Positions 1 through 64,000 of a DNA stretch of 64,000 nt are shown here, one piece after another. The DNA lies in IMG/VR virus record IMGVR_UViG_3300041964_000029, positions 1,850 through 65,849 of that record; one strand, written 5' to 3'. This stretch comes from a virus. Lineage: Duplodnaviria; Caudoviricetes. The notes below the pieces were generated by a model. The model searched no databases and had not been told where the DNA came from. It worked only from the letters and a program-made list of their open reading frames with translations. Every line of letters begins with the position of its first letter. Positions within the stretch are counted from its first letter, which is position 1. Made by a program: the position numbers and the translations under genes.

Positions 1-7
1 AGAAGCA

Positions 8-388
8 TTGGTTCACTCTTATGTAGATGGTGAAGGTATCACCCATAAGGGTTTTATATCTGAAATGCATTTTAAGGAAGTTCAGAGAAATGATATAAAA
101 CCAGAGGAATTACAATCAACTTGGGAGGATTATTATTACCAAACTTTAACAAATCTTGCTGAAAAAGAAGGCAGTTTGGAAAAAGCAGAAAAACTCTTTC
201 AGGAATCATCACAGGAATTAATAGAGGGATATTTAGCAACACATTATCAACGTTTAAGAGATATGGCTGCTAAAGATCCTGAAAATAAACCCGCTAAAAA
301 AGAACGTTATAGAGATATGTTTGAAAAGCGGTTTGGTAAAAAGAAACATATTGATAATGTTTCAGATACAGATAAAAATCAACCGTAA
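8..388 (+). CDS. hypothetical protein, possible tail assembly chaperone (may start before the window)
   Basis: ORF directly upstream of the tape-measure gene; position only. Confidence 0.4.
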   Translation: MVHSYVDGEGITHKGFISEMHFKEVQRNDIKPEELQSTWEDYYYQTLTNLAEKEGSLEKAEKLFQESSQELIEGYLATHYQRLRDMAAKDPENKPAKKERYRDMFEKRFGKKKHIDNVSDTDKNQP

Positions 389-408
389 TTGTTAAAGAGT
401 CTTTAATT

Positions 409-3400
409 ATGTCTGATACAGTCTTAAAGTTTAGTACATCTGGTTTAAGAGAAACTATAGCAGATGTTAACAAATTAGCAGACTCACAAAAGCAACTTGA
501 AAAATTTCTCAAAGATGCTGCAAAAGCTTATCAGGCACAGGGTTTAAGTGTAGAAGAGGCTACGAGAAAAGCCAAAGATTATGCTGATAGTAATGGTATA
601 ACAGCAAAATCTTTTCAGCAATTAACAGCCGAACAAAAAAAGGCTGTAGAAGCTGCAAAACAACAGACACAAGCACAAAAAGAATTAGAAGCAGCTAAAA
701 AAGCAACACAGATACAATCTGAAAAAGAATTTGCAACAAATTCTAAGTTAAGCCAGCAAAAAGTTAAAGAGTCTTTAATTGCTCAAAGTCAAGCACAAAA
801 GGAGTTAACAGCATCTCAGAAGGCTCAACAGGTAGAAGCTGAGAAGATTTTTCAGACTAACGCCAAGCTGTCTGCTCAGAAGCTAAAGGAAGAGATAGCA
901 GCACAGGCACAGGCAGAGAAAGATCTAGCTGCTGCTCAGAAGGTTCAACAGGTAGAAGCTGAGAAGATTTTTCAGACTAACGCCAAGCTGTCTGCTCAGA
1001 AGCTAAAGGAAGAGATAGCAGCACAGGCACAGGCAGAGAAAGATCTAGCTGCTGCTCAGAAGGTTCAACAGGTAGAAGCTGAGAAGATTTTTCAGACTAA
1101 CGCCAAGCTGTCTGCTCAGAAGCTAAAGGAAGAGATAGCAGCACAGGCACAGGCAGAGAAAGATCTAGCTGCTGCTCAGAAGGTTCAACAGGTAGAAGCT
1201 GAGAAGATTTTTCAGACTAACGCCAAGCTGTCTGCTCAGAAGCTAAAGGAAGAGATAGCAGCACAGGCACAGGCAGAGAAAGATCTAGCTGCTGCTCAGA
1301 AGGTTCAACAGGTAGAAGCTGAGAAAATTTTTCAGACTAACGCCAAGCTGTCTGCTCAGAAGCTAAAGGAAGAGATAGCAGCACAGGCACAGGCAGAGAA
1401 AGATCTAGCTGCTGCTCAGAAGGCTCAACAGGTAGAAGCTGAGAAGATTTTTCAGACTAACGCCAAGCTGTCTGCTCAGAAGCTAAAGGAAGAGATAGCA
1501 GCACAGGCACAGGCAGAGAAAGATCTAGCTGCTGCTCAGAAGGCTCAACAGGTAGAAGCTGAGAAGATTTTTCAGACTAACGCCAAGCTGTCTGCTCAGA
1601 AGCTAAAGGAAGAGATAGCAGCACAGGCACAGGCAGAGAAAGATCTAGCTGCTGCTCAGAAGGCTCAACAGGTAGAAGCTGAGAAGATTTTTCAGACTAA
1701 CGCCAAGCTGTCTGCTCAGAAGCTAAAGGAAGAGATAGCAGCACAGGCACAGGCAGAGAAAGATCTAGCTGCTGCTCAGAAGGCTCAACAGGTAGAAGCT
1801 GAGAAGATTTTTCAGACTAACGCCAAGCTGTCTGCTCAGAAGCTAAAGGAAGAGATAGCAGCACAGGCACAGGCAGAGAAAGATCTAGCTGCTGCTCAGA
1901 AGGCTCAACAGGTAGAAGCTGAGAAGATTTTTCAGACTAACGCAAGCTGTCTGCTCAGAAGCTAAAGGAAGAGATAGCAGCACAGGCACAGGCAGAGAAA
2001 GATCTAGCTGCTGCTCAGAAGGCTCAACAGGTAGAAGCTGAGAAGATTTTTCAGACTAACGCCAAGCTGTCTGCTCAGAAGCTAAAGGAAGAGATAGCAG
2101 CACAGGCACAGGCAGAGAAAGATCTAGCTGCTGCTCAGAAGGCTCAACAGGTAGAAGCTGAGAAGATTTTTCAGACTAACGCCAAGCTGTCTGCTCAGAA
2201 GCTAAAGGAAGAGATAGCAGCACAGGCACAGGCAGAGAAAGATCTAGCTGCTGCTCAGAAGGCTCAACAGGTAGAAGCTGAGAAGATTTTCAGACTAACG
2301 CCAAGCTGTCTGCTCAGAAGCTAAAGGAAGAGATAGCAGCACAGGCACAGGCAGAGAAAGATCTAGCTGCTGCTCAGAAGGCTCAACAGGTAGAAGCTGA
2401 GAAGATTTTTCAGACTAACGCCAAGCTGTCTGCTCAGAAGCTAAAGGAAGAGATAGCAGCACAGGCACAGGCAGAGAAAGATCTAGCTGCTGCTCAGAAG
2501 GCTCAACAGGTAGAAGCTGAGAAGATTTTTCAGACTAACGCCAAGCTGTCTGCTCAGAAGCTAAAGGAAGAGATAGCAGCACAGGCACAGGCAGAGAAAG
2601 ATCTAGCTGCTGCTCAGAAGGCTCAACAGGTAGAAGCTGAGAAGATTTTTCAGACTAACGCCAAGCTGTCTGCTCAGAAGCTAAAGGAAGAGATAGCAGC
2701 ACAGGCACAGGCAGAGAAAGATCTAGCTGCTGCTCAGAAGGCTCAACAGGTAGAAGCTGAGAAGATTTTTCAGACTAACGCCAAGCTGTCTGCTCAGAAG
2801 CTAAAGGAAGAGATAGCAGCACAGGCACAGGCAGAGAAAGATCTAGCTGCTGCTCAGAAGGCTCAACAGGTAGAAGCTGAGAAGATTTTTCAGACTAACG
2901 CCAAGCTGTCTGCTCAGAAGCTAAAGGAAGAGATAGCAGCACAGGCACAGGCAGAGAAAGATCTAGCTGCTGCTCAGAAGGCTCAACAGGTAGAAGCTGA
3001 GAAGATTTTTCAGACTAACGCCAAGCTGTCTGCTCAGAAGCTAAAGGAAGAGATAGCAGCACAGGCACAGGCAGAGAAAGATCTAGCTGCTGCTCAGAAG
3101 GCTCAACAGGTAGAAGCTGAGAAGATTTTTCAGACTAACGCCAAGCTGTCTGCTCAGAAGCTAAAGGAAGAGATAGCAGCACAGGCACAGGCAGAGAAAG
3201 ATCTAGCTGCTGCTCAGAAGGCTCAACAGGTAGAAGCTGAGAAGATTTTTCAGACTAACGCCAAGCTGTCTGCTCAGAAGCTAAAGGAAGAGATAGCAGC
3301 ACAGGCACAGGCAGAGAAAGATCTAGCTGCTGCTCAGAAGGCTCAACAGGTAGAAGCTGAGAAGATTTTTCAGACTAACGCCAAGCTGTCTGCTCAGAAG

Positions 3401-6400
3401 CTAAAGGAAGAGATAGCAGCACAGGCACAGGCAGAGAAAGATCTAGCTGCTGCTCAGAAGGCTCAACAGGTAGAAGCTGAGAAGATTTTTCAGACTAACG
3501 CCAAGCTGTCTGCTCAGAAGCTAAAGGAAGAGATAGCAGCACAGGCACAGGCAGAGAAAGATCTAGCTGCTGCTCAGAAGGCTCAACAGGTAGAAGCTGA
3601 GAAGATTTTTCAGACTAACGCCAAGCTGTCTGCTCAGAAGCTAAAGGAAGAGATAGCAGCACAGGCACAGGCAGAGAAAGATCTAGCTGCTGCTCAGAAG
3701 GCTCAACAGGTAGAAGCTGAGAAGATTTTTCAGACTAACGCCAAGCTGTCTGCTCAGAAGCTAAAGGAAGAGATAGCAGCACAGGCACAGGCAGAGAAAG
3801 ATCTAGCTGCTGCTCAGAAGGCTCAACAGGTAGAAGCTGAGAAGATTTTTCAGACTAACGCCAAGCTGTCTGCTCAGAAGCTAAAGGAAGAGATAGCAGC
3901 ACAGGCACAGGCAGAGAAAGATCTAGCTGCTGCTCAGAAGGCTCAACAGGTAGAAGCTGAGAAGATTTTTCAGACTAACGCCAAGCTGTCTGCTCAGAAG
4001 CTAAAGGAAGAGATAGCAGCACAGGCACAGGCAGAGAAAGATCTAGCTGCTGCTCAGAAGGCTCAACAGGTAGAAGCTGAGAAGATTTTTCAGACTAACG
4101 CCAAGCTGTCTGCTCAGAAGCTAAAGGAAGAGATAGCAGCACAGGCACAGGCAGAGAAAGATCTAGCTGCTGCTCAGAAGGCTCAACAGGTAGAAGCTGA
4201 GAAGATTTTTCAGACTAACGCCAAGCTGTCTGCTCAGAAGCTAAAGGAAGAGATAGCAGCACAGGCACAGGCAGAGAAAGATCTAGCTGCTGCTCAGAAG
4301 GCTCAACAGGTAGAAGCTGAGAAGATTTTTCAGACTAACGCCAAGCTGTCTGCTCAGAAGCTAAAGGAAGAGATAGCAGCACAGGCACAGGCAGAGAAAG
4401 ATCTAGCTGCTGCTCAGAAGGCTCAACAGGTAGAAGCTGAGAAGATTTTTCAGACTAACGCCAAGCTGTCTGCTCAGAAGCTAAAGGAAGAGATAGCAGC
4501 ACAGGCACAGGCAGAGAAAGATCTAGCTGCTGCTCAGAAGGCTCAACAGGTAGAAGCTGAGAAGATTTTTCAGACTAACGCCAAGCTGTCTGCTCAGAAG
4601 CTAAAGGAAGAGATAGCAGCACAGGCACAGGCAGAGAAAGATCTAGCTGCTGCTCAGAAGGCTCAACAGGTAGAAGCTGAGAAGATTTTTCAGACTAACG
4701 CCAAGCTGTCTGCTCAGAAGCTAAAGGAAGAGATAGCAGCACAGGCACAGGCAGAGAAAGATCTAGCTGCTGCTCAGAAGGCTCGAACAATTGAGGCACA
4801 AAAACAGTTTGAATTGAATGCTAGATTAACGGCTCAAAAGGTTAAAGAGTCTTTAACAGCAGAAGCGCAAGCGCAAAGGGAATCAGCAAAAGCTGCGAAA
4901 GAAGCAGCCGATCAAAAACAAAAAGCTGTTAAAGCCACTAACGATTTAGCTGTAAGTTTGAAGGGTAATCAAACAGCGATAACAGCAGTTACACAAGCTT
5001 TTAAAGGTGATTCCTTAGCGGCAAATGAAGCTGTTAATACTTATAAAAAGCTTCAGAGCGCTGGTGTAGAATTAACAAACATTCAGAAACAATTATCTAC
5101 ACAGTTAAAAATTACATCCGATCAATTTGATACAATTAACAATACACCTGTTAATAAGAATTTTGTTAAAAGCGAATCTGAAAAACAGGAAGCTTTGCAG
5201 AACACAGCTATAGTTGGTACTGCTGTAGCTGGTACTATAGGAGTAGGTTTATTAAAGGGAACTAAAGATTTTATTGCTTATGAAGACGCAATAAAAAAGG
5301 TTGGTATAACGGCTGAAATATTTGGCACAGAAAAGTTAGCTAATTTTGAAAAAACTGTAACAAAATTGGGGCAAGCAACAGCTAAAACACCCCAAGAAAT
5401 TGCTAATGTTTCTATCGAATTAGTTAGAGCAGGTTTTAGTATAGAAGAAACTGCAAAAGCGCTACCATCATTAATTGATGGTTCTCTTGCGTCTGGTGCA
5501 AGTTTGAGTAGTATAGGCGATATTGCAGCAAAAGCAGTAAGGCAATTTGGCTTAACAGCTAATGATATTCCAAGAGTTATTGATGCTTTAGTTGGTGCTG
5601 CTAACGCTGGTAATGTATCTGTAGAATCATTAGGAGAATCATTAAAGTATGTAGGTGTATCTGGTAGAGAAGCTAATCAGCCTGTAGAAGATGTTATTGG
5701 TCTATTAACGCTATTAGGTGATGCTGCTTTACAAGGTGGACAAGGTGGCAGAAACTTAGACACAGCATTGACAAGGCTTAAAATCGCGTCAGCAGAAGCG
5801 AATCCGGAGGTTATGAGCCTTGTTAGAGGTAGCGCTAGAATGCGTGAAGCATTCGATTTATTAGGTGTAAGTATTAGAGATGCTGACACTAAACAATTAA
5901 AGCCACTATTGCAAACTTTACCAGTTATCAAAGCACAGCTTTCAAAGTTTGATAAAGGTGAAAGGGATATAATTCTAAAAGCTTTATTCGATACTGAAGG
6001 TGGAAGGGCTGTTGGTGCATTATTAACACGAACACAAGCTGATATTGATAAAGTAGAAAAAGCATCTAGAAATTTAGGTGTAGCTGCAAAAGCTGGTAAA
6101 GACTCTTTAAGCGGTTTAAGCGGTGCTACTGTTCAACTTGATTCCAGTTTATCAACATTATCGATCGCTACAGGTAAATTGCAATCGAGTGCATTAGAGC
6201 CTTTAGCGTTAACGGCTAAAGACTTAATTAATACTTTTTTAGCTTCACCTCCGATAGTTCAACAATTAGTATTTGGTGTCACTGTTTTAACAGGTGCTAT
6301 AGCAGCCGCGATCGCTGTTACTGCAACTTACCAGTTACTAAAAATTAGTGAAGCTGCTGCAACTGTCGCAGAAACAGCAGCAACGATTTTAAGTACAGGT

Positions 6401-8881
6401 GCTACAAAAGCAGCAACAGCAGCTAAATTCTTATTTAACACACAAATTACTTTAGCTGGTGCTAATCAATTAAAATTATCGGCTCAAACGGCTATTAGCT
6501 CAATTGCTACGCAAGTATTCACAGGTAATACTATTACGGCTACAGGTGCGCTAGGTGGGTTAAAGTTTGCTCTGTTGTCTGTTTTAGCACCTCTAGCGGT
6601 ATTAGGTGCTGGTGCTGCTGTAGTTGGCATTGTGAAGACTACAGAGGCATTACAAGAGCAAAACGATATATTAGAAGTGTTAAACGCTAGGACGGCAATA
6701 GTAAGCGATGTTGGCTTAAACGCTCAACAAAAACTAAAAGCTGCGATTGATTCGGTTAATGCATCAAGACAAAAGGGTTTAGCAATAACTGAACAGGAAA
6801 AACAAAATGCTAAAGAGTCTTTAGCAAATGCTGAAAAGGCTTTAACACTACTTAAACAACAATTAGATGATGCTCAGAAAACACCGGAAGTTAAAAATAC
6901 AGGTTTTAGAAAAGCACTTGATTTTGTAACAACAGGTGAGATAGATTCGAAAGGTAATGTAAGCGTAACCAGTTCAGCAGATGCCCAAAATAAAAATCGT
7001 GAAACAAACATCAATCTAATTAAAAGACAGATTGAAGCAATTGAAGCACAAAAAGCAACTTTAGCAAGTGCTATTGATCCAATTATTAAAGAAGGTGATG
7101 CAACCAAGAAAAATACAGAATCTAAAAAAGAATCGAAAGAGAGAATACAAGATGAAACCCAAGAAATTAAACGGAATGCTGATGCAATAAAAGCAAGTGA
7201 AACGATAAAAGAAAGAGCAAGTGAACGAGATAGATCAAGACAATTAGAAAAAGAAAAACGTGTTAGAGCTAAAACAGAAGATAAGGCGATCGATACAATT
7301 AAGGATCAGGAATCAAAAGAAACTGATGCACTAAAAGCAATACAAGAAAAAGAAATAAATGAACTAAGAAAAAGAAACGAAATAGAAATAGAAACGGCTA
7401 AAAAAGCATTTGAAAATGATGTTCTAAATCCACTTAGGAAAAATAATGATGCAGAAATTAGAGAATTAAATAAAGATTTTAATACTCAAGAAAACACGAT
7501 TAAACGATCAAATGAAGCTGTTATTCGTAATGAACAAAAATCATTTAATGATCGTGAAAGATCTGTTGCAAGAGCCTTTCAAAATGATCTAAATAATGAT
7601 CGTAAATCATTAGAACGTACACTTAACGCTGAAAAATCAGCATTAGAAAAAACATTAAATAGTGAAAAGAAAGCGTTTGATTCTACCTTAAATGGTGCTA
7701 GTAAAGCGTTTGAATCTGGTATTACTAAAGATCAAAGTAAAGTTGATCGAACACTTAAACTCGAAGATCCTGAATTAGATGCAAAAGCAAAAGCAAAATT
7801 AAAAGAAGATTTTGCAAAAGAAGATACTTTAGCACTACGACGCGAACAATTACAAGCGCCAATAGAAGCTAAAAAGATAGCTTTTGAAGAGGCTCAAAAC
7901 AAGAAAAAAGAAGAGTTTGAAGAGGCACAGAATAAGAAAAAAGAATTATTAGAAGAGGCTCAAAACAAGAAAAAAGAAGAGTTTGAAGAGGCTCAAAACA
8001 AGAAAAAAGAAGAGTTTGAAGAGGCACAGAATAAGAAAAAAGAAGAGTTTGAAGTTAATGTTATTACACCGCTTAAATTACAACAGGATGAAGCATTAGC
8101 AAATGCACGATTAAGCTTTGAAGATAAGGTTATTACACCACTTAAACTTAAGCAGCAAGAGCAAATAAATAATACTAGTTTAGCTTTTGAGGAAAAAACA
8201 CTCAACCCAATAAGGCTAAAACTTGCTGATGCAATCGCAGTTAAAAATGCAAAAAATGAGGAAGCAATTCAAAAAATCAAAGATAGATATGAGAAAACTT
8301 TAGAAGCTAGAAAAGAAAAATTTGACGATAAAGAACGCAAGTTAGATGATATTGCCCAAGATGCAGCAGAAAAAAGAAAAGAGGCATTTAACAATAAACA
8401 GCGTAACGCTGATATTGCAACGGCTGAAAGAATTGAAGCGATTAGAAATAAAACTAAAGTTGATGGAGATAAAACGCCAACTACTACACCAACACAAACC
8501 AATCGGCAAACTATACAAGGCAGAAGGTATGGAGGTAATGTTAAAGCTAATACACCTTATCAAATTTTTGATGATGGTAAATCTACACCGGAAATTTTTA
8601 TACCGGATGCCAATGGTAGTGTTTTAACACAACAGCAAGTTAGGCAGAATTTAGCAGCCTTACAACGTGTAGGACAGGCAAAATTCAATACACCTCAACA
8701 GGTACAATCAATCAATCAAAACGGTCAATTATTAGCAGAAATTCAAATGCTAAGGAATACGATTGAATCTAGATCGCCAAATATGACTGTACCTGTAACA
8801 TTCAAATCAGATGATAATGGATACAGAAGTTATGATCGAATGATTAAATTGCAGATGGCGCATCTACGATCAACTATTTAA
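409..8881 (+). CDS. tail tape measure protein (about 2824 aa once two 1-bp deletions near 1943 and 2290 are restored)
   Basis: ORFs 409-1965 and 4814-8881 join in frame if the two repeat copies lacking one base are corrected; TP901-like TMP core (TAKTPQEIANVSIELVRAGFS, NVSVESLGESLKYVG, GGQGGRNL); Ala-rich TM-like segment; coiled-coil C-terminus. Confidence 0.9.
814..4785 (+). repeat. 120-bp (40-aa) tandem repeat, about 33 near-identical copies, inside the tape-measure gene
   Basis: Unit encodes AQK(A/V)QQVEAEKIFQTNAKLSAQKLKEEIAAQAQAEKDLAA; 120-nt period visible line by line. Confidence 0.98.
7882..8053 (+). repeat. 33-bp (11-aa FEEAQNKKKEE) tandem repeat x5 in the tape-measure C-terminus
   Basis: gaagaggc(t/a)ca(a/g)aa(c/t)aagaaaaaagaa repeated. 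Confidence 0.9.
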
Positions 8882-8899
8882 TTAAAGAGTCTTTAACAA

Positions 8900-9403
8900 A
8901 TGATTGTAACTTATGGTGCTGGCATTGTTGAAAATGATCCGTATCTCTTCACTAAGAAGATCAAACTCTCTCACCCATCTACAAACGTTCAATTATTAAT
9001 AACAGAAATTGAGAGTTATAACGGAAATCCAAATGAGTTTCTGTCAGCAGAGGGACGGACAATTGGTGGAGGATTGCAAATTGTTGGAGGTACATATCCA
9101 CCACCTAAACAGATTGTCATTAGTTGCACATTAACACTATTACAAAAAAATGCTTTTGACATATTGAAAAGATTTCAAGATTATTCAAAAATACCAATAA
9201 CAATCGCTGATGAGTTTGAACCGATTCAATATATACCAACGTTGATGATTCCTCCTAATTGGCTAGCAGGACACCCTACAACGAACGCGCTAGGCTTTCA
9301 TGAAGGTTATGCCGCTTTTCTAGTTTGGGTTGATATAGACGGCAATTATGCAACCATAGACGGTGATGCTTATAAAGTTCAATTCAGTGCAAAACAAACA
9401 TAA
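8900..9403 (+). CDS. putative distal tail protein
   Basis: 167 aa directly after the TMP; position only. Confidence 0.45.
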   Translation: MIVTYGAGIVENDPYLFTKKIKLSHPSTNVQLLITEIESYNGNPNEFLSAEGRTIGGGLQIVGGTYPPPKQIVISCTLTLLQKNAFDILKRFQDYSKIPITIADEFEPIQYIPTLMIPPNWLAGHPTTNALGFHEGYAAFLVWVDIDGNYATIDGDAYKVQFSAKQT

Positions 9404-9435
9404 AAAAGTTCATAGGGTTAAACCCTATGAACTAT
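9402..9435. terminator. hairpin terminator between convergent genes
   Basis: agttcatagggtt-a-aaccctatgaact with an A-tract on the left. Confidence 0.75.
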
Positions 9436-9472
9436 AACATTCTTCAGAATAGATGTAGATGCACCTGAAGTC

Positions 9473-9778
9473 TTAAGTGTAATTCTCTCCGTTTCTATCA
9501 GGAATCATATCCGATAGATTAGAACTAGCAGCCGTATTTACCACATTACTTATAGCTGCTGCTGATTGAATCTTTTCATAGATGTTTCTAGCAACTGGTG
9601 ATGTTAGCTGTGGTGTAACATTTACACCATATAACTGTAAGATTGGTAAAAGTCCTAACACCAATTGGCTGATTTCTTCATTTGATAGTTTCCTATCTTT
9701 CATTATTTCTTCAAGCGTACCTAACCACGTAACAAATAGCATAACCGCTTGTGATTGTCTGAAAAAATTCTTTACCAT
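9473..9778 (-). CDS. hypothetical protein with hydrophobic segments
   Basis: 101-aa ORF with caggaatcacaATG leader; last gene of the portal unit. Confidence 0.6.
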   Translation of the reverse strand: MVKNFFRQSQAVMLFVTWLGTLEEIMKDRKLSNEEISQLVLGLLPILQLYGVNVTPQLTSPVARNIYEKIQSAAAISNVVNTAASSNLSDMIPDRNGENYT

Positions 9779-9789
9779 TGTGATTCCTG

Positions 9790-10422
9790 TTATGGTTTAT
9801 CTGTGTAATATTCTACTGTACATTTGCACCGTGATCCACAGCTACAAGCTTCTTTAGGTAGAATTAATTCAACAATGTCAATAACTCCTAATGCTGCATA
9901 TGATGAACATTCAACACATGGAGTAGTAGAGTTTAAAAATCGTTGAGCATACTTGTAGTCCGTTTCAATATGATTATTTTTTAGACCTTTTTCATAACTG
10001 ATTTCTGATGCTTTTACATATTTATTTAGTCTGTCAAAAAATCCTTTTTTAGTTATTTCATAATTTTGTCCGTTCTTTATGTTGTAGCCTCTATTTAAGT
10101 CTTTTGTAAAATCCCTTAAATGCTTATATTCGTTTTTTAATGTTCTCCCTAATTCTGCATAGTCTTTAGAAGTAACATTATTTTTTCCACCTCTAGCCAA
10201 TAACAAATTGGCTAAATGTAACTCTTTTAATTCCTCTCTAGTTCTTAATTGCCATTCTAAAAGACTAATCTTTTGAGTTAATAATTTCTCACCTATTTGG
10301 TTAACCCTAGTTTTTCCATCTTCTAAATGTAATTTCAATAAGGATTTTAATTCTTTATCGGTAACAGCAGATCCATCATCTTTTATATACTGTTTTTTTC
10401 CATCGTTCCATCTAATACCCAT
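9790..10422 (-). CDS. MuF-like minor head morphogenesis protein
   Basis: Follows the portal; C-terminal CxxC...CSCGSRCKC resembles the MuF CxC tail motif. Confidence 0.7.
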   Translation of the reverse strand: MGIRWNDGKKQYIKDDGSAVTDKELKSLLKLHLEDGKTRVNQIGEKLLTQKISLLEWQLRTREELKELHLANLLLARGGKNNVTSKDYAELGRTLKNEYKHLRDFTKDLNRGYNIKNGQNYEITKKGFFDRLNKYVKASEISYEKGLKNNHIETDYKYAQRFLNSTTPCVECSSYAALGVIDIVELILPKEACSCGSRCKCTVEYYTDKP

Positions 10423-10448
10423 CTTTTATTAATTCCATTAAAGACTCT

Positions 10449-12413
10449 TTAATCAGGATCAACTATATCAGCCATATTTAATGGGTATAGTTTTTTGCGT
10501 CGTTCATCCACATTATTAATAATTCTCTGAGATACTTTAGAATCCCGATCATCATTTGCAGCAGAAACAATTCTACCAGTAATTATAATATTCTCATCTT
10601 TAGCGTCTTTTGTAGATGAATGTTTTTTATCATACGCTTTTTGCAATTCCTTAATTTCTTCCATATTTGTTTCATATAATCCACCAATAAAAGATTCTGG
10701 CATAGTAGCTAAATAAAGTTTTTTAGCTTCCATCAAATCATTTACACCAATGATGTATTTTTTTTCATCAAATTTTCCATCAATCCATTGATCGATAACA
10801 AAAATTTTATTGGATTCTAAATTAGTACCAATATAAACGTCAGCAGCCATTTTATCTGCTGCAATAGTTTTTTCAATATGACCATAAGCACCAAGTAACA
10901 TTTTCCCGTGACGCAACTGAAACGGAAAATATTGGATAGCAATATTTAAGCCATTCCATTTAATTTTTTTCTGTGCCCTAGTTGCATCGTCACTTGTGAA
11001 AGAGTCTTTAATGATTCCTGTCTGTGAGGCTCTTAAACCGTTGTTTGGTGTTTCAGGTGTCAATGCACCAACTTCAGGTTGAGAAGGCATTAAAGACGCT
11101 TTAATGGGTACCCTACCAGGAATCATAAGCGGTTGTTCAGGTACAACAATAACAGATCCTAGATCGACACCCTCTTTTAAGGATTTTGCAACGTCTACAG
11201 GTGTTACAGCTTGAGTACCAATATATATTTGGGCTGTTTCAGCTTTTGTTTTTTCTACTGCTGATCTTTCACTTTCAGTTAATTGTAAAATGCTGTGATG
11301 TTCTATTTCATATTTTTCACTATCTTCAATACTTAAACCTAGTAGAAGATAATCAATAAGTTTGTATAGATTTGGATTCCAATCTGATACTTTTTTAGTA
11401 TCAACATAATCTGCCCATTGTCTTTCATCACCACGATCAACACTTTCAGAATCCGATTTAGATCCTGATAATCCAGATTTAGAGGCAGAAGAATTAAATA
11501 ATTTTGTGTAAGGTGTATCAGTCCTAGAGGCTAAAACTTTTTTAATATGTTCAGCAGCATTGATCACACCATCATAATTAGTTGTTAAGTTACTTACCTC
11601 TTCACCCATCTGCAAGAGAAGAGTTTTATGTAAGTTCCAACTATAATTCATTTGTCTAGATCTTTCTGCCAGTTGATCTCGTCCTTTTTGTGTTTTGCTT
11701 AGTTCTGTTAACTCTGCAATTTTGATCACAATTCTACTAAACTTTTCAACAGTTGAGGCGATCGCTGTATCAGTACGATCTAGATTTTTTAACGCTTCAT
11801 AGCATCTAACTAATACCGATATACCCCAATATTTATTCCTTCGCCATTGTCTTTTAGTTAATGGTTTAATACCATAAAACGGTAATATTCTAGATGCATG
11901 AATTGGTTCATCTGTAAATTTCAAACGATAATATAAAGGTTTAAGATATGTTTTAGATTGAGGATTTTTGTCTATTGAATCTACTTTTAATTCACCTGTT
12001 GAACCACCTTCTAAAATTGTGTAATAAAGTGGATCTCTAGCATATAGTTCAATCGGTTCACTTAAAGAGCCTTTAGCACCGATCAAGATGCCAGATCCGC
12101 CAACTAACCTAGCAATTTTAGAGGCATCTATAAAATGTTGAATAATGTTATTAACTCGGTCTTGTAAATATCCATTTATTTCAGCGTTAGGATATTTAAT
12201 TGTTGGTTTGTTTTGCCCCATAGATTGAGGCAATAGATCGATAACATTTGCTGCAAATGTATTTGTATCATACAAAGATTCAAAAATTTCTGTATAACGA
12301 TTGTATCCGTTTAAGCTGGCAGATTCAGGTATACCGTAAGTTTCAGATCCTAAGCTTAAACCTCTAACCATATCTAGATAGTTAGAATCATTTTGCAATC
12401 CTGTATCAGTCAT
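10449..12413 (-). CDS. portal protein (DUF1073/HI1409-like) with C-terminal inorganic-pyrophosphatase-like domain
   Basis: ARLVGGSGIL, IHASRIL, YWGISVL, DTPYTKLF motifs; tail YGHI..T..D....DVYIG...IFVIDQ...FDEKK. Confidence 0.8.
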   Translation of the reverse strand: MTDTGLQNDSNYLDMVRGLSLGSETYGIPESASLNGYNRYTEIFESLYDTNTFAANVIDLLPQSMGQNKPTIKYPNAEINGYLQDRVNNIIQHFIDASKIARLVGGSGILIGAKGSLSEPIELYARDPLYYTILEGGSTGELKVDSIDKNPQSKTYLKPLYYRLKFTDEPIHASRILPFYGIKPLTKRQWRRNKYWGISVLVRCYEALKNLDRTDTAIASTVEKFSRIVIKIAELTELSKTQKGRDQLAERSRQMNYSWNLHKTLLLQMGEEVSNLTTNYDGVINAAEHIKKVLASRTDTPYTKLFNSSASKSGLSGSKSDSESVDRGDERQWADYVDTKKVSDWNPNLYKLIDYLLLGLSIEDSEKYEIEHHSILQLTESERSAVEKTKAETAQIYIGTQAVTPVDVAKSLKEGVDLGSVIVVPEQPLMIPGRVPIKASLMPSQPEVGALTPETPNNGLRASQTGIIKDSFTSDDATRAQKKIKWNGLNIAIQYFPFQLRHGKMLLGAYGHIEKTIAADKMAADVYIGTNLESNKIFVIDQWIDGKFDEKKYIIGVNDLMEAKKLYLATMPESFIGGLYETNMEEIKELQKAYDKKHSSTKDAKDENIIITGRIVSAANDDRDSKVSQRIINNVDERRKKLYPLNMADIVDPD

Positions 12414-12601
12414 ACTTTTTTAATATCTAATGTTTTACAAATGAGTATTAATAATTGCGGGTTAATCCCTCTCTCACCACGTTCTATTCGTGTAATCAAG
12501 CTAGGATGAACATTTGTTTTTATAGCTAGGTAATATCGTGTATAGCTGCATTTTAAGCGATGCATTCTAACAACTTCACCTAAGTCTTTTCTACCTGTCA
12601 T
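12410..12601 (-). CDS. XRE-family HTH regulator
   Basis: LAIKTNVHPSLITRIERGERG HTH pattern; overlaps the portal start (ATGA). Confidence 0.75.
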   Translation of the reverse strand: MTGRKDLGEVVRMHRLKCSYTRYYLAIKTNVHPSLITRIERGERGINPQLLILICKTLDIKKV

Positions 12602-12682
12602 CTTTCAACAACATTAACTATAATTATTGTTCGCCATCAAACTATAAGTATATCATATAATTAAATCATTTGAATTTCTATT

Positions 12683-12724
12683 AACATATTGGCAATAAAT
12701 AAGCAACATATTGGCAATAAATAA
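12683..12724. promoter_or_regulatory. tandem 20-bp direct repeat (operator candidate) in a divergent promoter region
   Basis: aacatattggcaataaataa x2 with 22-bp period; each copy contains TATTG-G-CAATA. Confidence 0.55.
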
Positions 12725-12760
12725 ACATAAAATTTATAATATCAATGCGATAATAATGAT

Positions 12761-14134
12761 ATGGGAAACTTAGAAGAAAGTATATCTTTTTGTGTTGATC
12801 GCAATAGCGGATTGGCTTTACCAGCAAATCAGCCATATCGACATGAACAGGGGCACCTCCGAGTAGATGCCAACGTTACTATTGCTAGTGTATTAGACTA
12901 CTACACAGCAGATGGAAAAAAGTTGTCAGTACTTAGACACCCTGATCAGGTATTCCATCCGTTAAGCTTGCAGAGTCTTACAGGTTTACCCATCACAATC
13001 AGTCATCCTATGGAGAATGACAATTATGTGATGGTAACACCAGAAAACTTTAGAAAGTATGGTCATGGTGTTACTGGTGATGAAGTAGAAGATATTACTT
13101 TAACAAGTCCCTATGTACGCATCAAAGGACTAAACTTTCAAACTAAAGACTCTTTAACAGTTCTTAAACAAGGTAATAAAGAACTTTCACCAGGGTATTT
13201 TATTAAGCGTATTCCTGAAGATGGAATATTCGATAATACTAAATACACTCATAGACAATACGGTTATAACGTTGATTCTTTGGAGCCACAAGATCACATA
13301 ACATACAACCATTTAGCCGTGATGGATGTTGGCGAAAATGGAAGATCAGGCAATACTGTAAAGGTTCTCAATCTTGATAGTGCTGATGTTTTGATTTCTA
13401 CAGGAGAAATCAAAAAAGAACATCACACAAAATACTATGATATGGCTGCTGCAAACATAACAAAGGATTCTAAAAAAATGAAACGATCTATTACTGTTGA
13501 TCTAAAAGGTGTTCAAAATAATTATGAAGTAGATGAAGCTGGTCTAATTTCAATACCTGAAGATCATATAAATCAATTGTTGGCATTAGTGCAAGAATTG
13601 AAAGCAGCAGCAGATCAAACAAAGATGGAAGATCCTATGATGCCTATTGTTAAATCTACAGGATTTGACAGTGTACAGGCTGTATGTGATGGTTATAACA
13701 GTTTGAAAGGACAAGTGGAAGTGTTAAAAACTGAAGCTGCAAAAGCGCCAACAGTTGATACTGTTACAGTAGATACTAAAGTTATTAATTCTAGATTATC
13801 TCTAATTTTAGATGGTTTAGATTTGATTCCTGATGCAACTAAAGAGTCTTTAATTGCGATGGATTCAAGAGAAATCCAAGAGCAAGTTATTAAGGAATGG
13901 AAAAAAGATATTTTGCTTGAAGGTTTACCGGATGCCACAGTTGATGGAATGTACAGTGTGGCAAAAACCATTCTAGATACTGTTGATGGGAAGACAAAAG
14001 ATGCAGCAGATTCTATTAGTTTGAACGCTGATAGCCAAGCTAATCGTGGATCATCTAGTGATACAAATATGAGCATTCGTGATGCCAGAATTAAAGGACG
14101 TAACCGGAATAAAAAAGTTACAAAAACCGCTTAA
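12761..14134 (+). CDS. DUF2213-like prohead protease/scaffold
   Basis: LRHPDQVF..SL.SL.GLPITISHP, KELSPGY, YNHLAV...GRSG; coiled-coil scaffold tail. Confidence 0.85.
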   Translation: MGNLEESISFCVDRNSGLALPANQPYRHEQGHLRVDANVTIASVLDYYTADGKKLSVLRHPDQVFHPLSLQSLTGLPITISHPMENDNYVMVTPENFRKYGHGVTGDEVEDITLTSPYVRIKGLNFQTKDSLTVLKQGNKELSPGYFIKRIPEDGIFDNTKYTHRQYGYNVDSLEPQDHITYNHLAVMDVGENGRSGNTVKVLNLDSADVLISTGEIKKEHHTKYYDMAAANITKDSKKMKRSITVDLKGVQNNYEVDEAGLISIPEDHINQLLALVQELKAAADQTKMEDPMMPIVKSTGFDSVQAVCDGYNSLKGQVEVLKTEAAKAPTVDTVTVDTKVINSRLSLILDGLDLIPDATKESLIAMDSREIQEQVIKEWKKDILLEGLPDATVDGMYSVAKTILDTVDGKTKDAADSISLNADSQANRGSSSDTNMSIRDARIKGRNRNKKVTKTA

Positions 14135-14202
14135 AGAGTCTTTAATTCTCTTCCATATTCACCGCTTTTAATTTCTGAAAATTCCATCATTGGTAGTTAA
14201 AA

Positions 14203-15036
14203 ATGTACTCAAGTTATCTTAATGCTTCTCCTACTGGTGCTACACCAGACTTAATCGAAGGACTGTTAATGCTTCATGAGCATTTTCTAATTGATACTAT
14301 TCCTAATGTAGGTAATTCATCACCACAAGCTTTAGTTGTTACTCCTAGCGTAGCTGTACAGGAAGCTACTATGTATCGCTTAACTGAGATGACTACCGGA
14401 CAAAGTATTAAGTATCAATCAGACGCTAATCCTAGCGCTACTGAAGTTGTAGCAGGATTGATCGCAGCTTGGAATGCTAACAGCATCTTAAATGGGTTAG
14501 GTACTGCAAAAGGCACAAACACTTTAGAAGTATCAGTTAGAGGCTTTGTAAGCGGTATTAGGCTTGAATTAGTGGATGGTGGATCTACACCGACTAATCA
14601 ACTAACAGTTACAAACAATGCAGCTAAAGGTGCTGAACGTTTGAAATTCGGTAGAGGCTTAGTAGTTGGCGAAGATGGTAAGCCAAAATTGCCTACTGGT
14701 GCAATTGATGACACTACGCTGAAATTTGCTGGATGCACTACGATTAATCTTGCTGATTATGTTTCTGAACCTGCTTTTACGACGCTTGAAGTTAACGGCT
14801 ACTACACAGCCAATCAAGCTGTAGGACGTTTGAAAACTGGGCAAATTTGCGTTAAATCCCCTACACCTGTTAACCCAACTTTACCTGTATTTCTATCCTA
14901 CGATGTAGCAAATGGAACACAGGGAACATTCAGATCAACGGCTGCACCAAACTACAGTCAATTACCTATGGAGAAAGCTTGTTGGGCAAAAAATAATTCC
15001 GCTGGATTGGTGCTATTGAATATTGACGTTCTTTAA
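14203..15036 (+). CDS. head decoration/cement protein
   Basis: Between protease and capsid; LKFGRGLV, G.ICV motifs. Confidence 0.6.
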   Translation: MYSSYLNASPTGATPDLIEGLLMLHEHFLIDTIPNVGNSSPQALVVTPSVAVQEATMYRLTEMTTGQSIKYQSDANPSATEVVAGLIAAWNANSILNGLGTAKGTNTLEVSVRGFVSGIRLELVDGGSTPTNQLTVTNNAAKGAERLKFGRGLVVGEDGKPKLPTGAIDDTTLKFAGCTTINLADYVSEPAFTTLEVNGYYTANQAVGRLKTGQICVKSPTPVNPTLPVFLSYDVANGTQGTFRSTAAPNYSQLPMEKACWAKNNSAGLVLLNIDVL

Positions 15037-15094
15037 TTAATTAAAGAGTCTTTAATAACGCTTCTAAAACCTTCAATATTTACCAGGAATCATA

Positions 15095-16108
15095 ATGACT
15101 ACTCGCAAAAAAAATAATTCACAACGTTCAGCAGAACAACCAACAGTAGATGCCGATTTAGCTGTATTTGCTAGAAATGATCTTACTAGAAGCTTAGTTA
15201 AAGCTGCAATGAAACCTCACCCACGATTAAAAATCGCTAGTGGTGAAATTATGCCTGTAGTAGTAATGCAGGGTTACGAATGGGAAAATACTATTGAAAT
15301 TTTAGAGTATGATTCTTTTGGAATTGCAACGGTTATTGCCCCTAACGCAAACGACGGAGGAAGGGTTGGCATTTTTGCCAACCGGATGCAATATCCAATC
15401 AGAACTATTTCTGATTTTACTCAAATTACATGGTTAGAAATCCAACAGGCAAAAAATCGCGGTACAAATATTAGTAGCCGCTACGCAACAGCACTTGTTC
15501 ACGGGATGGACAAGAAAATAAACAGTGTAGGCTATTACGGTGATACTGATTATGGTCTGCAAGGTCTGTTAACAAGTCAATTGGGAAGAGTTAACTTCTC
15601 TACACCGTTAGCGCTTGCACCTTCACCGGATGCCATGCTTGCCATGCTAACAAATATTGTTAGCTTGCCAATCGCTAACTCTAATAGTTTATGGACACCT
15701 AAAATTTTGGTGATGCCAGAAGCACCGCATCAGATTTTAGGTTCAACAATGCGAGCAGGATCAGATAAAACCATTTTGTCTCAATTCTTAGAAAATCAAG
15801 CTGCAATGGGTCAAATTGAAGAAATTATCGTAGATAATTCTTTAGTTGGTAAGGGTGAAAATGGCACGGATGCCATGTTAGTTTTGCCTTATGATCGTGA
15901 ACCTGACAGCGATGATTATGATATTGATGAAACTGAAGATGATGACGCTTTGAAGTATCCAATCTTTTTTGCCATTGCTAAAGAAATGGAGATCCCGGAC
16001 GAATTTCAACAATGGACTGATATGATGTATCAGGAAAGAGCGATCGCCCGAATTGGTGGAGTGATTGTTACTGATCCTACTTGCGGTGTAATTGCTAGTA
16101 ACGTTTAA
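15095..16108 (+). CDS. major capsid protein (DUF2184-like, HK97 fold)
   Basis: YDSFGIA, GYYGDTDYGLQGLL, RIGGVIV..P motifs; head operon position. Confidence 0.8.
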   Translation: MTTRKKNNSQRSAEQPTVDADLAVFARNDLTRSLVKAAMKPHPRLKIASGEIMPVVVMQGYEWENTIEILEYDSFGIATVIAPNANDGGRVGIFANRMQYPIRTISDFTQITWLEIQQAKNRGTNISSRYATALVHGMDKKINSVGYYGDTDYGLQGLLTSQLGRVNFSTPLALAPSPDAMLAMLTNIVSLPIANSNSLWTPKILVMPEAPHQILGSTMRAGSDKTILSQFLENQAAMGQIEEIIVDNSLVGKGENGTDAMLVLPYDREPDSDDYDIDETEDDDALKYPIFFAIAKEMEIPDEFQQWTDMMYQERAIARIGGVIVTDPTCGVIASNV

Positions 16109-16132
16109 TAAATCATTAAAGAGTCTTTAACT

Positions 16133-16798
16133 ATGGCTACACCAATACTAACAGTTGAAAAACTAAAAAAAGATCAGCCTAAAATTGAAGCTGATTATTG
16201 TGCTTTAATTTTTACACCAGGAAGAATTAAGGCTGCATCCGGTCTAATGGATTCTGACCTAACAGGAATCAGCCAACGTCAGTTAATGCGATGTGGTCAA
16301 TACTTCCAGTTAATGCAAGATACAGAAAACCTAAAAGATGGTGAAGCTGTACAGATTGAATCTTTCTTTGTTCATCCTGGTGCCAATCTTGGTATCCATC
16401 GTATGACAGTAGATGATACCGAAGAAATTAAACACCTGAAAATAGTTGATTGGAAAAAAATATGCATGAATAAGATCAATCAATCTTATCTCATGTATAA
16501 CGATCCATTTTTTCCATCTGAACAACCTAACGAAGTTGATTTTAATTTTGGAATGGTTAAACAATCCGACGTTAGACATAACGCTATTGAAGTTTTGATT
16601 CCGGTTCAGCCAGATGATTATGAACCAGGATACCGCAATTTTAGCGATCTAGATGCTGTTAAGCTTGTAAAGGCTACAATGCATGAATCTTGGATCGAAC
16701 GTGCCATGATGGGCGAAAAACGACCACATATAGCATCATTAGCCGAAAAGCAGAAAGAGCAAATTTTAGCAATCAGAAAGCGCAAATTAAACGGATAA
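16133..16798 (+). CDS. hypothetical protein
   Basis: 221-aa ORF in the head operon. Confidence 0.7.
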   Translation: MATPILTVEKLKKDQPKIEADYCALIFTPGRIKAASGLMDSDLTGISQRQLMRCGQYFQLMQDTENLKDGEAVQIESFFVHPGANLGIHRMTVDDTEEIKHLKIVDWKKICMNKINQSYLMYNDPFFPSEQPNEVDFNFGMVKQSDVRHNAIEVLIPVQPDDYEPGYRNFSDLDAVKLVKATMHESWIERAMMGEKRPHIASLAEKQKEQILAIRKRKLNG

Positions 16799-16802
16799 TT
16801 TT

Positions 16803-17198
16803 ATGGCTGATCCTGTTACACCAGCGATAATTAAAAGACGGTATCCAAGCTTATATGATCGTTTACCAAAAAATGCTGCAAATGAGTTTATTAATGAGCT
16901 AATTTTAGAAGCTTATAAACTCATAGATCCGACAATTTTTGGCGATAGTTATTCGATCGCTGTTAGGCTTTATGTTGCTTCTAATATACATAAAGAAGTT
17001 AACAGAGCAGCCGTAAAAACTGGTGTATCAGGTGTCATCACTTCCAGAACAGTATCAGGACAATACAGTGTAAGTTATGCAAATGGTAATGCCGCAAAAG
17101 CAGCACCATTAAACCATATTGATAATGAATTAAATGAATACGATCTAGAATTAGAACGGTTGTACAGACTCTTTAACGTTCCATTTATGATCCTATGA
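16803..17198 (+). CDS. head-tail adaptor (DUF4054-like)
   Basis: RRYP, AVRLYVA, GVITSRTVSGQYSVSY pattern. Confidence 0.65.
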   Translation: MADPVTPAIIKRRYPSLYDRLPKNAANEFINELILEAYKLIDPTIFGDSYSIAVRLYVASNIHKEVNRAAVKTGVSGVITSRTVSGQYSVSYANGNAAKAAPLNHIDNELNEYDLELERLYRLFNVPFMIL

Positions 17199-17686
17199 AG
17201 TGTGCAACATATCATTTAATTGATAGTGATCTAGGCTGCAAATCATTACAAATAGGATCAGCGTTTGGTGTTAGTCCTTTTAGCAATGGTTTACAGCTAT
17301 TTATTAAAGATATTGATCTAACAGGTTCTCAATTTATTGGTAATGTCAGAAAAAATTATGCAAGTGTTGAAAATAATGTAATGGCATCTTTCACATTTTC
17401 AACAATCGTTTATGAGCCTAAATTAATTAACGGTGTTTCTGTTAATGGCTCAAAATCTAGTATGAGTATGTCAACAATAGAGGCAAAAAAATTAATTTTA
17501 CCGGATGAACCATTCCCAATAATTACAAATTTAGCTAAACAATTACAGAAATTTTTAGAAGATGGAACAATAAAAATTGGTGTAAATTGCTGGATTTATG
17601 AAGTCAAATTAATTAACAATGGTGAAGTATATCCTATTGTTAAACCATCATTAGTACAAGTTAATGATGCTGTTGTAATTATATGA
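17195..17686 (+). CDS. virion structural protein (BppU N-terminal-like)
   Basis: IDLTG...GNVRK and WIYEVKL motifs. Confidence 0.45.
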   Translation: MKCATYHLIDSDLGCKSLQIGSAFGVSPFSNGLQLFIKDIDLTGSQFIGNVRKNYASVENNVMASFTFSTIVYEPKLINGVSVNGSKSSMSMSTIEAKKLILPDEPFPIITNLAKQLQKFLEDGTIKIGVNCWIYEVKLINNGEVYPIVKPSLVQVNDAVVII

Positions 17687-18243
17687 GCGATCTAATAATT
17701 ACGGATAATGATTCAATCACAATATTGAACAATTCAATAGTATTTAATATTGAAGATAATCCGACAGATTTAATCATTGGATCTACAAATAATGATTTAG
17801 TTCTCAATATTGAAAATAATAATTTTGATATTGAAAATTCAATTATAGAAATATCTTTAAGTGAATCTGAAACAATTGATCTAACATTATCACCCATAGG
17901 TATTAAAGGCGATAAAGGTGATATAGGATCGAGTTTTTTTAAGTATGGTTTTAGTTATGGAGATGCATCTCCAATCATTATTTTTAGCAATTTTTCAGGA
18001 CTAATTAAAAATGTTGAATTAGTTATTTTTCAATCTTTCAATGGTGATAATCATTTAATAACTGTAGGTGATTCCTCTGATTATCAAAAGTTGTTTTCAT
18101 CACAGTTCATTAGTCTTAAAGAGTCTTTAACGATTGAGAATAATAACCCTACAAATTATGTAATACCTACGAATATTTATTTATCAATCACACCAGGAAT
18201 CAACGCAACAACCGGATCAGGTTTTATCATTATTGAGGTTTGA
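17683..18243 (+). CDS. virion fibre/appendage protein with a short collagen-like stretch
   Basis: GIKGDKGDIG; C-terminal domain resembles that of 18247-18936. Confidence 0.55.
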   Translation: MSDLIITDNDSITILNNSIVFNIEDNPTDLIIGSTNNDLVLNIENNNFDIENSIIEISLSESETIDLTLSPIGIKGDKGDIGSSFFKYGFSYGDASPIIIFSNFSGLIKNVELVIFQSFNGDNHLITVGDSSDYQKLFSSQFISLKESLTIENNNPTNYVIPTNIYLSITPGINATTGSGFIIIEV

Positions 18244-18246
18244 TTA

Positions 18247-18936
18247 ATGTCTAAGATTATTGACGCATTAGGAACATTATTAACTAAATTTCAAATTGGC
18301 ATTGGTGGAGTAAATCTTAAAAATAATTCTGGTAATTTATTAGTTAGAAATTCGGCTGATAATGCTGATGCGGCTTTAACAGCATCGCAGCTAAATAATA
18401 GCGGTGATGTAATTGTTATCAACTCGGATGCTGCTGCTACAGGTGCGGATTGGTCTGTAACATTTGGAAGACCATCATCCGGTATGACAGGCAACACAGC
18501 TTTTAGACTTCCACCAAATAACGGTACTGCTGCATTTGTTTTGCAAACAGATGGATCAGGCAATACAAGTTGGATTGCTAACGCTGGTGCAACCAATCAG
18601 GGTGTTACAGACACCACAGCATTAGTATTTGGTAGTACATCCCCTATAGCGATGTTTACCCTACCAGCTAACGCTTCTATAAAAGCTGTTAGGGTAATTG
18701 TAGATACCGCTTTTAATGGTACACCATCAATTTCTGTTGGTATAGCTGGAACAACTTCTAAATATGTTGCCTCTACTCAAGTTGATTTATTAGATGTTGC
18801 AGGGGCAAAAATTTATGAAATTTACCCTAATACTATTCCGGTTAATAATGCTGAGAATTTAATTATTACTTATGCTGCTAATGGTGCAACTGTCGGAGCC
18901 GCTAGAGTGCAAGTAGACTACGTTATACCTAGTTAA
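18247..18936 (+). CDS. virion fibre/appendage protein
   Basis: LPPNNGTAAFVLQTDGSGNTSW fibre repeat motif. Confidence 0.65.
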   Translation: MSKIIDALGTLLTKFQIGIGGVNLKNNSGNLLVRNSADNADAALTASQLNNSGDVIVINSDAAATGADWSVTFGRPSSGMTGNTAFRLPPNNGTAAFVLQTDGSGNTSWIANAGATNQGVTDTTALVFGSTSPIAMFTLPANASIKAVRVIVDTAFNGTPSISVGIAGTTSKYVASTQVDLLDVAGAKIYEIYPNTIPVNNAENLIITYAANGATVGAARVQVDYVIPS

Positions 18937-18939
18937 ATA

Positions 18940-20106
18940 ATGAGCAAATTTGGTGATTTTTTAGGCTCAATTAATAACAGTTTTCAAATCGGAATTGGAT
19001 CTTCTGCCTCTAGTTTGAGGCAGATTTTATTCCGTAATGGTTTTAATAGTTCTCTCAACTGGACACCAACAGCAGCAAGAAACATTAAACTACCAGACAG
19101 ATCCGGATCAATCATATTAGATGATGATTCAAATTTTAGAAATAGGATTATTGGTGGCAATTTTGACACTAACCCATTTCAGAGAGGTTTAACAGTAACT
19201 ACTACTGCTAGCACATATCTAGCAGATAGATGGATTGCTACAACGACAGTAGCAAGATCTATGAGAACATCCAGAGTTTTAGATGCTCCTGCTTTTTTCC
19301 AGTCTGGAATGTTTACAGAGTATTGTTTAGAATATGCATATCTAGGTAGTCCAGCAACAATTCAAAGCGGTGATGCTACAGGCTTAAGGCATTGTATAGA
19401 AGGATTTTATGCAAAATATTTAATGCAAAAACCTTTTATAGTTTCATTTTGGGTTAAGTCTTCAAAAACTGGGATCTATGCTATATCTGCTAGGAATGGT
19501 GCAACAGCAACGGATCGATCATGCGTTATTGAATATACAATATCTATTGCTAATAAATGGGAATATAAAAATATAGTTTTTCCTAGTTCTCCATCGTTAG
19601 GTGATTGGAATTATACAAACGGATCAGGATTATTTTTAACTTGGCAATTAGCAACCGGATCAACTTTTATAACATCAACTCTCAATAGCTGGATCACTGG
19701 TAATTTTGTAGCATCTCCTAATTGTGTTAATTGGTTAGATACAACAAACGCATATTTTAGAATTGCATTAGTTCAATGTGAAGCAGGATCAGAAGCAACA
19801 ATATTCGAAGAAAGAAGCGCCATAAAAGAGTTTTCAATCTGCCAGAGATACTATCATGAGATGCATTTATCGCAACGATTCGCGGCAACAGCATCCGGAC
19901 AATTTTCTAGTTCTACTATTATTTTTCCTGTTGCAATGCGATCAACTCCAACAGCAATATTATTAAATGCCCCACAACGGGTTAATTTATCGGCTGTAAA
20001 TATTGGTGCTACTAATTCACAATATGGACGATATGAAATACAAGCTAATGCAAGCGGAGATGCTTATGCATTATTTGATCGGTTTTCCTTTAATGCTGAG
20101 ATCTAA
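18940..20106 (+). CDS. tail fibre / receptor-binding protein
   Basis: FRNRIIGGNF...QRG, ADRW, VQCEAG..AT.FE.R....E...CQRYY pattern of phage fibre carbohydrate-binding modules. Confidence 0.75.
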   Translation: MSKFGDFLGSINNSFQIGIGSSASSLRQILFRNGFNSSLNWTPTAARNIKLPDRSGSIILDDDSNFRNRIIGGNFDTNPFQRGLTVTTTASTYLADRWIATTTVARSMRTSRVLDAPAFFQSGMFTEYCLEYAYLGSPATIQSGDATGLRHCIEGFYAKYLMQKPFIVSFWVKSSKTGIYAISARNGATATDRSCVIEYTISIANKWEYKNIVFPSSPSLGDWNYTNGSGLFLTWQLATGSTFITSTLNSWITGNFVASPNCVNWLDTTNAYFRIALVQCEAGSEATIFEERSAIKEFSICQRYYHEMHLSQRFAATASGQFSSSTIIFPVAMRSTPTAILLNAPQRVNLSAVNIGATNSQYGRYEIQANASGDAYALFDRFSFNAEI

Positions 20107-20108
20107 AA

Positions 20109-20540
20109 ATGTATATTGAATTATCAAACGGTTTTATAAAATTAGGCGATTCTATTATCCCTGATGATGTAAATAATAACGACTATCGAAAATATTTAGA
20201 ATGGTTAAACGCTGGTAACGTTCCACAAGTTGAAATTATTGAACCGATAGAAGACAATCCTAAATGGAATGAATTTAGATCGTTAATGTTAAACGATCAG
20301 GATTACCAATTCATGCTAATTAGTGTAATGTCTCCTACCTATGGCGGATTAGGGAATTGGCTAGGCACTACGATGCAGCAAATAATTAGTATGCCAGATC
20401 CCTCTATAAGCCTTTTAAAGCCTCTATGGAATCAAATTGTAAGCATTCATCAACCTAAAGCAGAAAGAGTCTTAAAATGGCAAGAATACGCCAATCAGAC
20501 AAAGGTGCCTATAACATTTAATTCAAATGGTTCAATATGA
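20109..20540 (+). CDS. tail fibre assembly chaperone-like protein
   Basis: IPDD..N.DY..YLEW...GN.P motif; follows the fibre gene. Confidence 0.65.
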   Translation: MYIELSNGFIKLGDSIIPDDVNNNDYRKYLEWLNAGNVPQVEIIEPIEDNPKWNEFRSLMLNDQDYQFMLISVMSPTYGGLGNWLGTTMQQIISMPDPSISLLKPLWNQIVSIHQPKAERVLKWQEYANQTKVPITFNSNGSI

Positions 20541-20644
20541 TTCCTGTGTTAAAGAGTCTTTAATAAATAACAAGGAATCAAATTAAAATATAGTTAAAAC
20601 TTATGTTATAATTAGCATAAGTTGATAAAATCTCATGTTTAATT

Positions 20645-21223
20645 ATGAGTAGTGAAACGTTAAAACAGAAATTTTTAGAAAAGCTTTGTGAATCTGCTGA
20701 TATAGCGGAGGCTTTATCATCTGTTGATATGCAAATGCATCATCTAATGGCATGGTGCAAAAACGATGAAGAGTTTGACAAATCATATAGATCATTAAAA
20801 CATCTTATATGTTCTCATCTAAAGAGCGAAGCTTACATGGCTGCTATTAAGGCAGTAGTAACAGAATTGACTGATCCTATGAGTAGGAAAGTACTCACAA
20901 TAACAAATGAGATTATCTATGCTGTAGATGAAGATGGTGAAGAAAAACAAGTTGGCAGAAAGATCAAAACTGATACTAGAGATAGACCGATCGCAGCTTG
21001 GGCTATTAAAGAAGCTTTAACAACTGATAGCTTTTTAAAAGCGTTAGATCATATGGTATCTGATGGAGTTTTGAGCAATGATCAATATAAAAAGCTGTTA
21101 ACTGATGCTGATAAATGTACAGCATCTATGAGAGAAACTATTGGGCGTACTGATACTAATAAAGACTCTTTAACAGAAAGAACGGCAATTGCTCTTATCC
21201 GTCAAGCTGTTGAGGAGCATTGA
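20645..21223 (+). CDS. terminase small subunit (putative)
   Basis: N-terminal HTH-like region, W...D.EF; directly upstream of the large subunit. Confidence 0.65.
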   Translation: MSSETLKQKFLEKLCESADIAEALSSVDMQMHHLMAWCKNDEEFDKSYRSLKHLICSHLKSEAYMAAIKAVVTELTDPMSRKVLTITNEIIYAVDEDGEEKQVGRKIKTDTRDRPIAAWAIKEALTTDSFLKALDHMVSDGVLSNDQYKKLLTDADKCTASMRETIGRTDTNKDSLTERTAIALIRQAVEEH

Positions 21224-21230
21224 CAGACTA

Positions 21231-22669
21231 ATGCTTAAATCTATTCGTTCGAATGCTCAGTCTGCAATTACAAAAAAAGAAAAATCGGTTGTAGATATTT
21301 CAAAAATTGATGACTCTTATGCAGATAAAGATCCTTATTTCTTGAAATATCAAGTTGATAAAGTAAGAATTAAAAATGATAAAAACCTTAAATTAAAAGT
21401 CATAGTTTGGCGTAAATCTAGACAGATTGGCGCATCTTTTGTAATGTCTTATATTTGTTTTATGGATGCAATACAAGACATTAGAGATTGTGTTTATACA
21501 TCTTACAATAAAGACTCAGCAAAGCAATTTATTAAGATGTTCGTAAATGGGCTACACTTGCGAACATAGCATTCGAATTTGTTGCCAGAAGTCAGGCAAT
21601 CAACATTAATAACATTAATGTATTTGAGGTCAAATTTAATAATGGTAGAACAATCACAGCAATTGCTGGTAATGCCAATAACTTACGTGCGAAGCCTGGT
21701 AATGGCATTGTAATAGATGAGGCTGCATATCGGATTGAGCCTCTAGAAGATATAATCGCGGCTGCAATGGCTACTGTGATACACGGCGGATGGATCTTTA
21801 TTACATCTACTCATGCGGGTATTGACGCTGATTTTAATAAATTAATTCTAAAAATTGAAGCTGGTGAATTGCCTTATGAATTAGTTACTACAACTTTTAG
21901 AGATGCGATCGCTGATGGTTTATATAAGGTTATATGTAATAAAAATAAGATTGAATGGACTTTAGAAGGTGAATTAGAATGGATCAAATCCGTTTATGCA
22001 TATTATGGAATTAGAGCGAGTGAAGAATTAGACGTTTTACCAGGAGATTTTAAGGGAGGTGATAAAATATTTTCACCTTCAATCTTCACTAAATATCATG
22101 TTACTAACTACGATGGATTAGTCTATTTTAGATATTATGACATTGCCTCATCTACGGATGCTGATGCTTACTACTCTGCTGATGTTTTAGTTGCTTATGA
22201 TGAAAGCATAGAAAAACTAATCATCCTAGATTACAATGCTGCACAACTAACACCAATGGAAGGTGATACAGATATGGAGGACGTAGTTAAGCGATCGCCT
22301 TATGGCTGCATACATTTAATCGAAATTGAACCAGGAGCATCCGGTATCAAGTATGTAGAGTATATGAAAGATAGATTAGATAATTACACTGTCTTTGGTT
22401 ATCGTCCATTACTGAGCAAATTACAAAGGGCGATACCTGTTGGCAATGCTGCTAATAAAGGTAAAGTGGTAATTTCTGATATGCTCTATCACGATAATAA
22501 CGGTGTAGAAAGATGTGAGTTTGTAGAAATTATCAGAAAATTTGATGGAAAAAAACAACCTTTAGTTAATGACTTAGTTGATTGCCTATCAGGTATATAT
22601 GACTACTTCAGACAAAATTATGGCGATAGCAGCAAAGCAGAAAAATATGATTCGTTATTTGGTGAATAA
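21231..22669 (+). CDS. terminase large subunit (frameshift near 21535, probably a sequencing error)
   Basis: Walker A KSRQIG, Walker B VIDEAA in the shifted frame, ITSTH, nuclease YDIA and NDLVD; adding one A at attaagatgtt joins the frames. Confidence 0.9.
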
Positions 22670-22764
22670 TTCCTGTGTGTTGCCTCTGAGCCTCTTAAAG
22701 ACTCTTTAGAAGGTATAAAGGTACAATCTACCAGGAATCAAGTTAAACACGTTATAAGGATTCT

Positions 22765-22845
22765 ATGACAGCGTTAATTGTTGTAATTTCAATCTTTTTG
22801 ATAGTTGTGTTAGCAGGAATGGTTAAGGACTATTTAGGGTTATGA
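22765..22845 (+). CDS. 26-aa single-TM peptide MTALIVVISIFLIVVLAGMVKDYLGL
   Basis: Hand-translated; AAGGA RBS. Confidence 0.6.
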   Translation: MTALIVVISIFLIVVLAGMVKDYLGL

Positions 22846-22928
22846 AAGCATTTTTCATTGTTGTTTTAATTCTACTCATCCTATTAACTATCGGATTACT
22901 TCTAGATAGTTGGCTCAATCCACCTTAA
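22842..22928 (+). CDS. 28-aa single-TM peptide MKAFFIVVLILLILLTIGLLLDSWLNPP
   Basis: Hand-translated; ATGA overlap with the previous ORF. Confidence 0.6.
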   Translation: MKAFFIVVLILLILLTIGLLLDSWLNPP

Positions 22929-23014
22929 AAGCCTCTTAAAGACTCTTTAGAAGTTCTAAAGGTACAATCTACCAGGAATCAAGTTAAACACGTTATAGAG
23001 GCATATAGGAGCAA

Positions 23015-23113
23015 ATGATACTAACAATCATGATCGGATGTTTAATATTTCTAGGTTTGTTTTTCATTTTTGTTATGCTGATTGAGGCTGTTAACCGCTA
23101 TTACAGGAATTAG
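23015..23113 (+). CDS. 32-aa single-TM peptide MILTIMIGCLIFLGLFFIFVMLIEAVNRYYRN
   Basis: Hand-translated; AGGAG RBS. Confidence 0.65.
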   Translation: MILTIMIGCLIFLGLFFIFVMLIEAVNRYYRN

Positions 23114-23118
23114 AGAGA

Positions 23119-23214
23119 ATGTTAGGATTTGTTGCCGTTTATGTAATCGTTGCAGTCTTATTTGGTGTAGGCTTATTTTTCAGGATGTTGGTTAAACTAC
23201 TGTTAGATAAATAA
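23119..23214 (+). CDS. 31-aa single-TM peptide MLGFVAVYVIVAVLFGVGLFFRMLVKLLLDK
   Basis: Hand-translated; starts 5 nt after the previous stop. Confidence 0.6.
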   Translation: MLGFVAVYVIVAVLFGVGLFFRMLVKLLLDK

Positions 23215-23217
23215 ATC

Positions 23218-23313
23218 ATGATAATACTCTTGTTTATTGCCTACACGATCATATGGGTAACACTTGTGGGGTACGTCCTCTGGCATTTAATAAAAAGTTA
23301 TGGGAGAAAATAG
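23218..23313 (+). CDS. 31-aa single-TM peptide MIILLFIAYTIIWVTLVGYVLWHLIKSYGRK
   Basis: Hand-translated; starts 3 nt after the previous stop. Confidence 0.6.
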   Translation: MIILLFIAYTIIWVTLVGYVLWHLIKSYGRK

Positions 23314-23343
23314 TACTGCATTACTAGAGTACAAATACCCACT

Positions 23344-23376
23344 AAAAAAAAACCCACTAAGCTTAGTGGGTTTTTG
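23344..23376. terminator. bidirectional intrinsic terminator
   Basis: A-tract, acccactaagcttagtgggt, T-tract, at the convergence of late and early units. Confidence 0.85.
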
Positions 23377-23530
23377 TCTGCCTCTTAAATTGGATCTGAT
23401 GCTGCTAGTTCATAACCTTCTAACCACCAATCAAACTCTTCACAGTCTTCAAACCAGGGATTATCCTCTCTTAATTCTTTATTCCAGAATGCATCATAAC
23501 CTTGATTAATTATCTGCTCTTTTGTTTTTC

Positions 23531-23818
23531 TCATTTTGAAACATCCTTTAAGAAACTCTGTCTGCATAGCTGATAATATTCGGAGAAAGCTGCTGTGATC
23601 CGCGATCGCTCATTCGCCCATTTTTTACCAGGAAAATTAATATTGACAAATTTAGCACCATACGCGAAACCCCATTCTAAATTCTCCATCTGCTTAAGGA
23701 TTACTCGAATATCAGATTTACGATATCCGGCTTGTGTTAAATAATTTGTAATCGCGGTGGTTAAAAACTTGCGATCGGTTGCTTCTGTGTGTTGTACTGA
23801 ATCTGGAAAGTATACCAT
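23531..23818 (-). CDS. hypothetical early protein
   Basis: 95 aa behind a promoter repeat unit. Confidence 0.7.
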   Translation of the reverse strand: MVYFPDSVQHTEATDRKFLTTAITNYLTQAGYRKSDIRVILKQMENLEWGFAYGAKFVNINFPGKKWANERSRITAAFSEYYQLCRQSFLKDVSK

Positions 23819-23955
23819 GATGATTCCTGTTGGCTCCGGTGTAGTTTGTTTTCTCTTGTCTTTACCAAGTATAAGCTAAAGACTCTTTAATCGTTCACTA
23901 TTTTAGAAAAGAACTGTCACACACTCGCTATGTGACAGTTCTTTTTTTTCTATTC

Positions 23956-24165
23956 TTAAATTACTGCAACTGTAGCGCGTGTAGAAATTTGTCCAGCAAT
24001 TCTATAAGCCTTATCAATGTGTAATGTAATAGCTTTTGTTTTATCGCGGCAAAAATGAAATCCGTTAAATTCTTGCTCTGAATCCAATTCATTACACAGG
24101 TAGAAATTTTTGCCCCAAAGTTCTTTGTTCCAAGTCAGTGATGTAAATAAAATTCTAGCTTGCAT
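23956..24165 (-). CDS. hypothetical early protein (start revised to the ATG after the RBS)
   Basis: CCGGAG-N-ATG; the MVKTRE extension comes from the repeat. Confidence 0.65.
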   Translation of the reverse strand: MQARILFTSLTWNKELWGKNFYLCNELDSEQEFNGFHFCRDKTKAITLHIDKAYRIAGQISTRATVAVI

Positions 24166-24288
24166 TGTTTTCGGCTCCGGTGTAATTTCTCTTGTCTTCA
24201 CCAAGTATAGTCTAAAGACTCTTTAATCGTCCACTGTTTTAGAAAAGAACTGTCACACACTCGCTATGTGACAGTTCACTAGTTGAGC

Positions 24289-24714
24289 CTATGCCCAATT
24301 ACGAACAATGATTTGAGCAGGATTAACAGCCCTACGCTGTTCTAAAAAGTATTCTTGCTCTAAAGCGTTCAAAGCAGCCTGAATCGTAGCATAGCTTAAG
24401 CCTGTAACCGTGTGTAGCGCTTGCATGACTGGATCACTTAGATAGCTGCTATCATCTGCTTTAAGACTTTTTAAGACGGTCTTAATCACTTCTTTGGTGT
24501 CAACGTTCCAAGCTTCAGTAATATCACAAACAACATTCTTTTTAATGCGTCCAGTTTGCTCCATCAATTGCCAGATTTTAGAAGCATATTTTTTCTCAAC
24601 ATTTACCGAGCAGACCATCACATCTAAAAAAGTTTTTTTAGTTATGGTTGAACCTGTTGAAAGAAAGCTAAATGAAGCAGCAGAAGTGAAGTTGTCAACA
24701 GTTAAAGTAGTCAT
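24289..24714 (-). CDS. hypothetical early protein (possibly winged-helix)
   Basis: 141 aa between two repeat units. Confidence 0.7.
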   Translation of the reverse strand: MTTLTVDNFTSAASFSFLSTGSTITKKTFLDVMVCSVNVEKKYASKIWQLMEQTGRIKKNVVCDITEAWNVDTKEVIKTVLKSLKADDSSYLSDPVMQALHTVTGLSYATIQAALNALEQEYFLEQRRAVNPAQIIVRNWA

Positions 24715-24836
24715 TGTTTTTGGCTCCGGTGTTTTCTCTTGTCTTCACCAAGTATAGGTTAAAGACTCTTTAATCGTCCACTGTTTTAGAAAAGAACTGT
24801 CACACACTCGCTATATGACAGTTCAGCGATCGCCGT

Positions 24837-25184
24837 TTACTTTGTTGCTAAAATTTTACCAATAACCGTGTAGCGTCTTAATGTCATTGCTGAGAAATTT
24901 CTTCTTTTGTAATACTCAGCCCGATCTAATTCGCATAGTAACGGCTGATCAGCCGTTATCTTCTGCATAGCAATCCAGAGGATAAATCGACAGTTACAGC
25001 TACTCATTAATAAGCCTATGCCTTCATATCGATCTAACAGCCGTTTGTTATAATCACCCTGTAACCATCGCTTCATTGACAAATATGAACTATTCGATTC
25101 ATAAGAATCACCAACAATTCGTTTAACTAAGTACTTAGGATCTGTCAAATCTTCTACTGTCGTTTTTGCTGCTGTAAGGCTCAT
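24837..25184 (-). CDS. hypothetical early protein
   Basis: CCGGAG RBS. Confidence 0.65.
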   Translation of the reverse strand: MSLTAAKTTVEDLTDPKYLVKRIVGDSYESNSSYLSMKRWLQGDYNKRLLDRYEGIGLLMSSCNCRFILWIAMQKITADQPLLCELDRAEYYKRRNFSAMTLRRYTVIGKILATK

Positions 25185-25262
25185 TACTTGCTCCGGTGTA
25201 AACTGTACGGTTAACTTGATTCAGATACCTTGTAGGGGCATATATGCCCCTATCCTCAAACG

Positions 25263-25511
25263 TTAACGGTAAACATCTAACCCTTCTAACTGCTGACCAG
25301 CTTCTAAGATTTTACCATTGATCAATTTTTCCTCTAATCGTTGCAGTAGTCTAGAGGTGTCATCATCAAAAGGTGAAAAATCATTAGTTTCTAGATTAAG
25401 GACTGAACAATTTTCACCTGTAGAAACAACTGTTAATTTACTTGAAAGAACTTCAGGATTACCGTTAACAGCAGATAGGAAACGATTAAGATCAACAACT
25501 GACACTTGCAT
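25263..25511 (-). CDS. hypothetical early protein
   Basis: Behind a degenerate promoter unit; followed by a hairpin near 25232. Confidence 0.65.
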   Translation of the reverse strand: MQVSVVDLNRFLSAVNGNPEVLSSKLTVVSTGENCSVLNLETNDFSPFDDDTSRLLQRLEEKLINGKILEAGQQLEGLDVYR

Positions 25512-25572
25512 GATTTTTGAGCCTCTAAATTTTTTCCGTCTTTACCAAGTCTAGTCTAAAGGTTCTTTAATG

Positions 25573-25821
25573 TCAAGAGATTAGACCTAATTCTTTTAAC
25601 TCCTGATTAAGTGCTATTGAACAAGAATCAAAATCCGGAAAATTTACAGCACCAGTACGGCGGATTAATGTTTCATATTCTGGAGGACGTTTAAGAAATT
25701 CTAAAACACCTGTACTTAAATTATACTGAGCCTCACGCAAAATGATATTATCGCTGTCTAATTCAAAAATAAAAACCTCTTTAGCTTTAACAGAAATACT
25801 AAAATCGAAAACAGTACCCAT
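25573..25821 (-). CDS. hypothetical protein
   Basis: 82-aa ORF, co-oriented with neighbours. Confidence 0.55.
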   Translation of the reverse strand: MGTVFDFSISVKAKEVFIFELDSDNIILREAQYNLSTGVLEFLKRPPEYETLIRRTGAVNFPDFDSCSIALNQELKELGLIS

Positions 25822-25960
25822 CTATTGAACCAATAAACTATATAAATATTCTACCACATATATAAGAAAAGACAGGCAGAATAAAATCTACCTGTCTTGT
25901 TAACACCGGATGTTGGTCTGCTAGTCCCAACTGTTTTAACCTTTTCAGGTAAGCTAATTT

Positions 25961-26173
25961 TTAAGACTTCGGATCCATTCGGTAGAGAATCTGATCTTTT
26001 GTTTCGCTTATTTCTGCCTCTAGAGTTTTCTGACCTTCTAAGGCTATTGCAGCAGCACCAACCATTGATCGTTTTGTAGCCTTAGAATACAAACGGTGAT
26101 ATGCTTCTTTTTTCTGGTAGAGGCTGTATAGATGATCTATCAGTTGTTCGTTAGTCAGTAGAGATAGCATCAT
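25961..26173 (-). CDS. hypothetical coiled-coil protein
   Basis: AGGAG RBS; overlaps the upstream gene. Confidence 0.6.
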   Translation of the reverse strand: MMLSLLTNEQLIDHLYSLYQKKEAYHRLYSKATKRSMVGAAAIALEGQKTLEAEISETKDQILYRMDPKS

Positions 26174-26504
26174 TTCTCCTAATACGGATTTTTTTGTCAG
26201 CTTGTTTAGGTGTCAGGTTATACAATTGCATATATTTCTGCTCAATCTGCTTAACTAATGGTGTCAGCTTAAAAGCCAATTCAAAAATTTCAACAGGTGC
26301 AGAAATTTTTATATTTGATTTACCGATTTTTCCTCCAACAACTACTTTGATTAAATCTGAGATTACATCATCAACATCAAAGATAATATACCCATCTGCG
26401 ATGTGTTGCAAAATCTCGAATGATTCCTGTGTAACACTTTCTAAAGTTGTCTTAATCTCGTTAGTGTCAGTGTTGAGTGTTGCAGCCCGATTAGTGTTAG
26501 CCAT
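26151..26504 (-). CDS. hypothetical early protein
   Basis: Behind a promoter unit. Confidence 0.65.
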   Translation of the reverse strand: MANTNRAATLNTDTNEIKTTLESVTQESFEILQHIADGYIIFDVDDVISDLIKVVVGGKIGKSNIKISAPVEIFELAFKLTPLVKQIEQKYMQLYNLTPKQADKKIRIRRNDAISTD

Positions 26505-26560
26505 TTTTTGCTCCGGTGTAATTTGTTCTTAACCAAGTATAATCTGAAGAGTCTTTAACG

Positions 26561-26779
26561 TCAAGTAGATTTAGACTCTAATTTTTCGGCATATTCTTTT
26601 GCCTCTTTTTGACTGTTCAGCACACTAGCAACCTTCACACCATCTTTTTCTAGATTGTATGCCTGTGGAGTATTACAACCCATAAACAGGGGCACTATTT
26701 TATAACGTCCACATCTACTTAAAACCCAACCTTGCCTACTCATAGACCATTTAACTAACGTATCCTGTTTACGTGGCAT
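26561..26779 (-). CDS. hypothetical early protein
   Basis: CCGGAGG RBS. Confidence 0.65.
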   Translation of the reverse strand: MPRKQDTLVKWSMSRQGWVLSRCGRYKIVPLFMGCNTPQAYNLEKDGVKVASVLNSQKEAKEYAEKLESKST

Positions 26780-26808
26780 AATGTCCTCCGGTGTTTTTCC
26801 TCTATCGG

Positions 26809-27123
26809 TTAACGTGTATAAGCTGTTAGATCAATTTTGCTGGAAGCGATATATTTGTCGATTTCAGTTTGTAGATTTTTTGCTGCTAATTTTTCCTCTG
26901 TATTTTGACGATTAAAACTAAAGTTATCAACAGCATGATCAATCATCGCTTTAAGCTTTGCTAATTCTTCATGATACGAATAAGTTGGTCTTGCGATAAC
27001 TGAGAAAATATTTTCGAGTGATTCAATATGTGAAATATTCCATTGATTATCGAATATCGCATAACCGTTATAATCTAACATTTCGATCGCGATAGATACG
27101 GCTGATTCTCTGAATGATTTCAT
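26809..27123 (-). CDS. hypothetical early protein
   Basis: Behind a TTGACA/TATACT promoter unit. Confidence 0.7.
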   Translation of the reverse strand: MKSFRESAVSIAIEMLDYNGYAIFDNQWNISHIESLENIFSVIARPTYSYHEELAKLKAMIDHAVDNFSFNRQNTEEKLAAKNLQTEIDKYIASSKIDLTAYTR

Positions 27124-27225
27124 GATTTTTGGCTCCGGTGTTTTCTCCTGTCTTCACCAAGTATAGGCTAAAGACTCTTTAACTGTCAAGATATTAGTTA
27201 AAGAATCTTTAGAGAGTATTAATAC

Positions 27226-27462
27226 TTAAAATTTAGATTCTAAGCAAAAATAATGTGATTCATCTGTTTGACTATAGCCAACAATAGCACGCGGATTATG
27301 ATATTTACCATTCGTCTGATACTTAGCAAATATTCTTAAGATTGCTAATTCAGAACCAAAGGCATAATAACAACCTGAAATAATTTCAACTCTGATAGAT
27401 TCTTTAGCAATATCCTCAAAAGTTTTTTGTACTTTAACTTCGTTAGTGGTTTGATTAGACAT
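27226..27462 (-). CDS. hypothetical early protein (start revised)
   Basis: ATG after CCGGAG RBS. Confidence 0.7.
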   Translation of the reverse strand: MSNQTTNEVKVQKTFEDIAKESIRVEIISGCYYAFGSELAILRIFAKYQTNGKYHNPRAIVGYSQTDESHYFCLESKF

Positions 27463-27586
27463 TGTTTTTGGCTCCGGTGTGTTTTCTCTTGTCTTCACCA
27501 AGTATAAGCTAAAGACTCTTTAACTGTCTACTGTTTTTGAAAAGAACTGTCACACACTCGCTATGTGACAGTTCAGCGATCGCTGT

Positions 27587-28093
27587 TTACTTTGTCCAAG
27601 CTTCACTATGAATAATTGCTTTCATCGCAGCAGCATCCGTTACACCTTCTAACCAATTTTTCTGTAAGGCTACATAATCAACTAAGGATGAAACACCAAA
27701 GAAAGTCCGAGCGTATGCAATGGTATGTTTACAGGATTTTATATCATTGATCCGTAACCCGTTAGGACTGCCGTATGATTTACAGTTACAATGTACAGGG
27801 TTAGACTGCCATCCTGTAGTAGTTGTACCATCATTTTTAAATTCAACGCTTTTAGAGGCTACTATAGCCCGTTGTACTAATTTTCTTAATAGTGCATGAA
27901 CACTCAGAAAAGTAGAGCATTTTGAACGCTTGCCATTCGCCACAGCTAAGTATGTAACCTGATAAGCACCATTTTTGCAGACCATAGAACTAATGACAAC
28001 TACAGCACCAAGTTCATGTTGATCCATAATCAATTCTCCGAGCGTGGTATTGGAAAAGTAGTTGGTGCTGATGACAGGCTTTTGATTAGACAT
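27587..28093 (-). CDS. SWIM zinc-finger protein
   Basis: CNC...CKH (CxC-Xn-CxH) motif. Confidence 0.7.
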   Translation of the reverse strand: MSNQKPVISTNYFSNTTLGELIMDQHELGAVVVISSMVCKNGAYQVTYLAVANGKRSKCSTFLSVHALLRKLVQRAIVASKSVEFKNDGTTTTGWQSNPVHCNCKSYGSPNGLRINDIKSCKHTIAYARTFFGVSSLVDYVALQKNWLEGVTDAAAMKAIIHSEAWTK

Positions 28094-28214
28094 TGTTTTT
28101 GGCTCCGGTGTAGTTTGTTTTCTCTTGTCTTCACCAAGTATAAGCTAAAGACTCTTTAACTGTCTACTGTTTTTGAAAAGAACTGTCATACACTCGCTAT
28201 GTGACAGTTCACCC

Positions 28215-28403
28215 CTACTTAATGATATTGCTGTTATCCTGATCCACGTTGCTTAAAATTTTGTCCTCTTCCTCTAATACCTCAATCATTGAAGCATATC
28301 TTGGTTCAACTTCTGCAACACGTTCTAAATCTTCTTTTGAAAGATCTTCACCATTTTCAAACTGTTCAATCAGTTCATCATCAGTCTTTTTAGATTGGCT
28401 CAT
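28215..28403 (-). CDS. small acidic hypothetical protein
   Basis: 62 aa, D/E-rich; GGAG RBS. Confidence 0.6.
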   Translation of the reverse strand: MSQSKKTDDELIEQFENGEDLSKEDLERVAEVEPRYASMIEVLEEEDKILSNVDQDNSNIIK

Positions 28404-28471
28404 TGTTTTAGCTCCAATGTTTTAGTTGATTGAACTGTCACATAGTTAACTATGTGACAGTTCAACAGCTT

Positions 28472-28651
28472 TTAATTTTTCCCGTACACTGTAGAATGAT
28501 GCTCAACTTTTGAAACGAATCTTGTCTTTTTGATTGTGTTGATAACCTGATCAGGTGTAACACTTTCGGGGACGGTGTAAGTTTCATTAAATGTAGCTTG
28601 TCCACCTACAGGATAAACTTTAACAATAATTTGAATCATTTGTACTGACAT
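28472..28651 (-). CDS. 59-aa hypothetical early protein (not in the ORF track)
   Basis: MSVQMIQIIVKVYPVGG...STVYGKN between a repeat unit and a hairpin variant near 28432. Confidence 0.65.
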   Translation of the reverse strand: MSVQMIQIIVKVYPVGGQATFNETYTVPESVTPDQVINTIKKTRFVSKVEHHSTVYGKN

Positions 28652-28779
28652 TGTTTTTGACTCCGGTGTAGTTTGTTTTCTCTTGTCTTCACCAAGTATA
28701 GGTTAAAGACTCTTTAATCGTCCACTGTTTTAGAAAAGAACTGTCACACACTCGCTATGTGACAGTTCAGAGGAATCAT

Positions 28780-29166
28780 TTACAATTCGGATGCTGCTAT
28801 CTCATCAAACTCCGTAGTATCAACATCATCGAGATCTGTAGAATCATCTTCATCAAAATCAATCGGTTTTATCATGCCGTAAACCTCTATCACTTTAAGT
28901 AATAGCCAATGGCGTTTTAGATAGATAATGTAATTTTGTGAAGGGTTTAGATTTTGACCTAAGCAAATAATTTCGGTATAACCAGTCATCTGTTGAGCCA
29001 TTACGTGTAGCCTATAAGGTTCAACACTCATCCATAAGATGCAATCTTTATTATCATTATTTGTCATGCCCCATAGCTGAGAATCTGAACGATCTAGATC
29101 GCTTAGTTGATTGTAGACTTTTCTAGCAATTTTTTTGTCTGCAAACTTGAAGATAAAATCCGTCAT
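28780..29166 (-). CDS. hypothetical protein with acidic tail
   Basis: AGGAG RBS. Confidence 0.65.
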   Translation of the reverse strand: MTDFIFKFADKKIARKVYNQLSDLDRSDSQLWGMTNNDNKDCILWMSVEPYRLHVMAQQMTGYTEIICLGQNLNPSQNYIIYLKRHWLLLKVIEVYGMIKPIDFDEDDSTDLDDVDTTEFDEIAASEL

Positions 29167-29360
29167 AATTTCTCCTAAATGATTCCTGTGTGAATGAATT
29201 TAACTATCTACCAGATCCGCGATGATCAGACATTGTTTTTGCCTCCGTTTTGTGTTTTCTCTTGTCTTCACCAAGTATAGACTAAAGACTCTTTAACTGT
29301 CTACATATTTTCAAAAGAACTGTCACAAACTCGCTATGTGACAGTTCTTTTCAGGAATCA

Positions 29361-29732
29361 TCACAAGCAATGATATATAACCTGTTTTAGTACAGACTCA
29401 GCACCAAATTTATAATTAAATTCGCTTGCGTCTTTTTGTTTTCTTGTCCAATTTGAAGTTTTTCGTGTAAAACTCTGATCACCACACCAATAAAATTTAA
29501 CCGATTCTATGCCTTTACTGATAACGTGATAAACTTTTTCACCATCATCAATTTTTTCTAACACAGGCTCCGAATAATCCGGATCGATGATTAACTCTAT
29601 TCTTTTGTCTGCAACTAAATTATCAATACTTAATTCTTTGGCACAATCTATAGCTTTTCGCAAATTGTCAAATATATTTTCAGTCGAATTTCTGATGCCG
29701 TCTTTTGTGTAATGAAAGATAACATGAATCAT
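29361..29732 (-). CDS. hypothetical early protein
   Basis: Between repeat units. Confidence 0.7.
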   Translation of the reverse strand: MIHVIFHYTKDGIRNSTENIFDNLRKAIDCAKELSIDNLVADKRIELIIDPDYSEPVLEKIDDGEKVYHVISKGIESVKFYWCGDQSFTRKTSNWTRKQKDASEFNYKFGAESVLKQVIYHCL

Positions 29733-29856
29733 TTTTTTGGCTCCGGTGTAGTTTGTTTTCTCTTGTCTTCACCAAGTATAGGCTAAAGACTCTTTAATTG
29801 TCCACTGTTTTAGAAAAGAACTGTCACACACTCGCTATGTGACAGTTCAGCAGCCT

Positions 29857-30147
29857 CTATTTTGGTTTAGATAGCATAGCGATTACAGCGTTTGGCTTAT
29901 CACCAGATACGATGATTTTGAAACTGTCACCAGCGTTAAAAAGACCATTACCAGGACGTTGGCAATCGGTAGTCAGCTTAACAACAAACGAATGGTTAAA
30001 TGTACGATTGCCACCATAAGTAACTATTACAGGTGTAATTTCTTCAACAATACCGCTAAACCCGTATTTTTTGAAATACAAACCAGTGATATGATCACCA
30101 ACCGCAATTTGATCTAAGTTGATTTCATCCTGAAGTAATACTGACAT
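29857..30147 (-). CDS. hypothetical early protein
   Basis: Between repeat units. Confidence 0.7.
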   Translation of the reverse strand: MSVLLQDEINLDQIAVGDHITGLYFKKYGFSGIVEEITPVIVTYGGNRTFNHSFVVKLTTDCQRPGNGLFNAGDSFKIIVSGDKPNAVIAMLSKPK

Positions 30148-30240
30148 TGTTTTTGGCTCCGGTGTAGTTTGTTTTCTCTTGTCTTCACCAAGTATAGGTT
30201 AAAGACTCTTTAATCGTCAAGAGTCTTTAACAAATATTTT

Positions 30241-30462
30241 CTAAAACTCAAAATCAGTAGTTAACCATATGTATAACTCAGAAAGTGATTCAAATAATTT
30301 TTGAAAATCGTTTCTTGCATAATCACTAGACAATAGGATCTTAGCTTCACCAGCATCGTTAACCCGTTCAATATGGTAGTAGTTAAAGTTGGCGATCGCT
30401 TGACAAGTTTCATAAGTTAATTCTCTCATTTTTGGCTCCGGTGTAATCTGCTGTGTACTCAT
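30241..30462 (-). CDS. hypothetical protein (alternative start 30429)
   Basis: Contains the repeat-type RBS internally. Confidence 0.55.
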   Translation of the reverse strand: MSTQQITPEPKMRELTYETCQAIANFNYYHIERVNDAGEAKILLSSDYARNDFQKLFESLSELYIWLTTDFEF

Positions 30463-30951
30463 TCAATTTACCCCTAAAGATCTGACAAACTTAAGTATTT
30501 TAGTGATCTTCAGAGGTTCTTTATAAATGTGCAGAGTAATATAAAGTTTCAAGAAATCAAACGGATTCCTACATACACATATTTGAACCGTGCTAGTGAC
30601 AGAATCGGATGCCTGTGCCTCAGTCCAGAATCTAGGGATATGTAGCCAAGAATCATCCTGAATCCAACCCTTAAATTTCATACGGTTGTTAAAGGTTAAA
30701 ACATCGTTAATTGCTCCGACCATATTATCAAGATCTTGTTTTCTACCTAGCTTTTTAGGGTTAACCCTGAAGATATAAACCAGACAAAAAAACTTAGGGA
30801 ATTTTTGCGGATATGCGTCGATCATTTTTTTTCTGAATTTTGTTTGCCATTGTCTATAAGTCCCATCGCTCGAATGAGTCATATTACCAGAAGCGCCGAT
30901 CATGCCTCTTGGTTTAGACATTGGATCGATCGCTATTTTAATACTAATCAT
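30463..30951 (-). CDS. rusA: RusA-family Holliday junction resolvase
   Basis: P.SKPR N-terminus, QDLDNM....ND.L and IQDDS catalytic motifs. Confidence 0.8.
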   Translation of the reverse strand: MISIKIAIDPMSKPRGMIGASGNMTHSSDGTYRQWQTKFRKKMIDAYPQKFPKFFCLVYIFRVNPKKLGRKQDLDNMVGAINDVLTFNNRMKFKGWIQDDSWLHIPRFWTEAQASDSVTSTVQICVCRNPFDFLKLYITLHIYKEPLKITKILKFVRSLGVN

Positions 30952-31177
30952 TTGTTAAAGACTCTTTAAGGGTTTTCATCTGGTCTTCTGTAGCCTCAAT
31001 CAATTCTTGAGTGTGCAAATAATAACCTTCACCAATCGGAAAAACTTCTGTGATATTTTTCCAATTTACGATTGTTAAAGCGGTGTTAATGTCTGTAGCT
31101 GTAACGGTTATTGGGTGAATAACAACTAAGCCATTTTTTACCGCTTTAACATATCCTCCAAACATTTTATATGTCAT
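30944..31177 (-). CDS. hypothetical protein
   Basis: Overlapping operon arrangement. Confidence 0.6.
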   Translation of the reverse strand: MTYKMFGGYVKAVKNGLVVIHPITVTATDINTALTIVNWKNITEVFPIGEGYYLHTQELIEATEDQMKTLKESLTND

Positions 31178-31512
31178 GGCTGCTTCCAGATGTTGATCAT
31201 GTCTTCAATATGGCACGGCATACCAGCTATTAAGGCATATAAACCAGATTCAAAATCACCATGCAGGTTAGCCACCATAAGCTTAAACCATTCTATAGAC
31301 TGTTCAGCCGTGTTTGGTAAAGCTGTATAGCCTTTAGCGTACCAATGCGATAGCGTTATACAACCACAAATCACATAGTAGCTGTTAGGATAATGTAACT
31401 GTGATTCAGCCAACTTTAATTGTTTCTTTTCACATTCTTCAAATATTTCTTTAGTACATCCTAAACCAATGCAACGTTGCAGCCAATAATCTCTTTCTAC
31501 TTTTGTGTTCAT
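31174..31512 (-). CDS. hypothetical protein
   Basis: Overlapping operon arrangement. Confidence 0.6.
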   Translation of the reverse strand: MNTKVERDYWLQRCIGLGCTKEIFEECEKKQLKLAESQLHYPNSYYVICGCITLSHWYAKGYTALPNTAEQSIEWFKLMVANLHGDFESGLYALIAGMPCHIEDMINIWKQP

Positions 31513-31742
31513 TATTCTGCCTGTTCGGGTTGAGATGTATACAGTTGAGTGAAAAAGCTTTTTAGATATTCGGTACTCCTATTTTGATCGCGTCTTAAAA
31601 CACCTCCATACTTCACAGCACCGAATGAGTGAGTAATATCATATATCATCTGTACCTCTTCCATCGTTAACGGATACTGTATACATATATCCCTTAGATT
31701 TGCCTCTATAAGCCTCTTTAAGGTGTCTTGATCAATGTTCAT
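31512..31742 (-). CDS. hypothetical protein
   Basis: Overlapping operon arrangement. Confidence 0.6.
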   Translation of the reverse strand: MNIDQDTLKRLIEANLRDICIQYPLTMEEVQMIYDITHSFGAVKYGGVLRRDQNRSTEYLKSFFTQLYTSQPEQAE

Positions 31743-32176
31743 TACTTATCTACTCCTAATAGTCTTAAAACCCGTCTAGGCAGTATTTCGCCCCTATCGT
31801 ATGCCTCTTTATATTTCTGCAACGCTTTATCCCGAATTCGGATCTTTTTCCTCATCTCCTTTTGCTCTTTCTCGCGCCAATACGAATCAAAATCTATCTT
31901 CTGAGCCTCTAGAAAAATAGGCGGATTAGCTAGAATTTCATCGATCAGCGATCGCCCAATCTTAAAAGCTTTTGAATTAATCGGTGTTTTATCTTTAGGA
32001 TAAAAAACCAGTCCATTATCATGCATCTTGATCACAGCTTGTCTAAACCGTGTGTCTAAAGGCTCATAAGGTACAGGATAGCGCGTTATCTTTACCCATT
32101 TAGCCGTATGTGGGTTAAACTTCCATAGACTTAACCAAACCGTTTTTGAATCTGTCTTAACTAATAGTAGTGCCAT
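31742..32176 (-). CDS. hypothetical protein; C-terminus resembles the MTase C-terminal extension
   Basis: YKEAYDRGEILPRRVLRLL vs YKQMHEAGETIPDRVLSLL. Confidence 0.65.
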   Translation of the reverse strand: MALLLVKTDSKTVWLSLWKFNPHTAKWVKITRYPVPYEPLDTRFRQAVIKMHDNGLVFYPKDKTPINSKAFKIGRSLIDEILANPPIFLEAQKIDFDSYWREKEQKEMRKKIRIRDKALQKYKEAYDRGEILPRRVLRLLGVDK

Positions 32177-32232
32177 TTTTAAGCCTCATAGGGTGATGAG
32201 AGGTGAAGCAATTCACCTCTCATCATGTATAA

Positions 32233-32439
32233 CTAAACTGTAAAACCTGCTTCAATAATGCATTTTTGCGGTTTGATAGTCCAGACTGACCAAGCTGTTT
32301 TGCTTTCAAAAATCTTTTTTAGAAAAGCTTCACCGAAATGTTTTACCGCTTCATCGTATGTAAAGTATAACTCAGTACTATAGATATTACTGAAATTTAA
32401 TGATGTAGCGTCAATATTGAATTGGGTTAGGTAGGACAT
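32233..32439 (-). CDS. hypothetical early protein
   Basis: Behind a repeat unit; followed by a hairpin near 32195. Confidence 0.65.
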   Translation of the reverse strand: MSYLTQFNIDATSLNFSNIYSTELYFTYDEAVKHFGEAFLKKIFESKTAWSVWTIKPQKCIIEAGFTV

Positions 32440-32567
32440 TGTTTTTAACTCCGGTGTAGTTTGTTTTCTCTTGTCTTCACCAAGTATAGGTTAAAGACTC
32501 TTTAATCGTCCACTGTTTTAGAAAAGAACTGTCACACACTCGCTATGTGACAGTTCAGAGGAATCAT

Positions 32568-32756
32568 CTAAACAGGGGATTTTGGGACTAATACAACTGT
32601 ATCAGGTTTAAGATCTTTATGTGACATACCGGATCGACCACTAAAATATCCATCCGAATCTTTATAAAAATTCCATTCCATAGAATCTTTTAGGGTGAAT
32701 CTATCACCTGTTCTTAAATCACTGTATGTTGTCTCTTGCCATTGTTGCTGAGTCAT
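32568..32756 (-). CDS. hypothetical early protein (start revised)
   Basis: ATG after the RBS of the repeat unit. Confidence 0.6.
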   Translation of the reverse strand: MTQQQWQETTYSDLRTGDRFTLKDSMEWNFYKDSDGYFSGRSGMSHKDLKPDTVVLVPKSPV

Positions 32757-32836
32757 TTTTTTTTTGCTCCGGTGTAGTTTATTTTCGCTTGTCTTCACCA
32801 AGTATAAGTTAAAGACTCTTTAATCGTCAAGAGTAT

Positions 32837-33391
32837 TCAGAAAAATCTTTTTAAGTACTTTCTCACATGACTATCATAAATACGTTCTGAGCTAATCCTC
32901 CGTGTATTGTTAGCAAGCGTTAAAATCTCTTGATACACCTGTGTTAAAGGTAAATCATTTATACGGCTGCAACGTTCCATAACAACAGCACTATTAAGAC
33001 TCAGATTATTTTGTCTAATCTGTTCTACCAACCAATCCGGCATTGTAGATACACGGATCAACTGACCTATATAAGCGGTTGATCTTCCTGTCAATGCTAC
33101 ACAAGCTTGTATAGCTGCTGAACGTGCAAACTTTTTACTTTTGCCTGATTCCTTTGCGATGTTCAAAGCATCTTTGTAGAAGCTTGTTACCCTAGCAGAC
33201 AGAGTTAAAACGTCCTCAGAATATTTGCAGGGTGCATCAATCGTTAGGCATACTAAAACACCATCACTATCAGCATTATCAATCGCTATTGTTTGATCTG
33301 GCTGTTGCAACCATTCGTTATGATCAGAATTAAATACTGATACTTTTAGACTGATTGATCCGGATTTAGTTTGAGCAAAAAACTGTGTCAT
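32837..33391 (-). CDS. ParB-type HTH protein lacking an intact CTPase domain (paralogue of 34066-35646)
   Basis: AAIQACVALTGRSTAYIGQLIRVSTMPDWL aligns with IATQACVVLTGKSQAYVGQLIKLATMPDWL. Confidence 0.75.
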   Translation of the reverse strand: MTQFFAQTKSGSISLKVSVFNSDHNEWLQQPDQTIAIDNADSDGVLVCLTIDAPCKYSEDVLTLSARVTSFYKDALNIAKESGKSKKFARSAAIQACVALTGRSTAYIGQLIRVSTMPDWLVEQIRQNNLSLNSAVVMERCSRINDLPLTQVYQEILTLANNTRRISSERIYDSHVRKYLKRFF

Positions 33392-33396
33392 CTTAC

Positions 33397-33594
33397 TTAT
33401 GCCTCTAATCTAATAATCTGGCAGTCTTCACCATGTCTAGAAATTAAAAAATTTTTCAGATTTTCGATTAAAACAGATTTAATAGTTACATCTCTATAAC
33501 CTCTAAAACATCTGATAGATCGATACTCAGATACTATATAACCTTTTGAAACTTTTTGTATATGATATTCAGAAGAATTAATTCTAATACTCAT
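33397..33594 (-). CDS. hypothetical early protein
   Basis: Behind a repeat unit. Confidence 0.6.
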   Translation of the reverse strand: MSIRINSSEYHIQKVSKGYIVSEYRSIRCFRGYRDVTIKSVLIENLKNFLISRHGEDCQIIRLEA

Positions 33595-33711
33595 TTTTGG
33601 CTCCGGTGTTTTCTCTTGTCTTCACCAAGTATAGGCTAAAGACTCTTTAATCGTCCACTATTTTAGAAAAGAACTGTCACACACTCGCTATGTGACAGTT
33701 CAGAGGAATCA

Positions 33712-33936
33712 TTATCGAAGTTTACACATCGTAATGACGATCGCCAATTCTCTTATGCTATCAACCGAATGTTGGCGATACTTTCTAGCGTCCTCCACAT
33801 TATCAAATTTCACAAAGTTATTGCCAGCATAGCCGTAAGATGCCCAATCACCGCTAGGGTGTACTACTGATACATTACCAGTATTAGGATCGATTTTAGC
33901 AGGTGCATATTGGGTCAGAGAGTGATGAACTAACAT
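33712..33936 (-). CDS. hypothetical early protein
   Basis: Between repeat units. Confidence 0.65.
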   Translation of the reverse strand: MLVHHSLTQYAPAKIDPNTGNVSVVHPSGDWASYGYAGNNFVKFDNVEDARKYRQHSVDSIRELAIVITMCKLR

Positions 33937-34003
33937 AATTTTCGGCTCCGGTGTTTTTGCTTGTCTTCACCAAGTATAAAGCCTAAAGAGTCTTTAAGTC
34001 AAT

Positions 34004-34037
34004 AAAAAAGTGGCACACTGTTAATGTGCCACTTTTT
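34004..34037. terminator. intrinsic terminator after the ParB-like gene
   Basis: aaaaaagtggcacac-tgttaa-tgtgccactttttg hairpin with tracts on both sides. Confidence 0.8.
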
Positions 34038-34065
34038 GCTACTTTAGAGAAAACCGGATCAAATG

Positions 34066-35646
34066 TTACTCTACAGTAGCGGTAAACTCACCATCTATAG
34101 CGGTAATAACCTCATCTAGTTCTGTTAGATCTTCATCGTCCAGACTTTCAGAATCATCGTCTACACCGTCCAGTTCACCTTCCAGATCTTCAAGTTCATC
34201 GTCCGTTACTTCAGAAACTTCACCATCATTCTGAATCAACCCTAAAGACTTATTTAGTCCATTAAATTGGTTGTAAACCTGTGTCAATTCTTCAGGGTTA
34301 AACGCTTTTTTCAAATCTAGGGCATCAAAAAGCGTTACGGTTGCAATCTTCAGGCTATCAAGTGATGCACCTGCTTCGGTGTCACTGATGAGGGACTCAG
34401 CAAACATTAAACCGATCATCTGACCAGCAACTTTAAGGGCAGATACAGCCCGTTTTGTGTTGCGTGTAACTTCCTCATCATCATCACCCATCGCATTAGG
34501 ATCGATTTGGGTGAAGGCAGAAACATTCAAAAGAGTCTTTAACGTTTCTGCAACAGAAGGTAAAACGCTAGCAGCCTTAGAAACGTCGATCACTTGTGCT
34601 TTAAGGGCAGAAGACAGGATCTTAGCTGTGGAGGTGTTAGTTTTTGCTAATAACTCCATATGAAGGTCGTTCACTTCCTCAACTTCAAGATCTTGGAGTG
34701 CTGTTAAAGACTCAAAGATAGAGTCCTCCGCAATTTTAGGATCTACCACTTTTCTAGGTGCAGCAGTTGAACCACCTTCACCAGATCCAGAAGATCCACC
34801 TTCTGAGCCTTCACCTGATCCACCTTCATTAGTTTCAGTTTTACCAGATCCAACACTCTTGATAAATTTATCAAGATGTTGCTTTTTGTAAATCGCTGGT
34901 GATCCTACTGCAAGCGATTCGGCACCTTGAAAAACTGACTCTAGAGGCATACCAGAGGAATCAGAGAACCGTTGCATATTGATTGCTGTATCAGCGTTCA
35001 ATCGTTTGTTTTGAACGTGTGTCAACAACCAATCAGGCATTGTTGCCAGCTTAATAAGCTGACCCACATATGCTTGTGATTTACCAGTAAGGACTACACA
35101 AGCTTGTGTAGCGATGGCACCAGCTTGTTTTTCATTTTTGCCAGAAGCTACAGCCCGTTCGAATGCATTCTGGTAGAAACCTGATACAGTCTTACACACA
35201 TCAATAATTTGATGGCGATTAGTTGTATCATTATCCGAGATTTGCAGCCTTACTAGAGTTTCGTAGGTAGGCTCAACCAATAGCCGTTTGATACTGACAG
35301 GCTGAAATGTCATACCTTTGTATTTGGTATCGTTCAACATTTCAGTGATGCAACGTACACGGCTATTACCAGCAAGGTAGAAAAGTTTGCCGTCAAACTC
35401 AAATACAGTTAAAGAGTTTGTAACACGGACAACGGGTTTTTCACCATTTTCGCCGCGAAAAATCAGATCCTCTTTTAACTGTTCAATGTCTTCTGCTGCG
35501 ATGTTAGCAACATTACCACGAACGTAGAACTGTGTAGGGCAGAATGCAGCATGATTCAAAAGTTCACTTGCTTCTACTTCGTAAGTATCAGAGTAAATTT
35601 TTTGTTCAGTCAAAAGTTGAGCAGTAGCAGGAGTAGCAGCAGTCAT
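34066..35646 (-). CDS. ParB/Spo0J-like protein (ParB N-domain, HTH, Gly/Ser linker, helical domain, acidic tail)
   Basis: DIEQLKEDL...G, FYLAGNSRVR (G.RR-like box), QISDN, TGKSQAYVGQLIKL..MP Spo0J-type HTH. Confidence 0.75.
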   Translation of the reverse strand: MTAATPATAQLLTEQKIYSDTYEVEASELLNHAAFCPTQFYVRGNVANIAAEDIEQLKEDLIFRGENGEKPVVRVTNSLTVFEFDGKLFYLAGNSRVRCITEMLNDTKYKGMTFQPVSIKRLLVEPTYETLVRLQISDNDTTNRHQIIDVCKTVSGFYQNAFERAVASGKNEKQAGAIATQACVVLTGKSQAYVGQLIKLATMPDWLLTHVQNKRLNADTAINMQRFSDSSGMPLESVFQGAESLAVGSPAIYKKQHLDKFIKSVGSGKTETNEGGSGEGSEGGSSGSGEGGSTAAPRKVVDPKIAEDSIFESLTALQDLEVEEVNDLHMELLAKTNTSTAKILSSALKAQVIDVSKAASVLPSVAETLKTLLNVSAFTQIDPNAMGDDDEEVTRNTKRAVSALKVAGQMIGLMFAESLISDTEAGASLDSLKIATVTLFDALDLKKAFNPEELTQVYNQFNGLNKSLGLIQNDGEVSEVTDDELEDLEGELDGVDDDSESLDDEDLTELDEVITAIDGEFTATVE

Positions 35647-35756
35647 TGTTTTTGTCCTTTAAGTTTGAGGTGTTTTGTTTTCTTGTCTCTTCACTTAATA
35701 TAAGTGATCTAGTTTTAGAAGTCAAGCTATTTTAGAAAATAGTTTTTGAAGACTCT

Positions 35757-36167
35757 TTAACACAGATCACCCACTTTAAGCACACGTTCAACTTGGTGTA
35801 ACTCAGCAGCCGTTATAAATGTCGATCCACCTCTCTTGGCTGCATTATAACATAATTGATAGACTTTACCAATTGGATGTTGTGAAATTTTACTAACTCT
35901 AATCATCATTAGAGCAACAGCAATATTCAAATCATCACTACTCACCTTCATAGCCAACCATAAAGGCAGATGCATTAGTTCTAACATCTGATAGACGTAC
36001 AACGAATTACAGTTGAAATGTTCAACACATTTACTAACGGCTGCTGTATCGGCATGAATGCCAGTACTACCAACACGCATATAACATTCGGAATAGTACC
36101 GATCATAAGCATCACTAACTTTTTGAGCAAAAATTAAAAGATCTGTTTTCTGTTTTGTCTCTGTCAT
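35757..36167 (-). CDS. ParB-type HTH-only paralogue
   Basis: AAVSKCVEHFNCNSLYVYQMLELMHLPLWL....L....A..M pattern. Confidence 0.6.
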   Translation of the reverse strand: MTETKQKTDLLIFAQKVSDAYDRYYSECYMRVGSTGIHADTAAVSKCVEHFNCNSLYVYQMLELMHLPLWLAMKVSSDDLNIAVALMMIRVSKISQHPIGKVYQLCYNAAKRGGSTFITAAELHQVERVLKVGDLC

Positions 36168-36289
36168 TTGTCTATGATTCCTGTGTGAAGGTGTTCATCT
36201 ATTAATATGCCACAGGTTAAGCCAAAAGTAAAGAGTCTTTAGAAAATAAATCCTAAAGACTCTTTAAGCGATCGCTTACCATAAGCGGT

Positions 36290-36706
36290 TTAATTTGTCA
36301 AGCCTCTCTTAACGATTTGAAAACTTGCCATTGTAGGATTTTTTTCGCCTCTACTTTTTGATAAATCTAAGGTGATATTAAAAACATCTCTCAACACAGC
36401 ATCCTTAGAATCTGCATAACGTATCATATCTAATGCTAATGTTGGATGGATTACACAGGATTGAATTTCTTTTACAATCCAATATGGCATATCTAAAATT
36501 TTTAACGCTAATCCAACTTCAAACTGTGAAATATTGAAAGTTGCTGCACAGTGTTTAGAAGCTGTCAGTGTAGCGTGTTTATTAGCACTTAGACCAGATT
36601 TACCAGACTCTAACAATTCATCAAAAGTTTTAGCGTATGTATGACTATACGCTTGATAAATTTCTTCAGCTTGATCAAGTAGATTACTAATTGTTGTGCT
36701 GTTCAT
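36290..36706 (-). CDS. ParB-type HTH-only paralogue (start revised)
   Basis: ESGKS...A...A..HCAATFNISQFEVGLALKILDMPYWI pattern. Confidence 0.6.
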   Translation of the reverse strand: MNSTTISNLLDQAEEIYQAYSHTYAKTFDELLESGKSGLSANKHATLTASKHCAATFNISQFEVGLALKILDMPYWIVKEIQSCVIHPTLALDMIRYADSKDAVLRDVFNITLDLSKSRGEKNPTMASFQIVKRGLTN

Positions 36707-36777
36707 TTGTTGTTTTTTCCAGTGTGGTTTTTGTCTTGTCTTCACCAAGCATAGCTTAAAGGCTCTTTAGCGTCAAG

Positions 36778-37203
36778 CTACATACAATTTTCTATATCCT
36801 GATCAGTCATGCTCAGATACTTGGAAACTAATTCTAATCTAGAATCAAATTTACCAATATTGTAACAATTCCATTGCCATTTATTACCCACAGTTTTATT
36901 AATACTGTGCATTAATATTGTCTCTTTACCTTCATTATCGCTCATAACAGCATCAAATAATATTGGTGTAGTGCCATTATACATTGACGGACGAAAATAA
37001 ATTTTTAATTCATCCACAACTATTGGTTTTTTCTCAGATCTTATGATTGTCTGCTTTTTAACTTTTGCTTTTATACCTCTCTTTTCTCTGTTCAACTGTT
37101 GATAAATTTTTTGTGGATCAATTTTGAGTTTGGCTGCAATATCTTTAACCGTCCCTATTTCACCAGCATATTCAACTATTTTACCTTGTCCTAACAACGG
37201 CAT
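36778..37203 (-). CDS. hypothetical protein with N-terminal HTH
   Basis: TVKDIAAKLKIDPQKIYQQL. Confidence 0.6.
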   Translation of the reverse strand: MPLLGQGKIVEYAGEIGTVKDIAAKLKIDPQKIYQQLNREKRGIKAKVKKQTIIRSEKKPIVVDELKIYFRPSMYNGTTPILFDAVMSDNEGKETILMHSINKTVGNKWQWNCYNIGKFDSRLELVSKYLSMTDQDIENCM

Positions 37204-37277
37204 AATTTTCTCCGGTTTGTTTTGCTCTTGTCTTCACCAATGCTAGCTTAAAGGCTCTTTAGCGTCAAGCTATCCTC

Positions 37278-37481
37278 TTAATGTTTTGTGTATAACCAAT
37301 CTAGTTTTGGGTTAGCTCTAAGAAAGTTTTCTTTTGTAAAAATAATGTTACCATGTCTATTAACAATTATATCCGGTTTGTGTCCAGCGATCGCAAGAGT
37401 ATTAAAAATTTCTATAGCATTATTACGATTATCCGCTAAAGATAAAACAGATAAATGATTCATAATCTTAAATTTTGCCAT
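37278..37481 (-). CDS. hypothetical early protein
   Basis: AGGAG RBS behind a promoter-only unit. Confidence 0.6.
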   Translation of the reverse strand: MAKFKIMNHLSVLSLADNRNNAIEIFNTLAIAGHKPDIIVNRHGNIIFTKENFLRANPKLDWLYTKH

Positions 37482-37545
37482 TTGTCTATTCTCCTGTATG
37501 GTGTAGTTTTACCAAGCATAGCTTAAAGGCTCTTTAATCGTCAAG

Positions 37546-38241
37546 CTATCCTCTTAATTGATTAATTGTACCTTTTGTACTATCAATCAATCCTAGCGTG
37601 ATTTTATGGGCGTTAGGATGCATGGCTTTAGCCATAACCTGATCTACAACTTTCAGATTGATCGGCTTATCATCCACAGCAGATTCGACAAAAAAGAAAA
37701 TATTTATTTTTGTTACAGTTTGAACTTTAGGATCAAACTTTGATGAAATCATAATGATAGGATTTCTTTTTTCTGATCCGTTTTGCCGTTCACTTACCAG
37801 TGCAGTATAGATTGGTTTGTTAGCTACATCTGCTGTATCAAATAATTCTAAATCTGGATAACGTAGTTGGAAAGCTGCGATAAATTTGTTTCTATTTTCT
37901 ATTCTTGTTTCACCTAAAAATAAATAATGATTTAGCGGCAATTCACTGATAAGTAAAGAATCATCTTTTGGTTTTGCTGGTATTAAATCAGGTTTATTAA
38001 ATAGTGCTTCTGTAACCGTTGCGTCCGTCCATTCCTCATACAGTGCTGTAATAGGCTCAATACGGACAATCTGGTTACATAGTTCTAACGATACGCTAGA
38101 AGCTGCAACGATGCCTACTAGGACGATAAAACGATCATAAAGATTACTTAGAGCAAACACGGCAACAATAGCCAGAATATTCAAAACAGTTAATAAGACT
38201 GTTGCACGTAAAGCAATCGATCTAAACTTTTCTAGTAGCAT
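37546..38241 (-). CDS. membrane protein (2 N-terminal TM helices)
   Basis: Hydrophobic N-terminal segments. Confidence 0.65.
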   Translation of the reverse strand: MLLEKFRSIALRATVLLTVLNILAIVAVFALSNLYDRFIVLVGIVAASSVSLELCNQIVRIEPITALYEEWTDATVTEALFNKPDLIPAKPKDDSLLISELPLNHYLFLGETRIENRNKFIAAFQLRYPDLELFDTADVANKPIYTALVSERQNGSEKRNPIIMISSKFDPKVQTVTKINIFFFVESAVDDKPINLKVVDQVMAKAMHPNAHKITLGLIDSTKGTINQLRG

Positions 38242-38249
38242 GATTGATC

Positions 38250-38492
38250 CTATGTTAATCTTTTGTGCAGAATGCCAGCTAATGTATTTAACAAAGTTTC
38301 AGGATGATAGTTATATCTAATCCGTTCAGCAGCAATAAAGCGATCGCCAGATAAGAACGCTATACGCTCAAGATAAATATAATTCTCATCATCGCTAACC
38401 CTTGCTAACAATTCACCATCGTCATTTAATACAACTTCACCAACTTCTAATTCAGATGCAGGTTTAACATAGACAGGATTCAACATTTTCAT
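38250..38492 (-). CDS. hypothetical protein
   Basis: AGGAG RBS. Confidence 0.6.
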   Translation of the reverse strand: MKMLNPVYVKPASELEVGEVVLNDDGELLARVSDDENYIYLERIAFLSGDRFIAAERIRYNYHPETLLNTLAGILHKRLT

Positions 38493-38497
38493 TTCTC

Positions 38498-38749
38498 CTA
38501 AAGAGTCTTTAATGATTTTTTCATGCGTTTATTTTCTTCTATTATATGTTCCCATAAAATCATACATAATTTATTTAGATTTTTTGCTTCAAGTATGACA
38601 CCACTATTTTTTATTGTTGCACGATACTTAAAACTTTCAGGATCACCACAAACAAACTGTCCAACAGTCGTAAATTCAACACCTGTAAAAATGTTAGATA
38701 CATCCGATTCAAGTAATGTCATCATCATCGATCCGCTAAAATTTAACAT
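38498..38749 (-). CDS. hypothetical protein
   Basis: Operon arrangement. Confidence 0.55.
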   Translation of the reverse strand: MLNFSGSMMMTLLESDVSNIFTGVEFTTVGQFVCGDPESFKYRATIKNSGVILEAKNLNKLCMILWEHIIEENKRMKKSLKTL

Positions 38750-39122
38750 TGATAAACCAGAATGAACTAGATACGAACATCAATACAAGCAAAATTACAA
38801 ATGTATCGGCTGCAATACGATCCATTAATGTCAGGTAAGCTAATGCAAAAATGATGAGGGTAAAGGTCAAAAAGAATGCAACAAAATAGAAAATAGAAAA
38901 ATACAAATAGCTATAAAAAATAGAAAACCATAAGCAACCAAATAAACCGAGCATCAAAAAGAGTTTATTAATCACTTTCAAAATACTTGCAGTTATGGGT
39001 TTTTGATAGGGCTGATCCGGATAATTTATGTACTGATTTCTGATCTTAAAATTCAAGAATTTAGCCAACGTTTTATTGTTAGCTACTGAAGAATTAATTT
39101 GAAACTCACTATCATCTGACAT
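38736..39122 (-). CDS. membrane protein (3 TM; holin-like topology possible)
   Basis: Three hydrophobic segments. Confidence 0.55.
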   Translation of the reverse strand: MSDDSEFQINSSVANNKTLAKFLNFKIRNQYINYPDQPYQKPITASILKVINKLFLMLGLFGCLWFSIFYSYLYFSIFYFVAFFLTFTLIIFALAYLTLMDRIAADTFVILLVLMFVSSSFWFINVKF

Positions 39123-39133
39123 TTGCTTTAGTC

Positions 39134-39424
39134 CTAATGGGTAACATTATAGAGCATACATGAAAAAATTTCTGTATATGTCTGATCCTCATCATCACCT
39201 ATATTAACAACAAAATCTAATCTACCAGTGTATAGATTAAGCCTAGCTAATGCCCCCGCATAGGTTGATCCATCTGATAAATAAACTAACACATTACGAT
39301 AGATCACATAGTTTTGATATGGCTCAACAAACCTAAATCTAATTTTTTCAACAGTAAGATCAAGTCTTTTCTGTGGCTTGTTTTTCTGTTCGTGTGCTTT
39401 CTCAAGCTTTCTTAATTGCCCCAT
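39134..39424 (-). CDS. hypothetical protein
   Basis: AGGAG RBS. Confidence 0.6.
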   Translation of the reverse strand: MGQLRKLEKAHEQKNKPQKRLDLTVEKIRFRFVEPYQNYVIYRNVLVYLSDGSTYAGALARLNLYTGRLDFVVNIGDDEDQTYTEIFSCMLYNVTH

Positions 39425-39425
39425 T

Positions 39426-39917
39426 TTACTTAACTCCTAAACTAGGGAAAAAGTAACAAACCATAACCGGATGCTTAGTATCATCTGAGGAATCTAACAA
39501 AGTTACACCATCGTTGCAAATTTCATGCTTCTGCATAACGGATAAAACCTCAGATTGATTACCTCTAAATGGTGTAGTATACCAGGGATATGCAATCGTT
39601 AAACGATACATACTAGCTAACAGAAGGTGTTTAGTTTCTAACCATTGATAATTTTTAGTAACCACCTTAAAAGTTTTAGATTCTGATAAGACGTTGCTAA
39701 CACCATGCTTACAAAGATATTTGAAAAAAGTTATATTTTTTAGAATCTGGTTAACAGCTTTTTCAAGGTTTACACCTTTAATATCTGTAACCCTAAAAAC
39801 TCCATCTATGCCGCAAATCTCAAAATCAACATAGTCAATAATGGTTGGTTTATTTCTCTGGATTGTTTCATGTTGCCAGAGTACTTTAAGCGTTCTAATT
39901 TCTGTTATCTCTTGCAT
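39426..39917 (-). CDS. hypothetical protein
   Basis: 163-aa ORF. Confidence 0.65.
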   Translation of the reverse strand: MQEITEIRTLKVLWQHETIQRNKPTIIDYVDFEICGIDGVFRVTDIKGVNLEKAVNQILKNITFFKYLCKHGVSNVLSESKTFKVVTKNYQWLETKHLLLASMYRLTIAYPWYTTPFRGNQSEVLSVMQKHEICNDGVTLLDSSDDTKHPVMVCYFFPSLGVK

Positions 39918-40001
39918 GATCTAACATCCGGTAAAGTGTTTATACGTTTGAGATACTATCAAGCTGTTAAAGACTCTTTAACAGCTTGATAAGGGCAGAT
40001 C

Positions 40002-40789
40002 CTATTCTGCTTTAGCGTCCTTCATATTTTGACGGTTAACATTAGGATCATACTTTAACTGCAACGGATCGTTAACAGGATTAACCAAGTTTGATTCATC
40101 CACTAGAAAGAATGGTAAACGTGCGGATCGACCAATCACAGATTGATATTCAGGAATCAGATCAACCATATTCCTGATAAATACTGCCTCCGATAAGTAT
40201 GCATTCAGGTACGCAAGTAGGGACGGAATAGCATCTGCTGATTGTTTAGCTACTTCCTTTTGCAGCTTGCCAAGAATCTGCTGCGACAGTGGATCAAGAT
40301 TTTGAAAATTTGTACCTGCTCCGCCCATCGCTATCCGCAATTTTTCAAAAATTTGATAGATGGTAGCCCGCAAATGATCATCGTCCATTGCTGCAATCGG
40401 TTGTATGATTTTATCGCCATCCGGACGGATAGTGGTATGCATCCGTAAAAAGTGTAATCTGTCGGTTGGCTTGTGGTGTAGTTAGGCATTGTCTTTTTCT
40501 CCTCTTTATCTATTGGCTCAAAATCAAAAACATCACTCGAATTTAGTCTGTATCGTTTCCTATATCTTACACCATCACGATCCACATAGATATAGTACCG
40601 ATCATCACCTTCACCATACATTCTATATGGTATTAATCCTTCACGAATCGTCATAGGTTTAGTGTTTTGATCCTCCAATATTCTCTTAATTCCTTCTACT
40701 GCCTGTTGCTCTGATATTCTTCCAAATGTACTATTTATATATGTTACTTCCTCCAATTGTTTTTGATACTCAGATTTTTCATCAGTCAT
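40002..40789 (-). CDS. one or two hypothetical proteins with a probable sequencing frameshift near 40441
   Basis: ORFs 40331-40789 and 40002-40442 overlap out of frame; strong GAGGAG RBS before ATG 40489. Confidence 0.5.
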
Positions 40790-40917
40790 TAAACCACCTC
40801 TATTAGTTTACTATTTTTCCTCTCTTTTGCTTGCTACTCTTTTAATATATCACGTTAAAACATGATTTTTTCAGTGACAAGCAAAAGTAATGTGTTGAAC
40901 ATTTTAATCAGGTTTGC

Positions 40918-41292
40918 TTATGCTTTATTATTTTTACTATTTATCGGTAAATTTTCCTCATCTTCAGGATCAGACTGTTTAAGCTTACTTGAAACAATAA
41001 GCACTAAAAAAGATCCTACAGATGGTAGAGCAATTTTTATAATTTCTTCTGATACTGTTGGCGCTCTGTACGCCCAACGTGTTCCAGTTTGCTCAGTATA
41101 TTCGTAACTGATTCCTGTGATGGCAAATAATAGCGTAAATATAGTTACGCTACCAAATCCCATAAAAAGAAATTTGATCAACCTAAAACGTTGCTTTGCT
41201 TGAATTTCTAGCAGCAACAAACGTCTATTAGTTCTCGCTTGCTCAACTTCAAAATCCGTTAAAGAGTCTTTAATTTTCTCATCATCAATCAT
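40918..41292 (-). CDS. membrane protein (2 TM)
   Basis: Two hydrophobic segments. Confidence 0.6.
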   Translation of the reverse strand: MIDDEKIKDSLTDFEVEQARTNRRLLLLEIQAKQRFRLIKFLFMGFGSVTIFTLLFAITGISYEYTEQTGTRWAYRAPTVSEEIIKIALPSVGSFLVLIVSSKLKQSDPEDEENLPINSKNNKA

Positions 41293-41951
41293 CTAAATCT
41301 TTCCCCACTGTAATACCAATAATATTCTGAAAAAATTCTGGTTAACCAAATGATTTTATTTTTTAGACTGATAGAAACTAATTCGTGATGCTGAACAAAA
41401 ACACCGTTAACTATTTTTGATTGATAACTTTTCAGCCAATCTGCAATATATTCACCAATAACTTTTGCAATAAAATCCTCTTTATGATCATCATAATTTT
41501 TTGTATTAGCATTAAAGCTAACTTTCAAAATCTCCACATAAGTACCTGTAGATAGGTAATAACCTAGATCTAAAGTATGGCTCAAATTAATCTGATTAGG
41601 TACAATAATCCCTCTCTGAGCCAATTTAGAAAAAATATAGGTAACACCAAAAAACCTTTGAAATGCAACCTTTTGATCATATCTTCTTTCTGCTTCCAAC
41701 AGAGCGATCGTCGTTCTTTCGCTGATTGGTGGGTATTTCGATAAATCTGCTGTAGATCTGATTCTTTTAATTTGCAATCTATGCGATCGCCATTTAACTC
41801 TATCGTTTTGTTCTTTTTGTACTTCATGTAAAACACCTGATGCTAAATAGATTATATTTGAATCTTTGGCGTTTTGCACCTTAAAAGGTGTCAGAAAAAA
41901 ACAATCATCTGAGGATTTCTTATTGTGAAATAATCGCTTGAATATATTCAC
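41289..41951 (-). CDS. hypothetical protein
   Basis: 220 aa, GTG start beside a palindrome copy. Confidence 0.6.
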   Translation of the reverse strand: MNIFKRLFHNKKSSDDCFFLTPFKVQNAKDSNIIYLASGVLHEVQKEQNDRVKWRSHRLQIKRIRSTADLSKYPPISERTTIALLEAERRYDQKVAFQRFFGVTYIFSKLAQRGIIVPNQINLSHTLDLGYYLSTGTYVEILKVSFNANTKNYDDHKEDFIAKVIGEYIADWLKSYQSKIVNGVFVQHHELVSISLKNKIIWLTRIFSEYYWYYSGERFR

Positions 41952-42112
41952 AGATTAAAGAGTCTTTAACAAAATGAACAAACATAAAAATAGATCGGAT
42001 GCCTCTACACATCCGATCTAATTGACCACAACCACTTCTCGTACTAACAGAATCATATCATTTTAAGCTTTCAAAATGAAATATAAAGTTTTTGTAAAAC
42101 ACTTGACAAAAT

Positions 42113-42210
42113 GAAAAAAGTATGGTAAGGGAAAGAATAAAAACCCGTACCATACTCATCTACACTTTATCCGAGCAAAAATTAGGAGTAAAGAGCTAAA
42201 ATGCCCCTAT
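42113..42210 (-). ncRNA. candidate small/antisense RNA of about 95 nt
   Basis: TTGACA(42244-42239)-17-TAGAGT promoter and AGTATGGTA..TACCATACT-TTTTT terminator on the minus strand. Confidence 0.4.
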
Positions 42211-42450
42211 ATAAGACTCTAGCAAATCTACCCAAATTTGTCAAGCGTTAGCAAATGCCATTTTAAGACGCTTTAAGCGGTGTAAGTGGTTACGTGCTAG
42301 ATAGCCCATTATCAACCTTTAAGGCTGTCTAACAGCGTGGCAAGTGTCGCGCATTGGGTTTTTAGCATAGCTATCCTCTAACGGTTGCAACGATTCAGAC
42401 TGATCTGATTCCTGTTGTGTGGACTAAGCAAAAGTTAGAACGTTTGTATC

Positions 42451-42791
42451 AGTACAGGGTCAGTAGTACAGTACAGGGATAATTGACCCTGTACTGATTT
42501 GTAGAAGCGTTACGCTGTCTACATTTTAGCCGTTTAATGATGGTAGTACAGTACAAGCACAGGGGTATATTTGGCAATCTGCCTATAGAGATTTTTTACT
42601 ACTCATACCCTTAACGATAATATTGTCGTTAAAAGTCCTCCATCACATTGGTATATATAGAGAAGTTCAAAAAAGACCCTGTACCTGTACTGTACTACCA
42701 CACACAACACACCAGGAATCACTACACAGCAACCGTTCTACAAATCAGTACAGGGTCAATTATCCCTGTACTGTACTACTGACCCTGTACT
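42451..42791. repeat. nested inverted repeats, candidate replication origin
   Basis: Perfect 56-bp IR (42451-42506/42736-42791), 15-bp IR (42541-42555/42686-42700), central hairpin 42611-42632; GTACAG iterons. Confidence 0.85.
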
Positions 42792-43118
42792 AATTTTGTA
42801 AAAACGCTAGAAAGCTGAATGAATAACGCTTTTAGCGTTTATTGGAATTTTTCATAGGTATTTATACTCTTAACTTATTGAGAATAAAACCCTGTTTATT
42901 GTCATTTGATTTTTTTGGCTGTTTTTAATTAGTGATAAGAGAGAATAAAGCCAAAAAAATCTAATGCGAAAAAATCGGTGTTTATTCTCAATAAGCTTTT
43001 TGTGGTTGCAGCCTTTTAGCTACTGAGCCACAGCAATAAAAAACCCGTTAACGCTGTATGTATCGTTAACGGGTTTATGTAGGGTGTAATGGTCAGATAT
43101 AAGGCAGATTAGAACGTT

Positions 43119-43316
43119 TTAGCTATATCGTTGCAAGTCTTCTGTTAACAGTCTTAAGAATAGTTGGGGCAAGCTTTCACCAGTCTGTTTAAGGTGGTTT
43201 TTTAGTACAGGTACTAAATCAACAGGGAGAGTAAGGTTATGAGCCTTAGTCCCATTTGGGTATGTTCTCGGTCTACCTCTTTCACGCTTAGGTAATGCTG
43301 TTGTCTTGGTTGTCAT
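43119..43316 (-). CDS. small DNA-binding protein (AT-hook-like RGRPR plus ribbon-helix-helix-like region)
   Basis: RGRPRTY...HNLTLP.DL...L.......ESL; hairpin at 43039-43076 downstream. Confidence 0.6.
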   Translation of the reverse strand: MTTKTTALPKRERGRPRTYPNGTKAHNLTLPVDLVPVLKNHLKQTGESLPQLFLRLLTEDLQRYS

Positions 43317-43510
43317 AATGGTAAATTTATTGTACAGTTAAATAGGTCTGAATTTTGCCGTTCATATTAATCGTACCACAAAATTGCTAATTAATTGTAT
43401 CCTTAAATCACTAGCACACTTTTAGATAAAAATACATTTCAGCATAAAAAAACTGTCACACTAACTGTCACAAGGACAAATGTACTAATTAAGTTAAAGA
43501 GTCTTTAACC

Positions 43511-43795
43511 ATGAATGAAACTATAGAAGCAGTTAAAGTTATTTTAGATGGTATCTGTTCACAGCATAAAGGATTGGTGTATACAATACCTGATCAATTT
43601 ATAAATGAAAAATTGCAAATTTTTACAGTGGTTTTTAAGATTGATTGTATTAGTACTAGTGTAACTTTTAGCAATATTGAACTACGTTCTAAGCATGTTA
43701 GTATGCGTGTTGTTATTGGCAGATATGTAGATTTAGCTGTTAGAGTTATTAATGATTTTGCTGCTAAATGGGAGATAGATCTTAATCATGTATGA
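43511..43795 (+). CDS. hypothetical protein
   Basis: First gene of the rightward unit. Confidence 0.6.
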   Translation: MNETIEAVKVILDGICSQHKGLVYTIPDQFINEKLQIFTVVFKIDCISTSVTFSNIELRSKHVSMRVVIGRYVDLAVRVINDFAAKWEIDLNHV

Positions 43796-44117
43796 AAAAT
43801 TGATGGATGATCTTTTTAAGAATATTAAGCCTGATCCGGTGTTCAAACTATATCCTGATGTTAATAAAGAATTAGTTAAAAAGTTAGCAATTAGGGGATA
43901 CGGCGATTGTTATGTTGAGCCTCAACAGATTAGATCTATTGTTAATAGGTTACTGGTAAGACAAATAAATGATAGTGAATGGAATAGTATCAGCCAAGCT
44001 GTTAGTAAACGGATGGCGATTGAGCATCCTAACGCGATCAAGATTAGAAGGCGATTGAAAGAACTAGACAGCAAAACAAAATTTCTTTGGTACGGTATCA
44101 AGTTAAAGAGTCTTTAA
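43788..44117 (+). CDS. hypothetical protein resembling the primase-helicase C-terminal winged helix
   Basis: Shares WYGIKLK with the end of 44635-47262. Confidence 0.55.
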   Translation: MYEKLMDDLFKNIKPDPVFKLYPDVNKELVKKLAIRGYGDCYVEPQQIRSIVNRLLVRQINDSEWNSISQAVSKRMAIEHPNAIKIRRRLKELDSKTKFLWYGIKLKSL

Positions 44118-44138
44118 CAGTTTAATAAAGGATTAGTC

Positions 44139-44585
44139 ATGGTATCAGCAGAAGAATTTTTCAATAGTGGATCTGGTCTTGTTACATTGTGCGGATCGAC
44201 AAAATATTTTACTCAATATATGGAGGCTGCTAGACAATTAGCTTTCAATAATTGGATCGTTTTTACTTGTGGTAGTTTTGGGCATTCTTATCATAAAGAC
44301 GCTGATCCAATCGGTACACCAGAAACGTTTGAGGATGTGAAGAAATTGCATTTTTTGAAAATTCAAATGTCTAATGCAATTGTAGTTGTACATGATATGA
44401 CTGAAGTATATATTGGTAATAGCACAAAAGCCGAAATTAAATATGCAGAGTATTTATCATTACCAATTTTCTATTTTGATGGTGTTAATTTTAGAGGTAA
44501 AACTGAGGATCAACCGAGTGATTTTTTAGAATCTGATAAAATTAGTCTTCAGATGTATGCAGCCGATCATGATTTAGGATTTTGA
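44139..44585 (+). CDS. nucleoside 2-deoxyribosyltransferase-like protein
   Basis: TLCGS..., LH..KI..S.AI.V....YIG.ST..EI.YA pattern. Confidence 0.7.
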   Translation: MVSAEEFFNSGSGLVTLCGSTKYFTQYMEAARQLAFNNWIVFTCGSFGHSYHKDADPIGTPETFEDVKKLHFLKIQMSNAIVVVHDMTEVYIGNSTKAEIKYAEYLSLPIFYFDGVNFRGKTEDQPSDFLESDKISLQMYAADHDLGF

Positions 44586-44634
44586 TTAAAGAGCCTTTAA
44601 CGTTTTTCAATACCTCTACACTTTATAGGGCATC

Positions 44635-47262
44635 ATGACAGATACTCAGACAAGAGTTACACAAATCACCGGATCAGTAAATCCTGAAAAGCTATATCCA
44701 TCAACGTTATCAGCAGATATAGAAAAAGTAATTAATCAATACCCACCTATTGATCATCGCCCATATTCCATCCAGATTAATACAAAATTTAAGTCTACAT
44801 CAATCAACAAAAAACCTGATCCACGTTATGTAAATGGTGGTAATCCAACAGGTATTTTTTGGCAAACATTAACAGATGTTTCACTTTTAGCAATTAAACA
44901 CTTTATTGAATCTGGCTACATCTTACGATCAGGAATCAAGCTGAACGGTACTAACTACCGGAAAAATTTTCAATATGCAGATTTTATCTATTTTGATATT
45001 GATCAAAATCAAAAGATTCAAGAATCAATAGAATCAGAATATTTACCAGCAACATATATCTATAAGTCTCCATCTTATGATGATGGGCTGATTGATGGAT
45101 TCGAAAAACACCGTGTATTTACAAGGCTATCTAGACGTATACACGATCCAATACAGGTAGAGGCTATCATTCGGTTTTATGTATCCTCTCTAGATTATTT
45201 AGACGCTTCATGCGTTGATCCTGCCAGAATTATGTATGGATCATTATATCCTGTTGTCTTTTATGATCCGGATGCTTGTATAGATGTGGATGAGTTAGAG
45301 ACAAATGATCTCTATCTTTCCATCTTAAACCAAGTTCAATCTAACAACGGCAAAAAAGTTAAAGAGTCTTTAACAACTACTAAAGATAAAAAAGAAAAGG
45401 AAAATAAACCATTACCCATTTATGCAAAACTGATTGAAAAACTAGAAAATGAATATAACCTAGATTTGAACGCTTTTTTAGAGCCTCTCAATCTGGGCTA
45501 TGATTTTGAATTTAAGCGTATTAATCCTGATCACCCTGATATTTTATATAAATGGGTTGGTCTAAATCCATTTAGCGGTACTAACAAGTCTGGAACATCA
45601 TTAGTATGTTCGATTAAAGATGGAAAAATCATTTTTTATAATCGTGCTAGGACAGGTGTAGAAGACTCTACAAGCGATGATGTAGATTTTAAGCATGGTG
45701 CTTCTATTTTTGACTTTATCGCTTGTGTGAGGCAGAAGAGAGAGACTGTAGCAACGATTAATAATAAGGAAGAGTTTAGGGGCATTGCTAAAGAGTTATG
45801 CAATGATTTTGATCTACCTTTAACTCTAGCAATTGATCTAAATGGTTTAGACATTGTGGAAGTTTTAGAACAGTTTATTCATCCTGAACTAGATGGAATG
45901 GTATACCGTTGTAAAAATGTAGTTGGTGATATGGTTGCAGAACATGACATATTTTTAAGCTATGAAAATGACGTATGGAAAAAAGGCTTTAAGAATATGT
46001 GCTGTTCATTATTTGAAACCACATACCTAAAACTTTTTGGTGTGATGATGTCATCAAAAAAACATACTGGTATGAGCAATGGCGGGAACTATGAGCAGTT
46101 TCCATTGCACAGAAGATTAGACAGGTTACCAAGTGAGAATTTAGATCACTTTTATTTTAATGATGGAATGTTCGATTATCAGACTAAAGAGTTAAAACCA
46201 TATACACCAGAAGTATTTAATTTTTATAAGGTTGATTATAACTATGTAAGCGATCGCAAAAAAATTAAAGAGTCTTTAACGCTGATTGTTAAAGCGCTTA
46301 AAGCTTCTGGAGTTTGTAGGCAAGACAGAAAAGTTATTTACTTAGCTTTCATTTTGACAGTACATCAAAAATTTCATCTAGCTATGAAAGTACTATATTT
46401 TTATGGAATTAAAGCTTCTGGTAAATCATCACTTGCAAATATTTTTTACCGTATTTTTCCAGATGCAAAATTTACACCAGCAGAAGATGTAAGAAAAGCT
46501 GATAAGAATTTTGGTAAACATTTAGGACGGGTTGCAATATGGGATGAGGTTTTATCTATGGGTAACATCGTCCCTAGTATGATGAGTTTTATTAGAACTG
46601 CAACTAAAGAGGGAATCACTTTTACACATGAAGAAAAGTACCAACCATCATTTCAAAAAGTGTTACCTGTAACGCTAATTTTTACAGGTGAGAACCTAGT
46701 AATTGGTGCTACTTCTAATGTGGAAGGATTCACGGATCGAATAGTACCTGTTGAATTTAATTGTTCTCAATTAGGTGATGCTGGTAGATACTGGGCTGCT
46801 TATTGGGAAAATGCCGATCAGGTTGTTAGTGCTTTAGTTTCTGCGGCTGCAACGGTAAATTTTAAGCCTGAATGGATTAAAAAAGTAAACCATTTACAAC
46901 TAACGAATAACAGTATTTATCATGAAAGATTGAATACTCTCAAAGAGTCTTCAGATCATTTATTTGGTTTTATTGCTTGCTTTGAAGCTGATCCTTTATT
47001 TAATGGATCAAATTTTAAGGATGATTGTGTTATTGCTATTTCTGGCAGTAAGTTAAAAGAGATGTACGTTATTATTACAGGTGATGAAAAGGGAGCAAGT
47101 TATATATCCGTATGGAATGGACACACACAAAGAATAGCCAGAAAATTCAAAGAAATTAACCCGATAGCAATTAATCGTACTTCTAACAGTATTAGAAAAT
47201 GGTATGGAATTAAATTGAAAGCTGATGCATTAGCTGAGTATCCGCAATTAGGTTATTTCTAA
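44635..47262 (+). CDS. primase-helicase (AEP-like N-terminus + D5/P4-type SF3 helicase)
   Basis: YFDID, KHRV, CVDPARIMYG; FNDG..D, Walker A GIKASGKS, Walker B IWDE, EEKYQ. Confidence 0.85.
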   Translation: MTDTQTRVTQITGSVNPEKLYPSTLSADIEKVINQYPPIDHRPYSIQINTKFKSTSINKKPDPRYVNGGNPTGIFWQTLTDVSLLAIKHFIESGYILRSGIKLNGTNYRKNFQYADFIYFDIDQNQKIQESIESEYLPATYIYKSPSYDDGLIDGFEKHRVFTRLSRRIHDPIQVEAIIRFYVSSLDYLDASCVDPARIMYGSLYPVVFYDPDACIDVDELETNDLYLSILNQVQSNNGKKVKESLTTTKDKKEKENKPLPIYAKLIEKLENEYNLDLNAFLEPLNLGYDFEFKRINPDHPDILYKWVGLNPFSGTNKSGTSLVCSIKDGKIIFYNRARTGVEDSTSDDVDFKHGASIFDFIACVRQKRETVATINNKEEFRGIAKELCNDFDLPLTLAIDLNGLDIVEVLEQFIHPELDGMVYRCKNVVGDMVAEHDIFLSYENDVWKKGFKNMCCSLFETTYLKLFGVMMSSKKHTGMSNGGNYEQFPLHRRLDRLPSENLDHFYFNDGMFDYQTKELKPYTPEVFNFYKVDYNYVSDRKKIKESLTLIVKALKASGVCRQDRKVIYLAFILTVHQKFHLAMKVLYFYGIKASGKSSLANIFYRIFPDAKFTPAEDVRKADKNFGKHLGRVAIWDEVLSMGNIVPSMMSFIRTATKEGITFTHEEKYQPSFQKVLPVTLIFTGENLVIGATSNVEGFTDRIVPVEFNCSQLGDAGRYWAAYWENADQVVSALVSAAATVNFKPEWIKKVNHLQLTNNSIYHERLNTLKESSDHLFGFIACFEADPLFNGSNFKDDCVIAISGSKLKEMYVIITGDEKGASYISVWNGHTQRIARKFKEINPIAINRTSNSIRKWYGIKLKADALAEYPQLGYF

Positions 47263-47349
47263 AAAGTTCAATATTGAAAAATTATTATGTCAAATTAATT
47301 TTAATGATTTAACATGATATACTAATATTATCATCTTAAAAAGTGTAGT

Positions 47350-47613
47350 ATGAAATTAAAGTTATCTGAACTAATTGAACAGCAATTATTAATAGTTGAT
47401 CGGCGTGTAAAGCGCTTAAATTTAACTAATGCCAACGATATAATGCCCAATTTAGATATTGCTGCAAACACTTATAACGATTGGCGCAAATCAGGATTTA
47501 AAAGATTATCAGTTAGAAGTTTAATCAAACTATTGAAATACATTGAATTGGAGGAAGAGAAAGAGAGGCACGAATTTGAAAAATCAAAAGTTTTAGAAAT
47601 CACACAACGTTAA
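47350..47613 (+). CDS. HTH transcriptional regulator
   Basis: LDIAANTYNDWRKSG...SLIKL XRE-like pattern. Confidence 0.55.
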   Translation: MKLKLSELIEQQLLIVDRRVKRLNLTNANDIMPNLDIAANTYNDWRKSGFKRLSVRSLIKLLKYIELEEEKERHEFEKSKVLEITQR

Positions 47614-47626
47614 AGACTCTTTAATC

Positions 47627-48448
47627 ATGCAATCGTTTCTAATCTGGATTGGTAATAAAAGACGCATTTTGCCAGCTATTATTGAACATCTACCAACAAC
47701 CATTAATAATTATTACGAACCTTTTTTAGGATCTGGTGAAGTCTTTTTTGGTCTTGCTGCTGAGAAACTGATCGATACTTCTAAAAGTGTTTTATCAGAT
47801 ACTCAAATTGGTATCTATGCCACTATGGAAGCTGTTAGGTCAAAATTACCGTTAACAATACAGTTACTAACAGAGCATGAATTAAACCATAGTAAAGAAT
47901 ACTTTAATGATTTGAAAGTTAAAGTATTTTCAACTATTCCAGAAGTAGCCGCACAGTTTATTTATCTATCTAGAGCAGGTTTTTCGGGTATATACCGCGA
48001 AAACTCTAACAGTCTATACAATGTGACAATGAGGAAAAATGAGCAGCCTAGATGGGCTGAAAGGGTGTATATGTATGGCGCATCCGGATATCTCAGTCGA
48101 GCTAAGGTGTTATGTAGAGACTTCAGAGTTATTCTTGATGAGGATAATGGATGGCAAAAAGATGATTTTATTTATTGTGATCCACCTTATCATTCTTGGT
48201 TTGAAAAGAAAGAGCGATCAGTTTATAACCATAGGGTTTTTAATCTAAATGATCAGATTCATTTATTAGCAATGCTCAGACGTTTAGATAAACGCGGTGT
48301 TAAATGGATGATTTCTAATTCTATGAGTACGGAAACATTATTACTTTATAAGGACTACAACATTAAAAAAATCCCAATCACTTATAAGGTGACTCAGCAA
48401 CAAAAAAAAGGAAACAAAACAGAAGAATTGATCGTAACCAATTACTAA
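47627..48448 (+). CDS. dam: Dam-like (D12 class) DNA adenine methyltransferase
   Basis: WIGNK, YYEPFLGSG, YCDPPY, MISNS, ELIVTNY. Confidence 0.9.
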   Translation: MQSFLIWIGNKRRILPAIIEHLPTTINNYYEPFLGSGEVFFGLAAEKLIDTSKSVLSDTQIGIYATMEAVRSKLPLTIQLLTEHELNHSKEYFNDLKVKVFSTIPEVAAQFIYLSRAGFSGIYRENSNSLYNVTMRKNEQPRWAERVYMYGASGYLSRAKVLCRDFRVILDEDNGWQKDDFIYCDPPYHSWFEKKERSVYNHRVFNLNDQIHLLAMLRRLDKRGVKWMISNSMSTETLLLYKDYNIKKIPITYKVTQQQKKGNKTEELIVTNY

Positions 48449-48478
48449 AGACTCTTTAACAACAGTGGAGGAAAACAA

Positions 48479-48913
48479 ATGACTAAGCAACTACCAGGAT
48501 CAGAAGACTTATTAGAAATCATTGAATCTGATTTACCAGTATTGAATAGACAGAATATTAAATCTGTGCCTGTATTGAAAATTAACGGCAATTATTGTGC
48601 AATATTGCAGCCAACCAGAAAAGGTGATGATCTGAAATTAGTAGGATTATCAAACATGATTAATACAGATGGAAAAAAACAGGATGAAAATATTCCTGAA
48701 AAAATTACATCTAAATCAATTTTTGAATCATTAACAAATGATCCTTTAGCGATGTTGTTTACTGGTATTGGCTTAACCATTACTACTGTGATTCTTTCAT
48801 TGTTGCTGATGCCTAAAAGTGTTCATCCTTATACCTCTACAGTATGTAAACCGGATTACTTTTTCATGATCAAAGTTAGTGAAACTTGCAACACTTACAC
48901 AGGAGTTAAATAG
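48479..48913 (+). CDS. membrane-anchored hypothetical protein
   Basis: GGAGG RBS; one TM helix. Confidence 0.65.
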   Translation: MTKQLPGSEDLLEIIESDLPVLNRQNIKSVPVLKINGNYCAILQPTRKGDDLKLVGLSNMINTDGKKQDENIPEKITSKSIFESLTNDPLAMLFTGIGLTITTVILSLLLMPKSVHPYTSTVCKPDYFFMIKVSETCNTYTGVK

Positions 48914-48914
48914 A

Positions 48915-49457
48915 ATGAAAGATAAAAAGACAGAAGGAATTAAGAACAATAAAACAGTTACAACGATTCTTTTTTTAGGCTCATTTATCATTCTCGGTTT
49001 GTTTATTTCAGCAGTTTTTCTAAATCCGTTGAAAGACAATAAAGCCATGATCAATTTATCGGTTAAAGAACCTAAAAACGATGTTTCTAAAAGCGTCTTC
49101 TCAGATGGTCAAATTACCGACACTAAGGAAAAATCCAGTAAAACCGATACCGTCCCATCACAACAGACTGATACTACTGCTGTGGAGACAACAGGCACGA
49201 ATACAGGTATACAAACGATTGATAGTAGTTCAATTCGTTGTGATCTTCCTTTTAATAATCGGTTTAATATTCGCTCTAAACCTGTAATAGATTCAACTGC
49301 GATCGCTGGTGTTCTTAACTGTGGTGAAGTTGTTAATGTGGTTTATCCTGTAGTTATTGTTAGAAATAACAACATTGATTGGCAATTAATTAATTACGAT
49401 AATCGGTTTTACTGGATTGCAAAAAATCTTTTAGAAATTAATCGTTATCCAATTTAA
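48915..49457 (+). CDS. membrane-anchored SH3b-domain protein
   Basis: TM helix, Thr-rich linker, NIRSKP...L..GE.V.V...W..I....WI. Confidence 0.7.
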   Translation: MKDKKTEGIKNNKTVTTILFLGSFIILGLFISAVFLNPLKDNKAMINLSVKEPKNDVSKSVFSDGQITDTKEKSSKTDTVPSQQTDTTAVETTGTNTGIQTIDSSSIRCDLPFNNRFNIRSKPVIDSTAIAGVLNCGEVVNVVYPVVIVRNNNIDWQLINYDNRFYWIAKNLLEINRYPI

Positions 49458-49541
49458 TTATCATGTTTTTACATGATATAATGGTTATATAACTTAGAGA
49501 TAAGTTATCAGTAAGTTCAAACAAAAAAGGAAGTTTTTCTA

Positions 49542-50771
49542 ATGGCAACACGTAAACGGATCACGGACGAATCAGCTATTGAAACACCTGTGATCAATGA
49601 GTCTAAAGACTCTTTAACTGATCAACAAATTGACTCTAATCTTATGGGTGAAGAGGTGCCAGAAGAAGTACAGCAAGCGATTGTAGAATCAGTAGAAGAT
49701 AGCGTTGCAACATCACAAGCAAAACCATCCGGTGATCGTCAGCCTATCTTTTTTAATAATTTGTTTACACGGATTCAGTCAGTTGATTATGTTTACGATT
49801 ATCCAAAAGTAATGATCGGACGTGATGGAAAATCAACAAAAGCATTCGTGTATACCCATTACATGAAAGAGCAGCAAGCTGATGTATTTGTTGAATTTAT
49901 CCATCTACTCGGTGTTCGACCTTCTAACGCTGGTCTATGCATCTACGATGAGGATCAGAAGTATGTATTCTACTCATCCCCTATGTTGGGACGGTTTAAT
50001 GGTGTAACTGGTGTAATGATTGGGGCACAGGGTACAGCAGCAGATGGAACAAAAGAAACAAGCTGTTTTGTACCATTAGAACGCAAAAATGATCAGTATT
50101 ATCTGAACGGTGTTAAGTGTTCATTGCTGATTATTCGCAACCAAGAGTTACAGACAGCCGTACCATACTTGATTGTAAAATCACCAAATTACATTTTTCA
50201 TATCGGTATTAAATACGATGTGAAAAATATCACGGCTGAACGAATTGATTCTGCTTTTGATGATGGAAACTTAGATCTATATGTTTCACCATTTTTTGGT
50301 CTGGTGATTCCATATAACAAGATGTTTCAGACATTGTTTAAGCAGAATAAATTCCCTAAAGAGGGTGTTTTAATGCTGTTAGAAGGTGGCACTATACAAC
50401 GTGGTGATTTTGTCTCATCACGTTGGAAAATTGCCATGATCAGCCCTTCTCACGCATTGCTACAGGTGCAAAATAAAGATGGTGAATTGTTCCCATTAGA
50501 AGAGGTGGAAGGCTTATATATTCCCTCTAGTGGGCAACCAACTAAAATGTTGGAGGATAGCGATACAGGCACAATAGATCGGATCTGGCTGCTTACAACT
50601 GGAACACATAAGGCTAATCGTCCTAATCATGATTGGATTCCAAATCACGTTGCAGTTAAAAACGTAGCTAGATTTGATGCAAATGTTCAAGCTGTTTTTG
50701 CACCTATGATCCGTGAATTTCTAGCCTTACCTCCGGTTGCTGACTCAACTGCTAATCGTGATGATTTCTAG
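49542..50771 (+). CDS. hypothetical protein in the replication module
   Basis: 409 aa, own extended -10 promoter, followed by a 32-bp palindrome near 50783. Confidence 0.75.
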   Translation: MATRKRITDESAIETPVINESKDSLTDQQIDSNLMGEEVPEEVQQAIVESVEDSVATSQAKPSGDRQPIFFNNLFTRIQSVDYVYDYPKVMIGRDGKSTKAFVYTHYMKEQQADVFVEFIHLLGVRPSNAGLCIYDEDQKYVFYSSPMLGRFNGVTGVMIGAQGTAADGTKETSCFVPLERKNDQYYLNGVKCSLLIIRNQELQTAVPYLIVKSPNYIFHIGIKYDVKNITAERIDSAFDDGNLDLYVSPFFGLVIPYNKMFQTLFKQNKFPKEGVLMLLEGGTIQRGDFVSSRWKIAMISPSHALLQVQNKDGELFPLEEVEGLYIPSSGQPTKMLEDSDTGTIDRIWLLTTGTHKANRPNHDWIPNHVAVKNVARFDANVQAVFAPMIREFLALPPVADSTANRDDF

Positions 50772-50847
50772 AGGCTGATTGCTAAGTATCAGCAGCTAAT
50801 TAGCTGCTGATACTTCTACCACGTTAAAGACTCTTTAATCAATTACC

Positions 50848-51168
50848 ATGAAGTACATCACACCAGAATATTTAAGAACTTCCACAGATTTTATCATTGC
50901 TGTTTTTGATGCTCATTCAAAACCTGTAATTAAGTTTGAATCGCTTGAAAATGAAAACTTTTCAATAGACACAATCAAAATTAGAATTAATTATAAAAAT
51001 GGAATTTTCAAATTTGAATTTATCCATTCGATTAATGTTCATGTTGCAGCCAAATTTATTAATGAAAATGGTCTACATCAGTGGTTAATGCATGAAATGT
51101 TAAAGATTTCTGAGGAAGTCTATGATAAAGAAGTTAAAATGCTTAGAAATGTAGCTGAGAATTTATAA
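50848..51168 (+). CDS. hypothetical protein
   Basis: 106-aa ORF. Confidence 0.6.
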   Translation: MKYITPEYLRTSTDFIIAVFDAHSKPVIKFESLENENFSIDTIKIRINYKNGIFKFEFIHSINVHVAAKFINENGLHQWLMHEMLKISEEVYDKEVKMLRNVAENL

Positions 51169-51170
51169 TT

Positions 51171-52574
51171 ATGATTCATCCATTAAGAGAATACCAGCAA
51201 GATCAATTAAACTTTATTACCAGGAATCATAATGAAAATGTCTGTATTCAATCACCAACAGGTACAGGCAAGTCTAATGTTATCACTCACAGTACATTAA
51301 GACATATTGAAAATAATGATCGAGTGCTAATTATTGCACCTAAGCAAGAGCTATGTACAAACATAGCTAAAAATTTAAGCGATGTTGCTACGGTTGCTTA
51401 TAGCGGTGTTTATCCAATATTGAATAAACCTGTTTTAGTTTCAACACCAGTAACAGCAAAAAAATATATTGAAACTTTTAAGCCTACACGTTTAATTATT
51501 GATGAATGTCATCATTCAGCAGCTAACAATCTGGATGATCTAATTTCTAATTTGAAGATACCAACAGAAGGGTACACGGCAACACCAAATAGATTAGATG
51601 GTAGAGGCTTATACAAGTATTATAAAAAGCTTTATCAATCGCCTAGTATTGAATGGTTTATTAAAAACGGGTATCTTTCACCCTTCAAATTGATAGCGTC
51701 AAAAGCACCTCTATTTAATTCTTCATCTGGTGACAGCTTACAGGCTCAAGAAAGTGTCTTTTTGCCACAAGTGAAGGATTCTATCAAAGCTTGGCTAGAT
51801 ACTGCTAGAGGCTTAAAAACGCTGGTATTCTGCCCTACTATTTTTCATGCAGAAATTACGGCAAAAGAATTTCAAAACGCTGGTATTCGGTGCGCTGTTA
51901 TCCATTCTAAAAACTCTCAGCACCGGATCGATGTTTTAGATCAGTTTAGAAATGGGTTGATCGACGTTCTAATAAATGTTGAATTTTTTACCGAGGGTGT
52001 AGATCTTCCAGATTTACAATGTCTTTTGTTATTGCGTTTTAGCTTCTCCACAGCTTTGTATCTACAGATGGTTGGTAGAGTCTTAAGATACCATGCGGGA
52101 AAAGTTGCACTGATTCTAGATTTTGCTAATAACTCTTATTATCATGGTGCTGTTGATGCACCTTTTGATTGGTCGCTAGATGGTGAAAGAGTAAGATTAA
52201 ATTCAAACCATCAACAGCTACATAATCATTGTGTAGAATGCGATGCGTTATTAATTCATAAGAAATTTCTGATAGCAGCCGTTAAAGTTTGTTGTATCAA
52301 ATGTCATGCAGAAAACTATTTAACATTACCTAATGATGGAAACGGCAAAAAATCAAAGCTATCAAATGTTTTTAACATTGAAGAATTACATCACTTAGAG
52401 GATACAACCATTACACAACTAACACGGATTATTTTTGCAAGCGATCGCAAATACGACAGCAAACAAAAAAAGATAGCTGGTATCTGTGCAGTTAATATTG
52501 ATAGTAATTTGAAACGAAAAGCGCTTAAAGTTGTGGGTATGACAGATAAAGAAATTAGTATTTACTTCGATTAA
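51171..52574 (+). CDS. SF2 DEAD/DEAH-box helicase
   Basis: LREYQ, PTGTGKS, IIDECHH, TATP.RLDG, EGVDLP, QMVGRVLR, C-terminal CxxC pairs. Confidence 0.93.
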   Translation: MIHPLREYQQDQLNFITRNHNENVCIQSPTGTGKSNVITHSTLRHIENNDRVLIIAPKQELCTNIAKNLSDVATVAYSGVYPILNKPVLVSTPVTAKKYIETFKPTRLIIDECHHSAANNLDDLISNLKIPTEGYTATPNRLDGRGLYKYYKKLYQSPSIEWFIKNGYLSPFKLIASKAPLFNSSSGDSLQAQESVFLPQVKDSIKAWLDTARGLKTLVFCPTIFHAEITAKEFQNAGIRCAVIHSKNSQHRIDVLDQFRNGLIDVLINVEFFTEGVDLPDLQCLLLLRFSFSTALYLQMVGRVLRYHAGKVALILDFANNSYYHGAVDAPFDWSLDGERVRLNSNHQQLHNHCVECDALLIHKKFLIAAVKVCCIKCHAENYLTLPNDGNGKKSKLSNVFNIEELHHLEDTTITQLTRIIFASDRKYDSKQKKIAGICAVNIDSNLKRKALKVVGMTDKEISIYFD

Positions 52575-52623
52575 ATATACACGTTTTAACGTGATATAAT
52601 GATGGAAAGATGGAGAAAAAGAA

Positions 52624-52962
52624 ATGATTTTAAGTGAATTTATTCAACAGCAGCAAGACAATTTGCAGAAATATTCGGATGAGGTGCAACAGTTAGTAAA
52701 ACAAGATCCGGCAAATTTTAGCAATTTAGATCTTGATTATTTTGATTGGTTTGAGAATTATTTAGTGTGGTTATCAGAAAAATCTAAAGAGTCTTTAAGA
52801 AAAGAAAAGAGCAAATCAACAATGGCAGAAAAAGTTGATAAAATATACAAGGCTACACTAGATCCGGTATTACGAGAAATCGGAATGAAAAGCTTAGAAA
52901 ATGGTGGAGATATAGACATAATTTTAATGTCTATTGCCATCACTGAAACATTTACAAATTAA
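52624..52962 (+). CDS. hypothetical protein
   Basis: GGAG RBS, own promoter. Confidence 0.65.
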   Translation: MILSEFIQQQQDNLQKYSDEVQQLVKQDPANFSNLDLDYFDWFENYLVWLSEKSKESLRKEKSKSTMAEKVDKIYKATLDPVLREIGMKSLENGGDIDIILMSIAITETFTN

Positions 52963-52975
52963 AGAGGAAAAATCA

Positions 52976-53332
52976 ATGCTCATCCATTTAGTTAAAACTA
53001 CAGAAGAATTTTTTAATGGTGTTTGGGAATATAATAAAACATCAGAAATTAGAAAAAATGATCGTAATTATCAAGTTGGGAACATCCTACTACAACAGGA
53101 ATACAATACAGCAGAAAGAGCATTAACAGGTAGATTTGTACTGAGCCATATTACATATGTATTAACGGCTGAACAATATTCAGAGGGACTAAAAGAAGGT
53201 TATTGTATGTTGTCTCTAAATACATTCTTAAAATATCAATCAGTACGTCCGTTAAAAATTCATCTGATACAGAATTACGGCTGCTTAGTGCAGGTAGATG
53301 AAAACAAATACATAGATATACAAGAGTTATAA
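52976..53332 (+). CDS. ASCH/DUF3850-family protein
   Basis: KT.EIRKNDRNYQVG..L...EY.....TGR.....ITY motif. Confidence 0.8.
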   Translation: MLIHLVKTTEEFFNGVWEYNKTSEIRKNDRNYQVGNILLQQEYNTAERALTGRFVLSHITYVLTAEQYSEGLKEGYCMLSLNTFLKYQSVRPLKIHLIQNYGCLVQVDENKYIDIQEL

Positions 53333-53381
53333 TTAAAGAGTCTTTAACGTTTCCATCTTCTACACTTTACCAGGAATCACA

Positions 53382-55265
53382 ATGGTTACAGATTTCAGAT
53401 CATTAGCAAAGATTGAGAAGGGTAGAGTCTACATTGATCATACAAAATTAGATATTTTTGATTATGTAGATGAAGATTATTCAGGATGGAAACCAACCAA
53501 TCAATCGTTTCCACCTTATGAGGATCTGATCATAGGAGAATTAGATATTGAAACCACTGGACTAGATCCTAATACCTGTCAGATTACTATGATCGGTATA
53601 TGGATTCATGGTAAAGGCATAGATGAGATAATTACTATTATGCCAAATGTTAATAATGATGATAGTGTAAATGATAACTATGAAACACATTTAGTTAATC
53701 TACTTGCAGAAACTTGCACTAGATACGAAATAGATATATTAACTGCTTACAATGGTTATAATTTTGATTTCAAATTTATTTATCGTAGATGCCAGTTATT
53801 AGACATTTCAACAAACTTTTATATTGATGATTTTTATACTATATTAAGAAATACAAGTATAAATGGTCAACCATTAGAATTTTATCAACCTAAGCATAAA
53901 AAAATGCAGTTGATAGACACTTATTGCTTAGTAGTTCAGGATGATTATGTTACTCGAAAACTCAACAGCTACAGCCTAAAAAATGTACCTGTAGAATGGG
54001 GCATGAGAAAACCATCTGAACGTAAAACATTAACGAATGATGAAATACAAAAATGTTGGATCACTAGAGATTTTGATACTTTAGAAGATTATCTGATTGA
54101 TGACTTAAAAGATCTAAAGTCATTAACTGATCGGCTATTACCTAATTATTATTATCAACGTGAGCTAATGCCTAAGCTCACGTTGCAGAATTTAACTAAT
54201 TGGGGTAACGGTACAAAATGGAATTATATCTTACGTGAGTACTACGGCAAAAATAAGGCTGTAGCAGATGATAAGCTAAGTTTTGATGGTGGATATACAA
54301 ATGGATATGCAGGACTCTTTAAGGACGTATCAAAGGGTGATGTAACATCACTTTACCCTTATATCATGCTGACTTACGGCATCTGTTCTTATAAAGATGC
54401 TGAAAAGATTTTATTAAAGATTCTTTATTACTTACGTGATGGTAGAATCACACAAAAAGCATTAGGTGAATTAGGTGATCTAATTGCAAAAGGCAAAGAT
54501 GGTTATATGAAGGTGATGATCAATAGTGGGTATGGTGGTTTAGGTACTCAGAATAAAGAGTATAACGATTATATCGCAGCAGCCGCTATTCCTGCTTATG
54601 GAAGACAAATAGCACAATATTTAGAGAGAATTATTGCTGAATTAGGTGGAAAGATAATAGAAACGGATACAGATGGGATTATTTATACAACTGGATCTAA
54701 AGATGGGAATAAAGCCTTACATGATTCTTTAAAAGCCTATCTACCTAAAGATATGGAATTTAAGTACGAATGGGCAAAAAAAGCGATATGGATTCCTGAA
54801 GCTTCAAAGAATAGTGAAGAGGGACAAAAAAAGAATTACATCATGTTCAACTATGATGGAACATGGAAGGCTAAAGGTAAATTTGTAAAACGTGATAGAA
54901 GTTTTTTAGAAAGAAATCTGCAAGGTGAATTAATTAATTTATGGTTAGATTCTCCAACAGCCGCTAAGAAATATCTCAAAGATATTAGAAGACAAATATC
55001 ATTAGGATTATATCCGGTTGAGAAATTACAAATTACCAGATTGGTAAAAAAGAGCGAAGTAAAAATGCCCTTATATGGTTTTTGCTGTGGAGAAAAACAC
55101 ACATTTTGGATGTATCAAAACGGTCTTAAAGGTGTTCGTCCACCTAAGCCTAACTATCTGCCAACTAATAAAGAAAAATATTCATGTATGTATTATTTAG
55201 AATTAGTTGATAAGTTATTAGAAGTGTTGCCATCGCAAGTTAAAGAGTCTTTAGGAGTTATCTAA
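53382..55265 (+). CDS. polB: family B DNA polymerase
   Basis: Exo DIETTG, YNGYNFD; pol DVTSLYP, K...NSGYG, DTDG, KKNY. Confidence 0.93.
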   Translation: MVTDFRSLAKIEKGRVYIDHTKLDIFDYVDEDYSGWKPTNQSFPPYEDLIIGELDIETTGLDPNTCQITMIGIWIHGKGIDEIITIMPNVNNDDSVNDNYETHLVNLLAETCTRYEIDILTAYNGYNFDFKFIYRRCQLLDISTNFYIDDFYTILRNTSINGQPLEFYQPKHKKMQLIDTYCLVVQDDYVTRKLNSYSLKNVPVEWGMRKPSERKTLTNDEIQKCWITRDFDTLEDYLIDDLKDLKSLTDRLLPNYYYQRELMPKLTLQNLTNWGNGTKWNYILREYYGKNKAVADDKLSFDGGYTNGYAGLFKDVSKGDVTSLYPYIMLTYGICSYKDAEKILLKILYYLRDGRITQKALGELGDLIAKGKDGYMKVMINSGYGGLGTQNKEYNDYIAAAAIPAYGRQIAQYLERIIAELGGKIIETDTDGIIYTTGSKDGNKALHDSLKAYLPKDMEFKYEWAKKAIWIPEASKNSEEGQKKNYIMFNYDGTWKAKGKFVKRDRSFLERNLQGELINLWLDSPTAAKKYLKDIRRQISLGLYPVEKLQITRLVKKSEVKMPLYGFCCGEKHTFWMYQNGLKGVRPPKPNYLPTNKEKYSCMYYLELVDKLLEVLPSQVKESLGVI

Positions 55266-55266
55266 A

Positions 55267-55449
55267 ATGTTAAAAACGGTTCAATATCTTGAAATGATTG
55301 TAATTATGGAAAACAATCATCCTATTGGTTACATGAAAGAGGGATCGACTATAGCAGATGTTGAAAAGTTAATTAAAAGATTGGAAAAGAATGTTTTATT
55401 AAAAGGTTCAATTCAATATTGGTATAAAAGCGTACCTATCATTAATTAA
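55267..55449 (+). CDS. hypothetical protein
   Basis: AGGAG RBS; its leader is duplicated in front of the next gene. Confidence 0.55.
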   Translation: MLKTVQYLEMIVIMENNHPIGYMKEGSTIADVEKLIKRLEKNVLLKGSIQYWYKSVPIIN

Positions 55450-55472
55450 AGAGTCTTTAGGAGTTATCTAAA

Positions 55473-56366
55473 ATGCTGTTACACGGTGATTGCTTGCAAC
55501 TATTGAAGGATATTGAAGATCATTCAATTGACATGATTCTGGCTGATCTTCCATACGATACAACCGCTTGTGAATGGGATTATATGATTCCATTTAGTCT
55601 ATTGTGGCAACAGTATAAACGGGTTGCTAAGGTTAATGCACCTATAGTATTAACAGCTTCTCAACCTTTTACTACAAAATTAATTGCTAGCAATATTGAA
55701 AACTTCAAACATAGTTGGATATGGAATAAAAAAGCAACTGGCAATATTTTTTTAGCAGAATCGCAACCATTAAAAATACATGAAGATATTTGTGTTTTTG
55801 CTTATGGAAAATGTAACTACTATCCGATTAAAGAACCTAGAACTGATAACAAAAAGCGTTCTAAATGTTATGGGAATGGCATGGCATCCACTAATAAATA
55901 TGTGCCAAATAAAAATGCCGATGTTGTTTATGAATATGAAGATAGATACCCTACAACTATTTTACAGTTTAGTAATGCTGTTAAAAGGAATTTAATACAT
56001 CCTACACAAAAACCCGTTGAACTGTTTGAGTATTTAATTAACACCTATTCAAAAAAGAATGATTTAGTTTTAGATAATGTTATAGGTAGCGGTACAACGG
56101 CTATTGCAGCCATTAACACCGGACGACGATGGATTGGTATTGAGAAGGATTTGATCATGTATGGTAAGGCTTTTAACCGCATATACAGACACTTAAAAGA
56201 CAATAAAGAAATGATTGAAAAACTTAACTATACGCCAACTGTTCAATTTGCAGAAGCTAAAAGAAGACATAAGATGTTAATGAGATATAAACAAATGCAT
56301 GAAGCTGGTGAAACAATACCGGATAGAGTTTTAAGCCTATTAAAAACTGATAGATTGATCACTTAA
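55473..56366 (+). CDS. beta-class N6/N4 DNA methyltransferase
   Basis: GDCL, DLPY, HPTQKP, VLD...GSGTT in catalytic-first order. Confidence 0.92.
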   Translation: MLLHGDCLQLLKDIEDHSIDMILADLPYDTTACEWDYMIPFSLLWQQYKRVAKVNAPIVLTASQPFTTKLIASNIENFKHSWIWNKKATGNIFLAESQPLKIHEDICVFAYGKCNYYPIKEPRTDNKKRSKCYGNGMASTNKYVPNKNADVVYEYEDRYPTTILQFSNAVKRNLIHPTQKPVELFEYLINTYSKKNDLVLDNVIGSGTTAIAAINTGRRWIGIEKDLIMYGKAFNRIYRHLKDNKEMIEKLNYTPTVQFAEAKRRHKMLMRYKQMHEAGETIPDRVLSLLKTDRLIT

Positions 56367-56422
56367 AGACTCTTTAACAGTCTATCAAGCAAACTTTCAA
56401 ACACACAAATTTAACAGGAATC

Positions 56423-56707
56423 ATGAGCAAAAATTACATCGTACCAGCTTCAAAAAATCAAATTTCTGATGATCAAATTGTTTCTAAAAAGAAGGGTTAC
56501 ATAGTTAAAAAGTATTTGAAAGATGATCAAATAACTATGTATTTGAATTTTATTTTAAGTGAATTTCAATATGTTTTAGATGATGATTGTGTTCATGATT
56601 CAGAGCGCGAAGCTAATAAACACAGGTTAGATCACAGACCATTAGAGACAATTGAATATAGTTTAACTATTGAATTTTTTGATGGTTCAATAATGGCAAT
56701 AAACTAA
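56423..56707 (+). CDS. hypothetical protein
   Basis: 94-aa ORF followed by a hairpin at 56713-56756. Confidence 0.55.
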   Translation: MSKNYIVPASKNQISDDQIVSKKKGYIVKKYLKDDQITMYLNFILSEFQYVLDDDCVHDSEREANKHRLDHRPLETIEYSLTIEFFDGSIMAIN

Positions 56708-56758
56708 AAACAAAAAGCCTTAGTACAATGGTAAAATAAAGTATTAAGGCTTTTTTGT

Positions 56759-58792
56759 ATGGCTCTTTTAGATCTATCAGTTAAAAATTTTACGCTACAT
56801 ATCGGTGATTTTGAGATCACCGATTTTTTAACTGCTTTCACTATTTCACATCCCAATAGTGAAATTAATCAACAGCTTTTTTGGTCTGGGACTTTTGAAT
56901 TGGCTGTAACTGATAAAGTTTTTAGACAATCTTCAATCTTATCAGAAAGTGATTTTTCTGAAGTTGCTTCACCTTTACGTTGGCGTAGGGGATTGCAAAC
57001 AGTGACATTAACAATTGATGGGTATTTGTTTCCACCTCTGTTAATTGCTGATTATGTTTACGAAAATAGAATTGCTAAAGGCTCTTTAACACAATTAAAT
57101 GATTTATTGTCATTTAGCAGACAGGGTAAAGAAATAGAGGGAACTGCATTCACATTAGGACAACCGATCGCAGATGTAATTAATTCTTTATTTTTAGAAG
57201 CTGGTAAAGTTACAACGGTTGCACACGGTACAGTAGTAGTGGCTGATCAGTCTAAAATTTCGCCTCTACCAGCTTTAACAGGTGTTTTAACTACAAAGCT
57301 AACAACTGATAATCCTATCGCTTTAGCGCAAAATTTGGCAGTAACCAATTGGCATTGGGTATCAATAGCATTAGATGGAAAATTAACGCTGGTAGAACGT
57401 CCTGAATATGGTACACCTATTCTGAGAAGGGCATTCAGTGAAATTAACATAAAACCATTAACTGATAATATCCATTTTGCTGCTGATCAAGTTGTTGTAA
57501 CTGGTAGTAGGGAAGAGGCTAAAAAAGCGGAAGATGCTCCTCCGGTAATAGAGGAAAATGATGATTTTAATGAAGATGGAAAACCGAGAAAAGTTAGAAC
57601 AGAAACTATAGAAACTATTGGATCTGTTTTTGCTGATCTTAAACCTGGTGATGAAACACCATATACTACAGGTGTTAAAACTGTTTTTTATAGATATGCA
57701 GGACGATCAAATGATTCTGCATTTAACCCTAACTTATATGTAAATTTATCAGGTGAAGCAAATTATGAATGCAACCAATATCCAAGTGTGAATAGTGCAG
57801 GTATTGGTGATGTTATTCAAACTATTACAGTAGATGAAATCATAGTTGGTAAATTATTCAAGGATGATTTACCTGAACCAAATGAAGTTCCACCTTTACC
57901 AACAACAGGTAAATTGACTAAAGTTACACACGGTACAATATCACCAGCAGCCGTAAATATTCCGACTAGATTATTGGGTTTTATTATTGGTAATATTAGT
58001 ATAGAAACACCAACAAAAAAAGTTTCGTTTGTTCCATACGGATCAAAATTTTCTGATGTTGATGTTGATTTGAATCGTAAAATTCAATTAACACTAGAAA
58101 GATCTGAAACATTAAGATCTTCAAATAATACTACCTCTGTTATCGAATCTATTAAAGACCCTTTAACAGGTAAAGCATTAAAGCTTGAAGATAGAGTTAA
58201 AGCAGAAGATCAACAGAAAGCACCATTAATTGATTATGAAACAGTACCAATTAGAGGACAATATGACTTAGTACCAAATGGGTACAATACATTTTTGCCG
58301 CAAACTTATACAGAAGACTTTGGCTTTTTACCGGATGATTCCCTTGCATATCCATTAGCTAGAAAGATCGCTATTCGTGAGTTTGCCAGAAGAGATGCAA
58401 AACAATTTTTTATGGAGATGCCTAGAGAATGGGCTACTTTAGGTTTTCCATTTTTTCCCATCTTTGATCTACATGATGGTAGAAGACTTGTAGAAAATCC
58501 CATTATTACCATGTCTAAAAGACAGATGGTTTTTAGCTTCACAGGTGAGAAGTTAGGTGATATAGAATCTGTGATAGAAGCTGATCCGATTATGCCTTAT
58601 ATGCCTGTAGAAGGGCTGAACATCTATATAACGAACAATCTATCGTTAGCGACTGGATCACCTGTTACAAGCCAAATTTTGGCTATTGGTGGTAATCCTC
58701 CATATAGCTTTAGTGCTGATTCCTTGCCAGATGGCTTGAGTATTTCACCAGATGGATTAATTACAGGTGTTCCATCTGTTGCTATCGCTTAA
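56759..58792 (+). CDS. tail hub/baseplate-like structural protein ending in a partial putative-Ig domain
   Basis: C-terminal GGNPPYSF....LPDGLSIS..GLITGVP (He_PIG-like). Confidence 0.6.
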   Translation: MALLDLSVKNFTLHIGDFEITDFLTAFTISHPNSEINQQLFWSGTFELAVTDKVFRQSSILSESDFSEVASPLRWRRGLQTVTLTIDGYLFPPLLIADYVYENRIAKGSLTQLNDLLSFSRQGKEIEGTAFTLGQPIADVINSLFLEAGKVTTVAHGTVVVADQSKISPLPALTGVLTTKLTTDNPIALAQNLAVTNWHWVSIALDGKLTLVERPEYGTPILRRAFSEINIKPLTDNIHFAADQVVVTGSREEAKKAEDAPPVIEENDDFNEDGKPRKVRTETIETIGSVFADLKPGDETPYTTGVKTVFYRYAGRSNDSAFNPNLYVNLSGEANYECNQYPSVNSAGIGDVIQTITVDEIIVGKLFKDDLPEPNEVPPLPTTGKLTKVTHGTISPAAVNIPTRLLGFIIGNISIETPTKKVSFVPYGSKFSDVDVDLNRKIQLTLERSETLRSSNNTTSVIESIKDPLTGKALKLEDRVKAEDQQKAPLIDYETVPIRGQYDLVPNGYNTFLPQTYTEDFGFLPDDSLAYPLARKIAIREFARRDAKQFFMEMPREWATLGFPFFPIFDLHDGRRLVENPIITMSKRQMVFSFTGEKLGDIESVIEADPIMPYMPVEGLNIYITNNLSLATGSPVTSQILAIGGNPPYSFSADSLPDGLSISPDGLITGVPSVAIA

Positions 58793-58804
58793 AGAGTCTT
58801 TAAG

Positions 58805-60103
58805 ATGTTTTATACAATCAGAGTAACGGACGCAGATGGAATTATCGCCACAGCAGCTTTATCCATCAAGGTGCAAGATAACACAGGAATCATACCTCTA
58901 ATTTCACCGATTGATAAGGTAGATGCTTTTCTATATGATCAGACATTTACTTATTCTGGAATAGCAGATTTTGACTTATTAGAACTTTCTGATCGTACTT
59001 CTAACTTAACTGTAGATGATTACAGAATTGATTCAACCGGATTAATTATTGATCGATCTATTAATTTAGCTGACTCATTCTTATTAGAATCTGATTTTAT
59101 GCCTTATACAACACTTACAAATAATACCAATTTGCAATTAGTTGCTAATCGTGGTTATGCCTTATCATTAGCAACTATTGAAACTGTAATTAATTTGTAT
59201 TTACCAAAAACAAATACTTTAATTAATGGTGACAGAATTGAATTTTATCCGTTCACTGGTAAAGCTGTAATTTTTCCACATTCAACAGAACAAACTTTTA
59301 TTTATCAGGGTAAAGAAGCAGAAACTATAAATTTAGACAATAATCAAATTGTTTATGGAATGGTTTACAGTGGTTTTATTCTTGGTTGGTTGCCTTTATT
59401 TGTTTATGATTTAGATGTAACATTTAAGTCTATTGCACTTCCATCTACATTAAATAATGGTGTTACTGCCGCTTATAGTTTTGAGACAATAACTAATGAT
59501 TTAATTGGTGATGTTGATTTTATAACAAATGGAACACCAGCTTATACAAATGGAATTATTGGATCTAGTTATTTGTTTGATGGTAGTTCTAATAATTTAA
59601 CGGTTATTAATTCTGAGCCTATTAGTGTAATCGGTGCAAATGGTAAATATAATACAGATTTTACAATTGCATTTTATACAAATGATACTACTACCGATGG
59701 TAGTACATTCCTTCAAAAATCAACCGGATCAGGTGAATCTATTAATATTGAATATCGTATTAAAGCAAGCTTTAACGATAGCATAGAATTTATTTTAACA
59801 GGTGGTGGAAGCTGTTCAGCTAATACTTTAGGATCAAGCAATGATGGTTTTTTTGTTTTAGTTAGTTTTAATGCAATAACTAAACAGCCTAGAATTTATG
59901 TTAAAAATCTTGAAACAGGTTTAATTAGAGATAATCAATCTGGTAATTCTGTGAGTAGTACAAATTACATCGTAAATCAAAATGCACCTTTAAGACTATC
60001 AGCAAATAATGGAAAATGGATCGATGGTTTGACATTTTGGAAACGTCTTTTAACAGAAGATGAAATTCTAGAATTAAGTGCTGGTAAACAATACCCCTAT
60101 TAA
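58805..60103 (+). CDS. LamG/concanavalin-A-like domain virion protein
   Basis: AAYSFE...D..G, GIIG.SY.FDG, FTIAF, IDGL..W.R.LT..EI..L. Confidence 0.7.
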   Translation: MFYTIRVTDADGIIATAALSIKVQDNTGIIPLISPIDKVDAFLYDQTFTYSGIADFDLLELSDRTSNLTVDDYRIDSTGLIIDRSINLADSFLLESDFMPYTTLTNNTNLQLVANRGYALSLATIETVINLYLPKTNTLINGDRIEFYPFTGKAVIFPHSTEQTFIYQGKEAETINLDNNQIVYGMVYSGFILGWLPLFVYDLDVTFKSIALPSTLNNGVTAAYSFETITNDLIGDVDFITNGTPAYTNGIIGSSYLFDGSSNNLTVINSEPISVIGANGKYNTDFTIAFYTNDTTTDGSTFLQKSTGSGESINIEYRIKASFNDSIEFILTGGGSCSANTLGSSNDGFFVLVSFNAITKQPRIYVKNLETGLIRDNQSGNSVSSTNYIVNQNAPLRLSANNGKWIDGLTFWKRLLTEDEILELSAGKQYPY

Positions 60104-60105
60104 AT

Positions 60106-60792
60106 ATGTTAGATATTCCAACAATTAACCTTAAACTTGATCAGCTTTATCCTAGTGGTGTTTCATTAGGATATATTCTTTTATTGTCTGATAGTTTAAT
60201 ATCAAACTTTCAGTTTAATGTTGATAGCTCTACAAATATTGTTTCAACTATTAGTCCGGCAACATTTGAAACGGGATCTAGAGTTAAATTAAATGTTGAT
60301 GGTGGTTCATTGCCTATTGTTACCCAAGGTGTAGCACTTAATTTTATAGATGATTATTGGATAATTAAAGTTGGTGTAAATGATGAAATTAATTTTAAGT
60401 TAGCTAGAACGTTGAATGATGCAGAAAATAATATTGCGATCGATTTTAGTAATTCTGGATCAGGATTATTAACGCTTAATGAGCAGCCATTAACAATCAA
60501 CCCAAAAAAAGTACTGATAAAAAAAGAATTAACACACGTTAATTACACTAGAAAAGAATTAATTTTGCCTCCGGCTACTGATGGTTATAAAGATTTCACT
60601 TGGTCTTTTAGCATAGGCTCAACATCGCCAAATATGATTTATAAACATAAGTTAGTGATGTTAGAGGCAAATAGTACCATTGGTGATTTAACAGGTGTTA
60701 AAGACCATCTACTGACAGAATCAAGCGTTAAAGTATACAGTGCAGGACAAACACCATTATTAGGTATTCGGTTTGCATTCTCTAGTAACTAA
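60106..60792 (+). CDS. virion structural protein (putative)
   Basis: TG..V......LP......YWII......FKLA.T..DA motif of phage tail proteins. Confidence 0.55.
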   Translation: MLDIPTINLKLDQLYPSGVSLGYILLLSDSLISNFQFNVDSSTNIVSTISPATFETGSRVKLNVDGGSLPIVTQGVALNFIDDYWIIKVGVNDEINFKLARTLNDAENNIAIDFSNSGSGLLTLNEQPLTINPKKVLIKKELTHVNYTRKELILPPATDGYKDFTWSFSIGSTSPNMIYKHKLVMLEANSTIGDLTGVKDHLLTESSVKVYSAGQTPLLGIRFAFSSN

Positions 60793-60803
60793 AAGGTAAA
60801 ACA

Positions 60804-61265
60804 ATGAATAGAAGAGTAGCACGTAACCAACAATCCCAACAACCAGAGGAAACAAAAATGGTAGAAGCTAATACCGAATCAAGAATTGATGAGTTAACCG
60901 AAGCTGTTGTTGAAACTGAGAATACAGTTAAAGAGTCTTTAACAGAAATACAGGTTGCATACCAACAAATTAGTTTGCTTACTGAAGAATTAGAAACTTT
61001 AAAAAATAAATTCGTAGTTTTAGAACAAAATTATAACGGGTTTATTGATCGAGTTTTAGAGGATTCAAAACAAAGCACATTAATAGAAGCTGTTGAAACT
61101 GATCAAGAATTTATACAAGTATTTTCTGTTCTGTTATCAATGAAAAAAGAGGCAATTGATAGCAGACTTCTAACCTCTCAACCGACAGATGATATTATTG
61201 AATCTGTTATTGAGCAAACAACAAAGATACTCAAAAAGATACAGAAGGCAAAAGAAAAGGAATGA
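60804..61265 (+). CDS. coiled-coil hypothetical protein
   Basis: Heptad-rich 153 aa. Confidence 0.65.
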   Translation: MNRRVARNQQSQQPEETKMVEANTESRIDELTEAVVETENTVKESLTEIQVAYQQISLLTEELETLKNKFVVLEQNYNGFIDRVLEDSKQSTLIEAVETDQEFIQVFSVLLSMKKEAIDSRLLTSQPTDDIIESVIEQTTKILKKIQKAKEKE

Positions 61266-61909
61266 TCTGTTTTATTGTTAATGTCCAATCAATTGATGAA
61301 CGTTTTGCTTATCCTTTGATTGGACAAATTCGACGATGTTTTAGAGATGCTATGATCCTGGTAATAACGGACGGCTATCATTCTGAGCCTCTAAAAAAAG
61401 TGTGTTTAGAATTTAATTCTGTTTATGTCAAAACACATGATCGGTTAAGACTTTTAGAATATGGTGGCTTATGGACTAATAGATTTTTAACTTATTTTGT
61501 CTCTAGTAATTCAAACATTCTAATTAAGATTGATCCTGATTCCTGTCTATGGCGGAGGTTCAATCAAGCTTTCCCGATACAGGATATGTTTGGAACGTTG
61601 AAAAAAGTGGATGAAATCACATATATTCGATCAGCTTTTATCGGTATATGGAGAACAGCAGCTACAAGAATTTTAGAATCTGGCATCTTAAAAGATGAAC
61701 ATTTCAAAGATCAAAATCTCTATGGTGTTCTAACTAATGGTGAAATGTTATCAAAACAGGATGTTATTTTAGGTGTAGTTGCTAACAGATTGAAATTAAG
61801 ACTTGCAGATTGGGCAGAAGTGGACACACAAAACACAACATATTATCCGCGAAATGTTAATCTGACTTATGCAATAACTTCACCACATCACACTAAGCCA
61901 GATGGATAA
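61262..61909 (+). CDS. GT-A-fold glycosyltransferase-like protein
   Basis: ILVITDG, LIKIDPD (DxD), QDV..G motifs. Confidence 0.55.
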   Translation: MICFIVNVQSIDERFAYPLIGQIRRCFRDAMILVITDGYHSEPLKKVCLEFNSVYVKTHDRLRLLEYGGLWTNRFLTYFVSSNSNILIKIDPDSCLWRRFNQAFPIQDMFGTLKKVDEITYIRSAFIGIWRTAATRILESGILKDEHFKDQNLYGVLTNGEMLSKQDVILGVVANRLKLRLADWAEVDTQNTTYYPRNVNLTYAITSPHHTKPDG

Positions 61910-62972
61910 TGAAGCGCTAGAAAATATTGAAAATCAAAGAATGAACGATCGCGTTAAACAAACGCGATCAATTTATTCTAAAGACTCTTTAACAGCTAAT
62001 CAAATTGGTGAAAGAGATAGAACTTCAGGCTATTATCAAGTCAATAACCAATCTGGTGTTATCAGCCCAACAGGAATCAAAATCTATAATTCTGTACATT
62101 CATTAGGTGATACGGTTGCAGCCTCTAAAACGGGTAATGTAGTAGCCTTAGATGGAGCATTAGCAGCAACCGAAAAAAGACAGAAAACATTTATCACTAA
62201 AGAATCTTTTGATTATACGGGAATAGGTGACAGAGGACAAAATGATGGTTATATAAACGGACAAAGATGGAATTTTCCAGATGATAAGCCTAAAGAGGAT
62301 AAAGGTTTATTAATGTGGTTAGATTGCAATTGGTTATTTTTTAGTAGAGTTATACAAATACCAAAAAATAATTTAAAGTTTTTTGAAAAGATACTTAAAT
62401 ATTTTTTAGGTGGTAATAAAAAATTATATACATTATTAGCTAGTGATGAACGTATCTATGATGAGTATGATTTTCCATATTTTGCCGAAACAGGTTTACA
62501 AACTAATTTTAGTTATTCGTTAACTAATATAAGTTTGCGTCAAGAATTGAATAAATTAAATTATGAAATTATTGAAAAAACGATTGAAGAAATGGAAGAA
62601 ATAGATCGACCTTTTTTCATGCCGTTATTAAAACAAGCTGCAACTTTAACAGATGATGAATTTAGAATACTTAAAAAACTTTCTAGAAATAGAGGTGTAA
62701 TGCTTTGTGGTGAATGGCAAACATGGACAGAATATGACAATAGAATTATAAGAGGTTTAGGAGTTAGAGAAGGTGTTAATATTCCATACACTACTGACGG
62801 TGTAGGATTTGTTTATAGTAACTATTATGATGTAGTAGCAAATAAATTAAAACTTAAATCTGAATCGTTTGAAGGTAATGCAAATAACCAATTTATTGGT
62901 CTAAAAAAGAATGAAATTATAGTTAAATCAGCACTTAATCAAGCAATTTTTGCACTTTTCAAAGGTTTATAA
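61902..62972 (+). CDS. hypothetical protein (probably tail-associated)
   Basis: 356 aa; N-terminus paralogous to the next gene. Confidence 0.65.
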   Translation: MDNEALENIENQRMNDRVKQTRSIYSKDSLTANQIGERDRTSGYYQVNNQSGVISPTGIKIYNSVHSLGDTVAASKTGNVVALDGALAATEKRQKTFITKESFDYTGIGDRGQNDGYINGQRWNFPDDKPKEDKGLLMWLDCNWLFFSRVIQIPKNNLKFFEKILKYFLGGNKKLYTLLASDERIYDEYDFPYFAETGLQTNFSYSLTNISLRQELNKLNYEIIEKTIEEMEEIDRPFFMPLLKQAATLTDDEFRILKKLSRNRGVMLCGEWQTWTEYDNRIIRGLGVREGVNIPYTTDGVGFVYSNYYDVVANKLKLKSESFEGNANNQFIGLKKNEIIVKSALNQAIFALFKGL

Positions 62973-62973
62973 A

Positions 62974-63246
62974 ATGGATGAAGATCTTTTATTTAATATT
63001 GAATCACAACGTTTTTATGATGCAACTAGACAGGTTAAAGCGATTAAAAGTAAACAAGCTAATATTTCAAACATTCCTAAATATATTGATAGAGATAATG
63101 TTAGCGGGTTTAGAAAAGTTGAAACACAAAAAGGAATTATTTTTACACGGTATCGTAGTAATGCACAGTTAAAAACTGATCAAGTGATTCCTGTGGTTAA
63201 TCAATCTAATTTTCAGATTGGTAGTATTGATACAAAACCTAGTTAA
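62974..63246 (+). CDS. hypothetical protein, paralogue of the 61902 N-terminal domain
   Basis: MD...L.NIE.QR..D...Q...I.SK...RD..SG...V..Q.G.I shared. Confidence 0.65.
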   Translation: MDEDLLFNIESQRFYDATRQVKAIKSKQANISNIPKYIDRDNVSGFRKVETQKGIIFTRYRSNAQLKTDQVIPVVNQSNFQIGSIDTKPS

Positions 63247-63262
63247 TTAAAGAGTCTTTAAC

Positions 63263-63634
63263 ATGAATGAATTAGAAGAAAATAGACAATTTTTGTTAGA
63301 ACAATTAGAGATAGAAGCTAACAGTTATGAGCTATATTACAGCGATGATAACGGGAAAACAAAAAACATTATTAGACAGGAGAATGATACTAACCCAAAA
63401 ATAGAAAAGCTTTCTATACGTGCGATAAATGCCTATATAGGCATTTATGAAAAGACACCTAACTATGCTGCTACGATTGTTAAAAGTGAACAATTAAAAG
63501 AAATTATAAGAGCAACCCATAAATATTATTTGAAATTCTCGGAAGATTCTGAAATGCAAAAATTTGTTTGTGTTGATATTGAAGAATCAAAACAGCAAGA
63601 TCTTTATTGGGTTTTATTGTTAGCTAAGGTTTAA
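63263..63634 (+). CDS. hypothetical protein (head-closure position)
   Basis: 123 aa before the gp10-like gene. Confidence 0.5.
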   Translation: MNELEENRQFLLEQLEIEANSYELYYSDDNGKTKNIIRQENDTNPKIEKLSIRAINAYIGIYEKTPNYAATIVKSEQLKEIIRATHKYYLKFSEDSEMQKFVCVDIEESKQQDLYWVLLLAKV

Positions 63635-63636
63635 TT

Positions 63637-64000
63637 ATGGCTCAGTCTATCGAATATATTGGTGGATTTGATGCTGCTAAGTTTGCAGCAGATCTAAGAG
63701 AAAAATCATTTGATATTATTGAGGACGAATTTGTTAAAGCTGTTGCAGATTTACAAAGAAATTCACCTGTTGGCGCTTCAGATTCTATCGGAGAACCATC
63801 GCTTAAAAATAGTTGGGATATTGAAACTATCCGCGATTTAGGAGGTGAAATAGTAGTTAACGTAGTTAATCCCGTTCAGGCTGCTTTGAACCGCTTAGAA
63901 GGCAGAAAAGCTGGCAAGCGTCCACCATCCGACGCACTAATCCCTTGGGTTAAATTCAAACTACAAATTAAGGAAGATAAAAAAGCTAAATCCGTTGCTT
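63637..64000 (+). CDS. HK97 gp10-like neck/tail-completion protein (truncated by the window end)
   Basis: Hand-translated MAQSIEY...SPVG.....LKNSW...EGRKAGKRPP..AL..WV. Confidence 0.65.
   Translation, partial: MAQSIEYIGGFDAAKFAADLREKSFDIIEDEFVKAVADLQRNSPVGASDSIGEPSLKNSWDIETIRDLGGEIVVNVVNPVQAALNRLEGRKAGKRPPSDALIPWVKFKLQIKEDKKAKSVA

What the first reader, a model, noticed from the sequence alone, without database searches (positions are those of the whole stretch)
392..63261. Genome-wide 15-bp palindrome (about 55 copies) alongside a phage ParB-like protein: candidate KorB/O_B-like global control or partition system
Seen: TTAAAGA(G/C)TCTTTAA, a perfect inverted repeat around a central G/C, occurs about once per kb in three contexts. 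(i) It fills most of the 18-bp spacer between -35 and -10 of the early promoters. (ii) It sits at gene junctions, often supplying the TAA stop (14132, 47611, 48446, 56364, 58790) or lying a few nt before an ATG (409, 8900, 16133, 43511, 63263). (iii) It lies inside CDSs, usually read as KESL/KDSL (TMP x4, protease x2, TerS, primase x2, PolB, 49542, 60804, 61902), so unrelated proteins have been shaped to keep the site. Known: RK2 KorB, a ParB-family CTPase, binds an odd-length palindrome TTTAGC(G/C)GCTAAA at 12 sites that are promoter-proximal, distal and intragenic. Inference: this phage coats its whole genome with a site-specific protein for early-gene shut-off, compaction or segregation, at much higher site density than RK2. 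The best candidate binder is the ParB-like protein at 34066-35646.
Basis: partly seen in the sequence, partly recalled or inferred. Interest (0 to 1): 0.92.

Follow-up and report, generated by a model that had tools for sequence, protein, structure and literature searches.

The report
Phage-wide palindrome array, probable ParB/KorB docking sites
An uncultured soil-crust cyanophage repeats one 15-letter DNA palindrome about every 1,000 bases, in its early promoters, between genes and inside genes, most likely as docking sites for its own ParB/KorB-type DNA-binding protein.

Summary
TTAAAGA(G/C)TCTTTAA occurs 30 times exactly, 59 times at <=1 mismatch and 75 times at <=2, against 0 to 0.75 expected. 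Eighteen copies fill the 18-nt spacer of near-identical terminator-promoter cassettes. Twenty-two lie at other junctions and 19 lie inside genes, against 1.2 expected under synonymous shuffling. The intragenic copies fill the gaps between junction copies, so spacing is far more even than chance. The motif is not a cyanobacterial repeat: at most 1 copy in each of 401 genomes.

The 526-aa protein has no Pfam hit. Its AF2 model (pLDDT 91.8) best matches RK2 KorB, then Noc and ParB. Three HTH-only paralogues sit beside it.

Four cultured Nostocales phages (A1, Elbi, YongM, Dfl-JY23) carry a related but different odd palindrome and share an identical ParB-like recognition helix. N1 has no palindrome, only decayed remnants, and a diverged helix. 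Binding is untested. A 63-aa Cro-type HTH protein is a rival binder.

The A-1 motif was noted in 2016 without this link (PMC4916379). This scan has flagged the same arrangement in other phages. Verdict: new variant of a known kind; first reading partly supported.

The parts
392..63261 (.). Array of the 15-bp odd palindrome TTAAAGA(G/C)TCTTTAA: 30 exact, 59 at <=1 mismatch, 75 at <=2 mismatches
   Evidence: Exact copies start at 392, 764, 4842, 8882, 10438, 14131, 15041, 16116, 18116, 20549, 24759, 28703, 30199, 30955, 32491, 32809, 39967, 41259, 41955, 43494, 44103, 45359, 46265, 47610, 50824, 53333, 56363, 58789, 60928, 63247. The conserved block is 15 bp with only a weak R/Y preference at the flanks.
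23876..37537 (-). Eighteen early terminator-promoter-operator cassettes. Each has a 13-bp-stem hairpin, a -35 (TTGACG/TGGACG/TAGACA), one base, the palindrome, two bases, TATACT and a conserved 5'UTR
   Evidence: Palindrome starts: 23876, 24212, 24759, 26544, 27168, 27509, 28145, 28703, 29282, 29783, 30199, 32491, 32809, 33636, 33983, 36756, 37248, 37523. The consensus scan finds 17 of the 18.
34066..35646 (-). 526-aa ParB/KorB-fold protein (N-domain, HTH, GS linker, helical region, acidic tail); leading candidate binder
   Evidence: No Pfam hit; matches phrog_35656, function unknown. The family has 34 representatives. The family profile hits Noc 7ol9 (E 6e-4) and KorB 1r71 (E 1.5e-3). The AF2 model has pLDDT 91.8. 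Foldseek's top hit is KorB 8qa9 at E 7.9e-7.
32837..33391 (-). 184-aa HTH-only paralogue with a nearly identical recognition helix
   Evidence: blastp against the 526-aa protein gives 42% identity over 115 aa, E 4e-26.
35757..36167 (-). 136-aa HTH-only paralogue with a diverged helix
   Evidence: E 9e-7 to the 526-aa protein.
36290..36748 (-). 152-aa HTH-only paralogue with a diverged helix
   Evidence: E 5e-9 to the 526-aa protein.
35697..35760 (-). The ParB-like gene's own promoter-like site (TTGACT-17-TATATT). Its palindrome copy (35746-35760, 1 mismatch) lies 20 nt upstream of the -35, not in the spacer
12410..12601 (-). 63-aa Cro/C1-type HTH protein; rival candidate binder
   Evidence: Pfam HTH_3, E 2.1e-8, above the family cut-off. 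No homologue found in the A-1 group.
36778..37203 (-). 141-aa protein with a weak HTH_28 match
   Evidence: Pfam E 7.8e-4, below the family cut-off.
39960..39988 (.). Extended 29-bp perfect palindrome built around one copy (CAAGCTG-palindrome-CAGCTTG)
   Evidence: The 31-nt RNA that I folded (39959-39989, the 29-bp palindrome plus one base on each side) gives -17.5 kcal/mol, against -0.3 for the bare 15-mer.
58789..58803 (+). Copy whose TAA separates two ORFs lying in the same reading frame (56759-58792 and 58805-60103)
   Evidence: The offset between the stop and the next start is a multiple of three.

Best explanation
The palindromes are docking sites on double-stranded DNA for a dimeric, phage-encoded protein. 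The most likely binder is the 526-aa ParB/KorB-fold protein, possibly acting together or in competition with its 184-aa HTH-only paralogue.

At 18 early cassettes the site fills the -35/-10 spacer. Occupancy there would exclude host RNA polymerase and shut the early genes off together.

The remaining roughly 40 sites, at gene junctions and written into tolerant parts of genes, keep the distance between neighbouring sites below about 2.8 kb. This suggests a protein that must reach or cover the whole chromosome from many loading points, as KorB does from its O_B sites.

Shown: the enrichment, the contexts, the DNA-level selection, the even spacing, the fold, and the tracking of helix with site across relatives. 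Inferred: the binding itself, who binds, repression, and any sliding or spreading.
For: 1. Enrichment and DNA-level selection.
2. Spacer position in 18 cassettes.
3. Symmetry: no significant orientation bias outside the promoter paralogues, the centre is G or C in 72 of 75 sites, and the hairpin is negligible.
4. Even spacing. With junction sites held fixed, the 19 CDS sites give a CV of 0.616 against a null mean of 0.879; 0 of 5000 randomisations were as even. The largest gap is 2786 bp against a null mean of 4336 (P = 0.008).
5. CDS copies lie in variable tails or linkers, or arise by gapless substitution.
6. Fold: the AF2 model best matches KorB 8qa9 (E 7.9e-7), then Noc, ParB and Spo0J, and the family profile hits Noc and KorB.
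7. The window shares only a replication module with the A-1 group, and the ParB-like protein is the only member of it in which I saw an HTH; of the other six shared proteins, Pfam gave a weak RusA hit, DUF3850 and no hit for primase and the 409-aa protein, and helicase and PolB were scanned against PHROGs only. That group has a related odd palindrome, identical at 5 of 7 half-site positions with the same G/C centre.
8. Elbi, YongM, A1 and Dfl-JY23 have the same palindrome and an identical recognition helix although the proteins are only 66-68% identical overall. N1 has 0 sites at <=3 mismatches, decayed remnants at syntenic spots, and a diverged helix containing Pro-Gly.
9. The LuxR-type HTH protein, which is also N1-divergent, varies in its helix among the four palindrome-bearing phages. 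The small ELBI_24 protein is 92% identical in N1.
10. The motif occurs at most once in each of 401 cyanobacterial genomes, so a host factor is unlikely.
Against: - There are no binding data.
- Pfam finds nothing in the 526-aa protein. Among 33 family members only 1 matches ParB_N, 2 match KorB and 1 matches HTH_ParB, all weakly.
- The GERRxR box reads GNSRVR (Glu to Asn, first Arg to Ser), so a CTP-driven clamp is doubtful.
- The tracking of helix with site rests on three independent lineages. ParB-like ranks only 10 of 75 Elbi proteins for N1-specific divergence; primase ranks first.
- N1 keeps an intact gene without any sites.
- No gene with a plausible DNA-binding role is present in Elbi and YongM but missing from N1; the only real Elbi+YongM-specific gene is a 651-aa phosphatase.
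- The window encodes other possible binders: HTH_3 at 12410-12601 and many ORFans with no family match.
- In the A-1 group only 39 of 258 site flanks have an exact TTGACA within 70 nt, so most sites there are not promoter operators.
Confidence: 0.5

Rival explanations
1. The sites are operators or roadblock sites for a different phage-encoded dimeric regulator, for example the 63-aa Cro/C1-type HTH protein (12410-12601), the weak HTH_28 protein (36778-37203), or one of the ORFans. They would act like a symmetric version of mycobacteriophage stoperators.
For: HTH_3 scores E 2.1e-8. Small Cro-type dimers classically bind 14-18-bp palindromes with an odd centre (established knowledge, recalled). 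The spacer position is a classical repressor position. Chenard et al. themselves proposed stoperators for the A-1 motif (passages read).
Against: The HTH_3 protein has no detectable homologue in the A-1 group, which has the sister palindrome. Stoperators are asymmetric and oriented with transcription, whereas here orientation is not significant outside the paralogous promoters. This reading gives no reason for gap-filling intragenic sites.
Confidence: 0.2
2. The sites are spacing elements for DNA transactions rather than transcription. They could be recognition or loading sites for the replisome (primase-helicase), for recombination-dependent replication, or for condensation before packaging.
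For: The density is about one site per kb, spacing is even in both lineages, and the site is symmetric and so usable on either strand. Primase is the protein most divergent in palindrome-less N1 (rank 1 of 75). The shared gene set is a replication module.
Against: To my recollection no primase or packaging system needs a 15-bp palindrome. The exact fit into 18 promoter spacers is not explained. N1 replicates and packages without any such sites.
Confidence: 0.1
3. The palindrome is a self-spreading element or a recombination linker (REP/MITE-like, or boundary sequences for module exchange) with no dedicated binding protein.
For: Copies lie at gene boundaries. One copy separates two ORFs in the same frame. 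A strain variant replaces 38519-38746, starting 7 nt from a copy. A 2.6-kb deletion joins two cassettes. In N1 several syntenic gaps are shorter by about the length of the element.
Against: Among the 70 ORFs I scanned against Pfam (91 were called), none matched a transposase or RAYT. One CDS copy arose by gapless substitution (primase residue 545). The 15-mer cannot form a stable hairpin. The deletion joint shares 34 nt, so it is cassette homology and not the palindrome. N1 also shows decay by substitution. Gap-filling placement needs selection.
Confidence: 0.07
4. The element works in RNA, as a hairpin, a processing site or a start-associated translation signal.
For: Eight copies end 0-3 nt before a start codon. 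GAG at the centre lies 9-10 nt before those starts. There is a G excess on the sense strand overall.
Against: The fold energy is -0.3 kcal/mol. The G excess is not significant outside the promoter paralogues. Eighteen copies lie in promoter spacers upstream of the likely transcript start. The 19 CDS copies have no start codon nearby.
Confidence: 0.04
5. The motif is a target tied to DNA modification, since its centre GASTC lies within GANTC and the phage encodes an N6_N4 and a D12 methyltransferase, or it is a site for a host protein.
For: The methyltransferases are at 55473-56366 and 47627-48448. The N6_N4 gene sits next to the ParB-like gene in YongM, A1 and Dfl-JY23.
Against: All 15 bp are conserved, not just 5. 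Elbi has the palindrome but no annotated or detectable N6_N4 methylase. In the A-1 type the GAGTC is off-centre. The motif is at background level in 401 cyanobacterial genomes.
Confidence: 0.04

Closest known systems
KorB and its O_B operators on IncP plasmid RK2 (PMC11790492: abstract, passages and section 4 read)
   Same: Both involve a ParB-family fold with an HTH, and KorB is the best structural match. Both have sites near promoters, far from promoters and inside genes. In the paper O_B lies 4-10 bp or 45 to more than 1000 bp upstream of targets. In the A-1-type phages 8 sites lie 3-7 bp before a TTGACA. Small HTH partners are present here too, as three paralogues.
   Different: The density here is about 1 site per kb, against a handful on RK2 (the figure of 12 is recalled, not seen in what I read). 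Eighteen sites lie inside the promoter spacer. The GERRxR box is altered. None of the 70 ORFs I scanned against Pfam matched ParA. The element is a tailed-phage contig with no integrase or ParA match among the scanned ORFs, not a plasmid; its life style is not known. No KorA homologue was identified.
Repeated motif of Nostoc phage A-1 reported by Chenard et al. 2016 (PMC4916379: passages read; figure not seen)
   Same: [quoted passage not shown] This fits the TTAGAGT(S)ACTCTAA palindrome that I find 33 times at <=1 mismatch in A1. The authors proposed promoters or stoperators.
   Different: The sequence differs at 2 of 7 half-site positions. In the A-1 group about 88% of copies are intergenic, whereas 19 of 59 copies here are intragenic. 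The paper draws no link to the ParB-like gene (0 occurrences of 'ParB').
17-bp dyad repeat of Cluster O mycobacteriophages (PMC4351075: passages read)
   Same: Corndog has 34 copies of an invariant inverted repeat spread over a phage genome, 14 between ORFs and the rest in genes. The authors predict a dimeric binder and a role other than transcription initiation. A ParB-like domain protein is encoded.
   Different: That repeat has a 3-bp spacer, a different sequence and a different host phylum, and the sites are not in promoter spacers. The authors did not assign the ParB-like protein to the sites.
Stoperators of Cluster A mycobacteriophages (PMC9283540: search listing and start of abstract only)
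   Same: One repressor binds an early promoter operator and also many dispersed sites across the phage genome.
   Different: Stoperators are asymmetric, bound by a monomer and orientation-dependent. Here the site is a perfect palindrome with no robust orientation bias. No immunity repressor or integrase was found.

Membership tests
ParB/KorB/Noc family (ParB N-terminal fold plus HTH) | ParB/Srx-type N-terminal fold | tested here: met
   The AF2 model of residues 1-270 has pLDDT 91.8 and pTM 0.82. Foldseek finds 18 PDB chains at E <= 0.001. The 14 of these printed in the output are all KorB, Noc, ParB or pNOB8 ParB chains, with KorB 8qa9 on top.
ParB/KorB/Noc family (ParB N-terminal fold plus HTH) | Central helix-turn-helix DNA-binding domain after the N-domain | tested here: met
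   Family profile positions 154-281 align to the KorB operator-binding domain 1r71 (E 1.5e-3), and positions 172-233 align to the Noc HTH. Foldseek alignments span about 250 columns.
ParB/KorB/Noc family (ParB N-terminal fold plus HTH) | Canonical GERRxR (box II) nucleotide-binding and catalytic motif | tested here: not met
   The aligned box is G-N-S-R-V-R. G93 and R96 are invariant and N94 is nearly so across 33 sequences. The Glu and the first Arg are replaced. Whether any NTP is bound cannot be told here.
ParB/KorB/Noc family (ParB N-terminal fold plus HTH) | Recognition by curated sequence models (Pfam ParB_N, HTH_ParB, KorB) | tested here: not met
   The window protein has 0 families at E <= 0.01. 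Among 33 members, ParB_N matches 1, KorB 2 and HTH_ParB 1, with best E-values of 1.5e-3 to 7e-3.
ParB/KorB/Noc family (ParB N-terminal fold plus HTH) | ParA-type partner ATPase (for a partition system) | tested here: not met
   No ParA/CbiA-type hit appeared among the 70 ORFs scanned with Pfam. Some structural ORFs were not scanned, and the record is estimated 87% complete.
ParB/KorB/Noc family (ParB N-terminal fold plus HTH) | Sequence-specific binding to a palindromic site (parS, O_B or NBS) | not testable with these tools
   The only evidence is indirect: tracking of helix with site across six phages.
KorB-type global operator network | One palindromic operator reused at promoter-proximal, distal and intragenic positions | tested here: met
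   Of the 59 sites at <=1 mismatch, 15 are spacer sites, 25 are other junction or intergenic sites and 19 are CDS sites; the full set of 18 spacer sites includes 3 copies with 2 mismatches.
KorB-type global operator network | Clamp-locking small partner (KorA or TrbA) | not tested
   Three HTH-only paralogues exist, but no interaction was examined.
Stoperators (Cluster A mycobacteriophages) | Asymmetric site whose orientation follows the direction of transcription | tested here: not met
   The site is a perfect palindrome. Outside the promoter paralogues the centre is 28 G: 16 C on the sense strand, p = 0.096 at <=1 mismatch, and 31:23, p = 0.34 at <=2 mismatches.
REP/MITE-like mobile palindromes | Stable hairpin, intergenic only, with an associated transposase | tested here: not met
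   The fold energy is -0.3 kcal/mol. Nineteen copies are in CDS. No transposase family was hit among the 70 ORFs scanned against Pfam.

The most novel reading that the evidence does not exclude
A ParB/KorB-type protein with no partner ATPase, lacking the catalytic Glu of the GERR box, is loaded at about 60 evenly spaced palindromes. It thereby covers the whole chromosome of what may be a lytic cyanophage (life style not established). From the promoter-spacer copies it switches off about 18 early transcription units at once. The rest of the lattice would serve a genome-wide purpose, such as shielding, compaction or marking of phage DNA. The system is ancient in Nostocales phages, changes specificity together with its sites, and has been lost in N-1, where the sites are decaying.
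Probability: 0.3. Interest if true: 0.8.

Novelty: new variant of a known kind. Interest (0 to 1): 0.7.

Why it matters
If the ParB/KorB-fold protein binds these sites, this phage would show a plasmid-style global silencing and coating system reused by a virus, at roughly one site per kilobase. The selection is strong enough to write the peptide K-E/D-S-L into unrelated proteins.

It would also give a testable function to the unexplained repeats reported in Nostoc phage A-1 (2016) and in Cluster O mycobacteriophages (2015). The cultured pair A-1 (sites present) and N-1 (sites lost), which infect the same Nostoc strain according to the abstract listed, offers a natural experiment.

My searches found no paper that links phage-wide palindromes to a ParB-type protein. 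Earlier agents of this scan reached the same reading on other phages. Those are unchecked notes, not independent support.

Tried and rejected
1. Near relatives were not found. Megablast of 16 kb against cultured phages gave no match. Portal, P0003, P0004 and P0005 searches in viral contigs gave no relatives, and P0003 in metagenome contigs gave none. The cassette pattern in viral contigs gave 0.

2. The search for homologous proteins returned only the query itself.

3. phmmer of the single protein against PDB gave nothing meaningful.

4. No gene with a plausible DNA-binding role is specific to the palindrome-bearing phages. Only a phosphatase is present in Elbi and YongM but missing from N1.

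5. The methyltransferase link is rejected, because Elbi has the sites without that gene.

6. The sense-strand bias of the centre base, as evidence for an RNA role, is rejected after separating out the paralogous promoters.

7. Sequencing runs: no RNA holder is listed. All holders are stored as contigs, so no starts, ends or nicks can be read.

8. The interior loose ends at copies (34530, 39957, 39986 and 29303), I reject as evidence of recombination, and probably 36267 too, whose other flank I did not trace. For four of them the loose letters are the normal flanks of other copies outside the 20-kb stretch I laid (near 53333, 44103, 61978 and 56363). They are short local matches of ordinary contigs.

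9. Only 40 of 90 variant positions were printed, so a test for SNP depletion in sites was not possible. One printed SNP (37529 G>A) turns a 1-mismatch copy into the perfect palindrome.

10. Complex prediction was not used. 'No support' would say nothing, and DNA cannot be a partner.

11. Supplements are closed. I did not see Fig. 2 or any supplement of PMC4916379, so the identity of their A-1 motif with my palindrome is inferred from their wording.


Full report
WHAT THE DNA IS

The window is bases 1850-65849 of a 65,849-bp linear IMG/VR virus record, estimated 87% complete. It encodes a portal, a prohead protease, a major head protein, a tail fibre, a helicase and a B-family polymerase. It also encodes a D12 and an N6_N4 DNA methyltransferase and a long tape-measure gene.

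Near-identical DNA is held by six metagenome runs labelled biocrust, from two studies. The cyanobacterial octamer GCGATCGC occurs 17 times. The only cultured phages with a homologue of the 526-aa protein infect Nostoc, Anabaena or Dolichospermum: 7 of 7 records. The host is therefore probably a filamentous cyanobacterium. This is inferred.

TTAAAGA(G/C)TCTTTAA occurs as follows.

| Mismatches allowed | Copies in window | Expected from 100 dinucleotide shuffles |
|---|---|---|
| 0 | 30 | 0 |
| <=1 | 59 | not run |
| <=2 | 75 | mean 0.75, maximum 3 |

The conserved block is exactly 15 bp, with only a weak purine/pyrimidine preference in the flanking base. The centre is G or C in 72 of 75 sites.

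Of the 59 sites at <=1 mismatch, 30 are intergenic, 10 overlap a gene end and 19 lie inside coding sequence. About 89% of the window is coding.

PROMOTER COPIES

Eighteen copies sit in a repeated cassette of about 110 nt on the minus strand between 23.8 and 37.5 kb. Each cassette has these parts in order:
- a 13-bp-stem terminator-like hairpin;
- a -35 hexamer (TTGACG, TGGACG or TAGACA);
- one base, the palindrome, then two bases;
- TATACT;
- a conserved leader and ribosome-binding region.

The consensus scan independently lists 17 of the 18 as promoter-like, 14 with an 18-nt spacer and 3 with 17 nt. It also lists six copies of the hairpin as terminator-like. Overall it finds 62 promoter-like sites against 47.9 +/- 6.5 in shuffles, so the scan alone is weak evidence. 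The repetition of the same architecture is the stronger point.

The ParB-like gene's own promoter-like site (TTGACT-17-TATATT) is different. Its palindrome lies 20 nt upstream of the -35, not in the spacer.

JUNCTION AND CODING COPIES

Eight sites end 0-3 nt before a start codon.

Only one reading frame of the palindrome lacks TAA. This explains both the K-E/D-S-L reading inside genes and the frequent use of the motif as a stop codon.

Inside genes the counts at <=1 mismatch are:
- 19 observed;
- 1.22 expected when synonymous codons are shuffled within each gene;
- 0.03 expected when codon order is shuffled.

K[DE]SL occurs 17 times against 1.06 expected, and all 17 are encoded by the motif. 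Selection therefore acts on the nucleotides, and the proteins have accommodated it.

Where homologues allow a check, the coding copies lie in a variable C-terminal tail (PolB residue 621 of 627), in an N-terminal extension absent from homologues (the 409-aa protein), or in a variable linker (primase residue 243). In one case the copy sits in a gapless aligned position (primase residue 545). That points to substitution in place rather than insertion.

SPACING

Sites are more evenly spaced than random. At <=1 mismatch the CV is 0.69 against 0.97 (P about 0.001).

A sharper test fixes the 40 non-coding sites, removes the tape-measure tandem repeat from the coordinates, and places the 19 coding copies at random in coding DNA.

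| Measure | Observed | Null mean | Result |
|---|---|---|---|
| CV of gaps | 0.616 | 0.879 | 0 of 5000 randomisations as even |
| Largest gap | 2786 bp | 4336 bp | P = 0.008 |

The coding copies fill the holes left by long genes. This argues that coverage of the whole chromosome matters, not only promoters.

WHAT THE SITE IS NOT

- It is not a stable hairpin. The 15-mer folds at -0.3 kcal/mol.
- It shows no robust strand polarity. The sense-strand excess of G at the centre (42 of 59) is 14:1 in the paralogous promoters. Elsewhere it is 28:16 (p = 0.096), or 31:23 at <=2 mismatches (p = 0.34).
- It is not a repeat in any of the 401 cyanobacterial genomes searched. Of these, drawn from the class of a Gloeocapsopsis genome, 9 have one copy and none has more. 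The reversed control pattern is at least as frequent. The true host is unknown, so this says 'not found in those searched'.

THE CANDIDATE PROTEIN

The 526-aa product of 34066-35646 has no Pfam hit at E <= 0.01. It matches only a PHROG of unknown function.

A full HMMER search of 1.84 billion representatives finds a small family: 34 proteins at E <= 0.001. A profile built from 33 of them hits these solved structures:
- Noc 7ol9 at E 6e-4, aligning the family's G-N-x-R-x-R with Noc's GERRWR;
- the KorB operator-binding domain 1r71 at E 1.5e-3;
- KorB 8qa8, Spo0J and ParB more weakly.

An AlphaFold model of residues 1-270 built on that alignment has pLDDT 91.8 and pTM 0.82. Its best Foldseek match in the PDB is RK2 KorB 8qa9 (E 7.9e-7, TM 0.52/0.64). 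Noc, CDP-bound ParB, Caulobacter ParB, pNOB8 ParB and Spo0J follow.

Two points weaken the comparison. The catalytic Glu and the first Arg of the GERRxR box are replaced (GNSRVR). No ParA-type partner was found among the 70 ORFs scanned with Pfam.

Three neighbouring ORFs are HTH-only paralogues: 32837-33391, 35757-36167 and 36290-36748. The first has a nearly identical recognition helix (42% identity over 115 aa, E 4e-26).

RELATIVES

The window shares with the A-1/N-1 group of Nostoc myophages only a replication module: RusA, the ParB-like protein, primase, a 409-aa protein, helicase, a DUF3850/ASCH protein and PolB. An N6_N4 methylase is shared with YongM only.

De novo k-mer counts show that four of these phages carry a different odd palindrome, TTAGAGT(G/C)ACTCTAA, usually extended to AATTTTAGAGT(S)ACTCTAAAATT.

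| Phage | Exact | <=1 mismatch | <=2 mismatches | Copies at <=1 mismatch inside a crude ORF | Spacing CV |
|---|---|---|---|---|---|
| Elbi | 27 | 34 | 37 | 4 | 0.58 |
| YongM | 24 | 30 | 32 | 3 | 0.47 |
| A1 | 17 | 33 | 35 | 4 | 0.57 |
| Dfl-JY23 | 14 | 32 | 39 | 5 | 0.53 |

The null CV is about 0.96 in each phage (P <= 0.001).

This palindrome matches the window's motif at 5 of 7 half-site positions and has the same G/C centre. The copies sit next to terminator hairpins built from CCCCGGAGTCA. An exact TTGACA lies within 70 nt on 39 of 258 flanks, a rate of 0.151 against 0.045 at random positions. Eight of these lie 3-7 bp away.

Phage N1 has no such palindrome: 0 at <=3 mismatches, and no other iterated palindrome apart from the host-type octamer. 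Its gene content is almost the same as Elbi's. At syntenic junctions N1 shows either shorter gaps or non-palindromic remnants. For example, a half-site-like TAGA-TCA remains beside the conserved terminator.

HELIX AND SITE TRACK EACH OTHER

| Phage(s) | Palindrome | ParB-like recognition helix |
|---|---|---|
| Elbi, YongM, A1, Dfl-JY23 | TTAGAGT(S)ACTCTAA | identical in all four, though the proteins are 66-68% identical overall |
| N1 | none | different, contains Pro-Gly |
| window | TTAAAGA(S)TCTTTAA | different again |

Two controls favour the ParB-like protein:
- The LuxR-type HTH protein also diverges in N1, but its HTH varies among the four palindrome-bearing phages.
- The small ELBI_24 protein is 92% identical in N1.

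Three limits apply:
- There are only three independent lineages.
- The ParB-like protein ranks 10th of 75 Elbi proteins for N1-specific divergence; primase ranks first.
- The window also encodes a 63-aa Cro-type HTH_3 protein (E 2.1e-8), with no homologue in the A-1 group. I cannot exclude it as the binder.

MECHANISM PROPOSED

A dimeric phage protein docks on the palindrome. The ParB/KorB-fold protein is the most likely binder, perhaps with its 184-aa paralogue.

In the 18 cassettes the site occupies positions about -30 to -16. Occupancy there would block host polymerase and silence the early units together. This is inferred from position.

The other sites, spaced so that no stretch longer than about 2.8 kb is without one, would load or hold the protein along the whole genome. 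KorB is a precedent: it slides from O_B sites to promoters up to 1.5 kb away (PMC11790492: abstract and section 4 read). Whether this protein binds a nucleotide, slides or spreads is unknown.

I put the protein-docking reading as a whole at about 0.75. I put the ParB-like family as the binder at about 0.5.

WHAT IS KNOWN

- Chenard et al. [quoted passage not shown] They suggested promoters or stoperators. The word ParB does not occur in the text (passages read).
- Cluster O mycobacteriophages carry 34 copies of a 17-bp dyad repeat, many of them inside genes, with a predicted dimeric binder and an unassigned ParB-like domain protein (passages read).
- A 2025 survey describes ParB-CTPase folds as common in phages, mostly fused to other domains (passages read).
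- No paper in the library contains either palindrome string.
- Two searches combining phage, ParB and palindrome terms found no paper that links a phage-wide palindrome array to a ParB-type protein.
- This scan's own earlier agents reached the same reading for at least eight other phages. I list them but did not test them, and they are not independent support.

VERDICT

The finding is a real and striking feature. I class it as a new variant of a known kind.

Noticed in passing
window 1900-4790 (inside the tape-measure gene 409-8881): There are about 24 near-perfect tandem copies of a 120-nt (40-aa) unit. A few 1-nt differences between copies break the reading frame, so the ORF list shows a gap at 1966-4813. 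The cause could be an assembly or collapse artefact, or a true length-variable tape measure.
   Followed up: partly
window, 48 copies on both strands; also Elbi, YongM, A1, Dfl-JY23 and N1 genomes: A second iterated word exists. GGAATCA occurs 26 times forward and 22 times reverse in the window, often as CAGGAATCA just before start codons and as TGATTCCTG near gene ends. N1 has 78 copies of CCCCGGAATCA. The A-1-type phages have 73-84 copies of CCCCGGAGTCA, arranged as inverted pairs that form the stems of terminator-like hairpins. This is probably the 11-bp N-1 motif of Chenard et al. Why the terminator stems share one sequence is unexplained.
   Followed up: partly
window 38519-38746 and 27148-29764: Strain variants appear in the metagenome contigs. 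A segment of 226 nt is replaced by 196 other letters in runs X1 and X4, starting 7 nt from a palindrome copy. A 2,615-nt deletion in X5 joins two promoter cassettes through 34 shared letters. A variant haplotype with about 85 differences covers 33684-42480.
   Followed up: partly
window 37529: A G>A difference, present in the X4 and X1 contigs and in one of the X5 contigs there, converts the 1-mismatch copy at 37523-37537 into the perfect palindrome.
   Followed up: no
window 56759-58792 and 58805-60103: Two ORFs lie in the same reading frame and are separated only by the TAA of a palindrome copy plus four codons. I checked the frame only, not the domain.
   Followed up: partly
window 23.8-37.5 kb: The early region is an array of one- or two-gene units, each with its own terminator hairpin, promoter and leader. 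This resembles the mobile promoter-stem-loop cassettes described for T4-type phages (recalled). Nearly all the genes are ORFans by Pfam.
   Followed up: partly
N1 genome (KU234532.1), junctions syntenic with Elbi sites 29324 and 32141: N1 keeps the flanking terminator and promoter sequences. In place of the palindrome it has a non-palindromic stretch that still resembles one half-site. This suggests loss and decay of the sites in N1.
   Followed up: partly
window 52934-53332: There is a stand-alone DUF3850/ASCH-like protein (E 3.5e-19), shared with YongM and Elbi. [quoted passage not shown]
   Followed up: no
window 41952-43510: A stretch of about 1.5 kb, largely non-coding, lies at the point where transcription diverges, with palindrome copies at 41955, 42262 (2 mismatches) and 43494. 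I did not check them.
   Followed up: no

Follow-up and report, generated by a model that had tools for sequence, protein, structure and literature searches.

Standard annotation does not see genes shorter than some 35 codons, yet small membrane peptides can regulate membranes or breach them. In bacteria such peptides include the small inner-membrane proteins AcrZ, MgtS, KdpF and CydX, as well as the type I toxins Hok, Ldr, Ibs, TisB and Fst, toxins whose leaders sequester the ribosome-binding site. Small inner-membrane proteins of up to 50 aa have been reviewed (PMC12648545), and tandem duplication is described as common among type I toxin loci in the available part of Fozo et al. (2010, PMC2887945). 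Regarding phages, F1-cluster mycobacteriophages are reported to encode two holin-like proteins, one of them of 88 aa (available sections of PMC13056207). T4-type phages contain promoter-early stem-loop (PeSL) cassettes, in which a repeated promoter and stem-loop precede small ORFans and recombination inserts or deletes genes; in one subclass a promoter with a palindrome in its spacer follows a terminator hairpin (Arbiol et al. 2010, PMC2839356; Comeau et al. 2014, PMC4122927; both in the sections available).

Rows of one-helix micro-genes are a different matter. Five one-helix ORFs, all unannotated, were found in the temperate coliphage mEp021 (MH706966.1) at 26406-26884, just before terS and with one ATGA overlap. 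The word "transmembrane" does not occur in the available portion of the mEp021 paper (PMC11893012), the corresponding portion of a census of phage membrane proteins (PMC4641393) holds nothing on tandem arrays, and a literature search, supplements aside, retrieved no paper describing such arrays in phages. By such an array we mean three or more coupled ORFs of 20-55 codons in tandem, each with one hydrophobic helix, unannotated and adjoining packaging genes. The locus presented here is an array of this kind, located in a 64-kb stretch of viral DNA (the window, meaning the whole stretch analysed) and composed of the following features:

21189-22669, + strand: terminase large subunit (TerL) gene, both pieces with PHROG terminase large subunit matches
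22689-22756, + strand: control unit copy 1, with palindrome TAAAGACTCTTTA at 22696-22708, TACAAT at 22722-22727 and CAGGAATCA at 22732-22740
22765-22845, + strand: ORF1, 26 aa, one predicted TM helix, tail KDYLGL
22842-22928, + strand: ORF2, 28 aa, one predicted TM helix, tail DSWLNPP
22930-22997, + strand: control unit copy 2, with palindrome TAAAGACTCTTTA at 22937-22949, TACAAT at 22963-22968 and CAGGAATCA at 22973-22981
23015-23113, + strand: ORF3, 32 aa, one predicted TM helix, tail EAVNRYYRN
23119-23214, + strand: ORF4, 31 aa, one predicted TM helix, basic tail RMLVKLLLDK
23218-23313, + strand: ORF5, 31 aa, one predicted TM helix, basic tail KSYGRK
23348-23375, both strands: bidirectional intrinsic terminator, an inverted repeat with perfectly matched arms of 14 nt each, an A run on one side and a T run on the other

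Among the long genes of the rightward structural/packaging block, that of TerL comes last. It is broken here by a 1-nt indel near 21535; contigs of the sequencing runs X2, X4 and X6 have a further G after position 21535, and the frame from 21536 is open and carries on the alignment to TerL relatives, which are 458-511 aa long. At the other end of the locus, the inverted repeat of the terminator (100% complementary) separates the rightward late block from a leftward block of small genes, in agreement with the initial annotation, which had the array ending at a bidirectional terminator. An Rfam scan gave no match at the gathering score, its weak matches falling on the terminator hairpin.

All five ORFs start with ATG on the + strand and together tile 22765-23313 in a 2+3 layout, filling completely the space between the units and the terminator. 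Coordinates and hydropathy bear out the earlier description of five single-pass hydrophobic ORFs of 26-32 aa in this order, as well as their tight coupling, with an ATGA overlap between the ORF1 stop and the ORF2 start, a gap of 5 nt between ORF3 and ORF4, and one of 3 nt between ORF4 and ORF5, where TAA ATC separates two ORFs that have a common frame. The tails of ORF3-5 are basic, those of ORF1-2 being short and neutral with one acidic residue. That annotation had missed these ORFs also proved correct: a collection of 15 billion proteins contains no exact copy of any of the five, and gene callers must thus have overlooked them.

Thymine-rich sequence yields transmembrane-like ORFs, and chance hydrophobic frames in T-rich DNA had been named from the outset as what could undo this description. 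ATG ORFs of 24-45 aa were collected from the six frames of the window (n=165); a Kyte-Doolittle mean of 2.4 or more over 18 residues is reached by 7 of them, 5 of which are those of the array (maxima of 2.49-3.41). Among 3000 mononucleotide shuffles of 22757-23320, 2956 contained no hydrophobic ORF of this kind, 44 contained one and none contained two or more, against the five observed. Initiation signals point in the same direction. ORF1 is preceded by an AAGGA Shine-Dalgarno 4 nt 5' of its ATG and ORF3 by AGGAG 3 nt 5' of its own; anti-SD duplex energies for ORF1-4 are -6.0, -5.8, -6.5 and -4.3 kcal/mol, among the best 2-10% of the 1157 + strand ATGs; in ORFs of 100 aa or more, the first ATG has a median of -3.9 kcal/mol. 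ORF5 is without a Shine-Dalgarno (+0.4 kcal/mol) and begins 3 nt past the ORF4 stop. The high frequency of T at codon position 2 (0.50-0.66) restates hydrophobicity and is not independent evidence.

Codon usage gives a less favorable picture. Synonymous codon usage is unlike that of long phage genes, summing to -9.8 bits for the five ORFs (-13 bits for ORF5 alone), when the same peptides would give -20 (sd 8) with background codons and +17.6 (sd 6.4) with gene-like ones. ORF1 and ORF2 align end to end with a score of 41 where the null gives 21.5 (sd 4.4), a value that 0/500 shuffles reach, and similarity exceeds shuffles in only 2/10 pairs, this one and ORF2-ORF4 (0.02); the signal of paralogy is weak, as the null disregards the common hydrophobic-then-polar layout. 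Population variation showed 0 differences across 22727-23338 in any of four sequencing runs. The ORFs might be non-functional or barely functional, either young proto-genes or chance-open frames in a region with 37% T, transcribed only as the 3' tail of a late operon, and the codon usage together with the failure of every search done to find homologues would suit such an origin. We consider it improbable, because 5 of the window's only 7 ORFs of this hydrophobicity lie head to tail on one strand, not one of the 3000 shuffles reached even two, Shine-Dalgarno sites of 4/5 ORFs rank in the top 10%, and overlaps and gaps of 3-5 nt are typical of coupled genes. Judged from these sequence features, the five ORFs are very probably real micro-genes that would be separately translated.

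Each ORF group is preceded by a conserved unit, which argues further against non-functional frames. The initial annotation had described a duplicated 67-bp promoter-like unit with a palindrome and TACAAT; the duplication and its motifs stand, with 97% identity and a spacing of 241 nt, while the length is 68 nt rather than 67. Copy 2 begins 1 nt past the ORF2 stop. The 13-nt palindrome, centred on GANTC, occurs 71 times in the phage at up to one mismatch, and TWCAMT lies 12-19 nt 3' of six of these sites, including both units, a site before the capsid gene (15042) and another before a polB-like gene (53334). The third part, CCAGGAATCA, is found 2 nt 5' of the ATG in the capsid gene (15095), at 53382 and in others. 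Since all three of their parts are also present upstream of further genes, that of the capsid included, the units are plausibly regulatory and appear to be assembled from the phage's own recurring control motifs. Their description as promoter-like holds to this extent only, as they are not full sigma-70 promoters: a sigma-70 consensus scan reported neither unit, no -35 hexamer is present, and the palindrome occupies the position expected of a -35 box. Being A+T-rich with a single central base, the palindrome cannot form an RNA hairpin, and folds of the units and leaders gave z values of -0.48, -1.12, -1.08 and +1.31, with no hairpin above shuffles.

The palindrome is also present in the leftward block, where at least 15 composite units contain it within a promoter spacer, most of them being preceded by a repeated terminator hairpin of which six copies were scored.

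Metagenomic contigs of the sequencing runs indicate how the cassettes behave. A contig of run X5 (892 nt, depth 4.75, 0 other differences) joins 22715 to 22957, skipping 241 nt that correspond exactly to one unit plus ORF1-2 and with 41 nt common at the joint, while the X2 and X4 contigs end at the repeats. As this one metagenome contig is without exactly the first unit and ORF1-2, cassettes are, on sequence grounds, gained or lost as blocks through the repeated units, and ORF1-2 are dispensable, since X5 is without cassette 1. Such dispensability is also what would be expected if the ORFs were not functional.

Searches for relatives covered both the surrounding region and the individual peptides. 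Blastn of 21000-25000 against phage records gave no match, and neither did TerL as a single query against viral contigs; a TerL alignment used as query there retrieved 21 loci, the 7 best of which (40-50% identity) have structural genes after TerL and no hydrophobic micro-ORFs at that place; the relatives nearest to this phage among the loci compared (L004-L010, TerL 40-48% identical) have another gene order. A second TerL alignment against metagenome contigs and genome contigs produced no match, and no micro-ORF array was found in the whole of a 55.8-kb record (G001). The closest TerL relatives stand at 64% (P0002, encoded on a 15-kb contig) and 53% (P0003, on a 61-kb contig). Unit and promoter patterns gave 0 matches in viral contigs. 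Loci combining the palindrome with TATACT (13 metagenomic, 1 genomic) were set aside as chance matches, since each carries the palindrome once, lacks HIP1 and shows no similarity to the window by blastn.

At the peptide level, phmmer of ORF3 against 1.84 billion representatives returned one match (E 1e-4), a 573-aa protein matched seven times over the helix; it was taken as compositional. The best ESM Atlas score for ORF3 was 0.82, below the meaningful level, and tblastn of ORF5, the sole query, against 50,697 phage records reached at best E 2, in Aeromonas phages. The nearest NCBIfam small-membrane-protein match was the Ecr family (E 0.079, below its cut-off). By these comparisons the five peptides match no known peptide family convincingly.

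One apparent exception, the CcmD-like family TIGR04391, deserves consideration because ORF5 scores 25.9 bits (E 7e-6) against it, over the curated NCBIfam cut-off of 24, and is its sole match in the six-frame record (23.6 bits in that search, 24.1 with in-frame neighbours); the family itself gives at most one match per several-Mb Bacteroidota genome, with 26/81 genomes above the cut-off. Were ORF5 a true member, it would act on heme or cytochrome c handling. The match is nevertheless confined to profile positions 3-21 of 36, that is, to the helix (IIW-x5-Y), and the charged C-terminal stretch D-(R/K)-(R/K)-(L/V)-K-x-(L/I)-E, present in 10/10 extracted Bacteroidota members, is absent in ORF5, which ends in KSYGRK. 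Pfam has no match for ORF5, no cytochrome c maturation gene was noticed among 51 scanned phage ORFs, and cyanobacteria use another cytochrome c maturation system. Membership is thus exceedingly improbable.

The bearing of cyanobacteria on this point comes from the HIP1 motif (GCGATCGC), which occurs 17 times against 0.2 expected and points to a cyanobacterium; the host of this uncultured phage is probably one of soil crusts. Such a host, together with the size and shape of the peptides, would also suit a mimicry or replacement of small thylakoid subunits (PetL, PetN, PetG, Psb, Psa) with an alteration of host photosynthesis. The resemblance to PetL, PetN and Psb peptides suggested by the initial annotation was not sustained: Pet, Psb and Psa families are missing at E up to 10 in both Pfam and NCBIfam, and phmmer of ORF3-5 against PDB returned 0 chains at E up to 10, even though PDB contains these complexes. 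We therefore regard such a role as very unlikely.

Type I toxins had likewise been named in the initial annotation as a match in size and shape. The cassettes would then be type I toxin-antitoxin-like modules, in which a hydrophobic toxin is checked by an antisense RNA, and size, hydrophobicity and the frequent tandem duplication of such loci are in line with them. Weak promoter-like sites are even found on the minus strand where ORF1 and ORF3 begin (22787-22760 and 23044-23015, each with 9/12 matches), but promoter-like sites number 12 in all, no more than in shuffles (7.2, sd 3.2). Leaders are short and unstructured, with strong Shine-Dalgarno sites for ORF1-4, unlike sequestered toxin leaders; the duplication is limited to the upstream unit and does not extend to the ORFs; and toxin families are again missing at E up to 10 in Pfam and NCBIfam. 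Taken together, these observations leave the type I proposal scarcely credible.

The reading that best accommodates the data is that the ORFs would encode accessory membrane micro-proteins, co-transcribed late in infection. They form two cassettes, ORF1-2 and ORF3-5, each headed by one 68-nt control unit in which the 13-nt palindrome takes the -35 position ahead of the -10-like TACAAT and of CCAGGAATCA. No terminator lies between the TerL gene and the cassettes, so the rightward structural/packaging transcript would also take them in as its last cistrons and would stop at the bidirectional terminator. The repeated units would serve as recombination points at which a cassette is lost or gained as a block. 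Orientation of membrane proteins is governed by the positive-inside rule, by which the N-terminus of each of the ORF3-5 peptides would face outward and the C-terminus would lie in the host cytoplasm. During the middle-to-late phase the peptides would then build up in the host membrane, altering its integrity or energisation. As regards the regulation of these events, we infer that one palindrome-binding factor could shut the leftward-block promoters and open those of the unit class.

As to what such micro-proteins might do, we tentatively propose that they are small holin/antiholin-like or potential-dissipating helpers that would tune the timing of lysis, being accessory rather than essential. 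The remainder of the phage was inspected for its own lysis genes, and no canonical lysis cassette was seen, in line with this proposal. No endolysin or holin match was found in 51 of the 94 mapped ORFs (Pfam and/or PHROGs), 0/4 endolysin Pfam families matched in a six-frame search of the record, comparison of 5 larger uncharacterised ORFs with PDB sequences gave no endolysin, and no endolysin gene lies beside the array, whose neighbours are TerL and the terminator. Multi-helix membrane ORFs are present elsewhere, at 37546-38241, 38736-39122 and 40918-41292, and these could be the real holins. Besides, the record is estimated to be 87% complete, so a lysis cassette may be encoded in the portion that is absent. 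The smallest holins that we know of are roughly twice as long as these peptides or longer, the latter having about half their length.

A binding of the peptides to particular membrane proteins of the host, be they transporters, phage receptors or parts of the DNA-entry machinery, sensor kinases, or complexes of respiration or photosynthesis, resulting in superinfection exclusion or host takeover, must also be weighed. The accessory look of the array is consistent with it, cassette 1 being absent in one population, the codons atypical, the cassettes provided with their own control units and the operon ending at a bidirectional terminator; so is the fact that 8/10 ORF pairs are not above shuffles, as expected if each peptide has its own target, and that the mEp021 array is likewise unannotated and without known function. 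No family match points to a target, however, and early expression, or expression from prophages, is usual for exclusion genes, whereas these ORFs carry upstream motifs of the capsid type. Host-protein targeting is for these reasons rather unlikely, though it merits attention beside the lysis-tuning role that we propose.

A bolder version can be formulated, according to which the phage is without a canonical holin and the peptides are the smallest phage effectors that permeabilise membranes or target host complexes, borne on promoter-headed cassettes shuffled via the 68-nt units, with a factor acting at the GANTC palindrome that switches on the cassettes and shuts some 15 early promoters. We would give it little credence as a whole. 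The locus represents a clear and statistically solid case of a micro-gene array in a phage whose host is probably a soil-crust cyanobacterium, and we are aware of almost no studied phages of this host group. Rows of one-helix micro-genes beside packaging genes, also present in the unrelated mEp021, point to a widespread and unstudied class of phage functions. The cassette structure and its natural deletion variant offer a ready experimental handle, and the genome-wide palindrome provides a testable model of the early-to-late transcription switch.

When set against the systems described above, the array has something in common with each of them. It resembles proteins of the AcrZ, MgtS, KdpF and CydX type in size, single helix, short charged tail and neglect by annotation; those are, on the contrary, single chromosomal genes with known partners, and here five different peptides belong to a phage operon. 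Hok, Ldr, Ibs, TisB and Fst are similarly small hydrophobic peptides, often in tandem, from which the present ones differ in that no structured leader or toxin-family match was found and the minus-strand sites are not above shuffles. Holins in general have at least one TM helix and a charged C-terminal tail, as ORF3-5 do, several may sit side by side, and they are expressed late, as would be the five peptides. Known holins are longer and lie in lysis cassettes, while the peptides have 26-32 aa and an endolysin is neither adjacent nor found in the record.

PeSL cassettes agree with the array in placing short repeated regulatory cassettes before small ORFans, and the deletion between units in X5 fits such a system. 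PeSL elements nonetheless combine a sigma-70-like promoter with a stem-loop terminator, and the two 68-nt units have neither a -35 box nor a stem-loop; it is the leftward units of this phage that display the combination of promoter and stem-loop. The phages that carry PeSL cassettes are moreover T4-type; the present one, with a capsid of the HK97-type family, a portal and TerS/TerL, is not T4-like. The mEp021 array, for its part, precedes terS, in contrast with the position after terL and the division into two cassettes with their own 68-nt units observed here; no sequence relatedness to arrays of this type was seen when phage records were searched by tblastn with ORF5, the best match having E 2, and the host here is probably a cyanobacterium. 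Both phages have in common, all the same, tandem and tightly coupled one-helix ORFs of 23-32 codons that adjoin the terminase genes and were missed by annotation.

The array of five hydrophobic ORFs behind the large terminase gene was confirmed, and the initial annotation had described the locus accurately except for the length of the control unit, given as 67 and actually of 68 nt.

Features of the rightward gene block and of the array
~12.7-22.7 kb, +, rightward block: DUF2213 protein
~12.7-22.7 kb, +, rightward block: HK97-type major capsid protein, ATG at 15095
~12.7-22.7 kb, +, rightward block: cement protein
~12.7-22.7 kb, +, rightward block: tail-fibre-like protein
~12.7-22.7 kb, +, rightward block: small terminase
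21189-22669, +, large terminase, stop codon at 22669, split by a 1-nt indel in the record
22689-22756, unit copy 1, 68 nt
22765-22845, +, ORF1, 26 aa
22842-22928, +, ORF2, 28 aa, ATGA overlap with ORF1
22930-22997, unit copy 2, 97% identical to copy 1
23015-23113, +, ORF3, 32 aa
23119-23214, +, ORF4, 31 aa
23218-23313, +, ORF5, 31 aa, starting 3 nt past the ORF4 stop
23348-23375, perfect hairpin of 14+14 nt, A and T runs on its flanks

Leftward genes run toward the hairpin from its far side. ORF4 and ORF5 share a frame (23119-23313) with TAA ATC alone between them. The ORF4 stop is kept in all four runs compared; its read-through would fuse both peptides into a two-helix protein of 64 residues with a basic tail, like a class II holin in size and shape.

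The source IMG/VR record (65,849 nt, linear class), of which the window comprises bases 1850-65849, has an estimated completeness of 87%, ~13% of the genome being possibly absent. In contigs from three further runs, the large terminase gene has an additional G after 21535; reading on from 21536, an open frame prolongs the alignment with full-length relatives. The terS/terL junction shows another 1-nt difference, an additional A after 21212. Unlike the other structural genes, the portal gene (Phage_portal_3, 10449-12413, -) lies on the minus strand, and the C-terminal domain of its product matches Pfam InPase (inorganic pyrophosphatase, E 1e-18). At 815-4789, flanked by an ORF at 409-1965 and a tape-measure-like ORF at 4814-8881 (PhageMin_Tail), 33.1 copies of a 120-nt repeat (99% identity) encode a 40-residue repeat, a tract that either specifies one giant protein of repeats or arose by misassembly.

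The array exceeds chance on several counts. Among the 165 ATG ORFs of 24-45 codons in the six frames of the window, seven show high hydropathy (18-residue Kyte-Doolittle mean >= 2.4), and five of these seven are the head-to-tail ORF1-5. Chance hydrophobic ORFs from T-rich DNA, which the initial annotation had named as a refutation, were countered by 3000 shuffles of 22757-23320 (37% T): 2956 gave no such ORF, 44 gave one, and none gave two or more. Anti-Shine-Dalgarno pairing upstream of ORF1-4 (-6.0, -5.8, -6.5 and -4.3 kcal/mol) ranks in the best 2-10% among 1157 ATGs, the median for long ORFs being weaker (-3.9); ORF5 showed no Shine-Dalgarno site in this test. High T at codon position 2 restates hydrophobicity and thus provides no independent evidence for genes. 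Summed over the five peptides, synonymous codon usage scores -9.8 bits (ORF5 by itself, -13 bits), between recoded peptides of background-like (-20 bits, sd 8) and gene-like (+17.6, sd 6.4) usage, and counts against a simple picture of ordinary phage genes. Overall, ORF1-5 are very probably real genes, and an array without function appears unlikely.

The phage DNA is present in six metagenome runs on biocrust, which belong to two studies. When contigs of four runs were compared over 20600-25200, zero differences were found in 22727-23338, and therefore no substitution pattern can be read there. One contig of run X5 (892 nt, depth 4.75), otherwise identical, joins 22715 straight to 22957, a junction that deletes exactly one unit together with ORF1 and ORF2, and contigs of runs X2 and X4 end at both repeats, as expected if two paths coexist. 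The X5 contig is read as a natural one-cassette variant, which would come from recombination in the 41 nt common to both units; alternatively, the one-cassette form may be the ancestral state. Such recombination behaviour is described for the promoter-early stem-loop (PeSL) cassettes of T4-type phages (PMC2839356; PMC4122927). The array appears accessory and is cassette-like.

On sequence comparison, the peptides resemble no known family convincingly. Against Pfam and PHROGs the best E values were only 0.17-0.44, and ORF3 fell under the cut-off of the NCBIfam Ecr small membrane protein family (E 0.079). ORF5 was considered as a member of the CcmD-like NCBIfam family TIGR04391, scoring 25.9 bits (E 7e-6; cut-off 24); it is also the sole match in a six-frame search of the record, and the family is specific, with 26 of 81 sampled Bacteroidota genomes exceeding the cut-off, each through a single match. 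However, the match is confined to the helix (IIW-x5-Y), and the charged C-terminal stretch found in 10/10 extracted members is absent from ORF5; hence, the likeness is taken as a helix-level resemblance, and a true CcmD-like function is the least probable of the roles weighed. The PetL/Psb likeness proposed earlier was not borne out: no Pet, Psb or Psa family matched at E <= 10 in Pfam and NCBIfam, nor did any PDB chain for ORF3-5, making mimicry of thylakoid subunits improbable. Type I toxins are a still fainter prospect.

In the whole window there are 17 HIP1 sites (GCGATCGC; 0.2 expected) and 29 CGATCG sites (3.0 expected), an excess that is a cyanobacterial genome signature borne by the phage. 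Because of the HIP1 excess together with the biocrust source, the host is likely a cyanobacterium. No endolysin or holin matched in Pfam and/or PHROGs for 51 of 94 mapped ORFs (the remaining 43 being mostly < 130 aa), and searching the record in six frames for four common lysin families gave no match; larger membrane ORFs are present at 37.5-41.3 kb. We tentatively favour the peptides as late membrane-acting helpers of lysis timing over modulators of specific host proteins or exclusion factors, a somewhat less probable role.

The palindrome TAAAGASTCTTTA of the control unit (13 nt) has 55 exact copies in 64 kb, 71 with at most one mismatch, and its 18-nt version 30 matches against 0.19 expected; it was found in none of five related IMG/VR records searched. 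Copies such as those at 24213-24225, 15042-15054 and 22696-22708 lie in promoter spacers, right before start codons and in frame within genes. Fifteen of the 71 fall within the spacers of leftward promoters that are nearly identical to each other, T(T/G/A)GAC(A/G)-N17/18-TATACT; 18 lie at most 12 nt upstream of an ATG; six, including both units and the sites preceding the capsid and polB-like genes, have TWCAMT 12-19 nt downstream; and 32 fall outside these classes, many intragenic on the ORF map. The palindrome core is a GANTC site, and the phage genes include those for an N6_N4 DNA methylase at 55473-56366 and for a D12 adenine methylase at 47627-48448. The window has 273 GANTC and 370 GATC sites, where shuffles average 183 (sd 14.5) and 174 (sd 12), respectively.

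The pre-ATG motif CAGGAATCA occurs in 30 exact copies in the window (18 +, 12 -), for example at 15084, 53371, 23829 (-) and 9789 (-), and stands 2 nt upstream of the ATGs at 15095 (capsid), 53382, 23818 (-) and 9778 (-). It is a ribosome-binding motif common to several genes, the capsid gene among them; it also has intragenic copies and includes GAATC, another GANTC site. Signals for transcription and translation that recur in this phage make up the unit, which supports a regulatory role and genuine ORFs downstream. The unit falls short of a full sigma-70 promoter: a -35 hexamer is absent, a sigma-70 consensus scan gave no call, and its RNA folds no better than shuffles.

At 23800-37600 (-), 15 or more composite units, nearly identical to each other, are interspersed among small leftward ORFan genes; each combines a promoter whose spacer carries the palindrome with a ~50-nt leader that has a GGAG Shine-Dalgarno. 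Most of these units are preceded by a repeated terminator hairpin, GAACTGTCACA...TGTGACAGTTC and a T tract, of which a terminator scan scored six copies, one with a single mismatch and the others identical. The spacer is a repressor position, while in the array units the palindrome takes the place of a -35 box, the layout of activator-dependent promoters such as T4 middle promoters. A single palindrome factor would act on both promoter classes, as phi29 p4 does, an attractive model by analogy.

In coliphage mEp021 (MH706966.1; PMC11893012), a gap right before terS contains, at 26406-26884, five hydrophobic ORFs of 23-29 codons that its annotation lacks, one with an ATGA overlap. Judged by a tblastn search with ORF5, these are unrelated in sequence to the present array, their counterpart in a very different phage; that row precedes terS, whereas the present array comes after terL, with promoter-like units dividing it. 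The leftward units, in turn, display the PeSL architecture of T4-type phages in an unrelated phage, and this architecture around the array, with the genome-wide palindrome, merits no less notice than the peptides.

Follow-up and report, generated by a model that had tools for sequence, protein, structure and literature searches.

The 64-kb window analysed here, which spans nearly all of the 65.8 kb known of a cyanophage genome (a virus record estimated to be 87% complete), carries on its minus strand four paralogous ORFs, P0001 (32837–33391, 184 aa), P0002 (34066–35646, 526 aa), P0003 (35757–36167, 136 aa) and P0004 (36290–36706, 138 aa), raising the question of what one full-length protein and three short relatives do at a single locus. 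A previous reading of the sequence alone had proposed that the four share a domain of about 110 aa. Pairwise BLASTP agrees: all six comparisons were significant over a common domain of ~100–115 aa, from 1e-27 for P0001 and P0002 (42% identity across 115 aa) to 1e-6 for P0001 and P0004, with E-values of 4e-12 for P0001 and P0003, 8e-9 for P0003 and P0002, 2e-11 for P0004 and P0002 and 6e-12 for P0003 and P0004. The 11 invariant columns of the four-way alignment (Y, G, A, A, C, P, W, A, M, R and V) fit the residue skeleton drawn up by that reading, and the recognition-helix strings that it listed (SQAYVGQ, STAYIGQ, NSLYVYQ and SQFEVGL) are correct, the helix of P0001 being close to that of P0002 and those of P0003 and P0004 divergent. 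A six-frame search of the whole virus record returned exactly these four copies of the domain.

The identity of the full-length protein came mostly from structure. P0002 has no match in Pfam, the sequence libraries give it no name, the ParB_N and KorB models gave no match in a six-frame scan up to E 10, and a profile of the N-domain only (6 sequences) matched no ParB in the PDB. Among 33 relatives, sub-threshold Pfam touches were to KorB (three), ParB_N (one) and HTH_ParB (one). The family profile reached Noc (E 2.9e-4), with its GNtRvrA aligned to GERRWRA of Noc, and the KorB DNA-binding domain (1r71, E 3.7e-3). At this level the assignment of the N-domain to ParB is thin. An AlphaFold model of P0002 was built on the 33 relatives and has pLDDT >90 for residues 20–250. 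Its best structural match is KorB of plasmid RK2 (8qa9_B, Z 12.7, rmsd 3.4 Å, 201 of 209 residues, VIA-align); Foldseek also ranks the KorB-KorA complex 8qa9 first (E 4e-5), and the matches listed to rank 32 are all of the ParB family. Residues 19–144 match Caulobacter ParB with CTPgammaS (7bm8_A, Z 10.3, rmsd 2.2 Å, 93 residues, 20% identity) and the DNA-binding domain matches the KorB operator-binding domain (1r71_C, Z 8.6, rmsd 2.6 Å, 111 of 112 residues). Other ParB/Noc structures score similarly (6t1f, Z 10.5; 7nfu, Z 10.4), and a viral structure library also returns phage proteins named Spo0J/ParB. On the evidence of this model, P0002 belongs to the ParB/KorB family, as a very divergent member, with the N-domain and HTH domain that the sequence-only reading had expected.

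Only the 526-aa copy combines an N-terminal domain carrying GNSRVR (in LAGNSRVRC, residues 91–99), a Gly/Ser linker and an acidic tail, as had been noted previously. The ParB/Srx-fold N-terminal domain (residues 20–145; 35212–35589, minus strand as for all P0002 domains), assigned by structural match and invariant columns, contains the family motifs Y41-x-R43, G93-N94-x-R96 and Q135...N139-D140...H145. It is followed by the ParB-type HTH DNA-binding domain common to all four paralogues (residues 146–268; 34843–35211), which matches the operator-binding domain of KorB and whose signature G-x-S ... L-x-x-M-P ... A-x-x-M-x-R we take to parallel G-K-S ... L-L-x-L-P ... G-H-A-R of ParB/Noc. The linker (residues 266–297; 34756–34851) consists of Gly or Ser at 19 of its 32 positions and is disordered in the model (pLDDT <50 for residues 271–296). 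The helical C-terminal domain beyond it (residues 298–475; 34222–34755) is predicted to form a homodimer, with a median score of 0.66 compared with 0.00 for the best control; of the three runs, one reached just 0.19, at least 42% of the contacts were common and the partner pLDDT was at least 67. The score mark used is attained by 20 of 30 solved proteins with a same-chain pair and by 1 of 23 single-chain ones. The protein ends in an acidic tail (residues 476–526; 34069–34221) with a short terminal beta hairpin in the model (...DGEFTATVE); 25 of its last 55 residues are Asp or Glu and none is Lys or Arg, and residues 475–510 have pLDDT <50. An autoinhibitory or partner-recruiting role, as suggested for this tail, is a reasonable possibility. 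The family is small, its members range from 364 to 526 aa, and ~13–14 of the 33, counted by eye, have an aromatic residue close to the C-terminus.

It had also been suggested that P0002 behaves like the ParB CTPases, which load at palindromes and slide. This extension fails to find support in the phosphate motif, which is degenerate, GNSRVR replacing GERRxR; across the 33 family members, Asn takes the place of the Glu in at least 90%, and the first Arg is variable. Because this Glu is crucial to CTPase activity in KorB, according to the available part of the KorB paper, CTP hydrolysis by P0002, and possibly CTP binding too, is doubtful as judged from its residues, and a CTP clamp cycle may therefore not exist in this protein. 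The invariant Y41, R43, G93, N94, R96, Q135, N139, D140 and H145 cluster near the ParB nucleotide pocket and differ from the CTPase motifs, which would suit an N-domain of ParB/Srx fold with a different job, as an enzyme or a nucleotide switch (for instance in a nuclease, in NTP-dependent anti-defence or in replication/packaging), with the short copies as decoys unrelated to transcription. Sulfiredoxin, the serine kinase SerK and an SspE/GmrSD-type N-domain are indeed among the weaker structural matches, and a 2025 survey, in its accessible part, describes ParB-fold proteins that bind CTP, ATP or GTP and are often tied to phage-host conflict. We nevertheless regard such a role as improbable, since two-domain ParB, KorB and Noc proteins of the same domain order are clearly the best matches, and since it is the DNA-binding domain, not the N-domain, that has been expanded.

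This expansion is apparent in the three short proteins. Profile alignments (hhalign) place P0001 37–183 on P0002 122–265 (E 1.9e-17), P0003 9–126 on P0002 146–261 (E 5e-6) and P0004 43–110 on P0002 173–240 (E 2.7e-7). The description of these copies as HTH-only stands for their being true DNA-binding-domain paralogues, and needs amending for P0001, whose residues 37–60 align to the last N-domain helix of P0002 (122–145), a degenerate remnant that has lost the invariant Q/N/D/H. From these alignments, P0001, P0003 and P0004 are duplicates of the DNA-binding domain of P0002 alone, P0001 being visibly an N-terminal truncation. The three were not found elsewhere. In the ESM Atlas, HTH_ParB clusters account for 29 of the 30 named matches of P0003, the other one being to an HTH_ParB/KorB cluster, and for all 30 of P0004; the Atlas model of P0003 matches an HTH_ParB/KorB cluster at TM 0.62. 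The proteins matched are stand-alone "ParB HTH domain-containing" proteins of ~110–190 aa (automatic Atlas names), alike with language-model scores of 0.92–0.93; they have 131–153 of 256 features in common with P0003/P0004, under the 170 typical of the same family, and we treat this likeness as a lead only. None of these clusters is reported as a paralogue set beside a full-length ParB, whereas P0001, P0003 and P0004 are such a set. The roles put forward for the short copies, as competitors, specificity variants or decoys, are reasonable possibilities.

What could these proteins bind? The window contains 55 exact copies of the palindrome TAAAGA(G/C)TCTTTA, against 0.03 expected; crude ORF calls take up 82% of the window, and 37 of the copies fall outside them. 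It is the only abundant palindrome, against four paralogues. Seventeen early promoter cassettes, all on the minus strand between 24.2 and 37.5 kb, have it within their 17–18-nt −35/−10 spacer, and no plus-strand cassette does; in the plus-strand arms, the end of the palindrome is often 2–4 nt ahead of an ATG. One cassette, with an exact palindrome in its 18-nt spacer (33628–33657, minus strand), heads the operon of ORF 33397–33594 and then P0001, and the next of the 17 (32801–32830, minus strand) follows immediately after the stop codon of P0001. The P0002 promoter-like site, TTGACT-17-TATATT (35725–35697, minus strand), has no palindrome in its spacer and has a one-mismatch copy, TGAAGACTCTTTA (35747–35759), ~28 nt upstream of its −35 box, just as the sequence-only reading had described. 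Two exact palindromes 12 nt apart occupy the gap between P0004 and P0003 (36229–36266) and also score as a terminator-like hairpin. The P0004 promoter-like site, TTGACG-17-TATGCT (36776–36748, minus strand), has the variant TAAAGAGCCTTTA in its spacer, and one recurrent half-site variant marks the three promoters around P0004. An alternative TTG start of P0004 at 36748 falls within the −10 box of this site, so that the ATG at 36706 is more plausible. Next to the cluster, ORF 36778–37203 is a candidate DNA binder (HTH_28, E 7.8e-4, below the cut-off).

We thus propose, with about even confidence, that P0002 and the copies of its DNA-binding domain form a KorB-like set that acts at TAAAGA(G/C)TCTTTA to shut off early transcription; together, the four proteins may be a global regulator set of early genes. 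The set would work in the manner of RK2 KorB, not as a partition system. The proteins of the set would recognise the 13-bp palindrome, and its occupancy would exclude RNA polymerase and turn early transcription off, because it sits in the −35/−10 spacer of the early cassettes. P0002 itself would be expressed from the sole promoter of the cluster without an operator in its spacer, and its dimer could also load at ~40 other palindromes at gene junctions. The short copies, which lack the N-domain and the dimerisation domain, could be simple operator-bound repressors or competitors tuning the occupancy of the full-length protein. In the part of the KorB work available, KorB that is defective as a clamp still represses promoters close to its operator, so repression could need no more than a DNA-binding domain. 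What the analysis shows is the homology, the predicted fold and dimer, and where the sites lie; we infer the binding, the repression and any nucleotide switch. The evidence that ties the proteins to the palindrome is circumstantial, and both the single abundant palindrome for four paralogues and the candidate DNA binder next to the cluster count against the proposal.

KorB resembles P0002 in more than its N-domain and DNA-binding domain: in both proteins the N-domain is followed by the HTH, a flexible linker and a C-terminal dimerisation domain, and small HTH proteins, KorA and TrbA, work with the large protein at promoters. KorA and TrbA are not known to be related to KorB, whereas in the window virus the small partners are paralogues of the ParB-type DNA-binding domain itself. 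The accessible descriptions of RK2 present KorA and TrbA as paralogous to each other and give the KorB operator as TTTAGC(G/C)GCTAAA, a 13-bp palindrome centred on G/C that recurs near promoters around the replicon, the same format as TAAAGA(G/C)TCTTTA; there it lies 4–10 bp or further upstream, in contrast to the position inside the spacer seen here. P0002 also differs from KorB in its low identity (only 11–16%, Pfam KorB and ParB_N being unmatched), in GNSRVR instead of GERRxR, in the number of sites (55 per 64 kb) and in the replicon, a lytic-type phage here and a plasmid in RK2.

The ParB/Srx N-domain and HTH fold are likewise those of chromosomal ParB/Spo0J and Noc, and the predicted dimerisation domain and the many dispersed palindromes would fit a partition or genome-organising ParB with parS-like sites, serving a carrier state or plasmid prophage, with the short copies as modulators of the complex; dispersed sites, for SopB, are also present in phage N15. 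We give this little credence. The ParA models PF13614 and PF01656 have no match in the record at E up to 1, and both ring in 14 of 14 control genomes, although the record is estimated as incomplete and the part that it lacks could encode a ParA; a ParA-binding peptide is found in none of the 33 family members, and no counterpart of the IncC/ParA partner of KorB was found. Canonical parS is not enriched in the window (4 loose matches vs 2 expected), and P0002 departs from ParB/Spo0J/Noc in its degenerate CTP motif, different helical C-domain and acidic tail. Palindromes placed inside promoter spacers, and relatives that are lytic Nostoc/Anabaena myophages according to their record descriptions, also argue against partition.

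Among cultured phages, the P0002 family was found in Nostoc/Anabaena phages only: the "Spo0J/ParB-like" genes of A-1(L), A1, N1, YongM, YongM2, Elbi and Dfl-JY23 belong to it, with 24–29% identity to P0002 over residues ~35–264 and the invariant motifs in common. Of five related genomes, YongM, A-1(L), Elbi and Dfl-JY23 each have one family member and 29–34 copies of TAGAGTnACTCTA, a 13-nt G/C-centred palindrome (centre G or C in 29/29 copies in YongM and 30/30 in A-1(L), the two in which it was counted), and their recognition helices all read KRQHHYIRNLLRV, unlike the helix of P0002. These four phages are close relatives and amount to about one independent observation. N1 has no iterated dyad at all, though it too has a family member, with 45% identity to the A-1(L) protein. 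This last case suits another possibility, which we rate as rather unlikely: all four would bind DNA in the ParB manner, at a few unrecognised sites or non-specifically, and the 55-copy palindrome would be read by something else, such as the adjacent HTH candidate ORF 36778–37203, a further protein of the phage, or the RNA polymerase or some other factor of the host. In the study of Chenard et al. 2016, the authors reported repeated motifs in A-1 and N-1 (n=43 and 21) and suggested promoters or stoperators, and ParB and Spo0J do not occur in the available part of their text. The palindromes 2–4 nt ahead of an ATG could equally fit an RNA-level or translation-linked role, for which we judge a 5–6-bp A/U-rich stem weak. 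Against another reader, the palindrome has exactly the format of a known ParB-family operator, the paralogues are the sole multi-copy DNA-binding family seen in the record, and palindrome and recognition helix change together between the two phage groups.

A comparable case is that of the Cluster O mycobacteriophages (Corndog group), which, by the partial description available, are lytic-type, with >30 dyad repeats genome-wide, a ParB-like domain protein and no parAB; their repeat has another sequence, of 17 bp including a 3-bp spacer, most of its sites are away from promoters, and the same description proposes no link between it and the ParB-like protein. The Nostoc/Anabaena phages differ from the window virus in having a single copy, without the three domain-only paralogues (with the DNA-binding-domain profile, YongM and Elbi yield one full-length gene only, and A-1(L), Dfl-JY23 and N1 give nothing at E below 1), and in their palindrome, TAGAGTnACTCTA, most copies of which are found upstream of the −35 box or next to terminators instead of within the spacer. 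The YongM family gene has a copy of it on either side, and a RusA-like gene lies nearby in the window virus as in these relatives.

Four minus-strand ORFs of the early region had been proposed from the sequence to share one domain, and all four are where the sequence-only reading had placed them: P0001 (184 aa, 32837-33391), P0002 (526 aa, 34066-35646), P0003 (136 aa, 35757-36167) and P0004 (138 aa, 36290-36706). Their homology is borne out, as all six pairwise BLASTP comparisons were significant (E 1e-6 to 1e-27; against P0002, 1e-27 for P0001, 8e-9 for P0003 and 2e-11 for P0004). The four-way alignment contains 11 invariant columns, and when the entire record was searched in six frames with P0002, exactly these four places came up. 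The significant similarity of the short proteins to P0002 is restricted to its HTH domain; in hhalign comparisons with the family alignment, residues 37-183 of P0001 matched P0002 residues 122-265 (E 1.9e-17), residues 9-126 of P0003 matched 146-261 (E 5e-6) and residues 43-110 of P0004 matched 173-240 (E 2.7e-7). The description of these copies as HTH-only therefore holds for P0003 and P0004, which consist of the DNA-binding domain alone, and has to be amended for P0001: here the last N-domain helix survives in degenerate form, and the gene has the appearance of a P0002-like one truncated at its N-terminal end. The recognition helix of P0001 is close to that of P0002, whereas those of P0003 and P0004 diverge. 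In the ESM Atlas, 29 of 30 named neighbours of P0003 and 30 of 30 of P0004 fall in HTH_ParB clusters (score 0.92-0.93), a placement we take as a lead only because the features in common number just 131-153 of 256. Searching 5.8 billion proteins of 66-242 aa with a profile gave only the three short paralogues of the window itself. Among cultured cyanophages, the DNA-binding-domain profile found no match in A-1(L), Dfl-JY23 and N1 at E up to 1, and in YongM and Elbi it matched the single full-length gene and nothing else. On these searches, the short paralogues appear to be unique to this phage.

Sequence methods almost fail to identify P0002 as a ParB. It matches no Pfam family at E up to 1, and neither Pfam nor NCBIfam returned anything relevant for the four proteins; the sole PHROGs match, obtained with P0002, was phrog_35656, a family of unknown function. 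None of the curated models ParB_N (PF02195), HTH_ParB (PF17762) and KorB (PF08535) exceeded its gathering score, and a six-frame search of the record with PF02195 and PF08535 gave no match at E up to 10. Residues 1-270 of P0002, scanned exhaustively with HMMER against 1.84 billion representatives, retrieved just 34 proteins at E up to 1e-3, namely the query, P0001 and 32 others of 364-524 aa. The family alignment built from P0002 and its full-length relatives comprises 33 sequences, P0001 and the duplicate P0005 being omitted, and searched member by member against Pfam it yielded sub-threshold matches only (KorB for 3 of 33, ParB_N and HTH_ParB for 1 of 33 each). In this alignment R43, G93, Q135, N139 and H145 are invariant, and Y41, L61, N94, R96 and D140 nearly so. 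The family profile matched Noc in the PDB (E 2.9e-4), aligning GNtRvrA to GERRWRA, and the KorB DNA-binding domain (1r71, E 3.7e-3). Its top PDB match, a de novo designed helical protein on the C-terminal helices, was treated as noise, as were the best matches of the four-paralogue DNA-binding-domain profile (an NB-ARC protein, E 0.049, and DnaA domain IV, E 0.2). Neither this profile nor one restricted to the N-domain (6 sequences) found a ParB in the PDB, where a single-sequence search likewise returned noise only.

The structural evidence for the ParB assignment is clear at the level of predicted models. From the single P0002 sequence, AlphaFold reached a pLDDT of 46, and the usable model is the run with the 33-sequence alignment, where residues 20-250 exceed 90. 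A ParB/Spo0J fold, as the sequence-only reading had anticipated, was detected in this prediction. All Foldseek rows shown against the PDB, to rank 32, are ParB-family proteins, led by the KorB-KorA-DNA complex 8qa9 (E 4e-5), KorB being the ParB-family repressor of plasmid RK2; searches of a viral model library likewise returned phage proteins named Spo0J or ParB. By VIA-align, residues 20-273 of the model superpose on KorB 8qa9_B with Z 12.7 and an rmsd of 3.4 A over 201 of 209 residues, and the model matches Caulobacter ParB 6t1f with Z 10.5. Taken separately, the modelled N-domain (residues 19-144) resembles Caulobacter ParB 7bm8_A (Z 10.3, rmsd 2.2 A, 93 residues, 20% identity), and the HTH domain predicted directly after it resembles KorB-O 1r71_C (Z 8.6, rmsd 2.6 A, 111 of 112 residues), the Noc DNA-binding domain 6y93 (Z 8.8) and Spo0J-parS 4umk (Z 8.3). 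The N-domain is also matched by PadC and sulfiredoxin in VIA-align. We give little credit to an enzymatic or anti-defence role for this domain. We consider it very probable that P0002 has a ParB fold and that the three short proteins are its paralogues.

Beyond the HTH domain, both proposed features are genuine: a linker in which 19 of 32 residues are Gly or Ser, and an acidic tail, the last 55 residues of the protein containing 25 Asp/Glu and zero Lys/Arg. The linker is disordered in the model, and residues 298-475 are predicted to form a helical domain with a helical-bundle fold. Two copies of residues 297-526 gave a median dimer score of 0.66 (best control 0.00), with one of the three runs scoring only 0.19; the score mark used was attained by 20 of 30 proteins solved as one-chain pairs and, among those solved as single chains, by 1 of 23. 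Between runs, at least 42% of contacts were in common, with partner pLDDT of at least 67. The model supports, but does not demonstrate, a C-terminal dimerisation domain placed after a flexible linker. By-eye inspection further revealed a short terminal motif after the acidic stretch in about 13-14 of 33 members, its aromatic residue lying 5-7 positions short of the C-terminus (for example GEFTATVE, DEYTATAE, ETFTAVVE and GNYTATVE, from residues 512-526 of P0002 and the C-termini of the relatives P0006-P0037); the motif may be a docking peptide.

Unlike a canonical ParB, P0002 carries G93-N94-S95-R96-V97-R98 in place of GERRxR(A). The position of the phosphate motif is kept, and the family consensus is G-N-x-R, the Glu being replaced by Asn and the first Arg being variable. 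According to the KorB paper, this Glu is crucial for CTPase activity, the R117A substitution abolishes CTP binding, and KorB defective as a clamp still represses operator-proximal promoters. A role of P0002 in partition or genome organisation would fit its fold, but we consider it improbable: ParA models PF13614 and PF01656 gave no match in the 65.8-kb record (estimated 87% complete) and both detect their targets in 14 of 14 control genomes, and the ParA-binding and ParA-stimulating peptide motif [LFI]G[KR]G[LFI] occurs in 0 of 33 family members. A type I (ParABS) system is thus lacking both its cognate ParA and the stimulating peptide in what was searched. The canonical parS consensus, tried as a site, was not enriched.

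The window does contain an iterated palindrome of 13 nt, TAAAGA(G/C)TCTTTA, with 55 exact copies against 0.03 expected and 80 against 4.8 when up to two mismatches are allowed; of 57 copies, 55 have G or C as the central base. According to a crude ATG-only gene call, whose ORFs take up 82% of the window, 37 of the 55 copies fall outside the called ORFs; the binomial p of 7e-17 had been based on 38 such copies, the recount being 37, and one of these (4843) falls within the TTG-started tape-measure ORF. A bias of the central base towards G on the coding strand was dropped as evidence, being largely explained by duplication of promoter cassettes. In the plus-strand arms there are often only 2-4 nt between the end of the palindrome and the start ATG of the following gene, and the first TAA of the site can double as the stop codon of the preceding one (examples at 393, 8883, 16117, 43495, 47611, 58790 and 63248), and therefore the site marks gene junctions beyond the early region too.

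On the minus strand we identified 17 promoter-like cassettes (none on the plus strand), each with a -35 box, a 17-18-nt spacer centred on the palindrome, a -10 box TATACT and a conserved leader with GGAG, as in the promoter at 33657-33628. The spacer holds the exact palindrome in 13 of 17, the variant TAAAGAGCCTTTA in three and another variant in one, so that all carry the palindrome or a form with one to two mismatches; sites at or close to many promoters of one replicon would suit a KorB-type global repressor. TGAAGAGTCTTTA is, like TAAAGAGCCTTTA, a variant of the palindrome. The asymmetric TAAAGAGCCTTTA has 6 copies against 0.01 expected. Three of them (36757-36769, 37249-37261 and 37524-37536) sit in the spacers of promoters around P0004 with a -10 box TATGCT or TAGCAT, preceding P0004, ORF 36778-37203 and ORF 37278-37481; the others are at 12063, 44587 and 57076. 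The promoter proposed for P0002 itself is confirmed (TTGACT-17-TATATT, 35725-35697) and is the exception within the cluster, since its spacer has no palindrome and a one-mismatch copy lies at 35747-35759, about 28 nt upstream of the -35 box, again as had been read from the sequence. A 31-nt terminator-like hairpin, GAACTGTCACATAGCGAGTGTGTGACAGTTC followed by TTTTCTAAAA, occurs six times on the minus strand (24247-24277, 24794-24824, 28738-28768, 29818-29848, 32526-32556 and 33671-33701), five copies being identical and one having a single change. Each lies directly upstream of a promoter cassette, and we thus regard the early region as built of repeated terminator-promoter-leader modules. Separately, the start listed for ORF 32568-32801 (-) is a TTG that overlaps the -10 box in cassette 32830-32801, and translation more probably begins at the ATG at 32756, downstream of the conserved leader. 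In viral contigs, a 19-mer taken from the promoter cassette had no match. TTAAAGAGTCTTTAA was found there in at least 113 stretches; among the 80 listed, 79 have a single match and one has two overlapping matches, apparently by chance.

The analysis itself establishes the homology, a predicted fold, a predicted dimer and where the sites lie; that the cassette palindromes are operators of P0002 we infer, and the operator model as a whole we hold to be about as likely as not. P0002 and the domain-only paralogues would bind TAAAGA(G/C)TCTTTA, and occupancy of the spacer would block RNA polymerase at the early cassettes and switch the early genes off. Expressed from the only promoter of the cluster without a spacer operator, P0002 may load, in addition, at the copies found at gene junctions of the two plus-strand arms. 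The short copies would act as clamp-independent repressors or as competitors; P0003 and P0004, with their diverged helices, sit among the promoters carrying the half-site variant, and the helix of P0001 is near that of P0002. As clamp-defective KorB retains repression close to its operators in the published account, a bare DNA-binding domain in a spacer could plausibly repress. The palindrome might instead be read by another factor, which we consider rather unlikely; such a factor could be the product of the 141-aa ORF 36778-37203 (-), directly upstream of P0004, a further candidate DNA binder of the cluster with a sub-threshold HTH_28 match (E 7.8e-4, residues 8-50). What would remain in that case is an ordinary, very divergent phage ParB-like family with a lineage-specific expansion. 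Returning to P0002 as the reader of the palindrome, we put forward, as a tentative possibility, a KorB-style system with no partition role that times the whole infection programme of a lytic-type cyanophage, in which a ParB-fold dimer whose nucleotide pocket has been remodelled (GN-x-R) loads at the 55 palindromes across the genome and the paralogues in the spacers act as locks, competitors or half-site specificity variants.

Five cyanophage genomes, each encoding a family member, were compared with the record. A different 13-nt palindrome, TAGAGTnACTCTA, is present in YongM (29 copies), A-1(L) (30), Elbi (34) and Dfl-JY23 (29), with G or C at the centre of every copy in YongM and A-1(L), the two genomes counted. 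Most copies lie between genes, often immediately upstream of a TTGACA box or next to hairpins, and in YongM they flank the ParB-like gene. The recognition-helix string KRQHHYIRNLLRV is common to these four phages, and P0002 has KSQAYVGQLIKL; TAGAGTSACTCTA is a candidate site to pair with the Spo0J/ParB-like protein of A-1(L). Being close relatives, the four concordant phages amount to about one data point. In N1, whose family member is 45% identical to that of A-1(L), no iterated dyad was found at any spacing from 0 to 10, which counts against the link between protein and palindrome. A previous study described 43 motifs in A-1 and 21 in N-1, proposed as promoters or stoperators, and its text has zero occurrences of ParB or Spo0J (Chenard et al. 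2016). A second short repeat (78-90 copies), CCCGGAGTCA in YongM and A-1(L) (loci L008-L015) and CCCCGGAATCA in N1 (L027-L030), often forms inverted pairs resembling terminator stems and may be part of the motifs of that study. The YongM gene downstream of the ParB-like gene was ruled out as a paralogue. A word-indexed protein search for relatives of P0002 returned the query itself only, and in related-loci scans of viral, metagenome and genome collections nothing was found with P0002, the family representative P0006 (56% identity) or the A-1-group alignment. With tblastn, the relatives P0012 and P0017 matched only records among seven Nostoc/Anabaena phage records (6 and 7, respectively), and P0024 matched none.

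Similar arrangements are known. The KorB operator TTTAGC(G/C)GCTAAA has the same length of 13 bp and the same central G/C, and Cluster O mycobacteriophages combine more than 30 copies of a 17-bp palindrome with a ParB-like domain protein, a link between the two not being proposed in their description. ParB-like genes in phages are already known, and some of the relatives' records are already annotated Spo0J/ParB. What appears to be new is the structure-based assignment of the P0002 family, the KorB-like operator format with its position inside promoter spacers, the expansion of paralogues reduced to the DNA-binding domain, and the proposed link of the family to iterated palindromes. For this link we found no precedent in the text of the open-access literature searched; the motifs or the family may already be listed in figures or supplements that accompany Chenard et al. 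2016 or the 2025 survey of ParB-fold proteins.

ParB-family proteins are nucleotide-gated DNA clamps with uses beyond segregation, and KorB, VirB and BisD, all from plasmids or integrative elements, regulate transcription. If the proposed link is true, transcription control by ParB-family proteins, here together with domain-only paralogues, would extend to the developmental timing of a virulent-type phage. The phage would offer a compact natural system, with 55 identical sites and 17 sites, variants included, inside early promoter cassettes, that could reveal the contribution of the N-domain to a ParB DNA-binding domain, whether switching persists in a pocket that lacks the catalytic Glu and in what way truncated paralogues disturb a clamp. 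On the tentative reading given above, the repeated motifs of the A-1-like Nostoc/Anabaena phages (A-1 and N-1, reported in 2016), so far without an explanation, would find one in this family, and perhaps ParB-like proteins also load at the iterated palindromes of other lytic phages, such as the Cluster O mycobacteriophages.

The HIP1 octamer GCGATCGC, a mark of cyanobacteria, occurs 17 times in the window against 0.2 expected (for example at 36268-36275), which points to a cyanobacterial host. The sole cultured-phage relatives of P0002 infect Nostoc, Anabaena or Dolichospermum, and from both observations we read the record as a cyanophage. The window covers 64,000 of the 65,849 bases of the IMG/VR virus record. 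One arm encodes portal, head protease, major head protein and tape measure, the opposite arm helicase, DNA polymerase and a D12-class N6-adenine methyltransferase (47627-48448, E 2e-40), and small minus-strand genes form a block at about 23.5-42 kb. A RusA-like resolvase is predicted at 30463-30951 (sub-threshold, E 3.7e-3). In A-1-like phages the ParB-like gene is adjoined by RusA and in some also by a methylase, so the gene neighbourhood is partly common with this record. A 120-bp unit (40 codons) is repeated 33 times in tandem, at 99% identity, across 815-4789; ORF 409-1965 begins ahead of this array and terminates within it, and the array stops just short of the tape-measure ORF 4814-8881. 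The repeats could encode a giant, repetitive extension of the tail or tape measure, or be an artefact of the assembly. Finally, two 28-nt inverted repeats (CAGTACAGGG...CCCTGTACTG) at 42469-42496 and 42746-42773, 86% identical to each other and 277 nt apart, are situated where the leftward early block and the rightward arm diverge; they could belong to an element that acts in regulation or as an origin.
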